From Eledone cirrhosa (Eukaryota), in the NCBI GenBank assembly GCA_964016885.1, contig OZ024760.1, positions 7,192,001 through 7,256,000 of the forward strand: 64,000 nucleotides of DNA, written 5' to 3'. The position numbers and the translations under genes were made by a program. Every line of letters begins with the position of its first letter. The first letter of the stretch is position 1. Under the pieces are notes generated by a model that did not search any database, had not been told where the DNA came from, and was given only the letters and a program-made list of their open reading frames with translations. Positions 1 to 64,000 of the stretch are shown here, in pieces.

Positions 1-704
1 GAGCTCAGCCGTCGGTCCTACTCGTTCCTATATATTTATATATAAATATATATATATTTATATATTTAGATTTAACTACATTTACTTATATATTTATATA
101 TTTTTATATATATATATTTATATATTTTTATATATATATAGATTTATCTACATTTATTTATATATATACATATATAGAGATTTATCTACATTTATATACT
201 CAGGTAGCTAATCAATACATATATAATTGTTTCTACTTTAGGCACAAGGCAAGCAATTAACCAGTGCATTACTGGTACTTAATGCTACCATTTTACCATA
301 GATTTTTTTTGTCATGTATACCTCCTTATATTTGAGTATACCGTATATGGTAGTTGCCAGGGAAACAGGTATGGCATTTATCACTTTAGCATTGCACTAC
401 TCTATGTATACTAACATATTTTTGTAATAAAGTCTTTATCTTACAAAATATCTAAAATAATATCGGATCTACGAGATTTTGATATTTATTTTGAGAACCA
501 GACCTTCATGCCAGTATTAATGGGCAGTTACACCTGGTTTGAACAGAAAGAGGTCAGAATTCTGGCCAGATATAGCCGGTTTAAATGCTAAGCGCTTAAT
601 AAACCAGGTATTGTTTTATGGTTAAGAGAAACAAACTGTTTGAAGTTGAATCTTTGCATGCGTCTGCTATTAAACTTTACACTTTTTTCCTTTATCTTTT
701 ACAG

Positions 705-752
705 GCTTTCCAACGTTTGGCAACTTTGGTGAAAGAATATAGAGGTTATTAA
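705..752 (+). CDS. Last coding exon of a convergent gene, AFQRLATLVKEYRGY*, probably kynurenine/alpha-aminoadipate aminotransferase-like
   Basis: Strong polypyrimidine tract plus ACAG acceptor at 682-704, TAA at 750-752, AATAAA at 907-912; resembles the AADAT C-terminus AFQVLAQLIKE as recalled; only 15 aa visible. Confidence 0.6.
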   Translation, partial: AFQRLATLVKEYRGY

Positions 753-1139
753 AAAAGAAATCTAATAATTATTAAAAATAACTCGTTAATTAAAAGAATG
801 CTGTCTTTATGAAAACAAGTGTTTGGTTTAAATATATTTTACTTTTTGCACCCTGTCCACCATCTCTCTATTCTGAATTTAAATTCCATTGTATCCCAAT
901 CTAATCAATAAATTATGTGTGAACAATAATATACTAACAACTATTATTATTATTATTGGGGTGGTGGATTGGCAGTATCGGTTGAATGTCGGACGCCTTG
1001 CTTTCTGGCATAGAGTTATATCCCTTTATGGACTGAGTTCAAATCCCGCCGAGGTTAACTTTGCCTTTCATCCTTACTGGGTCAATAAAATAAAGTCATT
1101 TGCATCACAGAATTCCAGGATCCTGAAGCCTTCCTCATT

Positions 1140-1800
1140 ACTAGTACCAAACCCATAACTTCCATGGACACCATTCATAGCCATCACAACATTGTTCAGC
1201 ATGACCATTAAGATTGCCATCAATAATTATATAGTCACTGTTGGGTATCTGGGAGGTAGTGAGCATTAGAGACTCATAGAACCTGTCTTTAGTAACGTCT
1301 GGTAATGTTGATTGGGGTGCATAAGCAGAAATAATAGATAGTTGTCCTTTTTTAGTACTAATCTTATTTTAATTATCCTGTAATTCACGGCAATTACCTT
1401 GTCTCCCCATTTTTCTGCTAACATAATTACAACACCCCCCAGCCCACTATCACAACCCATCCAGAAAAGCTTATAGCATTGTTTCCTGTCCACAATAAAT
1501 CTAGCAAACCCACCCCTCCACCCGATCTCTTGAACACAAGACATCGACTTCCTTACATTCAAGCATCTCTACACCCTCATTTGAACGACCTTTCAATATG
1601 CCTACATTCATGGTACCAATTCTGAAATTTTGGATTTTGCTGGGTGCGGGAGACGGAATTATGTTGGCCTTGGGCTTCCGTATTTGATACAATGAGGAGC
1701 GTTTGCATGCTTGTCCTGAAACGGGAGGTGAATTCATCTTTATCATTGTGAGTGGTAATATTCCCCAACTCCGTAATCCATTTATCGTAGCAAACACCTA
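1140..1800 (-). mobile_element. Degenerate RTE LINE fragment, APE endonuclease N-terminus
   Basis: RIGTMNVGILKGRS..., CVQEIGWRG...YKLFWMG...GGVVIML across frameshifts. Confidence 0.85.
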
Positions 1801-2757
1801 GGTCTAAGCTTAAGAAATATCGGCCTTATGAGAGAGATTAGCATTAGAAGACTTATTATAAAACTGCTGAGTTTTCATTGGCCCAATAACTATGGTGGTG
1901 AGTGGGAGGGGAAAGGTGACTTCCGGAAGACGAACATACTTAGCCAACTTAGAAGCTAGAATTAAGAATTTCGCCTATTTCTAAATGGATACAGACAGGA
2001 AATATATTTTAAAATGTCTACATTAGTTTTTCCAGCCACTCCATTCCAAAATCCAGTAACCAACTAAAGCAAATGAAGGTCACAACGAAGAAGGATTTTG
2101 TCACGATCTGAGCGGGACTTAATTATAGAACTTCCTGCTATGGTTAACTGTTACAAATTCATTAATAGTAAAACTTGGATTTACTAACGATAAACCGGAT
2201 ATTATATATGTATATATATATATATATTTATTTCACATTGCTCCAGTTTACTCAGCTGTAGAAATGAGGTGATAGGGACTGGGGTCCATATCATACCACT
2301 GCAAATGGTCGTGTAGGCGCCACAGCAAAAAAGCACCCAGCACTCACTGTAAATGAGGTTGGTGTTAGGAAGGGCATCCAGCTGTAGAAATCAAGCCAGC
2401 ATCAGTTCCCGTCCCACCCTTGCAAGCAGGGAAAAAGCAGACGTAAAATGAAATGAATGAATGAAATGAAATATATATTCTCTGAATTAGATATATTTTA
2501 GAGGACCTTTTCATTGAGATGTTTTGTATATTGGTAACAAATAACTTTCTGTATGATGTGTTTGTGTGTAAAAACTGAAAGTAGAAATGCACAGAAGTAT
2601 ATTTAAACTTGATGTACCAAATAGACAAATATTTTGTTTTATTGGATTAAAGGAAAAGAAGTTCTTTAAATACATTTGTGTATTTCCAGTCATTTTTTTT
2701 ACTTAGAATCTTTGATTGGTCTGGAACATTACCATATATATATATATATATATATAT

Positions 2758-3500
2758 CCTTCTAAATAGCCACCTTGCACAGCAATACACCGGTCCCAGT
2801 GTTTCTGCCACTTTTGGAATCCGGCCTGGAAGTCATTTTCCAGAAGCGAGTCGAGGACCTTCTGCAATTCACTCTGGATCTCGGCAGTGTTAAAATGGTG
2901 ACCTTTGAGCTGCATTTTCAGTTGCTAAATCTGGCAAATAGGGTGGGTGCAGAAGTGATACAATGTTATTTTTGGTGAGAAACTTACGAGTGAGGACAGC
3001 TCAGTGATAGAATGCATTGTTGTCGTGAAGAATTCAATTTTTCACGCTCCACATTGCAACAGGACTCTTGACTGACAGTCTGGCTCTGGAGGAAGAATTC
3101 TCGATGCACCATACTACGGATGTCGAACAAAAATGATGAGCATGCTCTTGATTGGGCTGTGGTTATGTCGTGCCTTCTTTGGTCTTGGAGATGAAGGGCT
3201 TTTCTACTGTGTCGACTGCTGCTTCATCTCAGGGTCATACCCGTAGACCAAACTCTCGCCACCTGAGATGATCCTCGACATAAAAAATGGTCCAACAGTG
3301 GCACGCGGACAGAGATCTTGACAGACTTCGATGTGATGTTCTTTCTACTCAGTGGTCAGTAGGCGGGGGAAAAACTTGGCAGTGTCATGTTGCATGTTCA
3401 ATTCAGATGTTAGGATTGCCGTCATGGACCCATACGACAGACCAACACCAGCAATAGCATTGATTGTCCTCCGACGATCCTCATGCACAAGGGTGCATCC
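2758..3500 (-). mobile_element. Degenerate Tc1/mariner transposase fragment
   Basis: LKGHHFNTAEIQ...FQKWQKHWDRCIAVQGGYLEG is a typical mariner C-terminus; upstream part has frameshifts. Confidence 0.85.
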
Positions 3501-3509
3501 TCGAGTATT

Positions 3510-3862
3510 ATAACTACCATATTTCCCAGCGCTGGGAAATATGGCAGTTATATTACTAAATCACTTCAAATGTTTATTTTCAAAACTGTTTTTCGTTAGA
3601 AATATGGTAACAAAATAATTAAACTTTTAATATTTTATCTAAAAACCTTCCATCATAATTTTATGTAAGAACCTTTGTTAAGATAGGTTCCAAACACCAG
3701 CTTAATAATGAGAAAGTTAGTTATATTACTAAATCACTTCAAAATTTTGATCATTTTCAAAATTTATATTGAAAATGATAGGCAGTGTCTTTCCTTAGAG
3801 ATATGGTAACGAAATGGTTGAAGGGATCCCCACACAGAAATATGGTAACAAAAGGGTTAAAA
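3510..3862. mobile_element. Decayed TTAA-ended MITE pieces
   Basis: Repeated AAATATGGTAACAAAA(GGGTTAA) terminus; related tandem unit at 15920-16378. Confidence 0.5.
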
Positions 3863-4049
3863 GATTTTCTCATACACTAACAAGGAATATAAACAAGTAT
3901 GTAACAGAGATATATGACACTTTTATTCCTGGGTTTAAGGGTCCTTTTTTTTTTTTTTTTTGCCATGGTAAAAATTCATTTTGTAATGCTTTCCAACAAT
4001 TATGTAAAAAAAAAAGAAAATAATAATTTATCCAAGATAAAGAATAATA

Positions 4050-4500
4050 ATGGTTTCTGATTTAGGCACAAGGCCAACAATTTTAGGGGGAGAGGAAAGT
4101 CGATTAAATCGACCCCAGTGCATTACTGGTACTTTATTTTATCGACCCCCGTAAGGATGAAAGACAAAGCTAACCTCGGCGGGATTTGAACTCAGAACGC
4201 AAAGGGCCATAACTCCATGCTGCAAAGCACGTTGTCCGACGCTCTACCGATTACTGCCAATCCACCAACCTTAATAATGATGATAATTTTTCTGATTTTA
4301 GGCACAGGGCCAACAATTTTGGGAGAAGGGAAAGTCGATTAAATCGATCCCAGTACATTACTGGTACTTTTATTTTATCAACCCTTGTAAGGATGAAAGG
4401 CAAAGTTGACCTCGGCGGGATTTGTACTCAGCATGTAGAATGTTGCAAAGCATTTTGTCCGACGCTCTACTGATACTGCCAATCCACTGCCCTTCATAAT
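4050..4500 (-). mobile_element. Two tandem tRNA-derived SINEs with central GCCTTTCATCCTTACGGGGTCGATAAAAT domain; more copies at 957-1095(+), 24285-24462, 29185-30070, 32300-32635, 38150-38425, 40340-40940, 54400-54715, 58335-58512
   Basis: B-box GAGTTCAAATCC, shared body, (ATT)n tails. Confidence 0.88.
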
Positions 4501-5291
4501 AATAATAATAATAAAACAAATAACAACACAGGTATGCCACAGATTTTCTGGCACCTTTAGTTCCAAATTAATCCTGGATTTTCCGTTTAGTTGGACTAGA
4601 TAATATTTCACTAGAAATACATTTTATATACTACGGAAGCTGGAAGGACTCTTCTTCACCCCTCAACTGTCTTAACACAGAGGCTGGAATGCTTAAAATT
4701 AAATCTAACGCCACCAGGTAACCTTGTAGTATGATTTAAGCTAGTCTGGCAGGTGGTGGTGGGGTGGGAAAGTCAAGCGTCCGGTTCATTTATTTATTTC
4801 CGAATTAAACGAGGTAACAAGAAGCTGGAACATATGTGGTATACCTGTATTATCTTTTAAAGAAAGAAAAAGGAAACCCCCCCTCCAAAAAAAAAAAAAT
4901 CGTCTTCATCATCATCATCATTGATCTGATGAGATAATCTAAAGATCTGTAGACAAATACTGTTTTTTTTCTTTCTCTTGCTTCATTTTCTTCTATTTTT
5001 TTTCTTCTTCCCCTCCAAACATTTTTCCTGTTAAGTAAAACGGATAAGATGTCCGACATTTGAGGTGTTCCATTGTCTGAGGCAGGAATTGTTTAGGGGG
5101 GGAAGGGGTTGGGGGAATGTTTCAAAGTCCAAAAGCAACACCATTTGAAGAGAACCAGAACAACGACTGCTGGCATTGTGCCACAACCGCTGCCACCACC
5201 ACCACCATCATCATCTCCTGTGGTTGTTGTTGTTGTTGTGTTAGTGCAGCGACTGCATTAGTCACCGCCCCAAAACGTGGCATTGGTGTCG

Positions 5292-5393
5292 TCATTGCGC
5301 CGTTACACTCAAAATTGCTTTGATGTCGTCAATTATGTTAGAAAGCAACACAGACTCAGAACTTTTAGCATCAATGTTCAGTTGGTTATTTGG
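5292..5393 (-). CDS. AP3D1: AP3D1 last coding exon [33 protein letters not shown]
   Basis: CAG acceptor, TGA at 5292-5294; resembles the delta-adaptin C-terminus. Confidence 0.92.
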   Translation of the reverse strand, partial: PNNQLNIDAKSSESVLLSNIIDDIKAILSVTAQ

Positions 5394-5423
5394 CTGGAAA
5401 AACAAAGAGAAAAAATTCACAGG

Positions 5424-5468
<45 letters not shown>

Positions 5469-5729
5469 TAAAACATGTCTATAGAATCACAAGATAAAAT
5501 ATATACTATTTCCTCTACCAATTAGCATAATTAACTATATAAAAAATCGAATAGCCCAGGCTATAAGAATGAGGCTTCTATGAAGAAATCTCCGACAAAT
5601 AACCGAAACTAGACCTTCGCGTCGGCCGTAGCGGAATATTTATCGAATATTTCGACAGCGTAATCGCCCAGATACAGTCAACTAAACAGAATTAGGTGTA
5701 AAATAAACTAGGAGAAAATAGAATACATT

Positions 5730-5768
<39 letters not shown>

Positions 5769-8700
5769 AAAAGGTAAACAGAAATAACACAAACGGTACA
5801 GTATATGGAAGGAATATATTAGTTTAACGCTTGAGAAAGCAGGAAGGTCTTCATGTTTTGGATGCTAGTCCTTCATCAGAAGAATGAGAAATTAGAAAGA
5901 TTGAGGGTACAGGCGGGGTTGAATCAGAAAAAAATTTTTTTAGAGAAAAATAACAGGTCCATTCATATATATATATATATATATATGTATGTATCTATGT
6001 AAAAGGTAAACAGAAATGACAACACAATCGGTACAGTATATGGAAAGAATATATTAGGTTAACGCTTGAAATAGCAGGAAGAGGGTCTTAACGCTTGAAA
6101 TAGCAGGAAGAGGGTTTTAACGTTTCGGACACCAGTCCTTCATCAGAAGAAAGAATGAGAAATAAGATAGATTGAAGGGACGAGAGGGCTGGAATTGGAA
6201 AAAATGTCTTTAGATAAAAATAACAGGTCCATTCATGTTGACATCTCTTATATATATATATATATATATATATCATCATCATCATCATCATCAACGTTTA
6301 ACGTCCGTGTTCCACGCTTGCATGGGTTTGGACGGGGGTAGTCCCACTTGAGGCAAGAGTGATTGTCTTGCTCGCATAGGACTGTCTGGCAGGTTTTCTA
6401 CAGTTGGATGCCCTTCCTAACACCAACCACATTTACAGTGTGGGTCTGGGAGGTTTTTACCGTGTTGCCTACACGGCCACATTACAGCGTGGACTGTGTG
6501 TTTTTTTGTCGTGACACCTACACGATCTCATTTGTTTCGGCCTGGATGGCGCGGCACCAACATAACTTTACATAGAACGGGGTGGTGTGGATGGGGTGGG
6601 GGTGGCGGCGGGAGGGGTGTATTTTGTTAGAGATGCCTACTGGCAAGGCGGGTCTTCTCTGTTACTGAGTACCGCCAAAGGTCACGGTCCAGTGACATTG
6701 TCTTGGAGAGGTGTAAGTGTGTGAGGTCGGAGTTTATCAGCTCATCCCATGTTTTTCTAGGTCTGCCTATTCCGTGGCTACCGTCTATCTTTATTGCCCT
6801 GCACTTTGTAATACAGCTATCGACTTTCATGCGCATCACGTGTCCATACCAACGCAGCCTTCTCTCGAGTAAACAGCATCTGATCCCTCTTATCTCTAAT
6901 TTTTTCCTTAGTTCGTTTATGCTTTGCCGTTCACGTATATTACTGTTACACATCCAGCGGAGCATGCAAGCTTCGTTCCTCTCTAGTCTGCGTATATCCT
7001 CTGCACACAATGCCCAGGTCTCACTACCATGCAACATTGCTGTTCGTATGCAGGCATCGTACAACCTGCCTTTCATTTTTAGGGAGAACCCTTTAGCAGC
7101 TAATAGTGGTATAAGCTCTCTGAACTTTTTCCAACCAGTTCTGACTCTAGCTACAGTACTTTCAGAGCACCCTCCCCCACTGCTGATTTTATCGCCCAGG
7201 TAACGGAAGCTGTCCACTATTTCTATAAAACCCTCTGCGCAATTGAAAGAGCTAGTATTTTGTGGGCACTTGCTGCTACTTATTGCACCAGAACACCGGC
7301 CACATGTAAAGTCTATGTTCTTAGTTAGCTTACCTGTGATCCCACTACATCTTTTATGCACCCATACTTTGCATTTAGGACATAAGATGGAGTTTCTACC
7401 TACGCCTTTCCTACATACCGAGCACGACCATTTCCCAGAAGGGACCGCCGCCTTGTTTTCTTTCCTACAAACTAGAACTTTGGTCTTAGCCAGGTTAATT
7501 TTAAGTCCTTTTGACTCTAGGCCGTGCTTCCATGTTTGGAATTTCTTCTCTAGCTCGGCCATTGATTCCGCTATGAGTGTCAGGTCGTCTGCGTATAGGA
7601 GTTCCCATGGGCAGCCTGTCTTGAACTCCTCTGTTATAGCCTGAAGGGCAATAATAAATAGTAGGGGGCTGAGAACAGAGCCCTGATGGACGCCAACTTT
7701 TACGCTAAACTCTTCACTATATTCGTTGTTAATTCTAACCTTGCTGACTGTTTCTTTATACATGGCTTGTATAGCCCTCACAAGCCATTCGTCAACGCCT
7801 AGTTTTCTAAGAGCCCACCAGATAATGGAGCGGGGGACTCTGTCGAAGGCTTTCTCCAGGTCGACAAAAGCTAAGTAGAGGGGTTTACCTTTAGCTAGGT
7901 ACTTCTCCTGTAGTTGTCGTACTATGAAAAGAGCGTCTGTGGTGCTTTTGCCTGACACAAACCCGAACTGCATTTCATCTAGATCAATTCTCTCTCTGAT
8001 TAGTTGCGCTATTACTTTTTCCGTGACCTTCATGACCTGGTCGATTAATTTAATGCCTCTATAGTTACTCCTATCTAGGGCGTCTCCTTTACCCTTATAA
8101 CAGTTAACGATGATGCTGCTATGCCAGTCCTTCGGAACAACCCCATTCTGTACGACTTGGTTAACTATGCGGGTGACCATGGTGTGTCCCACCGTGCCAG
8201 ATGCCTTCAGCATCTCAGCAACTATTTCCGAAGGCCCAGCCGCCTTACCAGTCTTCATATCCTTGATTGCCTTACTTATTATACTCCCCTCGACTAACAC
8301 TGCTGGTCCCTCTATCGGGTCGATATGGGGGAGACTGTCTTTCTCCCATTTATTCTCCTCATTTAGAAGCCTTTCATAGTGACACTTCCAAGCTACCTTC
8401 TTATCAGTGTCGGTGATGGCAAGTATGCCATCATCGTTAAGTACACACTTCTCCCCGACAATATCACGGTTTTCCTTGACGCATTGCCTGGCAATCCTGA
8501 ACACCTCACGTTTTTGGTCATCGCGTTGTAGAACATGCTTGAACTTTCTTTCCTCAGCTTCCCTTCTTGCTAAGTACACTTCTCTCCTAGCTTCCCTCCT
8601 GGCCACTTGATAGTCTACTCTACTTCCCCCATCCCGCCATACTTTCCAAGCCTGCTTTTTGGCCTTAATTGACCCCTCCACCTTACTGTTCCACCACCAT

Positions 8701-9673
8701 GTTACTCTCCTCCTGCCTACAGGCCTGCTCCAGCCACAGACTTCGTCTGTCGCCAACAGCAGGTTAGCTTTCAGAAATTTCCACTGTCCCTCTATATTGT
8801 CCGATTCTAGATGCTCTTCCTTACTGTCGAAAGCATCAAGTAATATGCTTTGAAATTTATTTCTGGCTGTGGGGTCTTTTAGTTTCCATATTTTCCTCCT
8901 GAGGATAGTCCTCTTCTGCTGTCGGGTGCGTCTCGTCCTGACTATGAGGTCGCTAATTATCAGTCTATGTTGGGAGGTGCATTCTTCATGGGGGAGGGAT
9001 TTAGTGTTTACAACAGACACTCTGTCACGTCTTCTGGTAAGGATATAATCTACCTGGCTTGTGTGTTCCCCGGATCTATAGGTAATCAGGTGATTGTCAC
9101 GTTTTTTGAAGTTATATATATATATATATATATGATGATGATGATGATGATGGCTTGCACTCTCTGGCACACACATGGCAACTGTAGGCTCTTCTGGGAC
9201 TTTCCATTGCTTTGTTCTGACTGTGTTCTCATGTGTCTTTTAAAACCTTCCATGCTTGCACATTCCTTACACCTTTTCAGATCATAATCTACACGGGGTC
9301 TACTGATGTGATTTTGTTTGTGTCTAATCAAACCAGCTTTGCTCAGGCAGACTCGATCACAGTGCTGGCAAACTGGATGTTGTTCAACAGCAGGCAGTTC
9401 AGAACAGTCTCTTTTCCGTGTTAGGTGTTATATATATATATTATATATTAAAGGAACGATCGACTTTCGTCAAATCGGACCGAGGGAACAATGTTTCCGT
9501 TGGTCTTTCCAATTGCTAATACTATCTATCGGTCGCAACTCCAGGTAGAAGAAGCAACGTGAAATAAAAGTGTCTTGCTCAAGGACATAACGCATCGACT
9601 GGTCCAGGAATCGAACTCACAACCTTACGATTGCAAATCCAATTCTCTAACCACTCAGCCACACGCCTTCACC

Positions 9674-9710
<37 letters not shown>

Positions 9711-12059
9711 GCATACTAATTTTATGTATTACAACATATATAATATGTACCAGCCCACACTATAACGTGGTTGTATAGGTGTCAAGACAAAAAACACCCA
9801 GCCCACACTATAACGTGGTTGTATAGGTGTCAAGACAAAAAACACCCAGCACACACTGTAAATGGGGTTAGTGTTAGGAAGGGCATCCAGCTGTAGAAAC
9901 CAAACCAGTCCTATATGAGCAAGTCATCGTCATTGGATCTAGTTTATCTCACAATGGGACAACTCGTCTAACCCATGCTAGGGTGGAAAATGGATGTTAA
10001 ATGATGATGAGAGTAAGAGAAGAATGAAAAGAAGGAAAATGTCTTCGCATGAGGAAAACGTGTGCATAAGTTAATCAGCCATTTTGGAGGATTGGATTTC
10101 AGAACGAGACATGTATTGAAGAGTTATTAGAGGAAGGGGAGATAAGCATGTATACCTCAACTTACCAAATATTTAACAAGCAAGCAAACATGGTGATCTT
10201 GGATGGATCTACTGTATAGAGATGCACTCTGATCAACCTGTTCAACAACTGAAATAGAGAATTAAGGTTTTACTATTAACATCCTATAATGATTTAGCAG
10301 AAAATATTATAAAAATAGGTTTGTTAATTCATGGTATGATCCCGTAATTCTTGAGGGAGCCGTAGGAGCACCAAATCGACATACAGCGTTTCTCAGGGTA
10401 TTATTAAACCTGGCAGAGCTCATCACCACTGAGTAAAGCTGATTTCTTCTAGTAGAGAGTGGAAGTGAGTGAGAGAGATAAAGGAAGAATTGATCCCAGT
10501 ACTGGACTGATATCTTTACTACTGGACAAATTGTGAGAATTTACAGTAAACTAGAATAAAGACTAATATTTAATGTGATGTAGTTACAGTACTGTTTTGT
10601 ACTTTACAACAATGTCTTGCTAATGTGGTTTCATGAGGCTTTGTTCTCTTCATCGTTGTTTAACGTCCATTTTTCCAGGCTAGCTGTTTGTAGTATCTTT
10701 ACTAGTGGACAGATTATGAAAATTTGCAGTATTTAATGTGATGCAGTCATATTGCTGTTTTGTACTTTCCAAGAATGTTTTGATAATGATGTTTCATGTG
10801 GTTTGTTAAATCAAATATTCATAGTATCTTTACTAGTGAACACTTTGTGAAAATTTGTAGTATTAGAATAAAGGGTTTAATATTAAATGTGATGCAGACA
10901 TAATGCTGTTTTGTATTTTACAAGAATGTCTTGCTAATATGGTTTCATGTGGTTTGTTATTTCAAATGATTTTAGTGATTTTACTAAAGGGAAAGAATGT
11001 TGTGAAAATTTGCAGTAAACCAAAGTACAGACCTTAATATTTAATGTGATGCAATCAGTGTTGTTTTTGTACTTTTCAAGAATGTCTTGCTTATGTAGTT
11101 TGCTAATTCAAATGTTTATAGTATCTTTACTAGTGGTCATATCATTGTTAACATTTTGTAGCATTTGAGTAAAGACTTACAATATTTAATGTGATGCAGT
11201 CATAGTGCTGTTTTGTTTATAGAATTCTTTCTCCCTTTGTCAGGCTGTTTTGCTCTACAAGAATGTCTTGCTAATATGGTTTCTTTTATAGTATTTTAAC
11301 TAGTGGACAAATAGTTATGAATATGTTCATAATTAGAGTAATGACTTTAACCCTTTATATTTACTATTGTATTTTCATGGTAAAGGCTTTACTTCACATA
11401 ATATCGAATCTATGAGATTTTGATATTATTTAATTTCAGAACAATACCCTAAGCGGCCGATTAGAGCCAGTTTGAACAGAAAGAGGTTAGAGAATTCTGG
11501 CCGGATATGGCTGATTTAAATGCTAAATGGTTAAAGTGTCAGTGTTGAGTTAGTGTTTACAAGATTCCATATATGTGTCGTGTGATTTCTTACACAATTT
11601 CTATCATAGCAACACGAAAATGGATGTAAAAAATAAAAAAATTAAAAAAATATTGAAATAGATAAAGAAAAAAATTCTTACTTGTAAAGTGAAGGTAAAA
11701 ACATAGTTTTGCCAAAATATGAGAAAATTCCTCCTCAGGTAATTCAATCTTGGTACTAGTTTTTGCAGAGAGTTGTCCATTACTCAAAAGTGAGGCAAAA
11801 GTTGATCTGGAGAGAAACACATTTATATAGATATATCATCATCATCATCATCGTTTAACATCCGTGTTCCATGCTTGCATGGGTTTGGACGGAGGGTTTT
11901 CCCACTTGAGGCAAGAGTGGTTGTCTTGCTCGCATAGGACTATCTGGCGGGTTTTCTACAGCTGGATGCCCTTCCTAACACCAACCACATTTATATATAT
12001 ACATATATATATACATCATCATTATCATCATTTAACGACTACTTCCCATATGTTTTTAT

Positions 12060-12124
<65 letters not shown>

Positions 12125-12306
12125 CCTTCAAATGAAATTGTTCTAGTCATGTAGAAGCCATTTCTATATTAAATTTTGTTGTATATACTCTACTAATGTA
12201 TTAAGTATGTTACTTACTGCAGTTACCCCTGACTGAACCTGGGACTCACCCACATATATATATATGTGTGTGTGTGTATATATATATTATATACAAACAT
12301 ATATAT

Positions 12307-12337
<31 letters not shown>

Positions 12338-15300
12338 GGCAAAAGCAGATACAACATGGTACCAGTGTCATTACAACACATATTTTCAGTTGAGTGAACT
12401 GGAGCAATGTGAAATAAAGTGTCTTGCTCAAGGACACAATACATGCTGCAGTTAAGGAATCAAACCCACAACCTCCCGACAGTGGCCAGCCCAACACTGT
12501 AACCATTTATAAACCATGCCCCTTCATTATATATAACCTATACTGCGTTGTTAACAATATGACAACAGAGGTACTTACCCCTTACATTGAGTACCAATAA
12601 GGTAAGAAGAACATGGAAAGCAGATTTTAAAGTCAAGTTTTTCATGTGTTGACCCGTCAGCAGTCTGAAAAAAAGAAATACATTGATACATGTTAATAGA
12701 ACGATACATGTTAACACAACTATACATGTTAACATCTGTACATGTTGATATGTTGATATATTGATACATCTATACCTGTTAACAGATTTGTACATGTTAA
12801 CACATCATCATCATCAACGACACCGTTTTACTTCCATTTTCCACACTAGCATGGGTTAGACGAGTTGTCCTGTTGTGGACTGGGTGCTTTTTGTTGACAC
12901 CTACATAACCACTTTACAGTGTGGACTGGGTGCTTTTTGTTGTGACACCTACATAACCACTTTACAGTGTGGACTGGGTGCTTTTTGTTGTGACACCTAC
13001 ATGACCTACATATTAACACATCTGGTAGGTTTTCCACCCAGTTGCTATTCAGGCAAAATTTAATTTGGCATAATTTGAACAGAGAGAAAACAGAGAGTTG
13101 GAATGTAAACAACAAACATCACGCTAACGACTACCAGCTCGTTACACAACTCATCATCATCAGTTCCCATGACTTTCGGAAACATTTTTTCACGCTCAGA
13201 GTTGCTGAAGCATGGAACAAACTACCTGCATCAGTTGTTAGCTGTCGAGACACTGCATCCTTTAAGGCCTCCATGCTTCCCGAGATCCGCCAACACTACA
13301 GCTAACACATACAAACATGTACTTCCCTGACATTTGTGTATTATTCTATGTTCTATATTGACGAGTTGTAGTGCACCTGAGCACTTTACACAATAATTTC
13401 ATTATTATTGTTAATTAGTTTATTAAAAATATTACCTGTTTGTTACACATCATCATCATCACTAGTTCGTTAGACATTTCAGCTGTAATCTAATTATCAG
13501 TAATTACCACCAGTATTACATCATCATCATCATCATCAGTCTAATTAACAGTAATTACCTTTATTATATATGTAAGTGTCCCTTTCATCTTCTGAGGCAT
13601 CGTTATATTCTGGATATTAAATGCAAATTGTCCTTCATTTTGACTATTTGGAAGTAATAAAAAAGGTACTTTTACGGGGTCGTGGTCGGAACCAAACTGG
13701 AATAGAGAAGAGATATAGTGTGTTAGAGAGGGAGGGAGAGAGAGGGGGGTGGAGAGAGAGAGGGGGGGTGGAGAGAGAGAGAGAGAGAGAGTGAGAGAAT
13801 CATAGTGTGTACCCCAGTTGTTTCCATGTTTGAATAGATAAGACAAAGGTGAGAAATTATCCCGATTTCATCAGGTGTAAATAACATCCACTGCAAAGTT
13901 AACCCTCCTACCATAGTCAGTATTGCTACACCTCCCCCCCACTACCACCGCTACTCCTACCACAGTCAGTATTGCTACTCCTCTCCCCGCTACCCCTCCA
14001 TAGTCAGTATTGCTACTCCTCTCCCCGCTACCCCTCCATAGTCAGTATTGCTACTCCTCTCCCCGCTACCCCTCCATAGTCAGTATTGCTACTCCTCTCC
14101 CCGCTACCCCTCCACAGTCAGTATTGCTACACCTCCCCCCACTACCACCGCTACTCCTACCACAGTCAGTATTGCTACTCCTCTCCCCGCTACTCCTCCC
14201 CCAGCTACCACTGCTACCCCTACCACAGTCAGTATTGCTACACCTCCCCCAGCTACCACTGGTACTCCCCGCAGTAAAGTTACTCTGCAGCCCTCTCCCC
14301 ACCCCAGTGACAACTGGTATTCATTCACTGTAAAATTAATCCCCCTCCCCCCACCTCAGCTACCACTAACCCTGGTATTCCTCTGTTGCAAAGTTAACTA
14401 CCCCCCCCCCCCCCCCCACACACACACTCATCAGTTAGCACTGGTATCAATTTTCTAGAGTGAAATGTTAAGTTGTAATATGTAGCTCTCTGTTTGTAGG
14501 AGCCATTTTAACCCTTTAGCATTTACATTACTCTATTTTTACTATTATATTTTCACGCTAAAGGCTTTATCTCACATAATATCTAATCTATGAGATTTTG
14601 ATATTTATTTTGAGAACAATACCTTAACATCAGTATGAGTGGCCAGTTATGGTCAGTTTAAACAGAAAGAGGTGAAAGAATTCTGGTCAGATATGGCCGG
14701 TTTAAATGCTAAAGGGTTAAGCTATAATGTGTACTTAAGTTTTTGTATTACCTGTGTAAGGTGAAATGTTAAGATATAATGTGTACCTACTTGTTTGTAT
14801 TAGCTGTATAAGGTGAAATGTTAACCCTTTAGCATTTACATTACTCTATATATACTATTATATTTTCACAGTAAAGGCTTTATCTTACATAATATCGAAT
14901 CTATGAGATTTTGATATTTATTTTGAGAACAATACCTTAACATCAGTATGAGTGACCAGTTACGGTTAGTTTGAACAGAAAGAGGTGAGAGAATTCTAGC
15001 CGGATACAGCCAGTTTAAATGCTAAAGGGTTAAGGTATAATATACTTAACTGTTCGTATTAGTCGTGCATTGAGTGTGTTGAGGACATTGAATTCAATAT
15101 CTTTTATGTGATGAGAAGACTGGTTGGTAAATATCACAGAAATCACTATTTGGTCACTTCGCTGTTGGTTCACTCGAGTTTCGTACACCTGGTTTAAAAA
15201 TAAATTATTATTTCAATTAAAAACAAACCAATAGATCGTATCAGCAAAAGTCACTGTTGCAAAATGTGGATATTTAAAGGATGCAGATGTTGTGTGTGAC

Positions 15301-18300
15301 TGCGACATCAAACCACAGATTACGCAGTACCTCCTGATATGCCCCCTGCTGGAACACCCCTGCACAGTATTGGACTTGGCAGAGTTTAATAAGAAAGGAC
15401 AGCAATGTGTTCAGCTGTGGCAGAACCACATCTAGCCAAGCTTTGTAACTGACACTCTTGTGGACAAGATAAGAAGAAGCAGCAATGAAAAGAGCAATGG
15501 AAACGTTTTCTTGGTCAAATTTGTCGAGTTCCACCTCACTCAGTAAGCAAATGAGGTTTGAAGTCTGGTCGATCATTTCCATATTTATTGCCCCACTTAA
15601 GTTTAATAAACCTGGCTTAGAAATCATCATCATCATTATCATCACCGTTTTACGTCCCTTCTTCCATGCTAGCATGGGTTAGACGGTTGTCCTGTTGTGG
15701 GCAGAGCCCGGTCGGCTGTCATGATTGTGAATCCAGTTCTCTAGCCACTAAGCCACATGCCTTCACAAATTATACATACATAAAAAAACAACAACAAAAT
15801 AAAACGCAGACATACCATTTTCAGAGAGTCATTTCCAGCTAACCTTCGGTAACTTGACATTGGCTGTAAACAGAGAAATTTATTTTTATGTAAATAAATT
15901 GTTAAAATATTTTTCCTATAAACTCTTGTGCTACCATATCTCTAAGGAAAGACACTGTCTATAATTTACAACTCTTGTGCTACCATATCTCTAAGGAAAG
16001 ACACTGTCTGTAATTTACAGCTCTTGTGCTACCATATCTCAAGGAAAGACACTGTCTATAATTTACAACTCTTGTGCTACCATATCTCTAAGGAAAGACA
16101 CTGTCTGTAATTTACAGCTCTTGTGCTACCATATCTCTAAGGAAAGACACTGTCTATAATTTACAACTCTTGTGCTACCATATCTCTAAGGAAAGATACT
16201 GTCTGTAATTTACAGCTCTTGTGCTACCATATCTCTAAGGAAAGACACTGTCTATAATTTACAACTCTTGTGCTACCATATCTCTAAGGAAAGATACTGT
16301 CTATAATTTACAGCTCTTGCACTACCATATCTCTAAGGAAAGACACTGTCTGTAATTTACAACTCTTGTGCTACCAGTATGATTTCTTCCAGAGATGAAG
16401 AGTGATAGAGGAAGTGAGAAAGAGTGATAGAGAGAAAGTGAGTAAGAATGATAGAGAGGAAAGTCAGAAAACAACACAGCTCTCATGACTTTTGGAAACA
16501 TTTTTTCACGCTCAGAGTTGCTGAAGCATGGAACAAACTACCTGCATCAATTGTTAGCTGCCGAGACACTGCATCTTTTAAAACCTCCACGCTTCCTGAA
16601 ATTCACCAACACTACACCTGATATCCCCGCTTCATATGCATATCATGACTCACTGTTCACTTTCCTGAACATTTGTACATTATTCTATGTACTATACATG
16701 TACCTTTGATGAGTTGTAGTGCACCTGAGCACTGTACACAATAATTTCATTATATATATATTCTGGTGTGCACATGTTAACAAATCAAATCAAGTGATAG
16801 AGAGAAAGTGAGCAAGAGTGAGAGAGAGAAAAAAATCAACCCCAGTACTGGACTGGAATTTTTTTATATGAGTGTATGGACCCATAACTCCTGGTGCAGT
16901 TGTAAAGGTGCCATAGGGACATATGGTGGTGTGTCTTGTGCATTTTAAAACCTAGCAGAGTCCATCTCTTCTTCAGGTATTCTGATATTCTAACAACTCT
17001 CTGCTAATTTAATTAAAAACCTTTAAGACAAACAGACAAATAATGTCAACACTCACAGGTGCATCACATTTCACCGATTCTGGTTGGTCAGGTGTGGGCA
17101 GGTATTCTTTAGACGGAGTAGCAACACCTTCTGCTTCTTCATATTCACTGCGGTTCTTTTCTTCTTGTACCTTCTTTTTCTTCTCCTTCTTCCTTTCTTT
17201 CGTCCTCTTCTCTTTCTTCTTCTTTTGTTTCTGTTGATAAACAGAAGAAATAACAACAACCAGTATGTATATCAAGGAACACAAACAGGGGGGGGGGGGG
17301 GTGCTCAGAAGGAGGAAGAGTTTCTTTTTCTTTTTTTTTTAGTAAAATCACAAAAAAAGAAAAGGAAAAAAAGCCCCACTGAAGTCATTCTGTTAAATTT
17401 AAATACTTTTCAAGAAATGCCCTTCTCTTTCGTACTCATGCAACGTTAAACAAGGGTATAGGAGATATAGATGGCTCTGAAACAAAAGTGGGTCAGGTGT
17501 TATAACATCATTACAATTTTACACTTAACATCACCAAATAAAGATAAAAAAAACCTATAAAAATAGTAATAAAAAAATACAAAAATTTATTAAATTCATG
17601 AAATTCTGAAACTTTTTTTTTTTTTTTTTTTTTTTTGGCAATGAAGCCAAACAATTTAATTTAATTTAACAGAAATAATATTTGGATGTCTTTACTGTGC
17701 TTCAGCATTCTGTAATCAGAAGGGAGGTAGGACTAAAAGCCTATATATATTTGGACGCCTTCAATGTGCTTCAGCATTCTGTAATCAGAAGCGAGGTAGG
17801 ACTAAAAGCCTATATATATATATTTGGACGCCTTCAATGTGCTTCAGCATTCTGTAATCAGAAGCGAGGTAGGACTAAAAGCCTATATATATTTGGACGC
17901 CTTCAATGTGCTTCAGCATTCTGTAATCAGAAGGGAGGTAGGACTAAAAGCCTATATATATTTGGACGCCTTCAATGTGCTTCAGCATTCTGTAATCAGA
18001 AGGGAGGTGGGACTAAAAGCCTATATATATTTGGACGCCTAAAAGCCTATATATATTTGGTTAGAATGTCTGAGGAAAGAATCGCTGGACAGATTTTACA
18101 GGCAAAACCAACCAGCAGGAGACCCAGAGCAAGATGGTTGGATAACATCCATGAGCTTGGCTGGTCACACTTGTGGATTCAGCCAGATCAGTTGGAGATG
18201 GTTGCTTCTGACAAGACCTGATGGAAGGAGTGTGTGGGGACCTTCTCAGGAATAAGTGGGCGAAGAAGATGAAGAAATAATATTTTCACCTACTTCATTA

Positions 18301-18544
18301 GACAAATGAATAACTTCTTTAGAATCAGTTCCTGGAGCAGCTCTGGTTGAAGGTGGTAATGTCACGGAATTGACTGTCTCCAGTTTGGCTTGAGTTCTTG
18401 AATGGGCAGCTGCTGTATCACCAGCAGATAACCAAAACTCCAAATCCTCATGCTGGGGAGTGAGGCAGGGGTCAAAGTAGTGGAGGAGGAGGGGGTAATT
18501 AAAAAAAAAAGAAAATAGTTACTCAGATATATCATCATCATATA

Positions 18545-18600
<56 letters not shown>

Positions 18601-21600
18601 TACATATATATGTATACACATATATATATATATATATGTATACACATACATATATATATGTATACACATATATATATATATGTATACACATATATATATA
18701 TGTGTGTATACATATATATATATATGTATACACATATATATATATATGTGTATACATATATATATATATGTATACACATATATATATATATATGTATGTA
18801 CAACTACAAGAATAGCAATAACAACAATAACTACAAGTACATTAAATCAGATCATTGTGAAAATTTACTGTAAACTGGAATAAAGACTATTTTTCCATGT
18901 GATGCTGTCATGGTGCTGTATATGTACATTTAAAGAATGTCTTGCTAATGTAGTTTCATGTGGTTTATTAATTCAATTCTTGATAGTATCTTTACTAGTG
19001 GACATAGTTGTGGAAATTTGCAGTATTAGGATAAAGAATTTAATTTTTAATGTGATGCAGTCATAGTGTTGTTTTGTACTTTTCAAGAATGTCTTGCTAA
19101 TGTGGTTTGTTAATTCAAATGTTTATAGTATCTGTACTAGTGGACAGATAGTTGTGTAAATTTGCAGTAAACCAAAGTATAGACCTTAATATTTAATGTG
19201 ATGCAGTTATAATGCTGTTTTGTACATTTAAAGAATGTCTTACTGATGTAGTTTCATGTTTATAGTATCTTTACTAGTGGACAGATTGTTGTGAAAATTA
19301 GCAGCATTAAGATAAAAAGATGCAGCCATAGTGTTGTTTATGTACTTTTAAAGAATGCCTTGCTAATGAAGTTTCATGTGCTACAGGATGTTAAGAGTTC
19401 TTACCTGAGCTTGAGGGTCTTCTGCTGGCAACTGAAGCGGTGAAGAAGCTTTACCATGGGCAGAAATTATATTTGCTTCACCGTTTATTTGACTGCTATC
19501 AAATGATGCAGAACGCAACTCTTTTTTCGGAATTTTTCTCTCCTGCACCAAAATAATTTTTTTAAATAAAAAAAAAATGATTTTACAAATCCAAAGAAAT
19601 ATTAAATACCATATTTGATGGCTTATAAGATGCACTTCGATTTGAGGAGGCATTTAAAAAAAATTTATAAATAGGTTTAAACTACGAATGTCAGGTGAAG
19701 GGTATAAAATTTGTACAGTGTATTTTTTTTTTATTATCATTCTACATCGTAATTTTTAAAACAAGGAAGTGTGAAAATAAATTTGGACATTATTTGCAAT
19801 TTTTATGTTTAATAATAAAACAAAAATAATATTTGGTTAAAATATATTTTATAACACCCCTAAAAAATGTTTCTCCTCAGTAAAGAACTAACATCCACAA
19901 AAGAATCCTACACATATGTATCATCTGTCAACAATATGACACATGCACGCTTCAGTATTGTTTAATAAAATGGAAGTTCTCTGATCATTATTTTACAAAT
20001 GTATTTATCTTTTTTAAAAAATTCATATTAGTGGTCCATGAGGTCCAAAAGCTTGGTGACCGTTGCTCTACATTGTATTTTTTGTTGAAATATTTAGTAC
20101 AATTTTACAACAAAAGATGGTGAAAATAAATTTATTTTATTCATCATAAAATTTATTAAAATTATAGCTTTTTTTTTTTTTTTAGAAAAGAGTTGCCATT
20201 GTTGGTATAGAAGCTATCACCACCTTGTTTACATTTGCAGTGATGTTTGTGGTTTAATTTAACCCTTTAGCATTTAAATTCTCTCACCTCTTTCTGTTCA
20301 AACCAGCCATAACTGACAACTCATACTGATGTTAAGTTATTGTTCTCAAAATAAATAATATCAAAATCTCGTAGATTCAATATTATGTGAGGTAAAGCCT
20401 TTACCACGAAAATATAATAATAAATATAGAGTAATGTAGATGCTAAAGGGTTAAGGGCCACTGCAGCACTAGAATTCTACTAGCCAGTAACCCAAACTGA
20501 CCATTGACCTTAAAAAACACAGGGTGATTTTCTGGGAAGTATTTTGGGAAAAAAAAAAAAGGACATCTTATAAGCCAATACAGTACATGCACAACAACAA
20601 TGACATTTTTACCTTCTTTTTCTTCTTACTCTTGTCTTTGTCCTTTTTGCTTTTCTTTTTTTGTTTCTCCAACTCTAATGTATCAACTCCAACTTCTTCC
20701 AGATTGTTATATTCTAAGACAACGTGGTGTGTCCGCACTGGAAGCTTTTCATCATCACGTAAAGGCCTGTGAAATTATAGGATAAACTTTGAGAATTGAG
20801 GAGGAGCGGGACAGGAGGGAGGGAGAGAAATATATTAACAACTTAAGTGTTGTGTCCATTCCTCACCACATAATTGTGTTGTCTCCATTCCTCGACTACG
20901 AAATAAAAAGACAAACTTTGGGCCTCTAGAGCAGCGTTTCTAAACATTTTTACCCTTGTGGAGCCCTTGAAATAGTTTTCATGTTTCAAGAAACCACTAT
21001 ATGGACAACACAACACAGATTTTAAAAAAAGGACCATGACATTTGCCCACCACACATATATATAATACATATAGTTATTTTTGTTGTTTGTGTGTGTATT
21101 TCACAGCAGTATAGCAAGAGGTAACAACCAAATTTTAATTAATATAAGAGGTTAAAGTGTCACAACAAAAAGCACCCAGTCCACACTGTAAAGTGGTTGT
21201 GTTGCTGACCCAATAATAAGCGCCCAGCCCACACTGTAAAGTGGCTACGCTGATGACATGACAAAAAGCCCCCAACCCACCCTGTATAATGGTCGTGTTG
21301 GTGACTCGACAAAAAGCACCCAGTCTACACTCTAGAGTAGTCGTGTAGGTGCCAAAAGAAAAAAGGACTTAGTCCACACTGTTAAGTGGTCATGTTGCTG
21401 TCATGACAATAAAGCACCCAGCCGACACTGTAAATTGGTCGTGTAGGTGCCACAACAAAATGCACCCAGTATTCACTGTAAATGTGGTTGGCATTAGGAA
21501 GGGCATCCAATCGTAGAAATGAGGCCCAAAACAGTTCTGTATGAGCAAGACAGTCACCTGATCTGGCTTGTCAATGAAACAACCTGTCTAACCCATGCTA

Positions 21601-22501
21601 GCATCGAAAAATGGACGTTATACAAGGATTTTATAACAATATGCTGTACGTGTTTAGTAAAATTATGAATATAAAATTAACCCTTTAGCATTTATACCGG
21701 CTGTATCCGACCAGAATTCTCTCACCTCTTTCTGTTCAAACCAGCCATAACAGGCTGCTCATACTGATGTTAAGGCATTGTTCTCAAAATAAATAATATC
21801 AGTATCTCATAGATTTGACATTATGTGAGGTAAAGCCTTTACCATGAAAATACAATAGTAAATATAGAGTAATGTAAATGTTATGTGAGATAAAGCCTTT
21901 ACCATGAAAATATAATAGTAAATATAGAGTAATGTAAATGTTATGCGAGATAAAGCCTTTACCATGAAAATATAATAGTATATATAGAGTAATGTAAATG
22001 CTAATGGGTTAAACAAAAATTACTCAAAAATGCATTATAATAAAAATAATAATAAATATATATCTATACATACTCATCTAGATCAATATTCAGTTTTCTG
22101 TGAGGATCATCAGTACTCTTATCATCATCATCTTTATCTGATAAATGAGCACCCTAATGAAAATAAATATATTTATATAATTATAATATATTTAACATAT
22201 TTATATAAAAACAACAAACATTTTAGGGTTATTTCCTCAGCTAAAGCCAGGGGAACTGTGTATGTACGTCTATGTGTATATATATATATATATATATGTA
22301 TGTATGCATATATATGTATGCTACTGGTAACATGTAACCCAGTACAACCTGTCTCATGCTCAGGTCGTCGGCGACTAAACTGGCAACTCCACCAAGCTTG
22401 CTTGGTGAGGAGGGTGATATTGGGACACCCTGCTGGATGAAATACAAGACCCGGCGAAGGGCAGAGGAACTCAGCAGAGTCAACCGCCATCCAAATAGTA
22501 C

Positions 22502-22536
<35 letters not shown>

Positions 22537-23458
22537 CCTGGGAGTGAAAGGCCCCCAGTTGTTGTCACAACACCTTTCTAAGAGAGGGAAACTCTGAAGA
22601 AAAAAAAACCTTCGGCTTCGGAACCATCTGATGGTGTTGACCAGTTCTCCTTTCCGGGTAGTGTTTTCGATGCTCAGAGAGTGGGATTGGTCGAGTGCAA
22701 GGCCTTTCCTCACTTAAGAAACCTTCGAAGCACAGGCATTGCTTGTTCAGATTATGTTACAGGTTTGTGTGGCTGGCCGTAGCTTAAAAGTGCACCATTT
22801 TCTGTAATCTGACAGGTGATTGCAATACTCTTAGAGTTTGCAACCATCATGTGTATATATATATATATATACACACTTACACCTCACCAAGACAATGTCA
22901 CTGGACCGAGACCTTTGGCGGTACTCAGTAATAGAGAAGACCCGCCTTACCTAAATACAAAGTAAAACCTACTACAGTGAGTAGGCATCTCTAACAAAAC
23001 ACACCCCCGTCCCACCACCCCATCCACACCGCCCCTTTCAATGTAAAGTTATGTTGGTGCCACAACATCCAGGCCAAAACAAATGAGATCGTGTAGACAC
23101 AGTCCACGCTGTAATGTGGCCGTGTAGGCAACACGGTAAAAACCTCCCAGCCCCACACTGTAAATGTGGTTGGTGCTAGGAAGGGCATCCAACTGTAGAA
23201 AACCCACCAGACAGTCCTATGCGAGCAAGACAATCACTCTTGCCTCAAGTGGGAAAACCCCCGTCCAAACCCATGCAAGCGTGGAACACGGACGTTAAAC
23301 GTTGATGATGATGATGATATATATATCTGTGTGTATGTATATATTATATATATATGTATGTATATCTGTTATTGCATTATTGTCCCATTAATGCGAGTGA
23401 AATGAGTGTCACATGTGAATAAACAATGATGTTATATTGATACTTTGTTCCTGTAATT

Positions 23459-23502
<44 letters not shown>

Positions 23503-26500
23503 GGTACTAGGAAGGGAATCCAGCTGTAGAAACCAAGACAAAATCAGTTCTGTATGAACAAGACATGGTCACCTGACTTGGCATTGCTCACAACGGGATA
23601 ACTAGTCTAACCCAACCCAGTGTGGAAAAGTGGATGTTAAATAGTGATGATATATATATATAGGGTAAAGAGCCCCTTCGATCACGAGTGACCATGGGAT
23701 TTGCACCTAGAAAGTTCTTCTTCAAGGCACAAATCCGGGCAAAGGTTGTTTGTGGAAGACCAGTAGTCACCCATACATACCAACCTCCCCTCTCTACGCC
23801 ACCAATGTCCAAGGGAAAGGTAATGGCCGATACAGCTTGGCACCAGTGACGTTGCAACTCATTTCTACAGCTGAGTAAACTGGAGCAACGGGAAATAAAG
23901 TGTTGGTGCTCTGATAAAATGCACTCAATAAAGCGTGGAATTGTATGTAAACAAAATGCCGACCCACAGCCTGTCTGTAAAGTCAGTAGCCTCACTTCAC
24001 TATTGACTTGGTCTGTAAAGACCTGTCCAGCCCTTGTTGGTTAAATGATGACGATGATGATGATGATATATATTTGACATCCAGCTGTAGAAAACAGGTT
24101 AAAATAGAACATGAGTAAGATAGTCGTCTGACCTGTCTAGCCTCAGAGTGTGACAATCTGCCTAACCCATGCAAGTGTGGAAAATAGACATGATGATGAT
24201 GGTGGTGATAGTATTGGTAATGGTGGTGGTGATGTGATGGTGATGTAATGATCGTGGTGGTGGTGGTGGTGATGATAGTGATAATTGTTTCTACTTTAGG
24301 CACAAGGCCAGCAATTACCCAGTGCATTACTGGTACTTTATTTATCGACCCCGTAAGGATGAAAGGCAAAGTCAACCTCGGCCGGATTTCGAACTCAGAT
24401 CGTAAAGGGACGTAACTATGCTGGAAAGCATGGCGTCCGACCCTCTACCGATACTGCCAATCGTGATAATGGTGGCTATAGTGTTGGTAATGATGAAGGA
24501 GGTGGTGGTGATGATAGTGATGATAGTGATGATAGTGGTGATGGTGGCGGCGATAGGGTTGGTAATCATGGTGATGTAATGCTGATGATGATGATGATGG
24601 AGGTGATGATAATGATGATGTTGGTGGTGGTTATGTAGGTGAAACAAGCCCTACCTCTGGCATGTCCATCACAGTGCTAACTGCGTTCATAGAGCCATCT
24701 ACTTCTTCTTCGTCGGTATCAGAATAATGCTGTCCTTTCCTATCCCTCTTCCGCTTGGTCTTCTTGGACTTCTTGCCGCCGGTTACAGAGGAGCTGCCAA
24801 TTGATTGGTGGGTTGTACCATCTAGCACACAGTTTCCCAGCTTCAAGTACTTGTCTGAAGAGGAAAGTCCTGAGGAGAAAATCATTTCCACACGAATCAA
24901 GCAGGTGTGAGTAGAATACAACAGCAACCATACTAGCACCTGTGACAGCCAGCCATCTTGTTTTTCAGCAAGCCAAACGAATGAACGAACGAATTAACGA
25001 ACGAACAAATTAACGAACCAACGAAGGAATAAAGGAAGGAAGGAAGGAGATAAGCTTTGAAAATGTCATCTTTTGATTTCTAATTTTTTTTTTTTTCTTT
25101 TTAGTTTTGTTAATTACACAAAGCTAAACCGATATGTAATAAATACCGAGAGACCTAATTAGGGCTGGTGCTTTTCTGGTGCAATGCAAAATACTCACAA
25201 CAAAAGCATGCACAAAACAACAATAAATATCAAAAAGTTTTTTTTTTTAAAAAGACAAAGCAAACTGGAAAATATTAATATTTTTTTTCTTTTTCTTTTA
25301 TCAAAATATATTTCATTAGACAAACAGACTAGAAACAATTTTAGAAAAAAAAAAAATTTTTTTTTTGGTAAATTCTAATTTGAAAATGATTTAAAAATTA
25401 AATTAAAAATAAAATACTGTATATAGTCATAGATAAATTGCAGATTTCTTACAAATAAAAAAAATCAGGCATCAGACCAATATTCTGGAGGAAAATATTA
25501 ATATTTTCTTTTATCAAAATAAAATGTTTCATTAGACAGACAAAACATTAAACTAGGAACAATTAAAAAAAAAAGTTTTTTTAAATTCTAATTTGAAAAC
25601 CATTTAAAATTAAATCTAAAGATAAAATATTGTATATAGTTATAAATATATTGTATATAGTTATAAATAAATCACACATTGCTTAAAAAAAAAAAATAGA
25701 AAAGAAAAATCAGGTGCAAAAGAGAAAAACCACACGCAATACCTGCAGAATGTTGCTCTTGAGTCAAAGGTAAAAGCCCAAATATTATAAACATAAAGGG
25801 GTGATGTAACTTATCTATTTCTCTGCTGTATATGTATGAAATCTTCCAATTGTCAGCTTGCATGTGGTCCCTTTTTTTTTTTACTTCATGTGCACCCATA
25901 TCTCTGCGATGTATATATACATCTACCAGCTTTCAGCGGTCCCTTTTTACTTCCTGTGCACCCATATTTCTGTGATGTATATATGATGTCTACCAACTGT
26001 CAACTTGCCTGTGGTCTCTTTCCATTTCTTTCTGGTGTACCCATATTTTCACTTCAAAGTACACCTTATAAAATTCTTACCTATGTCTTTGCTGTGTACA
26101 AAGTATGGCCACTTTCCCTGCTAGCAACAGAGTCCTGCATTATTTCCTGCCTCTTCCTCCGATGACTTCAGACTTTGCTAAGTTTATTTGGAGACAAATT
26201 TAGGTGTTGTGTCACGCCTGGAATTTCTTCTTCAAATCCTCCACTGATTCAGCTACAATCATTCGGACAACACGGTACATGAATTTCTATAGCCAGCCAA
26301 GTCTCGAACTCCGCTATCATGGCCTGGAGAACTATAATGAACAGGAGCAGATTGAAACCCTTACTTAAAAACAAGTAAGGGTTAGGGCCAGGATGGGCCT
26401 CTGCTGATAGAAGACTGCCTCAAAAAAGTTTAGTCCATGCATGGTAGCATGAAAGACAAGCGGTTGAAGGCCATTTTCCATGCTAGAGCAGTGGTTAGCC

Positions 26501-29500
26501 TTCTGGATCTCATGGCAGGATTCATACCCACCATGGGGTCCCTTTTTGGGGCTATGTTTTATGGATGGATGCCCTTTCTGGTGGCAATCCTTTTACTCAC
26601 CCATATTGAACACAGGGATAGTGTACTTATTGTAAACCAGATACACACAGGGATACAGCGTACCTATTGTAAACCAGATACACACAGGGATTCAGTGTAC
26701 CTATTGTAAACCAGATACACACAGGGATACAGTGTACCTATTGTAAACCAGATACACACAGGGATACAATGTACCTATTGTAAACCTGATATATACAGGG
26801 ATACAGTGTACTTATTGTAAACCAGATACACACAGGGATTCAGTGTACCTATTGTAAACCAGATACACACAGGGATACAGTGTACCTATTGTAAACCAGA
26901 TACACACAGGGATACAGTGTACCTATTGTAAACCAGATACACACAGGGATACAGTGTACCTGTTGTAAACCAGATACACACAGGGATACAGTGTACCTAT
27001 TGTAAACCAGATACACACAGGGATACAGTGTACCTATTGTAAACCAGATATACACAGGGATACAGTGTACCTATTGTAATCCAGATACACACAGGGATAC
27101 AGTGTACCTGTTGTAAGCCAGATATATACAGGGATACAGTGTACCTATTGTAAACCAGATACACACAGGGATAGTGTACCTATTGTAAACCAGATACACA
27201 CAGGGATACAGTGTACCTATTGTAAACCAGATACACACAGGGATACAGTGTACCTATTGTAAACCAGATACACACAGGGATACAGTGTACCTATTGTAAA
27301 CCAGATACACACAGGGATACAGTGTACTTATTGTAAACCAGATACACATAGGGATACAGTGTACCTGTTGTAAACCTGATATACACAGGGCTACAGTGTA
27401 CTTATTGTAAACCAGATATACACAGGGATACAGTGTGCCTGTTGTAAGCCAGATATACACAGGGATACAGTGTACCTATTGTAAACCTGAAATACACAGG
27501 GATACAGTGTACCTATTGTAAACCTGAAATATACAGGGATACAGTGTACCTGTTGTAAACCAGATACACACAGGGATATGGTGTGGCTATTCTAAAAACC
27601 ACATACACACATCATAGAAAAGTGGGCTTAAAAACAATGATGATGATAGAAATGATCGAGGTATTCTGTAAATAAAGTAATTCTGTATTAATCAACATTA
27701 ATCAGTTGTACCCAGCATTGCTAATCACTTTGAGAAGCAACAGTGACTGGGATAGCAACATCTACAAATCAGGTGTGTCATGCAAGTCTTACCTGGGACA
27801 TGTAAAGGCACAGATAGATCAATATCTGCTACAGGAATATCTTCAATATTGATTGATTCATATCTTTTACTCTAAAAAAACAAAAAGAAAAAAAAAGTTT
27901 CTCAGTCTTTTAGTTGTTTTGTTTTTATTTTTTAAAGAATACAGTGTACCCCCAACATTCGCAGAATTTTCCTTAGATACCTAACTAATAATTATTCATG
28001 AAAACCACTGCATATTCGTGGAATCATAAATATCTTCCTTGATTTTTTTTAATGGCTTTTTTCATGGCAATATTTATTTTTTACCGCTAAATTAATAACA
28101 ATGTACCATATTTTCCAGTCTATTGGATGCCTCTTCGTATAAGACGCTCCCTCCTCTTTTTTTATTATATTTTATGCAATATTTTGACATCTATAGGCAT
28201 TTTAGGGACCTCGTCCAATATTTGCGGTTTTTCACTTGTCACTGGTCCTCTGGGAACGTTACCCCTGCCAATACCAGGGGACAACTGTATTTTAAAATAT
28301 TTTCAAAATAGCTCCATATTTAAAGAAGTAGTCTAGTTAATACAAAGCATTGTGAGATGTGTAATAAAAGACTGATAAGTTTTTAAAAGCCAGTAGAATG
28401 TGGTAGAAATATATAAAGGGTAGATGATGGCAAATAAAACAAAACAAAGTAATGTTTTACCCAGTATATTTCAACTTAATATTTCAGGGTTACACCACTC
28501 TTTTCAAATGTAGGGCTGAAACAGTTCAAAACAAGTCTACATTTGTCCTTTGTATTTTTCTACTGTGTTGTATCGGCTGTTTGAAAATTATTGGTCTTTT
28601 ATTTAAAGTAGTTGTTACGATTGAAACTCAGGTCAGCTCTGATCAAGACACTCCAGCTGTGACCTTCACACAGATTTTTCTCAAACTGAATGTACGACTA
28701 CATTATCCAATATGCCCTTTTCTTATCAGGCAACATATATATGATTTGAACAATTATTTGGCTGCTATTTCTAGTAAACCCAGTTGTAACCAAAAAGCTG
28801 CTTTAAAAAGTCTCATCCAACCCATGCCAGCACGAAAACATGGACATAAAACATGATGATGATGATGATGGTAGTGGTGCTAGTAATGGGGGAGGTGGTG
28901 TTGGTGATGATGATAATAATGAAGGTAGTGGTTGTGATGATGGTGATTGGGGTGGTGGTGATGATGAAAGTGGTGGTAATGATGAAGGTGGTGGTGGTGA
29001 TGGAAATAATGATGAAGGCAGTGATAGTGGTGATGGTGGTAATGACGGTGATTATTATTATAGCAACCATTAAAAGTCAACAACTTACTTTACTTTTACC
29101 ATCATCTTTTAAATAATGGGGATTATGCATCTGTTCAATCCTCCTTTGTTCACGTCGCTAGATAATAATAATAAATAATAATAATAATGGTGGTTTTTAT
29201 ATAGGCACAAGGCCAGCAATTTTGGGGGAGGGGGGAAAAGTTGATTAAATCGACCCCCAGTGCATGACTGGTACTTTATTTTATCGACCCCCCGTAAGGA
29301 TGAAAGGCAAAGTTAACCTCGGCGGGATTTGAACTCAGATTGTAAAGGGCCGTAACTCTATGCTGCAAAGCATGACGTCCGACCCTCTACCGATACTGCC
29401 AATCCACCACCCTTAGAAGAAGAAGGAGGAGGAGAATATTAATAATAATGGTTTCTTTATTGGCCACAAGGGCTAACACGAAGAAAGACATTACAGGCAG

Positions 29501-32500
29501 CATAGAACGGTTCAGTTCAATGTGGGTTTGGGTTGTGTAAAGAGGGTATAACAAGGGTATAACAAGGGTATAAAAAGGGTATAAAAAGGGTATAACAAGA
29601 AGATAGAAATGTGTAAAAACAAATAAAAAAAAATTCAAACAACAAAAATTCCCCAATAGGGGGGAAACCTCTGAGGGGGACTCGTGGCGAAAACCACAGC
29701 CACCCAGTAATTTAGGGGCAGGGCAAAGTCGATTAAATCGACTCCAGTACATTACTGGTGCTTTATTTCATTGACCCCCGTAAGGAAGAAAGGCAAAGTT
29801 AACCTCGGCGGGATTTGAACTCGGGACATAAAGGGCCGTAACTGTGCTGCAAAGCATGGCGTCCGACGCTCTTAATAATAGTTTCTACTTTAGGCACAAG
29901 GCCAGCAATTACCCAGTGCATTACTGGTACTTTATTTTATCGACCCCGTAAGGATGAAAGGCAAAGTCAACCTCGGCAGGATTTGAACTCAGATCGTAAA
30001 GGGACGTAACTATGCTGGAAAGCATGGCGTCCGACCCTCTACCGATACTGCCAATCCACCGCCCTTAATGATAGTTTCTGATTTAGGTTCCGACTGCCAA
30101 GTTTTGCTCCCTTCCTCTATGGAGTCTTGGGATACGTAACTTTTGTGCATTTATCTCACGCCTCCGAGAACAGGTCGCCGGCCCATTGCCAGCTTTTGTG
30201 GCATGAAATGGAAACTGCAATATATTTTTTGAACAGGCCCCCCCTCTCTGAGTATTTCTGTTCGGATAAATGGTGCTAAATCGAAACCATTCAATGTGGG
30301 AGTTGGACTCCGCCAAGGGTGCATACTGTCACCTCTCCTGTTCATTATTTACATGAACAGGATTGACATGCACAACCGGGTTGGAAGTGGTATCATGACT
30401 GGTGGGGTAAAATCATTCGACTGGAAATTGCAGACGACATGGTGTTACTTAACTCGACAGAAAATGATCATCGACTTGCACAAAGACTGCAATATGTGGG
30501 GAAGGGAATGTTCGTTGAATCAACTCCAGTACTTCACTGGTACCTTAAGGCAAAGTTGACCTCAGCTAGATTTAAACTCAATATAAAGGGTCATACTGTA
30601 AATACTACGAAGCATGATGTCCAATGCTCTTTCAATACACTCAATAATAATAAAGTGGCCAGCCCACACTGTAAAGGTGGTTGGCGTTAGGAAGGGCATC
30701 CAGCCATAGAAACCAAGCCCAAACCAGTTCTATGTGAGCAAGACACGGTCCTCTGATCTAACTTAACTCACAAAAGGATAATTCATCCAACCCAGGTGAG
30801 TGGGGGAAAATAAACATTGATGAATAATAAATAATGATTTCTTTTTAGCTATGCAGGGCTCACGTAAAGGAAACAGTAAAGATGGCACAGGATGGTACAG
30901 TATGGGGGATTTTATCATGTAAAAATGTTTAACAAAAACGACAATAATAATAACAACAGACAATAGTACTCAATACCTGTGTAGGACAGTTTACATTAAG
31001 TGACAGATAAAAAAATATATTTACCCTTTCTAGTTCTTCTTCAGTTGGTTCAGCTATCTTTTTCACATCATTTTTATAAGATGATCTTTAAAGAAATACC
31101 AAGATATACCATAAGAATTATTAGTCTTTCAAATATTAGTTGATAATTTCTTTCTATTGAATCTTAACCATTTTGTTAGCATATTTCTAATAAAAGATAC
31201 TAAATATTTCAATTAATAATTTTGGAAGTAATAAAAAATCTGGAGAGATTTAATAATATAAATGTCACATTATTAAGCTGGTGTCTGGAACATAACTTAA
31301 CAAAGGTTCTTACATGAAAGTACGACAGAAGGTTTTTAAATAAATATAAAATGGGTGCCACAACAAAAAGTGGCAACACTGTAAAGTGGTCGTGCTGGGG
31401 CCACGACAAAAAGTGCCCAGTCCACATGGTAAAGTGGTCGTGTTGGTGACAACAAAAAGTGCCCAGTCCACACTGTAAAGTGGTTGTGTTAGCGCCAAGA
31501 TAAAGAGCACTCAGGCCACACTGTAAATGTGGTTGGCATTGGTAGGGAATCCAGCTGTAGAAACCATGCCAGAAACAGTTCGGTATGAGTAAGACGCAGT
31601 CATCTGATCTGGCTTGTCTCACAACTGGACAACTTGTTTTTCTAAGCCATGCTACCATGGAATGGACATTAAATGATAACAATGATAATCAACCCTTTAA
31701 CCCTTTCAAGACAATATTTTTTAATGAAATGCTTCCAAAATAGAATAACAAATATCTATTTGAGAAAACAAAATCAGCGAAGAGATCTATAATGGTAGAT
31801 CCATAAAAAATAATTATGATTAATGAAACAATGCCAAAGAAGGCTTTAGCAATCTTATGAAATAAATATAGAAAAAAATACAAAAAGCTATACATACTTG
31901 TGATCGTCTCCTGTGGTTGTAAATAAAGATGTGCCTCTGATTTCTTCATCGGAACTGTCAGATGGTATTTCATTGATCCAGCGATCTAGATCCAACCTTA
32001 TTAATATCAATAGAGAGAGAGAGAGAGATGTTATGTAGTTGGGTGTGTGTATGTGTGTATCAATGTTTGTGTATGTGTGTGTCAACAGAGAGAGAAAGAT
32101 GTTAAGTAGCTGTGTGTGTGTGTGCATATTGGAAATACTTAATATAACCAATTGACAACTGCAATGTGTTTTAACATATGTATAAACAGACAAACTTTTA
32201 TTTTGCATGTCCAGTAAACCTTCCCACACTTTACAGGGTGCACTGGGTGCATTTTATTGTGGCACCAACACAAGAGAGGTTGTCATATCTTTGACAATTG
32301 AAGAGTGCTCCCAGCCCTTTCTATGTATGTATGTATGGAACCTAACTCCTGAGGCAGTCATAGGGATGCTGTCATGACATACAGCATGTCTTTGCCATTT
32401 TTAAAACCTGGCAGAAACCATCCCCTCTCCTTGTCTGAACATAGCCCATTTCTTTCAGAGAAGAGAGAGAAGAATCAAGAAAGAGACAGAGAGCAAGAAA

Positions 32501-34245
32501 CAATCCAGTATTGCACTGGTACAATTTTAACTTTTTTTTAAAAATCAACCCCGAAAGGTTGAAAGTAAAAGCTGACCTCAGCAGGATTTGAACTCAGATT
32601 TAGCGACATTCTAACGACTCTGCCAATTCCCCTGACTTAACTTTGTTTAAATTGTTCAAATAAATCAGCAACACCACCACCACCAACACCACCAACAACA
32701 CAACAACCACAAACAACAACACCAACATCACTAACACCAACAACACCAACCACCACCAACACCAACAACAATATATTCTACACATACTTATCAGGAACTG
32801 GTACTTTTCTTTGAGCCTTTAATGCAACAGGGTTCAATTCTCCAGAAAACAAACAAGCTATTTCTTCTGCTAAATGGTTTCCTTTCTCTTGAAGTTTCAT
32901 AACATATTTTACCAATTGTAAAACACAACAAGCCTGCAAGATAAAGAGAGAAAAAGTGTGTGTGTGTGAGAGAGAGAGAATATAAGATTATTTCTAGAAG
33001 ATAAATCATATCTTGAGACACACATCATCTTAAGACGTGTATCATATCAAGACCCATATCATCTTAAGACATGTATCATCTTAAAACCCCTATCATTTAA
33101 GACATATGACATAAGACATGTATCATCTTAAGACCCCTATCATTTAAGACAGGTGATATAAGACATGTATCATCTTAAGACCTGTATAATTTAAGACAGG
33201 TGACATAAGACATGTATCATCTTAAGACCCCTATCATTTAAGACAGGTGATATAAGACATGTATCATCTTAAGACCTGTATAATTTAAGACAGGTGACAT
33301 AAGACATGTATCATCTTAAGACCCCTATCATTTAAGACAGGTGATATAAGACATGTATCATCTTAAGACCTGTATAATTTAAGACAGGTGACATAAGACA
33401 TGTATCATCTTAAGACCCATATAATTTAAGACCTGTATCATCTTAAGACACGTAATATATCAAGACATGTTATATTAAGGCATGTGATATATTAAGACAT
33501 GTATACTCTTACCCTCTCCTGGACTTCAAGATCAGCGCTCTGAATAAACATTGGCAGTTTATCAAGAAGCATCTGTCCAGTTTCTTTCATTGTAACTTCA
33601 TCAGCTTCGTCTTCTGCTTTCTTCAAGATATTTGAATATAATTTCACTAAATTCTGAACATAGACACTCTGGATATGACCTGGTAAGGCAGTAATCTTGG
33701 GACGTAGCATAGCTTCTAACGTAGACTTTGGATCTTTCAGATATCTGAAATAAGGTGAGGAGTTGTTTAAAAAAACGGAAATTATATATACATATATGAG
33801 ATGATGATGATGATGATATATATTAGAAAAAAAACGAGGAAGTTTCGTTTACATGTATATATTTATTGTGTATCGACCTGTTATTTTTTGTCACATCGCC
33901 AGTCTGAAGAGCAGATCAAGTGGAGTCACGTCCATAACTTCTAAGGCTAACCTTGAGCCAATCCTCTTTGAAATGTGCATAACAGGTCGATACTCAAATA
34001 TTATATACATCTAAACAAAACTTCCTTGTTTTTTTTCTAATATATACACTGCCTATGCATAGACTGCTTGCTTAGGTACCACCAGTAATTCACTGAATCA
34101 CGTACACTACATATATGTGTGTGTGTGTGTGTGTGAGCTCACGCACAACACAAAGAAACACATGGGAAAAAAGGGAACAGAAACCAAGGAAGACACAAAC
34201 ACAAGGACAATTACTGCTCATTGGCTGGCTTCTTGGATCATTATG

Positions 34246-34278
<33 letters not shown>

Positions 34279-35737
34279 GGTTTTTATATTCCTACTCTCT
34301 CTCTTAACATTATTTCCACGTATTAATTACCTAAGTTATATTTCTCACAATCATTTTTTAACTTTTCACCTATTTATTACTAATCTTTTAGCTATTTACC
34401 ATGATAGCTAGCTATCTACCTATCTCTTTCAGACACTGACTCCAGATCATTCCCACCCACCCCCTATCCACCACCATTCAACTGGCTGTCAGACAGACAT
34501 GGCCTTGTGCTCCCGCCTTTTTCCTTTTGCTTACACACTTACACACACCGATATGTATCCTCCTACGTATCAACCTACTCACATATACACACACACACAC
34601 ACACATAAACAGTGAATTTTGAAAGTTGATGTGAAAAAGAAATGTGTGACTTACTCAGAAAATTCTCCACATATCCAAGCAGCAGCATAAAGCACTTCAC
34701 AGATACCGTTTCTTTGAGAATTGGATGCAAGTACATGAGAGTTGTCGAGCAAAACAGCCTAGAGAGAAAGAATTGGAAATTTACAGGAGTATCTAGGAAA
34801 TTATTTTACAAATAGAGAATAAATATTTCGGATATGTTCGCCTCTTTTGTCCTCATCACACATACATCATACTAGCAGAAATGTTTATTTTTTGTTGCAT
34901 GAGCTGGCATAAAAAAGTGCAATCCTTTTAATTAATTAGTGCGAAACCACAAGCCAGATTGGAAGCTGATGAGGTTGGATGCATCTGTGGCTTTGTAACA
35001 TCTTGCATGGTTTATAACTTTAATCTTGACTCTTATTGTAATCTTAAACTCCATTTGTCTTCATTTCTTTCTTCTTTACTTGTTACTCCTATGTCCCAAT
35101 AACTTTAAAAATAGTGGAGTGTAAATGTTTTTTTAAAATTCAAAGTAGTGCGTGAGGCAAAACTGTCTAACCACCGAGCATGACAACCCATCCAACCCAT
35201 GCAAGTGTGGAAAATAGACATAAGACGATGACAATAATAACATTGATACTTACCATTTGCTGAACAGCAAAATCTCTAATAGTTTGGACCCGTATAGCAA
35301 CATCTAACATTTGACTAGCAATAAGTTTCCCATGTCTTGTGCCTTCCATTCTAGTCAGTTCTACTAATATACTGACGTACCTAAAAAAAAAAATATATAT
35401 ATATCATCATTTCATTTTACGTCCGCTTTTTCCCTGCTTGCAAGGGTGGGACGGGAACTGATTCTGGCTTGATTTCTACAGCTGGATGCCCTTCCTAACA
35501 CCAACCTCATTTACAGTGAGTGTTGGGTGCTTTTTTTGCCGTGGCACCTCCACGACCACTCTGCAGTGGAATGATAGGGACCCCAGTCCCTATCATCTCA
35601 TTTCTACAGCTGAGTAAACTGGAGCAATGTGAAATAAAGTGCCTTGCTCAAGGAAACAACACATCACCCGGTCTGAGAATTGAGCTCACAACCTTTCGAT
35701 TGCAAGGCCAATGCTCTAACCACTAAGCCATGTGCCT

Positions 35738-35829
<92 letters not shown>

Positions 35830-36892
35830 AGGGAGTGTAAGTTGGAGTTACTATAGGTTCACCCGGGTGTGTTCTGTATGTGTGCATGTTTGAACAATAA
35901 AAACAGAAGCCAGTGTAGGGAGAGAGTTAGCTCATTGTTTTACGATCATTTCAGAGGGTCGATTGATGGAGATCGATGTATCGACCAGCATGGTAGTGGT
36001 TAAGTTACTACCCTTTACCAGTCTCAAAATTCCTGTTCAACCGGCCGTCCTCCTCAGAAACACTAAACTAAATTTAATTTACTAGAAGTATATATATGTA
36101 TATATATATATAGACTCAAGAGATAGGGTATACAGAGATAAGTAGATGGGGGCGTGTGGTGCATCTGAATAGTTCCTGAAACTGAGGGTTGGGGGGATAT
36201 AGGGTGGGTCAAGGAGGGAGATACTAAGATACACTATACATATATTTATAGTATCGCCTCATGGCCTCGTAATACCCTCAGCCCCTCCCCCCCCCATTTC
36301 CAGAGAGACCTGCCTACACACAAATTGTAAATATATGATAAATAAAATCGTTAATTTATACTATGTATAAATAAATATTATATATATATTTTTTATTTTA
36401 CTATATTTATATATAATATGTATCATTTGATATTTAATATACTATTATATCATCCTTACTGCCCCCCAGCTTCTCTGATTTAGTACAATATAAAACAAAA
36501 GTGATATGTGTATATAAGCCCAGACAACTTACCATTTAGTACAATATAACACAAAAGTAATACATATATATAAGCCCAGACAACTTACCATTTAGTACAA
36601 TATAAGACAAAAATGATGTATATATATAAGCCCAGACAACTTACCATTTAGTACAATATAACACAAAAGTAATACATATATATAAGCCCAGACAACTTAC
36701 CATTTAGTACAATATAAGACAAAAATGATGTATATATATAAGCCCAGACAACTTACCATTTAGTACAATATAACACAAAATTAATATATATATATAAGCC
36801 CAGACAACTTACCATTTAGTACAATATAACACAAAAGTAATACATATATATAAGCCCAGACAACTTACCATTTAGTACAATATAAGACAAAA

Positions 36893-36930
<38 letters not shown>

Positions 36931-37644
36931 CAGACAACTTACCATTCAAAATTGATGACATACTGGTAATTTGACTGGCTACAGATCTCTATAATCTTGG
37001 ATAACAGCTCATCTCTATAATGAGAACCCTCTGCTTTGTCCATGTGAATCATCAGCTTCTTCACTATTTCCATCAGATTTTTCTTTGAGACCTACATTGT
37101 AAAACAAAGTCTAATATATTACAGCTGTTGCATACTTTGTGTAAAATGTCTGTCACACTGGGTGATGGTAAGAGTGAGTGAGAGAGAGGGATACAGGTAG
37201 AGAGAGGGAGAGGATAGAGATAGAGTGAGAATGATAGAGGGGGAGAGATAATGATAAAGAGATAGATAGGAAGGGGGATATAAATAGAGTGATATAAATA
37301 GAGTGACACAAACAACAACAAAAAAAAGAGACTATATTTATTATATATATACATATAAGTGTGAGAGACAGAGAAACAGCTCTTCTTACCATTCCATACA
37401 AGAGATCTAGTGCACGAAGTCTGATTGACTCATCCTTGTCATCAAGACACTGAAGAATGAGATCTTTGTGTGCTTGGACACTTTTGGGATGAGTAGCCAA
37501 GATTTTGGACATCGCTAATAAACCCAGATATTTCACTGTAAAATAAAAAAAAATACATATTTAAACAGTTATAATGCAATCAATTTAAAAAACGAAGTCC
37601 ATTTATGAAAAAGTACTAACAAAAAAAATGTAAATACTTGGGAC

Positions 37645-37675
<31 letters not shown>

Positions 37676-38047
37676 CAAAGGTTTTATTTAAAATTGTTGG
37701 GTTACAACAAGTAAATATTTTATAACTGATATAAAGCACTCGACAAATTTTTGGAGTATATATACGATATTAAACAAATGGAAACTATATTTATAAAACC
37801 ATATTTATTTCATTATACATATTTCAAAGATACCAAGTTAAATTATGGTATGCCTTCATCAGACAAAATACAATATATACCAGTTTTATAAATAAATAAA
37901 TAAATAAATATAAATATTTATTTATAAAACTGGTATATATTGTATTTTGTCTGATGAAGGCATACCATAATTTAACTTGGTATCCTTGAAATATGTATAA
38001 TGAAATAAATATGGTTTTATAAATATAGTTTCCATTTGTTTAATATC

Positions 38048-38141
<94 letters not shown>

Positions 38142-41100
38142 GATAAAGATCCCACGACTCCTGGTGGAGTTGTAGAGGCACCCTCATACGCTGTGTCTAG
38201 GGCACTTTTAAACCTGGCGGAGCCCAGCCCTCTCCAGGTTTGAAGACAGCCGATTTTTTCTATAGAGGTAGAATCGAACCCAGTACATGACTGGTACTTT
38301 TTTTTTTATCAACTTCGAAAGGATGAAAGGTAAAGTTGACGACAGCAGGATTTGAACTCAGAGCGGACAATGAGGCTCGACGAATAACGTAAAGCATTCT
38401 ATCCGACGTCTTAACAACTCTGCCTATATATATCAGCCTATATATATATATATATATATATAAATACAAAGTAAAAACCTACTACAGTCAGTAGGCATCT
38501 CTATCAAAACACCCCCCCCCCCCCCCCCCCCCCGTCCCACCACCTCCACCCCATCCACACCGCCCCTTTCAATGTAAAGTTATGTTGGTCACAACATCCA
38601 GGCCGAAACAAATGAGATCGTGTAGGTGTCACGACAAAAAAACACACAGTCCCCGCTGTAAATGTGGCCGTGTAGGCAACACGGTAAAAACCTCCCAGCC
38701 CCACACTGTAAATGTGGTTGGTGTTAGGAAGGGCATCCAGCTGTAGAAAACCCGCCAGACAGTCCACGCTGTAATGTGGCCGTGTAGGCAACACGGTAAA
38801 AACCTCCCAGCCCCACACTGTAAATGTGGTTGGTGTTAGGAAGGGCATCCAACTGTAGAAAACCTGCCAGACAGTCCTATGCGAGCAAGACAACCACTCT
38901 TGCCTCAAGTGGGAAAACCCCCGTCCAAACCCATGCAAGCGTGGAACACGGACGCTAAACCTGATGATGATGATGATGATGATGATATATAATTTTGTCT
39001 TGTTAAAGTAATATATCATCATCATCATCATCATCATTTCATTTTACGTCCACTTTTCCCTGCTTGCAAGGGTGGGACGGGAACTGATGCTGGCTTGATT
39101 TCTACAGCTGGATGCCCTTCCTAACACCAACCTCATTTACAGTGAGTGCTGGGTGCTTTTTTGTCGTGGCACCTCCACAACCACTTTGCAGTGGAATGAT
39201 AGGGACCCCAGTCCCTATCATCTCATTTCTACAGCTGAGTAAACTGGATCAATGTGAAATAAAGTGTCTTGCTCAAGGAAACAACACATCACCCGGTCTG
39301 AGAATTGAACTATATATATATATATATATATATTACTTAAACGAGACTAAATTTGTAAAGCAAAGCTAGTAATACTTACAATTTTGATCGGAATCTTCTA
39401 TTAAGATCCTTAATTTCTGAACACATAGCTAGAATTAATGAGAAAATATAGTATAAGTTTAAGAGGTCCATTGTTATAATATATTACATGTAATGAGAGA
39501 GAGAGAGAGAGAGGGAGAGAGAAAGAGGGATGAAAAGAATATACTAAAATACATCATAAACAACAAAGATTATAGAGAAGTTATTTCAAAATTATTTTTT
39601 AAAATTGTATACCAAAAGGAGAGAAACCAATCATCAGATGTTTCTATTGGTCTTTCTATTGTTGATACTCTGTCAGTCACAACTCCTGGCAGAAGGAGTT
39701 CATCCCCAGATCAGACCAAAGAAACAATGTTTCCATTGCTGGTACTATCTGTCAGCAGAAAAAGAGCTTATCTCTAGATCAGACCAAAGAAACAGTGTTT
39801 CCATTGGTCCTTCCATTGCTGATACTCTCTGTCTGTCAGTCACAACTCCTGGCAGAAGAAAGGAGCTCATCCCCAGATCAGACCAAGGAACAATGTCCCC
39901 ATTGGTCCTTCCATTGCTGATACTCTCTGTCTGTCAGTCACAACTCCTGGCAGAAGAAAGGAGCTCATCCCCAGATCAGACCAAGGAACAATGTCCCCAT
40001 TGGTCCTTCCATTGCTGATACTCTCTGTCTGTCAGTCACAACTCCTGGCAGAAGAAAGGAGCTCATCCCCAGATCAGACCAAGGAACAATGTCCCCATTG
40101 GTCCTTCCATTGCTGATACTCTCTGTCTGTCAGTCACAACTCCTGGCAGAAGAAAGGAGCTCATCCCCAGATCAGACCAAGGAACAATATTTCCATTGGT
40201 CTTTCCACTGTTGATATTATCTGTTAGTCACAACTCCTGGCAGAAGAAAGGAGCCGATTGTTAGATCAAACCAAGGAACAATGTCCCCATTGGTCTTTCC
40301 ATTGCTGATACTGTCTTCCAGCTAGTCACAACTCCTGACAGGAGGGGCAGGTAGGATTTGAACTCAGAATGTACAGCAAAACATCCCATCTGACCGTTTA
40401 AGAATTCCAGCCAAGCTGGACTGGAACGTTATAAATTGACCCTCAAAAGGATGAAAGGCAAAAACGACCATGATGGGATTTGAACTCAGAATGCAGAGTA
40501 CTGGATTAGATACTGCAAAGCATCCCATTTGACTCTTTAACAATTCCGCCAATCCACCACCCTGGATTGGAACTTCATTGTGGTATGGTATGGTCCCGTG
40601 ACTCCCTATGGAGTTATAGGGGCACCGTATTGACATACAGCATTTCTTAGGCATTTTAAACCCGGCAGAGCTCATCTCCTCTCCAGGTCTGAATACAGTA
40701 GATTCTTTCCAGAGAAGGATAGAGAGAGAGAGAGAGAGAATGAAAGTGAGAAAGAGATATAGAAGAAGAAATAACCCCAGTACTAGACTGGTACTTCTTT
40801 TTAGCGATTTGAAAGTCTCTGAGTTCAAATCCTGCCGAGGGCAAATTTGCCTTTCATCCATTCAACTCAGAAAGCAAAGGGCTGGAACAAATACCGCAAA
40901 GCATTCTATACAACGTTCTAACAACTCTGCCAATTCAACACCAAAAAGATAAACTCAGATCACAAAGAGCCAGGAATCCAACTCTCATTTTTGGAAAAAT
41001 TTAAGGGAAAATTCCACACGGTTCTTTTAATGAATTTTTTTTTTCTCCCTTCACTGGATATGAAACTGCTGAAAAAGTAAAATAGATTCTAAAATATCTA

Positions 41101-41330
41101 ACTACCTAACGAGTTAACATCATTTAAAGCTAAGCACATGTATGTCACTGTCATTTCAAAATACATGCTTTATATCATGCAGGGCAGGGAGGAGCAATGA
41201 AGTGACTTTGTTTGTGGAGGAGATGTGACAAAAATGGTTCATATATTAAGCAACCATATACACACGCACACATACATACATACATGTGTATGAGAAACAG
41301 AGAGAGAGAATAGCAAGTATGCAGAAGTAT

Positions 41331-41363
<33 letters not shown>

Positions 41364-41902
41364 GATATACATATATATGTATATAATGTGAGAGTATGTG
41401 TGTGTGTGTGTGTATATATGTATGTGGAGCAAGAGACTCCTAGTCTTCATTTAAGACATCTCTCTAGGAGAAGGTCACTCTGATATAAAATCTCCAACTT
41501 CGTTTGCATCCAATGATGTAGACCAGTTTTTTTTGGCAAATGCATTTGATATTCAGAGAATGGGATTGGCCCCGTGCAAAGCCTTTCCTCACTTAAAAAA
41601 AGCTTCAAGCACAGCCATTGTTTGATATGCAACATTGTTTGCAATGCATAACATTGCTGGCCATAGGCAAGTCCCTAGCAGGACTAAAATGCCACGTCTG
41701 TGCTGCCCATGCTTAAGTATCAAGTGATGGCATTACTTGAGATCGAGTTGCAGCCATCATATATGTATGAATGTGAGAGTGTGTGTGCATATGTGTATGC
41801 ATAATTATACATATATATATATATATATGTATGTATGTATGTAATGTGAGAGCATGTGTGTGTATATATATGTGTGTGCATGTATGTGTGTGTGTATATA
41901 TA

Positions 41903-41960
<58 letters not shown>

Positions 41961-44020
41961 CAACACACGTTTTCAGTTAAGAAATCTTACAAAACAAATA
42001 AAAAAATTAAATATATATAGATATATGTATGTGTGTGTGCATCTATGTGTATATATACATGTGTGTGTGTGTGTGTGCATCTATGTGTATATATACATAT
42101 GTGTGTGTGTTGTAAGGTGTATGGTGTAGTGGTTAGATTGTTCAGCTCATGGGCGTGAGGTCAAGAGTTTGATTCCTGGTGGTGGCAGTGTAGTGTCCTT
42201 GAGCAAGACACTTTATTTCATGTTACTCCACACAACTTAGCTGTACCTGCAATCCAAAGAGCCAGCCTTCTCTCTCACACACTATATGATGCTGAATTTC
42301 ACTGAGGATTAAGTTAAGTGGACATGTGTTGGTGGAATGCTCAGCCACTTGCACATGGACCATACAACTGGAACACTCATTGTCAGAACTGATGAAGGAA
42401 GGTCTAACATATATGTGTGATGTGTATATATGAGTATGTGTATATATGAGTATGTGCATGAATGTGTAAATGTATGTGTAAGTTAGTCTGTGTGTGTTTG
42501 TAAGTGTGTATGTGTTTGTAAGTGTATATGTGTTTCTATAAATGAATGTGTGTGTGTATTTTTGTATGTGTTACATTATTTTAATATATAGTGTTTTGTG
42601 ACAGACATACAAAGCCTACATCTGTATTTTGATATATTGCAACCCCTAGTTAATTACTGCTATATACTCAGTGTAATTACTGCTATACTGCTATACTACA
42701 TATAAGCCCTCTGACAAACAGGACCACTTTTTACAATGGTGGGGGTGTGACATGAAGGAGATTTGACTGCTATTTACAGTCTGTAGGGGGCTCCCCTTGC
42801 TGCTTCTTATCCCTTATTATTATTATCATTATTATTATTATTTCTTTAGTGTAAATAATAATTTTCTTGTCAGAGAACTTATGGAAAAGTCGACAGTAGA
42901 CGCAACTTTAGCTTCTGTAAGAAACTGGAGTTGTGTCTCCTGAACGACCAAGTTATACTCAGCCTGAAAGGAGAAGTTTTCTTTCATACTAATCTCACAG
43001 ATAGCCAAAAAAAAAAACCAACATCATACATCAGCCAAAGAAAGAACCCGGTTAAGAAGAGCTTTCACAAACAAACCAGACCTTTCAAGCACCACAGTAA
43101 GAAGATAAATGACACAACATCACTTTCCAATCACATATGGTACAAAGGAGAGCAGACAGTAACTTCTTAGCACTTTGAGATGTGGGGGGCATGCAGCTGT
43201 AGCTCACCTTTATGTTGTTGTTGTTGAACAGTTGATGGAACTTGTGAGCGGCCAGGAAATATAAATATACACATAAACATATATATACATATATACACAC
43301 ACACAACATAGACAGGCACATCTTTACACACAAACACACAGTTGAGTGTATACATCATACACACACACAAACACACAGTTGAGTGTATACATACACACAC
43401 ATATCTTTACACACAAACACTCAGTTGAGTGTATACATACACACACACATCTTTACACACAGTTGAGTGTATACATACATACACACAAATATAAACATGT
43501 GTACATGCAAACGCACATACACACACAACACATTTTTACACATAAACACAAACATACATGCAAACACACACACAAAAACATATGTACACTCACACGACAC
43601 ATTTTTACACACAAGAACAAACATATGCGTACATGCAAACGCATATACACACAGTTGTATGTAGATATATACATATATACATACACACAAATGCACATAT
43701 ACGAGTGCACACACACGGGTTACACTCTAGCCTGGTGAGCCTCCTGGTTGGGACAGACATATATACATATGCATACATACTGGTGAATAGGCTTGAATAT
43801 TTCAATACTACAAAGCATTATTAAATATCTTCAGAAGCACTATAAATGATAATACAATGACCTGAGATTCAGCAAGCCCAAAAGAATAGTTATACTCAAT
43901 ATTTTTCCTCTTTAACTAAATTGAAATAACATAAACATTAGTTGAATAAGATGTATTGAAACATTTGTAAAGCTAATAAATGGTATAAAGAAATCTAGTC
44001 CGTCATCTCAGAGTTTTATA

Positions 44021-44066
<46 letters not shown>

Positions 44067-44862
44067 ACATATGTATACCGCTCTCTCTCTATATATCTAT
44101 CTATCTATCTAAGGCGGGTAAAATTCCCGAGATCCATGGACGAGTTCTCTCCAGCGGTCTCTGTCCCTCATTATCACTGCCATGTCCTGCATCTCCAACA
44201 GACCAGTGTCTGTCCTTAGGGCATCAACATACGTTAACCTTGGTCTTCCTCTTATAGTGTGTCCATGTAGGGGGCTCCCACAGGAGCACTGAGTGCAATG
44301 TCAACTCTGGATGTCGGTGAGCATGTCCAGCCAACCTCAGTCTCCTCTGTGTATATATAATATATATATATATATATATTTATGTATCTATCTATCTATA
44401 TAGAGCGAGAAATTTTTGTTTTTTTGTGTGTCTTTATTGGACCTTTTTCCCGTTTCTCCATTGTGATCCTGTCTCTATTTTGTACTCTCTTGAAGGGCTT
44501 AAGCCTGAAACATTGAACTTTCTCTCCTCTTTCCAATATAAAGCGCGAAACTAATAAGGTCTTTTGTACCTCTGTTGTCTCCTAGAATTATATACATATA
44601 TAGTAATAATAATAAATGTGAAGACTAAATATATATATATATATATTAAACTTAAGCAAAAATCTCATGGGGGGGGGGGGAGAGCTAGATCGGGTAAAAT
44701 CTCCCCAAAATAAGATTTTGGCTTAAGTTTAATATATTTTATTACTTCGCTGAGTAGATAATTTATTAATATATCTTATCCTTTCATTGAGATGTTTACA
44801 CATTAGAAACAGAACTTTATAAAATTTATAAATTAATACATATACATACATACATACATACA

Positions 44863-44898
<36 letters not shown>

Positions 44899-45572
44899 TA
44901 TATATTTGAAAATTCACAAGTCTGATGAACTATTGATTCCAGAGTCAGGCCTGATCACAACTGATTGTATCTTGAGCTGATTGATCACGAAAAGTGCATC
45001 ACATGTGATTAAACATATTGATACTTTGTTCCTGCTCCTGGTATCATGTAACTCAGTATAACCTGCTTCATGGTTGAGTGGTCAGCAACTAAACCAGCTC
45101 GCTCACCAGACCCTGTTCTGGTGAGGGGGGTAAGTGGAACCCCAGCAAGAGCTGTTAAAAGGGGCAGATGAACTCTTCAGTGTCAAAAACCATCCCTCCC
45201 GGCTATGGGTTAAACAGCCTCACCAATCTGCGATTGGCCAAGCATGGTTAGTACAGCTACATCCCTGACATGACCAAAACCAGTGGACGTAAACCAGGGA
45301 GGAGCTCCTCCAATAAGAAGGACAAGATCCTTGATTGGATATATATTATAAAGAGTCAGGACCCGATGACTGAGCAACAGCTAGTTCCGGACTCAACAGC
45401 TGCATCTGGAACTAGCTGTCGAAACGGTAAGAGCTCAGTCGTCGGGTCCCGACTCTTTATAACATAACCATACTCTACTACCCCAAGTATCGAGTACTCT
45501 GTTGAGTAATGGTCTAAACACACACCTCTCTCTATACACAGACACACACACACAGATAAATCTACCAATCAA

Positions 45573-45606
<34 letters not shown>

Positions 45607-47912
45607 TAAATTATATTGTCAAATACAAGTTATATTTGGCAATATAATTTAATGAATAATTTGCTTCACCTGTAATTATTTTAACACATTAGGAATTCAT
45701 ACACAAGGTTGTTTGAAAGAAAAAGTTTAAGGAAATATCATTCATAGCCTTATGTACAGTTTATTATAATAAATTACCATATTTTGAGATGTTTAAACTT
45801 CTTCACATAATTCTTTCCAGTTTTTATATTTGAAAACAAAGTTCTTTATATATATAAAGAATCTTGCTAAACAAATTCAGAAACGAAATATATAAAGAAC
45901 TTTATATATATATATATATATATATAAAAACCCAGATGAAACAAGTATTTTCTAGTCATAGTTTTAAAGGCAACCAGCATATTATGTTCAATAATTTAGA
46001 TGTCTCAATGTTTCAAGAAGATAATAGAAATAGAGGCAGTACTTTGTTTGGCAAATGACTTGATTTCAGACTGAATTGAAACTCTAGTTCAGAATATAAT
46101 ACAGTGCCCACCCCAACCCTATTTCCAGAGAGACCTGCCTACATGCAAATTATAAATAATATATAATAAATAAAATCCTTAATTTATATATAATAAATAA
46201 TATAATAAATACTATGTCATTTAAAAATGTTTAGGTTTAAGTTATTCTAAAAACTGACCGTCACAATTTAATAAATAAACTAACTTTAAAAGTCCTGTAC
46301 CTCATGGAACCACATTAGCAAGCATTATCATCATCATTTAATATCTATTTTCCATGCTGGCATGGGTTAGGCGGGTTGTCACATTATGAGACAAGTCAGG
46401 TTCAGAGACCACGTCTTGCTCATACGGATCTGAATTTAGGCTTGGTTTCTATGGCCAGATGCCCTTCCTAACACCAACCATCTCATTGTGGAGTGGATGT
46501 TTTTTATCATTGCATATATACGTATATATATTATACTTTGGGAAGGTCATGTTGCTAATAGAATATATATATAAACTATAATAAAGTAAGAAGTGCAGGA
46601 CTGCATACAGTTTATAATTTGTTATCCCTTTAGTAAAATAAGTTGGATTACTTTGAATAAATAATGAATGAATATTATATAATTTATCTACTAAATTTCG
46701 TGGCTGTTCATTAAATATATTTTATTACTTATTTAAAGATTCACTTCTTTAAAATTTTCAAATGTCAACACTTCCGGTTAGCGATCATTTAATTTTCTCC
46801 TAATGCAGTTTATATATAATATGTGTCATGGATTATGTTACTGATTACAGAAGAGAGTGTAACAGTCTTCGTTCAATTTGTGGATATTGTCAATTACGGT
46901 TTTATTTGATGTATCATATCTACATGTATATATACTTACGTATAATATCAATATACACACACACTACACATGCTAGCAGAAAACCACCCGAAGCGTGGTT
47001 TTTCTGCTAGTATATATAATAATCAGTCTAGGTATCTCAATTTTCCTACCCACACGAAGTCAAATTTCTCACTGATTATGTGTACACCTCTAATCAGTTG
47101 GGTTTGAATTTTAATAATATGGACTTAACTAGATTATTGAGTGAGTGAGGAAACAACTGAAGCTGTGTCCTTTCTATTCAATAGAAGCTTCATCCCTTAA
47201 TTATATATTTATATAAATAGGTATTCAAAGCTAGTCAAAGAAAATTAGTACAGCCTCAGTTGTTTACTCACTCAATGGTATAAACAGGTTTGTATTATTA
47301 AAAATACAAACACATTACTCAGACTACACACACATGTTAATCAGTAAGAAAAACAACTTTATTTCATCATTTCATTTTACGTCCACTTTTCCCTGCTTAC
47401 AAGGGTGGGACGGGCACTGATTCTGGCTTGATTTCTACAGCTGGATGCCCTTCCTAACACCAACCTCATTTACAGTGAGTGCTGGGTGCTTTTTTGCCGT
47501 GGCACCTCCACGACCACTTTGCAGTGGAATGATAGGGACCCCAGTCCCTATCATCTCATTTCTACAGCTGAGTAAACTAGAGCAATGTGAAATAAAGTGT
47601 CTTGCTCAAGGAAACAACACATCACCCGGTGTGAGAATTGAACTCACAACCTTTCGATTGCAAGGCCAATGCTCTAACCACTAAGCCATGTGCCTCCATA
47701 TATATATATACACAAATGAAAGTACAGGATATTCGAAGCTCGAGCCGCAGCTAAGCCGATGAATGCCTTCAGCAGTGCAGCCAAGCACTCAACAAGGTAT
47801 AGACCTCAGAGTAATAACAGACAGTTTAAAGGGCTTTGCAAATTGAAGATAGTGACCGGTAATTCAGCCGCGGGGTCTGTAGCAACGAAAGAACTGACTT
47901 GCGAGAAAAAAT

Positions 47913-47946
<34 letters not shown>

Positions 47947-50900
47947 GTAGGAGGTGAGTTTTATTGTAGTACAATAAAGCAATGCAGATATCGGATAAGT
48001 AGCACTCAACAGTTTGTAGGACTGGAGTATAAATAATATATAAGATCAAAAGATGGTTAAAAGAGTTCCATGTATTTTATTATGCGCATTTCTTTTCATC
48101 GCACATATTATTAAACCCTTCAATATACAAACCTTAATTTAACATTATTCTTAAATTTTTCTCTTCGTTAATTTCCAAATTCTTTTAATTTATATATTAT
48201 CTTCCAACGGTTTTTTAACCTCTCTCTGTAAAACATATTTTTCTCAGTTATAAAAGCTATCTCTCTCTCTCTCTATCTATCACCCATCTCTCCTCCTATC
48301 TCATCCTTTCTTATTATACTCCCCCCCCTCCATACTCTCATCTCCTCCTCTTTTTCACCCCCCCCCCATATCACACATCAATCTAAAACTACTTTTCATA
48401 TGTTGATTTAAAACTGCACTATTCACAAGTGTTTTTTAACCTTCATATCATGTCTCCCTATTTTATCTGACGAAAACGCAAATGTCATCGCATGATGATA
48501 TTTGTTTTTGAAATGCGCATAATAAAATACATGGAACTCTTTTAACCATCTTTTGATCTTATATATTATATGTATATATATATATACATATATAAATAAA
48601 ATAAAGAATGGTTTTCTGAAGAGAAATGGAAGGGAGCCACAGTTAAATGAGGTACTCAATATCTCAGTAGAGAAAGTACACATTTATTTTATATAGAAAT
48701 GACTTCTACAGGGTCAGAACTGTTTCATTCATTTGAAATCAATATGAATAGATATTCCTGATTACTATATGAAATATATAATCACATAAATGTGCGTGTG
48801 TGTGTGTGTGGTGTATATATGTGTATGAGTGTATATGTATATGTGTGGATATAAGGAAATCATTATATTAGAGGTTTAAAACCAGAGTAACCATATTAAA
48901 TGTACCAAAAATATATCACTACACTGAATTTTCTTATTTCCCTCTTTATAAGATAATTTCTTAAGAATTTCTTTTAAATGTTTAGAAAAGTTTGAAGAAA
49001 TTTGAAATTCTTAGTTATTTTAATATTTTTCTATTTAATTGTTATTTAACTGATAAACGTTGCTAAAGATATCTGCTGAGGAACAAATAAAAATGGTATC
49101 AAACATATACATAGCCGATCTCAGACTTTTATGAAGTGCCGAGGGAACAAAGTTAACATAAAGAGTGGTGTGCTCATGTGTGGATATGCTATAAAATAGG
49201 GTGAAGACTCTTAAAGACGAAGAAAGAAGCTGCCATTAGCCGTGATAGTAAATTTTTTTTCCATCTTTAACCTCTTCAGTGCCGTAGATGAGATAACTCA
49301 TCCTAACATGTATGCATTCCAGTGCCACGGATATGATAACTCGTTCATAACTTCAAAGCTAGATAGGGTTACTAGTTTATTGATGTGGTGTTTGTCAATC
49401 ATTCAGATATGGGTTGTTAATAAATGTATGTTTAAAAAAATAGTCATTTTACGGCAAAAAAAACCCGGCACAGCGACTGTAAAATATACGCAGCAGTCAA
49501 CAGGTTATGGGTCTTCACTCTAATTTATAAGCTATTCTATAGTATCTCCACACATGAGCAAACCGCTCTTTATGTAAATGGTATAGTTAAAACAAGAAAA
49601 GAAAGAGATAATGCAAGAGTAACAAAATTTGTAAATATTTGGTACCTGTATGGAGGCTGAGTGATTAGGGACGCCTGTAGATATAGAAATAAGGACTGTA
49701 AGTAAAAGGAAAGAATTATTATTTTCACATCAAGAATCTGATTCAATGACATCACGCATTTATTTATGTTGTACAGAGATTGGAGAGAAAAATATATTTT
49801 ATTAGAATAATACATTTTGTAAAAAATACAATATATTTTGTGAAAAAACAATATTTTATGGAAAAATAAAAAAATACATTTTATGAAAAATAGCGTATAT
49901 TGTATATAGATAGCATGTAATGTGTATAGATAGCATATATTGTATATAGATAGCATGTAATGTGTATAGATAGAGCATATATTGTGTATAGATAGAGCAT
50001 ATATTGTGTATAGATAGAGCATATATTGTATGGAGATAGCAATATATTGTGTATAGATAGCATGTAATGTGTATAGATAGAGCATATATTGTATGGAGAT
50101 AGCATATACTGTATGGAGATAGCATATACTGTATAGAGATAGCATATATTGTATAGAGATAGCATATATTGTATAGAGATAGCATATATTGTATAGAGAT
50201 AGCATATATTGTGTATAGATAGAGCATATATTGTATGGAGATAGCATATACTGTATGGAGATAGCATATATTGTATAGAGATAGCAATATACTGTGTATA
50301 GATAGCATATATTGTATAGAGATAGCATATATTGTATGGAGATAGCAATATATTGTATAGAGATAGCAATATATTGTGTATAGATAGCATATATTGTATA
50401 GAGATAGCATATATTGTATGGAGATAGCATGTAATGTGTATAGATAGCATATATTGTATGGAGATAGCATATATTGTATAGAGATAGCATATATTGTATA
50501 GAGATAGCAACATATTGTGTATAGATAGCATATATTGTATGGAGATAGCATATATTGTATGGAGATAGCATATATTGTATGGAGATAGCATATATTGTAT
50601 AGAGATAGCAATATATTGTGTATAGATAGCATATATTGTATGGAGATAGCATATATTGTATGGAGATAGCATGTAATGTGTATAGATAGCATATATTGTA
50701 TGGAGATAGCATATATTGTATATAGATAGCATATACTGTGTATAGATAGCATATACTGTATAGAGATAGCATATATTGTGTATAGATAGCATATATTGTA
50801 TGGAGATAGCATATATTGTATAGAGATAGCATATATTGTATGGAGATAGCATATATTGTGTATAGATAGCATATATTGTATGGAGATAGCATATATTGTA

Positions 50901-53571
50901 TGGAGATAGCATATATTGTATGGAGATAGCAATATACTGTGTATAGATAGCATATATTGTATAGAGATAGCATATATTGTATGGAGATAGCAATATATTG
51001 TATGGAGATAGCATATATTGTATAGAGATAGCAATATACTGTGTATAGATAGCATATATTGTATAGAGATAGCATATATTGTGTATAGATAGCATATATT
51101 GTATGGAGATAGCATATATTGTATGGAGATAGCATATATTGTATGGAGATAGCATGTAATGTGTATAGATAGCATATATTGTATGGAGATAGCATATATT
51201 GTATATAGATAGCATATACTGTGTATAGATAGCATATACTGTATAGAGATAGCATATATTGTGTATAGATAGCATATATTGTATGGAGATAGCATATATT
51301 GTATAGAGATAGCATATATTGTATGGAGATAGCATATATTGTGTATAGATAGCATATATTGTATGGAGATAGCATATATTGTATGGAGATAGCATATATT
51401 GTATGGAGATAGCAATATACTGTGTATAGATAGCATATATTGTATAGAGATAGCATATATTGTATGGAGATAGCAATATATTGTATGGAGATAGCATATA
51501 TTGTATAGAGATAGCAATATACTGTGTATAGATAGCATATATTGTATAGAGATAGCATATATTGTGTATAGATAGCATATATTGTATGGAGATAGCATAT
51601 ATTGTATGGAGATAGCATATATTGTATAGAGATAGCATATACTGTGTATAGATAGCATATATTGTATAGAGATAGCATATATTGTATGGAGATAGCAACA
51701 TATTGTATGGAGATAGCAACATATTGTATGGAGATAGCAACATATTGTATGGAGATAGCAACATATTGTATGGAGATAGCAACATATTGTATGGAGATAG
51801 CAACATATTGTATGGAGATAGCAACATATTGTATGGAGATAGCAACATATTGTATGGAGATAGCAACATATTGTATGGAGATAGCAACATATTGTATGTA
51901 CAAGAGTAAAGATTTAGGATTAAGTACATAAAAGTACATTAAGATAGCACTTATTTTTTTTCTAATTTGATAATTATATTTTTCTCCATATAATTGTGTA
52001 TGGTAATTAAAAATCGACATTTAGATAATTATTTTTTCTCCAAATAATTGTATAATTTTTCCTCTAAATCATCATCATCACCATTTAACGTCCATTTTTC
52101 CATGCTTGTACAGATCAGACAGGTCGTCCGTGTCGAGAGATAAGTCTGACCAGGATTGGCCACGCCATACCTTGCTCCAACGGGACTGTAAATTTGACCG
52201 GGGATTTTACCGCTGGATGCCCTTCCTAACACCAACCACATTTACAGTGTAATTGTATATTTTTTTATCTCTAAATATTTGTCTATGGTTATTAAAGATG
52301 AAAGTAGTATTGAGGTGTCGTGGTTAATAGACTTACCTGCTATCACTGTATTAATGCACTCATAAAGTAAGGACATTGCCGATGTGCTGAAAAACAAAAC
52401 AAAACAAATTCATATATTTATTCCTCAGAGTAGCTGATGGTAACTTATTTTTCCATCTTTAACCCTTTAGCATTTATATTACTCTATATTTACTATTATA
52501 TTTTCACAGTCAAGGTTTTACCTCACATAACATCGAATCTATGAGATTTTGATGTTAATTATTTTGAGAACAATTCTTTAATGTAGGTACGAGTAGTCAG
52601 TTTGAACAGAAAAAGGTGAGAGTTCTGCCCAGATACGACCGGTTTAAATGCTAAAAGGTTAAGAGTCTTCACCCTATTTTATAGCATCTCCACACTTCTC
52701 TATATATTATATATATATAGGATCTCGATGTAAATCAGAGACGATCACTGTCAAAAAGAGTACTCAATACTTAGTAGATTATAGGTTTGTATATTAAGTT
52801 ATTTTACAGCATCTCCACACATGAGCACACCACTCTTTATATTATATATATGTAGTATCCCGATGTAAATTGGGAGATGACTACTTACAAAAAGGGTACT
52901 CAATACTTAGTAGATTATACGTTTGTATATTTTATTATAGAAATAACTTCTACAGGAAGCAAAAATAAATTGAAATAAAACCATCTCAATTTCGTTGTTC
53001 TGTAAAAGCTCAATGGAAATTAGATGTGAAAAATTGTTATACCAGAGGATAATCATACAACAATGTTACAGAAACAACATTGATTATATCTTGTAAAAAT
53101 GAGAAAACACATTGCTAGAACAGCTGATAAAACATTTAAATGCTGTCAAAGACAGCGATGGCCAAAAATGCCTAAGAGAACAGAGTCCAGTGGTCAACAG
53201 AGAGACAATCCATCTTGTAGGAAAGTAGAAAATAATGAGAATATAAAATTATTACTTACATTACTAATTATAAATGCATGATAAAAAGAGTGGTGTGCTC
53301 ATGCATGGAGATGCTATAAAATAGGATAATGACCCTTAATCCTTTAGCATTTCCATTGCTCTATATGTACTATTACATTTTCAGGGTAAAGGCTTTACCT
53401 CACACAATTATCCCACATAATATTGAATCTATGAAATTTTGATATTTATTTTGGGAACAATACTGTAACATCAGTATGAGTGGTCGGTTAAAGCCAGTTT
53501 GAACAGAAAGAGCTGAGAGAATTTTGGCCAGACATGACCAGTTTAAATGCTAAAAGGTTAAAAATGGTCGC

Positions 53572-53602
<31 letters not shown>

Positions 53603-54290
53603 TCAGACAACAGGGTTTGTAGAGTTTTGTCTACCAAATCCACTCACAAGGCATTGAAAATATGTTAAAATGTCATACCATCATCATAATATTTTTCCAA
53701 GGAGATATCTTACCTGTGAATTAAGTTTGTGAGTGGTTCAATCAGTTTTTTTCCAAGTCGAGGTTCAAGTGGAGTGAGAGCACCAAACTGAACGGAGATA
53801 AATAATAAATAAATATATATATATGTATATATATTAACAAGTAATAAGTATGGACAAGGTGTCAAATTTTCATTAAGTTTATTCAGGTGTGACGTGTTTC
53901 ATGATTAATCAGCTCAAGGTTCAATCTCTCTCGATCAGGCCAGACTCTGGAACCAAAAGCTCATCAGATTTCTGTTTGCTTAATGGCGGAATATATATAT
54001 ATATATATATCATCATCATCATCTTCGTTTACCGTCCATCTTCCACGCTAGCATGGGTTAGACGGGAGTTGTCCCACTTGAGGCAAGGTTGGTCGGGTGA
54101 CCGTGTCTCGCTCATATAGGACTATTTGGCAGGTTTTCTACGGCTGGATGCCCTTTCTAACACCAACCACATTTACAGTGTGGAACTGGGAACTTTTTAC
54201 CGTGTTACCTACACGGCCACATTACAGCGTGGACTGTGTGTTTTTTTGTCGTGACACCTACACGATCCGTGACACCTATATATATAAATA

Positions 54291-54321
<31 letters not shown>

Positions 54322-57300
54322 AACAAATAATGTAGTTTTAGAATCACTGAGTGAATTATGAATGTTAAAAAATTAAAGCAAGTTTGTATATGTATATAAA
54401 ACCTGACGGAGTCGTAGGAGCGCCATATTGACATTCAGTGTTTCTAGGGCATTTTAAAACCTGGTGGAGCCCATCTCCTCTCCAGGTTGAATACAATGGA
54501 TTTCTTCCTTCAGAGAAAAGGAAAGAGAGTGAGAGAATGGGAGAGATAACGAGGAAGAATCGACCCCAGTACTAGACTGGTATTTTTTTTTCTCAATCTC
54601 GAATGGATGAAAGGCAAAGTTGACCTCGGCAGGATTTGAACTGAGAGAGTAAAGAGTCAGAACAAATACCACAAGGCATTATGTCCAACATTCTAACGAC
54701 TCTGCCAATTTGCTGCCTAAAAACAACTTTAGACTAAAGTTAAAATGCCTGTTATTTTTTACTATGAAAATAGTCAAACACGTAAGGCATACAGATATAA
54801 CCCCTGGAAACCTAGTTTCATCCCCAGTTCATCCAAGCTCTGCCTTTATCTCTCATTACACATCTATACCACACTATAAATGGAGTAGCTATTTTTAAAC
54901 CAGATACACACAGCCACAGCCAATATAAAAATGCAAACAGCGAAATGAAATGAAACGAAACAAAATGAAATGAAACAAAATGAAATGAAATGAAAGAAAA
55001 TGAAATGAAGGCAGGTACTAACCAGTTTGATTATCTTGATGAGTACCCAGTTATTAGTAGAACTGGTCATCAGTTTGAAGAAAAGAGGTGCCAGAGAAAG
55101 ATAATTTTTAGGATTTTTCCGTGCAAGTTCACAGATTACATTCACAGCTGCAGACTGGACACCTGAAAATAATAACAACATTGGGGGAAAACTGTGCTTT
55201 TTTTAAAATTTACTCACCCCAAGCAAGGCAAAAAAGCCCCTAAAATGAAAGGGGTTACTGAGATGAGAGAAGGACAAGACAGAGAGAGGACATTATATAC
55301 CATATAAGGGGTTACTGAAAAAGGAGGGAGGACAACCATTCTCAGAGACAGGTGTAATGATAAATATTTACCATGCTTTAAAACACCCTTATGTATATTA
55401 TATGTCCAAATTGTTGTTTTAACCCTTTAGCATTTGCATTACTCTTTATATATATACTATTATATTTTCATGGTAAGGGCTTTATCTCACATAATATCTA
55501 ATCTATGAGATTTTGATATTATTTATTTTGAGAACAATACCTTAACATCAGTATGAGTGACCAGTTATGGCTGGTTTGAACATAAAGAGGTGAGAGAATT
55601 CTGACCAGATATGGCTGGTTTAAATGCTAAAGGGTTAACTTGCTGAATTTTATCCAAACGAATTTCAAAGGGTTACAATACAATATTTTGTTTAAAGGTA
55701 AATGCTCCTCTCTTCTATTCGGGGCTCTGGAGCAGGGAAAATTTCAGGTGGAGGACTCCGACATCAGCTCAGAAGAAAATCCATAAAAATGAGAAATACA
55801 GTAATACCCAGGGTCACAAACTTAACCTGTTGACTGCCGCGTATATTTTACACAGCTACAGTTGCTGTGCTGGGTTCTTTTTCAGTAAAATGAATATTTT
55901 GATTGAGAAACATCACATCAATAAACTAGTAACCCCATCTAGCTTTGGAGTTATGAACTGTTGGAAACGAGTTCAAACATGTTAGGATGAGTTATCTCGT
56001 CCATGGCATTGGAATGCATACATGTTAGAATGAGTTATCCTGTCTATGACACTGAAGAGGTTAAATCACTCCGGAAGGCCATTTGTCACTTGAAATGTTC
56101 ATAAACCAAAACTGTTTTTCCCATACGAAATATGGAGAGAGAGAAAGAGAGAAAGAGAGAGAGAGACTGTGTGTGAAAGACAGATATCACTATAGTAACT
56201 AACTACACAGCAAGTGACACTTTTCCTGTCGATACTCTAAGCTTGTTGCCAACCCTTGTTACTGGCTTACGCGTTCATTACTTGAGACACTGTTTGTGAA
56301 CCGAGACGTTTTATGTTGGGAAAGGGAAAACGTGTCTGTGAACCAATTTGTTTGTGATGAGAGGTGTTCATGAACCGAGGTGAATGTAAGTCTATTCTAG
56401 GATCAATGCTGAGATTCCAGTATCGATCTGTGCTGACTTCTAAAACACAACTGACAGATAACACTCAAAGAAAAAGGTAAGTGTTCATCTCATCTATTCA
56501 GGGCTGAATTAACCCTTTAGCATTTAAACAGGCCATATCCGGCCAAAATTCTCTCACCTCTTTCTGTTCAAACTGGCCATAACCAGCCTCTCATATTTAT
56601 GTTAAATTATTGTTCTCAAAACAAATAATATAAAAATCTCATAGATTCAATATTATGTGAGATAATTATGTGAGGTAAAGCCTTTACCATGAAAATACAA
56701 TAGTAGTATCATCATCATCATTTCATTTTACGTCCGCTTTTTCCCTGCTTGCAAGGGTAGGACGGGAACTGATGCTGGCTTGATTTCTACAGCTGGATGC
56801 CCTTCCTAACTCCAACCTCATTTACAGTGAGTGCTGGGTGCTTTTTTGCCGTGGCACCTCCACGACCACTTTGCAGTGGAATGATAGGGACCCCAGTCCC
56901 TATCATCTCATTTCTACAGCTGAGTAAACTGGAGCAATGTGAAATAAAGTGTCTTGCTCAAGGAAACAACACATCACCCGGTCTGAGAATTGAACTCACA
57001 ACCTTTCGATTGCAAGGCCAATGCTCTAACCACTAAGCCATGTGCCTCCATTGGTATATATAAGGTAATGTAAATGATAAAGGGTTAAAACAGATTTCAC
57101 TTTGGAAGGGACACAGATCTAACAACAGAGAATTAGGCCCTAAAGTTTGGTTATGAAAGTTTGAAAGTTTACTAACCAGGATCAGGATCCTCTAGCTTTT
57201 CTTTTAACCGAGGGAATGCAGGCCTAAGGGCTTCTGGAAACTGAAGAAATACTTTGTACATGATGAGGACAGCTTTCTTCCTTAGATAAGGCCTAGTTGA

Positions 57301-60300
57301 TGTCATCTGGAATAGAGAGAGAGACAGGGGGGGATATTATAAAAACATAGCAGGAAGGGGTGATGTTGGGAGTTGAGATGATTGGTAATGAGAGTGATGG
57401 TGGTGATAGTGGCAGGGGTCATGATAGTGATAGGGGTAGTGGGGGGTGGGGGTCATGATAGTGATGATGGTGATGAGTGCTGGTGGTGATAATGATGAAT
57501 ATGATGGTGGTGATTATGGTGCTGTTGACGGTGGGGATCACAATGGTGGTGATGGTGGGGATTACGATGGTGGTGATGGTGGGGATTACGATGGTGGTGA
57601 TGGTGGGGATTACGATGGTGGTGATGGTGGGGATGACGATGGTGGTGATGGTGGGGATGACGATGGTGGTGATGGTGGGGATTACGATGGTGGTGATGGT
57701 GGGGATTACGATGGTGGTGATGGTGGGGATGACGATGGTGGTGATGGTGGTGGATTACAATGGTGGTGATGGTGGGGATGACGATGGTGGTGATGGTGGG
57801 GATGACGATGGTGGTGATGGTGGTGGATTACAATGGTGGTGATGGTGGGGATGACGATGGTGGTGATGGTGGGGATGACGATGGTGGTGATGGTGGGGAT
57901 GACGATGGTGATTATGGTGATGGTGGTGATGGTGGGGATTACGATGGTGGTGATGGTGGGGATGACGATGGTGGTGATGGTGGGGATGACGATGGTGGTG
58001 ATGGTGGGGATGACGATGGTGGTGATGGTGGGGATCACAATGGTGGTGATGGTGGGGATGACGATGGTGGGGATGACGATGGTGACAATGACAGGGAAAG
58101 ATGATAACAACAACAGCGGTGACAAATGAAGGTTGTAGTTTACTTACTAAAGTCATAATGTCATTTGCAAGGTCTCTGGACAGATCCTGAGATATAAAAC
58201 AAGCTAATCCATTTAAGGCAACCCCAGAATCATACATGTTTTGGCTGTTTAGATCCTGTGGAAAGATGGTAAACAGAATATTAAAATAAAATAAGCAGAT
58301 TAAAAAAGAAAAAGAAAGAAACATAATAAAATAATTGTTTCTACTTCTGGCACAAAGCCAGCAATTACCCAGTGTATTACTGGTACTTTATTTTATCGAT
58401 CTCGTAAGGATGAAAGGCAAGGCTAACCCCAGCAGGATTTGAACTCGGACTGTAAAGGGCCGTAATTCTATGCTGCAAAGCATGGCGTCCAACCCTCCTC
58501 TGATACTGCCAATAATGAAGTCCAAACAAATGAAACAGAAATGGTAAATGGATGAGGTCTGGGATCTTGACTCCATAGTAATGACAATCCAAGCATTAGA
58601 TGTTCAATTAACTCTTTAGCATTTAAACCGGCTGTATCTGGTCAGAATTCTCTCACCCCTTTCTGTTCAATACTGATGTTAAGGTATTGTTCTCAAAATA
58701 AATAATATCAAAACCTCATAGATTTGATATTATGTGAGGTAAAGTCTTTACCATGAAAATACAATAGTAAATATAGAGTAATTTAACCTTTAGCATTTAG
58801 ATTACTCTATATTTACTATTATATTTTCACAGTAAAGGCTTAACCTCACATAATATCAAATCTATGAGATTTTAATATTATTTATTTTGAGAACAATACC
58901 TTATCCATACGAGTGGCCAGTTACGGCCAGTTTGAACAAAGAGAGGTGAGAGAATTCTGGCTGGTTAAAATGCTAAAGGGTTTAGGGTCTTCACTCTTTT
59001 ATAAGCTATTTTATAGCATCTCCGTGCATGAACACACCATTTTTTATATTAACTTTATCTTCTGAGCTCTTTGTAAAAGCTCACACAATGTTTGTTAATA
59101 TCTAAAAGCTGTGACACACAATGTTTGTTAATATCTAAAAGCTGTGACACACAATGTTTGTTAATATCTAAAAGCTGTGATTCAGCTAATTTAAGATAGT
59201 AAGAGGTGTCACAGTCCTTTGGCTGAATGGATTAAAACACCTAGCTGGTATCTGGGAGATTTGGGGTTCAATTCCTCAGAACAGCCAATGGTAACTTCAT
59301 TTTCCATCTTTTAAGGGTTTTCATCCCATTTCGCAGCATCTCCGCACATAAGCACATCATTTTTTATATTAACTTTATCTTCTCAGCGTTTTGTGAGAGT
59401 CTGAGAGATCGGCTATATATACATGATGTATATTTGTTAATTTTTAAATTCAAGTTAAAATTTAAGAAACTCAAATAAAATTAAAAGAAAGTGAAATAAT
59501 TTGATCTCACCTTTCGAATCATATTTGTGGTTAGCATCAAAACATCTGTACCTTCATGGAAACTTTGGGATGCTGCGAGATAACCAATTCGCTGAAAGGA
59601 TTTGAAAACATTTCCAACATTATCATCATCATCATTAACTGTGTGAAACTATGTGTGTAGGTACCTTATATAAGAGACACTATATATGTATACACCTTAA
59701 GTATGTGGCACTATGTGTATGTATATACCTTAAATACAAGACATTATATATATGTGTGTACTTTAGATATGAGACACTATATGTGTGTGTACTTTAGATA
59801 TGAGACTATGTGTGTGCGTACTTTAGATGAGACTATATATGTGTGGTTGCACTTTAGATATGAGACTATACGTGTGTGTGTACTTTAGATATGAGGCTAT
59901 ATATGTGTGTGTACTTTAGATATGAGGCTATATATGTGTGTGTACTTTAGATATGAGACTATATATGTGTGTGTACTTTAGATATGAGACTATATGTGTG
60001 TGTGTACTTTAGATATGAGACTATATATGTGTGTGTACTTTAGATATGAGACTATATATATGTGTGTGTACTTTAGATATGAGACTATACGTGTGTGCGT
60101 ATTTTAGATATGAGACTATATGTGTGTGTGTACTTTAGATATGAGACTATATATGTGTGTGTACTTTAGATATGAGACTATATATGTGTGTACTTTAGAT
60201 ACGAGACTATACGTGTGTGTACTTTAGATATGAGACTATACGTGTGTGTACTTTAGATATGAGACTATACGTGTGTGTACTTTAGATATGAGACTATATG

Positions 60301-63297
60301 TGTGTGTACTTTAGATATGAGACTATATATGTGTGTACTTTAGATATGAGACTATATATGTGTGTGTACTTTAGATATGAGACTATGTGTGTGTACTTTA
60401 GATATGAGACTATATGTGTGTACTTTAGATATGAGACTATATATGTGTGTGTACTTTAGATATGAGACTATATATGTGTGTGCGTACTTTAGATATGAGA
60501 CTATGTGTGTGCGTACTTTAGATATGAGACTATGTGTGTGCGTACTTTAGATGTGAGACACTATATGTGTGTGCGTACTTTAGATATGAGACACTATATG
60601 TGTGTGCGTACTTTAGATGTGAGACACTATATGTGTGTGTACGTACCTATTATGGTGAACACTCCTTTGGGATTAAAGAAATGGACTGTCGACTGTTCTA
60701 AATAAGCAACATGTCTCGTTGTCAGGAGTTAGGTTGGAGTCTCACGTTTTGTAGTCGGAAGTTACGCCCGAGATAAAATTGTTTGTACCCCCGCATCGTA
60801 GAAAATATAACCAGTCCAAATGGTTAAAATAGTCCGCTGAATCCATTTCTTTAATCCCAAAGGGGTGTTCACTACAACAGTACCTTAACTATGAAACACT
60901 ATATATATGTATGTACCTTAAACATGACACTATACATATGTATGTACCTTAAACATGACACTATACATATGTATATATGTATGTACCTTAAACATGACAC
61001 TATACATATGTATATATGCATGTACCTTAAACACGACACTATACATATGTATATATGTATGTACCTTAAACATGAGACTATACATATGTATGTACCTTAA
61101 ACATGACACTATACATATGTATGTACCTTAAACATGACACTATACATATGTATATATGCATGTACCTTAAACACGACACTATACATATGTATATATGTAT
61201 GTACCTTAAACATGAGACTATACATATGCATATATGTATGTACCTTAAACATGACACTATACATATGTATATATGTATGTACCTTAAACATGACACTATA
61301 CATATGTATATATGCATGTACCTTAAACACGACACTATACATATGTATATATGTATGTACCTTAAACATGACACTATACATATGTATATATGCATGTACC
61401 TTAAACATGACACTATACATATATATATATGTATGTACCTTAAACATGACACTATACATATGTATATATGTATGTACCTTAAACATGAGACTATACATAT
61501 GTATATATGCATGTACCTTAAACACGACACTATACATATGTATATATGTATGTACCTTAAACATGACACTATACATATGTATATATGTATGTACCTTAAA
61601 CATGACACTATACAAATGTATATATGTATGTACCTTAAACATGACACTATACAAATGTATATATGTATGTACCTTAAACATGACACTATACCTATGTATA
61701 TATATATGTACCTTAAACATGACACTATACATATGTATATATGTATGTACCTTAAACGTGACACTATACATATGTATATATGTATGTACCTTAAACATGA
61801 CACTATACATATGTATATATGCATGTACCTTAAACATGACACTATACATATGTATATATGTATGTACCTTAAACATGACACTATACATATGTATATATGT
61901 ATGTACCTTAAACATGACACTATACATATGTATATATGTATGTACCTTAAACATGACACTATACATATGTATATATGTATGTACCTTAAACATGACACTA
62001 TACATATATATATATGTACGTACCTTAAATACAAGACATTATATATACATGTGTGTGTATGTAGACACCTTAAATATGAGACACTATATACAATATATAT
62101 TGTAAACGTGGTTGGTGTTAGGAAGGGCATCCAGCTGTAAAATACCTGGCCGAATTTATAGTCCTCGTCAGAGCAGGTACAACATGGCCACCCATGGCCA
62201 GACCTGACCCGTGTAACCCATGCAAGCATGAAAAAAATTGACGCTAAACGGAAATGATGACTGAATGATGATATATGTGTATCATCATCATCATCATTTT
62301 ACGTCCTCTTTTCCCTGCTTACAAGGGTGGGACGGACACTGATTCTGGCTTGATTTCTACAGCTGGATGCCCTTCCTAACACCAACCTCATTTACAGTGT
62401 GGGCTGGGTGCTTTTTTTTTCCGTGGCACCTACACGTCCACTTTACAGTGAGTGCTGGGTGATTTTTTTTTCCGTGGCACCTACACGTCCACTTTACAGT
62501 GCGGGCTGGGTGATTTTTTGCCGTGGTACCTCCACAACCACTTTGCAGTGGAATGATAGGGACCCCAGTCCTATCATCTCATTTCTACAGCTGAGTAAAC
62601 TGGAGCAATGTGAAATAAAGTGTCTTGCTCAAGGAAACAACACATCATCTGGTCTGAGAATTGAACTCACAACCTTTCGATTGCAAGGCTCTAACCCCTA
62701 AGCCATGTGCCTCCAATCTATTAATATAATAGCCGTGTAGAGATGACTGAGGAAGGGGTGTGTTTGTATCACTTGTGTGAGTGAGCATGAAGGGACCACC
62801 CAACCAAACAACAAACAAACATCTCTTTTGTATATTATGTGTAAATATTACAATTAGCCGTCATTTTTGATGGCACGGGGTCAGCTAGTTTATATATATA
62901 TCATCATCGTTTAACATCCATCTTCCACACTAGCATGGGTTGGACGGGTTTGTCCCAATTGAGGCAAGATTGGTCGGGTCACTGTGTCTCGCTCATACAG
63001 AACTGTTTCTGACAGGTTTTCTAAGGTTGGATGCCCTTCCTAACACCAACCACATTTACAGTGTGGACTGGGAGCCTTTTTACCGTGTCTCCTACACAAC
63101 CGCTTTACATGTCGACTGGGTGCTTTTTTACCGTGTCTCCTACACAACCACTTTACATGTGGACTGGGTGCTTTTTGTTGTGTGTGTATATAATATATAT
63201 ATATATGTGCACATACCTTAAATGTAAACTTTGAAGAACTCATTACTTCAATGATATTGAACGCAGCCCAACTAATGTCATAGCCAAGCATTTGAAG
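5292..63297 (-). CDS. AP3D1: AP-3 complex subunit delta, spliced gene, 32 coding exons in window, 5' end outside window
   Basis: Joined exons read [20 protein letters not shown]...[12 protein letters not shown]...GELNPVA...[17 protein letters not shown]...; colinear with delta-adaptin as recalled; exon lengths sum to 3615 nt, in frame. Confidence 0.98.
6112..6152 (-). ncRNA. Minimal Penelope-type hammerhead ribozyme motif
   Basis: CTGATGA-A-GGAC(tggt)GTCC-GAAA-CGT-TA; palindromic AACGTT stem III; weak stem I. Confidence 0.65.
6272..9112 (-). mobile_element. RTE-clade LINE, 5'-truncated, young: end of APE endonuclease, complete RT, 3' UTR and (GAT)n tail
   Basis: Uninterrupted ORF from ~9110 to 6627 with [74 protein letters not shown]; flanked by (TA)n. 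Confidence 0.96.
6627..9110 (-). CDS. RTE LINE ORF (partial endonuclease plus reverse transcriptase with PHD-like insert); no native start
   Basis: 849-aa track ORF; its first ~21 aa come from flanking microsatellite and the neighbouring repeat. Confidence 0.85.
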   Translation of the reverse strand, partial: FKKRDNHLITYRSGEHTSQVDYILTRRRDRVSVVNTKSLPHEECTSQHRLIISDLIVRTRRTRQQKRTILRRKIWKLKDPTARNKFQSILLDAFDSKEEHLESDNIEGQWKFLKANLLLATDEVCGWSRPVGRRRVTWWWNSKVEGSIKAKKQAWKVWRDGGSRVDYQVARREARREVYLARREAEERKFKHVLQRDDQKREVFRIARQCVKENRDIVGEKCVLNDDGILAITDTDKKVAWKCHYERLLNEENKWEKDSLPHIDPIEGPAVLVEGSIISKAIKDMKTGKAAGPSEIVAEMLKASGTVGHTMVTRIVNQVVQNGVVPKDWHSSIIVNCYKGKGDALDRSNYRGIKLIDQVMKVTEKVIAQLIRERIDLDEMQFGFVSGKSTTDALFIVRQLQEKYLAKGKPLYLAFVDLEKAFDRVPRSIIWWALRKLGVDEWLVRAIQAMYKETVSKVRINNEYSEEFSVKVGVHQGSVLSPLLFIIALQAITEEFKTGCPWELLYADDLTLIAESMAELEKKFQTWKHGLESKGLKINLAKTKVLVCRKENKAAVPSGKWSCSVCRKGVGRNSILCPKCKVWVHKRCSGITGKLTKNIDFTCGRCSGAISSSKCPQNTSSFNCAEGFIEIVDSFRYLGDKISSGGGCSESTVARVRTGWKKFRELIPLLAAKGFSLKMKGRLYDACIRTAMLHGSETWALCAEDIRRLERNEACMLRWMCNSNIRERQSINELRKKLEIRGIRCCLLERRLRWYGHVMRMKVDSCITKCRAIKIDGSHGIGRPRKTWDELINSDLTHLHLSKTMSLDRDLWRYSVTEKTRLASRHL
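9131..9425 (-). mobile_element. 3' end of a second LINE family (C2H2-like tail) with (CAT)n end
   Basis: [21 protein letters not shown] and [16 protein letters not shown]; abuts the long RTE. Confidence 0.65.
10166..10248 (-). CDS. AP3D1: AP3D1 exon [27 protein letters not shown]
   Basis: AG/GT boundaries, 83 nt. Confidence 0.94.
10510..11345. repeat. Degenerate ~120-140 bp tandem repeat; second block at 18850-19380
   Basis: Recurring TAGTATCTTTACTAGTGGACA / ATGTGATGCAGTC / AAGAATGTCTTGCTAATG. Confidence 0.85.
11682..11806 (-). CDS. AP3D1: AP3D1 exon [12 protein letters not shown]...[12 protein letters not shown]
   Basis: AG/GT boundaries, 125 nt. Confidence 0.93.
12579..12664 (-). CDS. 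AP3D1: AP3D1 exon [28 protein letters not shown]
   Basis: AG/GT boundaries, 86 nt. Confidence 0.94.
13165..13410 (+). mobile_element. CR1-type LINE 3' fragment; second copy at 16480-16755
   Basis: [22 protein letters not shown]...SFK, (ATT)n tail. Confidence 0.8.
13559..13696 (-). CDS. AP3D1: AP3D1 ear exon [12 protein letters not shown]...[12 protein letters not shown]
   Basis: AG/GT boundaries, 138 nt. Confidence 0.93.
13915..14270. repeat. C-rich minisatellite, ~38-50 bp unit
   Basis: AGTCAGTATTGCTAC repeated. Confidence 0.9.
14508..14720 (+). mobile_element. piggyBac-type MITE, ~210 bp; copies at ~380-600, 11347-11534, 14821-15033, 20259-20454, 21677-22012, 52459-52662, 53336-53561, 55419-55638, 56509-57088, 58607-58984
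   Basis: TTAA|CCCTTTAGCATTTA ... TAAATGCTAAAGGG|TTAA terminal inverted repeats with TTAA target site. Confidence 0.9.
14821..15033 (+). mobile_element. piggyBac-type MITE copy
   Basis: Same TIRs and TTAA; ends 17 bp from an AP3D1 exon. Confidence 0.9.
15051..15188 (-). CDS. AP3D1: AP3D1 ear exon [20 protein letters not shown]...LNARLIRT
   Basis: AG acceptor, GTTAAG donor, 138 nt. Confidence 0.9.
15275..15485 (+). mobile_element. LINE 3' end, Ingi/Vingi-like zinc-knuckle tail
   Basis: [32 protein letters not shown]...W and (AGA)n tail. Confidence 0.6.
15816..15863 (-). CDS. AP3D1: AP3D1 exon [16 protein letters not shown]
   Basis: AG/GT boundaries, 48 nt. Confidence 0.9.
15920..16378. repeat. 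Minisatellite, ~49 bp x ~9
   Basis: CTCTTGTGCTACCATATCTCTAAGGAAAGACACTGTCT repeated. Confidence 0.95.
17057..17230 (-). CDS. AP3D1: AP3D1 hinge exon [10 protein letters not shown]...[13 protein letters not shown]...CDAP
   Basis: AG/GT boundaries, 174 nt, Lys-rich. Confidence 0.83.
17682..18060. repeat. Minisatellite, ~69 bp x 5
   Basis: TTGGACGCCTTCAATGTGCTTCAGCATTCTG repeated. Confidence 0.95.
18060..18275 (+). mobile_element. RTE LINE 3' fragment
   Basis: [30 protein letters not shown]. Confidence 0.8.
18294..18452 (-). CDS. AP3D1: AP3D1 hinge exon [11 protein letters not shown]...IHLSNE
   Basis: AG/GT boundaries, 159 nt, EDL[DE]FWLS motif. Confidence 0.83.
19405..19542 (-). CDS. AP3D1: AP3D1 hinge exon [11 protein letters not shown]...EDPQAQ
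   Basis: AG/GT boundaries, 138 nt, phase 0-0, open frame; little recognisable homology. Confidence 0.75.
20613..20766 (-). CDS. AP3D1: AP3D1 exon [13 protein letters not shown]...KSKKKKK
   Basis: AG/GT boundaries, 154 nt. Confidence 0.9.
22074..22153 (-). CDS. AP3D1: AP3D1 exon [26 protein letters not shown]
   Basis: AG/GT boundaries, 80 nt. Confidence 0.92.
22560..22850 (-). mobile_element. Old retroelement-like dispersed fragment; related copy at 41440-41760
   Basis: Shared GGGATTGG...GTGCAA(A/G)GCCTTTCCTCACTTAA segment in both copies. Confidence 0.5.
22870..23320 (+). mobile_element. Short 5'-truncated copy of the RTE LINE at 6272-9112
   Basis: Encodes [20 protein letters not shown] and a near-identical 3' UTR with (GAT)n tail. 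Confidence 0.92.
24655..24869 (-). CDS. AP3D1: AP3D1 exon [11 protein letters not shown]...VSTVMDMPE
   Basis: AG/GT boundaries, 215 nt. Confidence 0.9.
25800..26380 (-). mobile_element. Old degenerate RTE RT fragment related to the long copy
   Basis: [10 protein letters not shown]...[12 protein letters not shown]...INLAKSEV...GKWP with stops and frameshifts. Confidence 0.75.
26610..27580. repeat. Minisatellite, 37 bp x ~26
   Basis: CACAGGGATACAGTGTACCTATTGTAAACCAGATACA repeated. Confidence 0.95.
27793..27871 (-). CDS. AP3D1: AP3D1 exon [26 protein letters not shown]
   Basis: AG/GT boundaries, 79 nt. Confidence 0.93.
29089..29157 (-). CDS. AP3D1: AP3D1 exon [23 protein letters not shown]
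   Basis: AG/GT boundaries, 69 nt, conserved EQxxNPxYxK. Confidence 0.92.
29185..30070 (-). mobile_element. Head-to-tail cluster of three tRNA-derived SINEs, same family as 4050-4500
   Basis: Direct repeats visible in sequence. Confidence 0.88.
30085..30480 (+). mobile_element. LINE RT fragment
   Basis: [23 protein letters not shown]...ADDMVLL. Confidence 0.85.
31025..31085 (-). CDS. AP3D1: AP3D1 exon [20 protein letters not shown]
   Basis: AG/GT boundaries, 61 nt, phases fit neighbours. Confidence 0.88.
31898..31996 (-). CDS. AP3D1: AP3D1 exon [18 protein letters not shown]...
   Basis: AG/GT boundaries, 99 nt. Confidence 0.93.
32788..32933 (-). CDS. AP3D1: AP3D1 exon ACCVLQLVK...[18 protein letters not shown]
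   Basis: AG/GT boundaries, 146 nt. Confidence 0.95.
33020..33502. repeat. Minisatellite of ~15-19 bp TAAGAC subunits
   Basis: TAAGACATGTATCATCT variants repeated up to the exon donor. Confidence 0.9.
33513..33744 (-). CDS. AP3D1: AP3D1 exon [15 protein letters not shown]...SADLEVQER
   Basis: AG/GT boundaries, 232 nt. Confidence 0.95.
33816..34046. repeat. Imperfect inverted repeat, ~70-bp arms around a CTGAAGA...GAAA core
   Basis: TATTAGAAAAAAAAC..GGAAG...GTATCGACCTGTTAT versus ATAACAGGTCGATAC...CTTCC..GTTTTTTTTCTAATA. Confidence 0.85.
34655..34758 (-). CDS. AP3D1: AP3D1 exon AVLLDNSH...[15 protein letters not shown]
   Basis: AG/GT boundaries, 104 nt. Confidence 0.95.
35254..35380 (-). 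CDS. AP3D1: AP3D1 exon [18 protein letters not shown]...AVQQM
   Basis: AG/GT boundaries, 127 nt. Confidence 0.95.
35405..35740 (-). mobile_element. tRNA-derived CORE-type SINE with RTE-like 3' tail; near-identical copies at 39030-39310, 47365-47698, 56715-57050, 62285-62715, 2225-2470(+)
   Basis: A-box TGGCTTAGTGG, B-box-like GAG(C/T)TCAATTC, CCTTGAGCAAG(G/A)CACTT core, GGAAGGGCATCCAGCTGTAGAAA tail segment shared with the RTE 3' UTR. Confidence 0.9.
35936..36063 (-). ncRNA. Type I hammerhead ribozyme motif with long stem II
   Basis: TGTTT-CTGAGGA-GGAcGGCCGGTTGA...TCAATCGACCcTCT-GAAA-TGATCG-TA-AAACA. Confidence 0.65.
36478..36946. repeat. Minisatellite, ~56 bp, each unit containing the exon's 5' splice site
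   Basis: CCCAGACAACTTACCATT occurs 7 times plus the real donor. Confidence 0.95.
36943..37091 (-). CDS. AP3D1: AP3D1 exon [13 protein letters not shown]...NYQYVINFE
   Basis: AG/GT boundaries, 149 nt. Confidence 0.95.
37390..37535 (-). CDS. AP3D1: AP3D1 exon [18 protein letters not shown]...LDLLYGM
   Basis: AG/GT boundaries, 146 nt. Confidence 0.95.
37757..38054. repeat. Near-perfect palindrome with ~140-bp arms, each carrying CTGATGA-stem-GAAA
   Basis: Arms 37757-37896 and 37915-38054 are reverse complements; one mismatch seen. Confidence 0.95.
38461..38987 (+). mobile_element. RTE 3' UTR copy with internal duplication
   Basis: Matches 6272-6640 in reverse and 22950-23320. Confidence 0.9.
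39380..39428 (-). CDS. AP3D1: AP3D1 exon [16 protein letters not shown]
   Basis: AG/GT boundaries, 49 nt. Confidence 0.95.
39640..40340. repeat. Minisatellite, ~97 bp x ~7
   Basis: CAGTCACAACTCCTGGCAGAAG...CCAGATCAGACCAAGGAAC repeated. Confidence 0.93.
42880..43260. mobile_element. Penelope-like element remnants: GIY-YIG piece (+) joined to RT-EN linker piece (-)
   Basis: (+) C..KLELCLLN...[12 protein letters not shown]...TTSLSNHIW; (-) [20 protein letters not shown]. Confidence 0.75.
45346..45462. repeat. Nested hairpin element
   Basis: 30-bp outer stem and ACAGCTAGTTCC/GGAACTAGCTGT inner stem; related end at 1-30. Confidence 0.88.
47365..47698 (-). mobile_element. CORE-type SINE, full-length copy
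   Basis: Near identical to 35405-35740. Confidence 0.9.
48034..48568. repeat. Element with perfect ~58-bp terminal inverted arms
   Basis: 48034-48092 is the reverse complement of 48510-48568. Confidence 0.9.
48459..48530 (+). ncRNA. Hammerhead ribozyme-like motif with decayed cleavage site
   Basis: TATTTTAT-CTGACGA-AAAcgCAAATGTCATC(gcat)GATGATATTTGTTTTT-GAAA-TGCG-CA-taATAAAATA. Confidence 0.55.
49646..49695 (-). CDS. AP3D1: AP3D1 exon [17 protein letters not shown]
   Basis: AG/GT boundaries, 50 nt. Confidence 0.93.
49890..51897. repeat. 20-21 bp satellite, ~2 kb, with a 483-bp higher-order duplication
   Basis: GATAGCATATATTGTATGGA variants. Confidence 0.96.
52337..52386 (-). CDS. AP3D1: AP3D1 exon [17 protein letters not shown]
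   Basis: AG/GT boundaries, 50 nt. Confidence 0.95.
53714..53787 (-). CDS. AP3D1: AP3D1 exon [24 protein letters not shown]
   Basis: AG/GT boundaries, 74 nt. Confidence 0.95.
53885..53975 (-). ncRNA. Hammerhead ribozyme-like motif; homologue at 44915-45005(+)
   Basis: CTGATGA...GAAA-CACG-TC; both copies share TTCCAGAGTC(T/A)GGCCTGATC and CTTGAGCTGATT. Confidence 0.5.
55023..55162 (-). CDS. AP3D1: AP3D1 exon [21 protein letters not shown]...IKIIKL
   Basis: AG/GT boundaries, 140 nt. Confidence 0.95.
55822..56064. mobile_element. Second TTAA-flanked element family; inverted copy at 49267-49507
   Basis: TTAACCTGTTGACTG...CACTGAAGAGGTTAA; reverse-complement match to 49267-49507. Confidence 0.7.
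56715..57050 (-). mobile_element. CORE-type SINE, full-length copy nested in a MITE
   Basis: Near identical to 35405-35740; MITE halves on both sides. Confidence 0.9.
57177..57306 (-). CDS. AP3D1: AP3D1 exon [14 protein letters not shown]...KEKLEDPDP
   Basis: AG/GT boundaries, 130 nt. Confidence 0.95.
57440..58090. repeat. (GGT/GAT)-derived 24-bp repeat
   Basis: GATGGTGGTGATGGTGGGGATGAC repeated. Confidence 0.93.
58148..58255 (-). CDS. AP3D1: AP3D1 exon [14 protein letters not shown]...LANDIMTL
   Basis: AG/GT boundaries, 108 nt. Confidence 0.95.
59210..59420 (+). mobile_element. Third tRNA-derived SINE; tail fragments at 49110-49245, 52660-52840, 53280-53335, 58985-59080
   Basis: A-box TGGCTGAATGG, B-box GGTTCAATTCC, dispersed body copies. 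Confidence 0.65.
59511..59591 (-). CDS. AP3D1: AP3D1 exon [27 protein letters not shown]
   Basis: AG/GT boundaries, 81 nt. Confidence 0.95.
59750..60640. repeat. Minisatellite, ~29-33 bp
   Basis: TACTTTAGATATGAGACTATATGTGTGTG repeated. Confidence 0.95.
60653..60875. mobile_element. MITE-like element with ~30-40 bp terminal inverted repeats
   Basis: GTGAACACTCCTTTGGGATTAAAGAAATGGA ... TCCATTTCTTTAATCCCAAAGGGGTGTTCAC. Confidence 0.75.
60881..62090. repeat. Minisatellite, 39 bp x ~29
   Basis: TACCTTAAACATGACACTATACATATGTATATATGTATG repeated. Confidence 0.95.
62285..62715 (-). mobile_element. CORE-type SINE with triplicated internal unit
   Basis: Same head and tail; internal CCGTGGCACCTACACG unit repeated. 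Confidence 0.88.
63217..63297 (-). CDS. AP3D1: AP3D1 exon [27 protein letters not shown]
   Basis: AG/GT boundaries, 81 nt. Confidence 0.95.
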
Positions 63298-63339
63298 CTG
63301 AAAAACAGAGATACACAAATTATTGATATTGCTATTGTT

Positions 63340-64000
63340 CAACACCACTACCACAACCTACACCACAACCAACACTACCACCAACACTACCACCAACACC
63401 ACCAACACCACAACAACCAACACCACCAACACCTCAACCAACACCAACACTACCACCAACACCACCAACACCTCAACCAACACCACTACCCCAACATCAC
63501 CACAACCAACACCACTACCACCACAACCAACACCACTACAACCAACACCACTACCACTACAACCATCACCACCACTACCACTACCTCAACCACCACAACC
63601 AACACCACTACCAACACCACAACCAACACCACTACCACCACTACCATCAACACAACCAACACCTCAACCACCACTACCAACACCTCAACCACCGCTACCA
63701 ACACCACTACCACCAACACCACTACCACCAACACCACCACCACCCCAACATCACCACAACCAACACAACTACCCCAACACCACCACAACCAACACCACTA
63801 CCACCACAACCAACACCACTACAACCAACACCACTACCACCACTACCAACACCTCAACCACCTCTATCACCACAACCAACACCACTACCAACACCACTAC
63901 CACCACAACCAACACCAGTACCACCACAACCAACACCAGTACCACCACAACCAACACCACTACCACCACAACCAACACCAGTACCACCACTACCATCAAC
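63340..64000. repeat. (ACC/AAC)n low-complexity tract
   Basis: Degenerate trinucleotide repeat. Confidence 0.95.

Follow-up and report, generated by a model that had tools for sequence, protein, structure and literature searches.

The window, a 64,000-nucleotide stretch of Eledone cirrhosa DNA, carries AP3D1 (AP-3 complex subunit delta) on its minus strand, recognised by 31 exon matches to an octopus AP3D1 protein running from 63297 down to 5295. Every listed motif site lies in an intron of this one gene, as originally predicted, and the quoted sequences are present at their coordinates. Most of the motifs are of the hammerhead type, predicted to be self-cutting, and sit on broken-off ends of Penelope-like elements (PLEs) beside TA repeats.

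Hammerhead motifs in the AP3D1 introns

We scored 12 motifs, the 11 listed sites plus the mirror of 37951, against a type I hammerhead core (CUGANGA, GAAA and UH, with three stems). Comparison with shuffled sequence had been set as a check, and the excess is clear: a relaxed scan of the window passed six motifs versus 0.08 by chance (maximum of 1 in 100 shuffles), and a strict scan gave four matches versus 0.21 in 100 local dinucleotide shuffles. The motifs that pass are 33904(+), 36057(-), 37951(+), its mirror 37862(-), 44922(+) and 48467(+). The claim of about ten hammerhead cores holds for these six and, in part, for 6146(-) and 53967(-), where an intact core is joined to damaged stems that fail the scan. 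It does not hold for 5879(-), which reads AAAA for GAAA, for 44488(+), which has lost 3 nt of the core relative to its family, for 45370(+), which is only the 3' half of a hammerhead, or for 5572(+), which is not a hammerhead. At the family level, type I hammerheads are recognised in families A, B, C, D, E, F, H and I and mostly not in G. An Rfam scan (E<=5) gave no hammerhead family among the 150 of 167 matches listed; those listed were microsatellite-driven miRNA matches and two tRNA-like ones.

The real motifs use the strands nearly evenly (5 minus, 6 plus). They had been placed mostly inside (TA)n tracts, and the association stands but the placement does not: a TA tract lies within 150 nt of 10 of 11 cores, compared with 28% of random positions, and none of the 11 is inside a tract (distance to the nearest, 16-289 nt). 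Forty evenly spaced 10-kb regions elsewhere in the genome contained 28 motifs versus 0.6 by chance, a density of about 70 per Mb that extrapolates, from those regions, to approximately 200,000 genome-wide. With 6 motifs per 64 kb against 28 per 400 kb elsewhere, AP3D1 is an ordinary locus whose motif density matches the genome background.

Nine families and their link to Penelope-like coding sequence

The elements fall into nine families, with clade calls based on motifs and tblastn: Hydra-type (I and F), likely Hydra-type (D, E and H), Neptune-type (B, and likely G), unlinked (A) and retrozyme-like (C). Their stem II sequences had been described as unrelated, which is incorrect for 5849 and 6112 (both family B) and for 44922 and 53885 (both family A), and 33904 of family D is visibly related to the latter pair.

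Family I is young and occupies 47941..48564(+), with an inverted tail (47941-48092), a 3' UTR and an intact hammerhead at 48459-48530 that has a 36-nt stem II, a perfect 8-nt stem III palindrome and an 8-bp stem I. All 40 of its best 40 genome matches are 100% identical to the window over 157 nt. Family F (37678..38054) is a two-armed insertion, a 149-bp inverted repeat with a tail on the left arm and hammerheads at 37951(+) and 37862(-), each with a 30-nt stem II. Family D (33817..34113, +) comprises an inverted 5' copy (33817-33883), a hammerhead from 33904 with a 59-nt stem II, the 3' end and a tail, and family E (35887..36229, -) has a hammerhead at 35936-36063 with a 98-nt stem II. In family H (45339..45517, +), an inverted 5' copy precedes the hammerhead 3' half and tail; the half at 45370(+) retains GAAA, a 5-bp stem III and the GUC site, and the nearby CTGAGCA is part of the element's 3' end repeated in inverted orientation. 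Both copies of family B are on the minus strand: a Neptune-type pLTR end at 5766..5966, whose hammerhead (5849-5885) has the broken core, and 5997..6249, with a short-stem-II hammerhead (6112-6152) of intact core and mismatched stem I. Family G (44416..44594, +) retains the hammerhead remnant at 44488. Family A is present at 44904..45030(+), with a hammerhead from 44922, a 60-nt stem II and a decayed stem III palindrome, and at 53870..53974(-), with an intact core and decayed stems I and III.

A first look for relatives found them dispersed, at 998-2499 candidates per searched site, for all sites but 37951. The region of 37951 gave 0 candidates in a search that skips AT-rich words, and family F was recovered instead, about 30 times, from the flanks of other loci. 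The 3' ends of the copies are constant and lie at microsatellites, some with a tail, and the 5' ends are ragged and often inverted. The 3' end lies within 25 nt of a microsatellite in 24/25 copies of B, 23/25 of E, 21/25 of I, 20/25 of D, 15/15 of C, 11/15 of G, 17/30 of A and 8/20 of H (17/20 within 110 nt, tail included).

The original prediction took the elements to be short and non-coding. The copies are short because they are 5'-truncated, and longer copies of seven of the nine families enter, or sit downstream of, Penelope-type reverse transcriptase (RT)/endonuclease coding sequence. As to the proposed link to full-length Penelope elements, the frames are broken, the longest pieces measuring 307-606 aa, and none runs uninterrupted over its full length. 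Of 11 longer family I loci, 9 have a frame on the hammerhead's own strand, 1.0-1.9 kb upstream of it, with the motifs RRLRW, DKT, CNCPVKNKC (CxCx5C) and CxxC...CxH, and in locus L318 the tail continues into the start of the frame. By eye, this frame has no CCHH motif, and CxxC and CxH surround a conserved E and N. Family F shows the same arrangement, hammerhead downstream of frame, in L322 and L328, and both families have DKT and RRLRW/RRIRW in the RT N terminus, with the K of RWK not kept. The CxCx5C linker of the C-terminal endonuclease was read directly in frames of I (L311), F (L322) and E (L088). Family B has an upstream endonuclease with a C-x4-C-x2-C linker in L059 and L069, matched in L059 by Pfam PF01541 at E=0.015, below the cut-off; none of the Hydra-type pieces matched an RT or endonuclease family in Pfam. 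Family D is linked to coding sequence in L385, L401 and L387 and family E in one locus; the links of H and G are putative, from same-strand coding matches in 3/25 loci of H and 2/25 of G, the latter by tblastn only. Family A had no linked coding sequence in 63 loci, and walking upstream gave no frame. A frame near family E in L082, and frames near family C in L262 and L263, were rejected as neighbouring insertions of other families.

These links bear on the alternative that every family is an independent short non-coding retrozyme or pLTR-only element, copied from a small RNA of its own. That description holds for family C, discussed below, and would suit both the unlinked family A and the rarity of long copies (26 vs 1046 candidates in A, 89 vs 2051 in D and 186 vs 2332 in H). 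As an account of the whole set it is improbable: I, F, B and D each reach coding sequence in at least two loci, and upstream of A, D, E and H the loci examined showed no return to the tail of the same family.

Hammerheads in PLEs and (TA)n targeting are already known. The Hydra clade, which includes Hydra-1_Obim, is described as having a hammerhead near the 3' end and (TA)n targets (Craig et al. 2021, PMC8557442). According to the consulted parts of that paper, these elements share with the present families a C-terminal endonuclease with CxCx5C linker and the DKT and RW motifs; they too insert at (TA)n, have tails, carry a type I hammerhead close to the 3' end and can show an inverted 5' copy. 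pLTRs are likewise present here as in Hydra-clade PLEs. The differences are that Hydra hammerheads in its File S2 have a stem II of 3-7 bp with loops of 3-10 nt, whereas 30-102 nt separate the core halves here; that 3' UTRs here are 1.0-1.9 kb, whereas the published elements are generally <3 kb overall; and that stem III here is an 8-nt palindrome. Four short motifs from A, D, E and I were not found in the supplement of PMC8557442, where line breaks could hide a match. That source also notes Naiad "half cores," but a Naiad link for the long-armed families is not supported, as the endonuclease is at the 3' end of every linked frame rather than N-terminal, and A is unlinked. Families B and G share with the Neptune clade, as given in the same source, a CX2-5CxxC linker before GIY-YIG and microsatellite targeting, and G differs in having mostly GACA where GAAA is expected.

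Cervera and de la Pena (2014, PMC4209133) place PLE hammerheads in pLTRs, trace single motifs to truncated copies, report pairs on opposite strands and give a dimer model. From the portions of that work compared, the metazoan minimal hammerheads and those here alike have a palindromic stem III and an additional base following A9, occur as many families in one genome and are mostly solitary motifs on truncated copies, with some pairs on opposite strands; B and G fit them directly. The original assignment to Penelope-type type I hammerheads of several families with a palindromic stem III is correct, but the term minimal is not, since helix II is 6-8 bp in PMC4209133 and most motifs here have a long stem II. 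The larger genome counts in that source, about 4,000 and 9,000 motifs, are not strictly comparable with the approximately 200,000 estimated here, because the search patterns differ.

Family C, a retrozyme-like unit

Family C is the sole non-coding retrozyme-like unit among the nine families. Its unit is 659 nt, circularly permuted and contains no coding frame. In 15 of 30 loci a marker from its 3' end appears a second time, about 659 nt upstream, and locus L262 has two hammerheads 656 nt apart. The window copy (5478..5733, -) is 5'-truncated between two TA tracts and lacks a hammerhead because it begins 6 nt past the family's cleavage site; the real hammerhead lies just past the truncation point. 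The motif at 5572(+) was rejected: it is antisense to this minus-strand element, and 15/15 family C loci read CTATGAAG there.

Family C resembles metazoan non-LTR retrozymes (Cervera and de la Pena 2020, PMC7229834; Li et al. 2026, 10.64898/2026.07.22.740005), insofar as the compared parts of these sources describe them, in that its unit is non-coding and has a single type I hammerhead, its insertions can exceed one unit and its ends are of Penelope type. It differs in its 59-nt stem II, in insertions that are mostly 1-1.4 units in the loci seen rather than long arrays, and in unit length (330 and 350 bp in axolotl retrozymes). The 5' ends stop short of the upstream cleavage site in 29/30 cases (P about 0.07 vs an exponential model), and 3/15 copies, including the window copy, end within 7 nt of the downstream cleavage site. 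This pile-up at the cleavage site is suggestive only, as some loci are two arms of one insertion.

Proposed mechanism and the long stem II

Very probably, the motifs ride on 5'-truncated 3' ends of PLEs of at least nine families beside TA repeats, likely left by target-primed reverse transcription that stopped early, and their hammerheads are predicted to act as dimers in the parent RNA and not in the AP3D1 transcript. Following published work, the element's GIY-YIG endonuclease would nick (TA)n, RT would begin at an internal position of the RNA, 40-270 nt downstream of the point of cleavage, and copy back through an uncut or re-joined ribozyme. It would mostly quit within a few hundred bases, leaving the hammerhead-bearing end. 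Cleavage likely needs two tandem units, perhaps with the element's protein, because the stem III palindrome is predicted, in the young families, to pair only between two copies. Tandem transcripts would be cut to unit-length, possibly circular RNA, and intronic copies would decay after insertion. An internal RT start, a tail and protein-assisted cleavage have been described, and in the one reconstituted PLE insertion proceeded without the ribozyme, which needed protein in order to cut (PMC11167929).

It had also been proposed that sense-strand copies could cleave AP3D1 introns, which in a fuller version of the idea would affect the gene's expression. The transcribed strand does carry five motifs, with intact cores in 36057 and 37862, but one of the five is dead and two have damaged stems. 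The motif at 37862 is predicted to be buried with its mirror in a 149-bp hairpin (-208.9 kcal/mol), and the last, 36057, has no same-family partner in the window. Strand use and density point the same way, and single minimal motifs failed to cleave in the experiments consulted in PMC4209133. Cleavage of AP3D1 introns thus appears very unlikely, and for AP3D1 itself the motifs probably matter little.

What is unusual in the truncated Penelope-like ends is a stem II that in many motifs is several times longer than in the published relatives compared; it measures 30-115 nt in 19 of the 28 motifs from the evenly spaced regions. In family F, the core is nearly invariant and both sides of stem II changed in 6/9 pairs. 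This amounts to 35 cells, a count made without a tree correction, against 12 in shuffled alignments (0/500) and 2-7 when the controls were slid; two of five covariation measures were not above shuffles. The stem covariation expected of family alignments was seen in stem II of family F and was not recovered in D and A, where RNAalifold proposed hairpins other than those of a hammerhead and counted 0 and 2 double-sided pair changes, respectively. Within the core of family D, only position N7 occurs as any of the four bases. Given cores kept across unrelated families, these compensatory changes and the excess over shuffled sequence in both the window and the evenly spaced regions, chance matching in AT-rich repeat DNA is refuted for the set as a whole, although it explains 5572 and probably L346, one of the 28.

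Folding of single sequences was better than shuffles in 1/9 cases (z -2.67; others -1.4 to +0.3). By itself the 8-nt stem III palindrome does not fold into a hairpin, and its two-copy duplex is predicted at -10 to -11 kcal/mol in young families and is weak in family F (-2.2 kcal/mol).

The long stem II appears to be a hairpin that has been retained, and its most likely role, itself a guess, is to dock a protein. We offer a wider scheme tentatively, as one that is rather doubtful: octopod genomes would hold about 200,000 hammerheads, two thirds of them long-armed and missed by short-loop patterns, and stem II would be a selected, family-specific protein-binding arm that sorts RNAs among co-existing Penelope families and retrozyme parasites. 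In family H, where 29/30 copies end within 21 nt of GAAA, the bound arm would block reverse transcription and leave a genomic footprint of the ribonucleoprotein. A general block to reverse transcription in long stem II was rejected, since in D, as in E, 17/30 copies extend as far as the 5' core.

These elements are relevant to the role of hammerheads in PLEs. To test whether cleavage requires dimers or protein and whether circles form, the genome offers young, near-identical families (I and C) along with many independently evolved long-stem-II variants. Short-loop search patterns, such as the 7-17-nt spacer of the core search given in PMC8557442, would overlook 19 of the 28 motifs from the evenly spaced regions.

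Hammerhead motifs in AP3D1 introns and across the genome

A tblastn search with the octopus AP3D1 protein gave 31 exon matches of 67-100% identity, running from 63297 down to 5295 on the minus strand, and a 49-residue exon in the window matched AP-3 delta proteins and Pfam Adaptin_N. These matches point to an octopod as the probable source, and all motif sites listed for the window are intronic, as originally predicted. That prediction counted about ten Penelope-type hammerheads. A strict scan of the window for the core (CUGANGA, GAAA, and UH, with stems I, II, and III) found 4 motifs against 0.21 expected from 100 shuffles. A relaxed scan, which tolerated one more base after A9, spacers of 11-120 nt between core halves, and a stem III that was either palindromic or paired, gave 6 motifs (33904, 36057, 37862, 37951, 44922, and 48467) against 0.08 in shuffled sequence. 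At sites 6146 and 53967 the core is intact and the stems are not, the cores at 5879 and 44488 are broken, and 45370 is a 3' half. Site 5572 is spurious, as the real hammerhead of that repeat (family C) lies elsewhere, on the minus-sense strand. Long hairpins around 33904, 37951, and 45370 were rejected as ribozyme stems and are inverted 5' copies.

The cores had been placed mostly inside (TA)n. They lie 16-289 nt from the nearest (TA)5 tract, but proximity is enriched, with 10 of 11 cores within 150 nt compared to 28% at random. This extends beyond the window: in 19 of 28 motifs from a background sample, (TA)4 occurs no more than 200 nt downstream of where the hammerhead would cleave, compared to 21% of random positions. 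The sample comprised 40 stretches of 10 kb each, placed at fixed round coordinates and including 26 from the four largest contigs (inexact length-weighting), where 0.6 motifs were expected from 10 shuffles; one of the 28 is probably a chance match. Extrapolated from these stretches, 70 hammerheads per Mb correspond to ~200,000 in the 3.0-Gb genome (Poisson range, ~140,000-300,000, and wider with clustering, as one region held 5). The window, at 94 per Mb, falls inside the background range, and AP3D1 is not special in hammerhead density.

Repeat families and Penelope coding sequence

The motifs are real and are largely accounted for by the known association with Penelope-like elements (PLEs). 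Nine families of hammerhead-linked repeats (A to I) have copies in the window, and genome searches seeded by each site gave dispersed relatives for all except F. Among the best 40 candidates scored per search, identity was about 80% for family A (44922, 53885), 86% for B (5849, 6112), 98% for C (5478-5733), 83% for D (33904), 85% for E (36057) and G (44488), and 91-95% for H (45370, tail-seeded); for I (48467), the best matches were identical to the window (40/40). The 37951 region (family F) returned 0 candidates, and 32 distinct copies were recovered from the flanks of other loci. In the 13-30 loci inspected per family, 3' ends are fixed at microsatellites, the tail is optional, 5' ends are ragged, and inverted 5' copies are frequent, in agreement with the PLE anatomy described in PMC8557442.

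Families were linked to coding sequence, with clades assigned by motifs and tblastn matches. In family I, 9 of 11 longer loci carry a same-strand frame 1.0-1.9 kb upstream of the hammerhead. Its motifs (RRLRW, DKT, CNCPVKNKC, and CxxC...CxH) are features given for the Hydra clade in PMC8557442, and at locus L318 the tail runs on into the frame start. Family F shows the same arrangement at L322 and L328. Among 25 family D loci, a Hydra-type endonuclease lies upstream at L385, reverse transcriptase (RT) plus endonuclease is inverted at L401, and the link is interrupted at L387. Family E is linked at one locus (L088/L325), H has same-strand matches at 3/25 loci, G has Neptune-type matches at 2/25, and for B, L059 encodes an endonuclease with a C-x4-C-x2-C linker and shares its end with L069. 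No frame was linked to family A in 63 loci, no uninterrupted full-length frame was seen in the loci inspected, and a Pfam search did not recognize the Hydra-type pieces. Within the window, a degraded piece of a Hydra-type endonuclease lies at 42890-43170 (+) (tblastn E=0.003).

The elements had been predicted to be short and non-coding, which holds for family C and not for the seven families tied to coding sequence. Family C, with minus as its sense strand, has a hammerhead with a 59-nt stem II and the palindrome ACCATGGT; the window copy begins 6 nt past the cleavage site. The sequence upstream of the hammerhead is the 3' end of family C itself, whose marker repeats ~659 nt upstream in 15/30 loci, and L262 holds two hammerheads 656 nt apart. 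Family C is a non-coding, more-than-unit insertion, as expected for a non-LTR retrozyme mobilized by the enzymes of Penelope elements, and fits those described in PMC7229834 and Li et al. 2026.

Family G has a weak stem I and a core reading GACA in 20/40 copies, GAAA in 3/40, and other in 11/40, with 6/40 not parsed (L221-L235, L434-L458). It nevertheless gave 1606 first-look candidates, and so spread while carrying a non-standard core. In family H, 29/30 copies (L191-L220; window 45405) stop 0-21 nt upstream of GAAA, within stem II, in a sample queried with GAAA and downstream sequence only and including 3 near-identical duplicates. In comparison, 17/30 copies reach the 5' core in each of families D and E. 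Full family H hammerheads do exist, and the simplest reading is a putative family-specific block to reverse transcription.

Another family A remnant, at 23397-23452 (+), is a 3' end alone, lacking the hammerhead. By eye, the family A and D hammerheads have interior blocks in common, and L345 holds a third relative of the two. At least 8 more hammerhead families, with stem II of 41-115 nt and a distinct stem III palindrome in every one, occur at L318, L320, L324, L330, L332, L337, L340, L341, L345, L363, and L364. A different hammerhead family is tandem at 420-nt spacing (L321:6394-7234 and L328:7397-7817).

Long stem II arms

The distinctive points are the length of stem II and how numerous the hammerheads are. 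The spacer is 30-115 nt in 19/28 sampled motifs; Hydra hammerheads in File S2 of PMC8557442 have loops of 3-10 nt. Long spacers have been seen in passing before, since that paper flags two PLE-X motifs as deviating, with loops near 30-35 nt, and notes eight Naiads (another PLE clade) with half cores 35-50 nt apart. Among the titles listed on hammerheads in Penelope elements or cephalopods, none concerned long-armed cephalopod hammerheads.

The family F arm appears to covary: 6 of 9 stem II pairs show double-sided changes, with 35 cells against 12.0 ± 3.3 shuffled and 2-7 slid, in 30 distinct rows (2 of 32 copies omitted, window copy added) whose counts ignore relatedness. The numbers of doubly changed pairs and of pair types were not above shuffles. 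For the two old families, D and A, consensus folding failed to recover the hammerhead fold, and by eye much of their variation sits at CG dinucleotides. Among single copies, 48459-48530 alone clearly beats shuffles when folded. Within the long stem II of the family D alignment, GGAGU (columns 35-39) can pair with ACUCC (50-54), which could form an alternative fold or pseudoknot; the alignment showed no compensatory change there.

Cleavage and the host introns

In PMC11167929, RT initiates at two sites inside the RNA, giving the tail; the main substrate is uncut RNA, and the element's protein was required for cleavage. PMC4209133 reports single minimal motifs as inactive and dimers as weakly active. 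In folding calculations, 8-nt stem III segments alone formed no hairpin; computed stem III duplexes reached -10 to -11 kcal/mol for perfect palindromes (families I and C) and only -2 to -6 kcal/mol for family F and decayed copies. In our proposed mechanism, hammerhead dimers in tandem transcripts would cut out unit-length RNA, the long stem II arm may bind a protein, and stubs would decay after insertion.

The original suggestion that minus-strand copies could cleave AP3D1 introns is unlikely, because the five sense-strand motifs in the pre-mRNA are dead, damaged, hairpin-locked, or unpartnered. The last coding intron also holds, on the gene's strand, an 870-aa open reading frame (6627-9239) with a LINE-type RT (Pfam RVT_1 E=2e-32) and PHD finger, which has close relatives at many other loci. 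Long minisatellites occupy introns at 49890-51897, 59747-62029, and 26610-27611 (20-, 31/39-, and 37-nt units, respectively). Two tRNA-like Rfam matches, at 47631-47688 (-) (37.4 bits) and 56983-57040 (-) (28.1 bits), are probably heads of tRNA-derived repeats.
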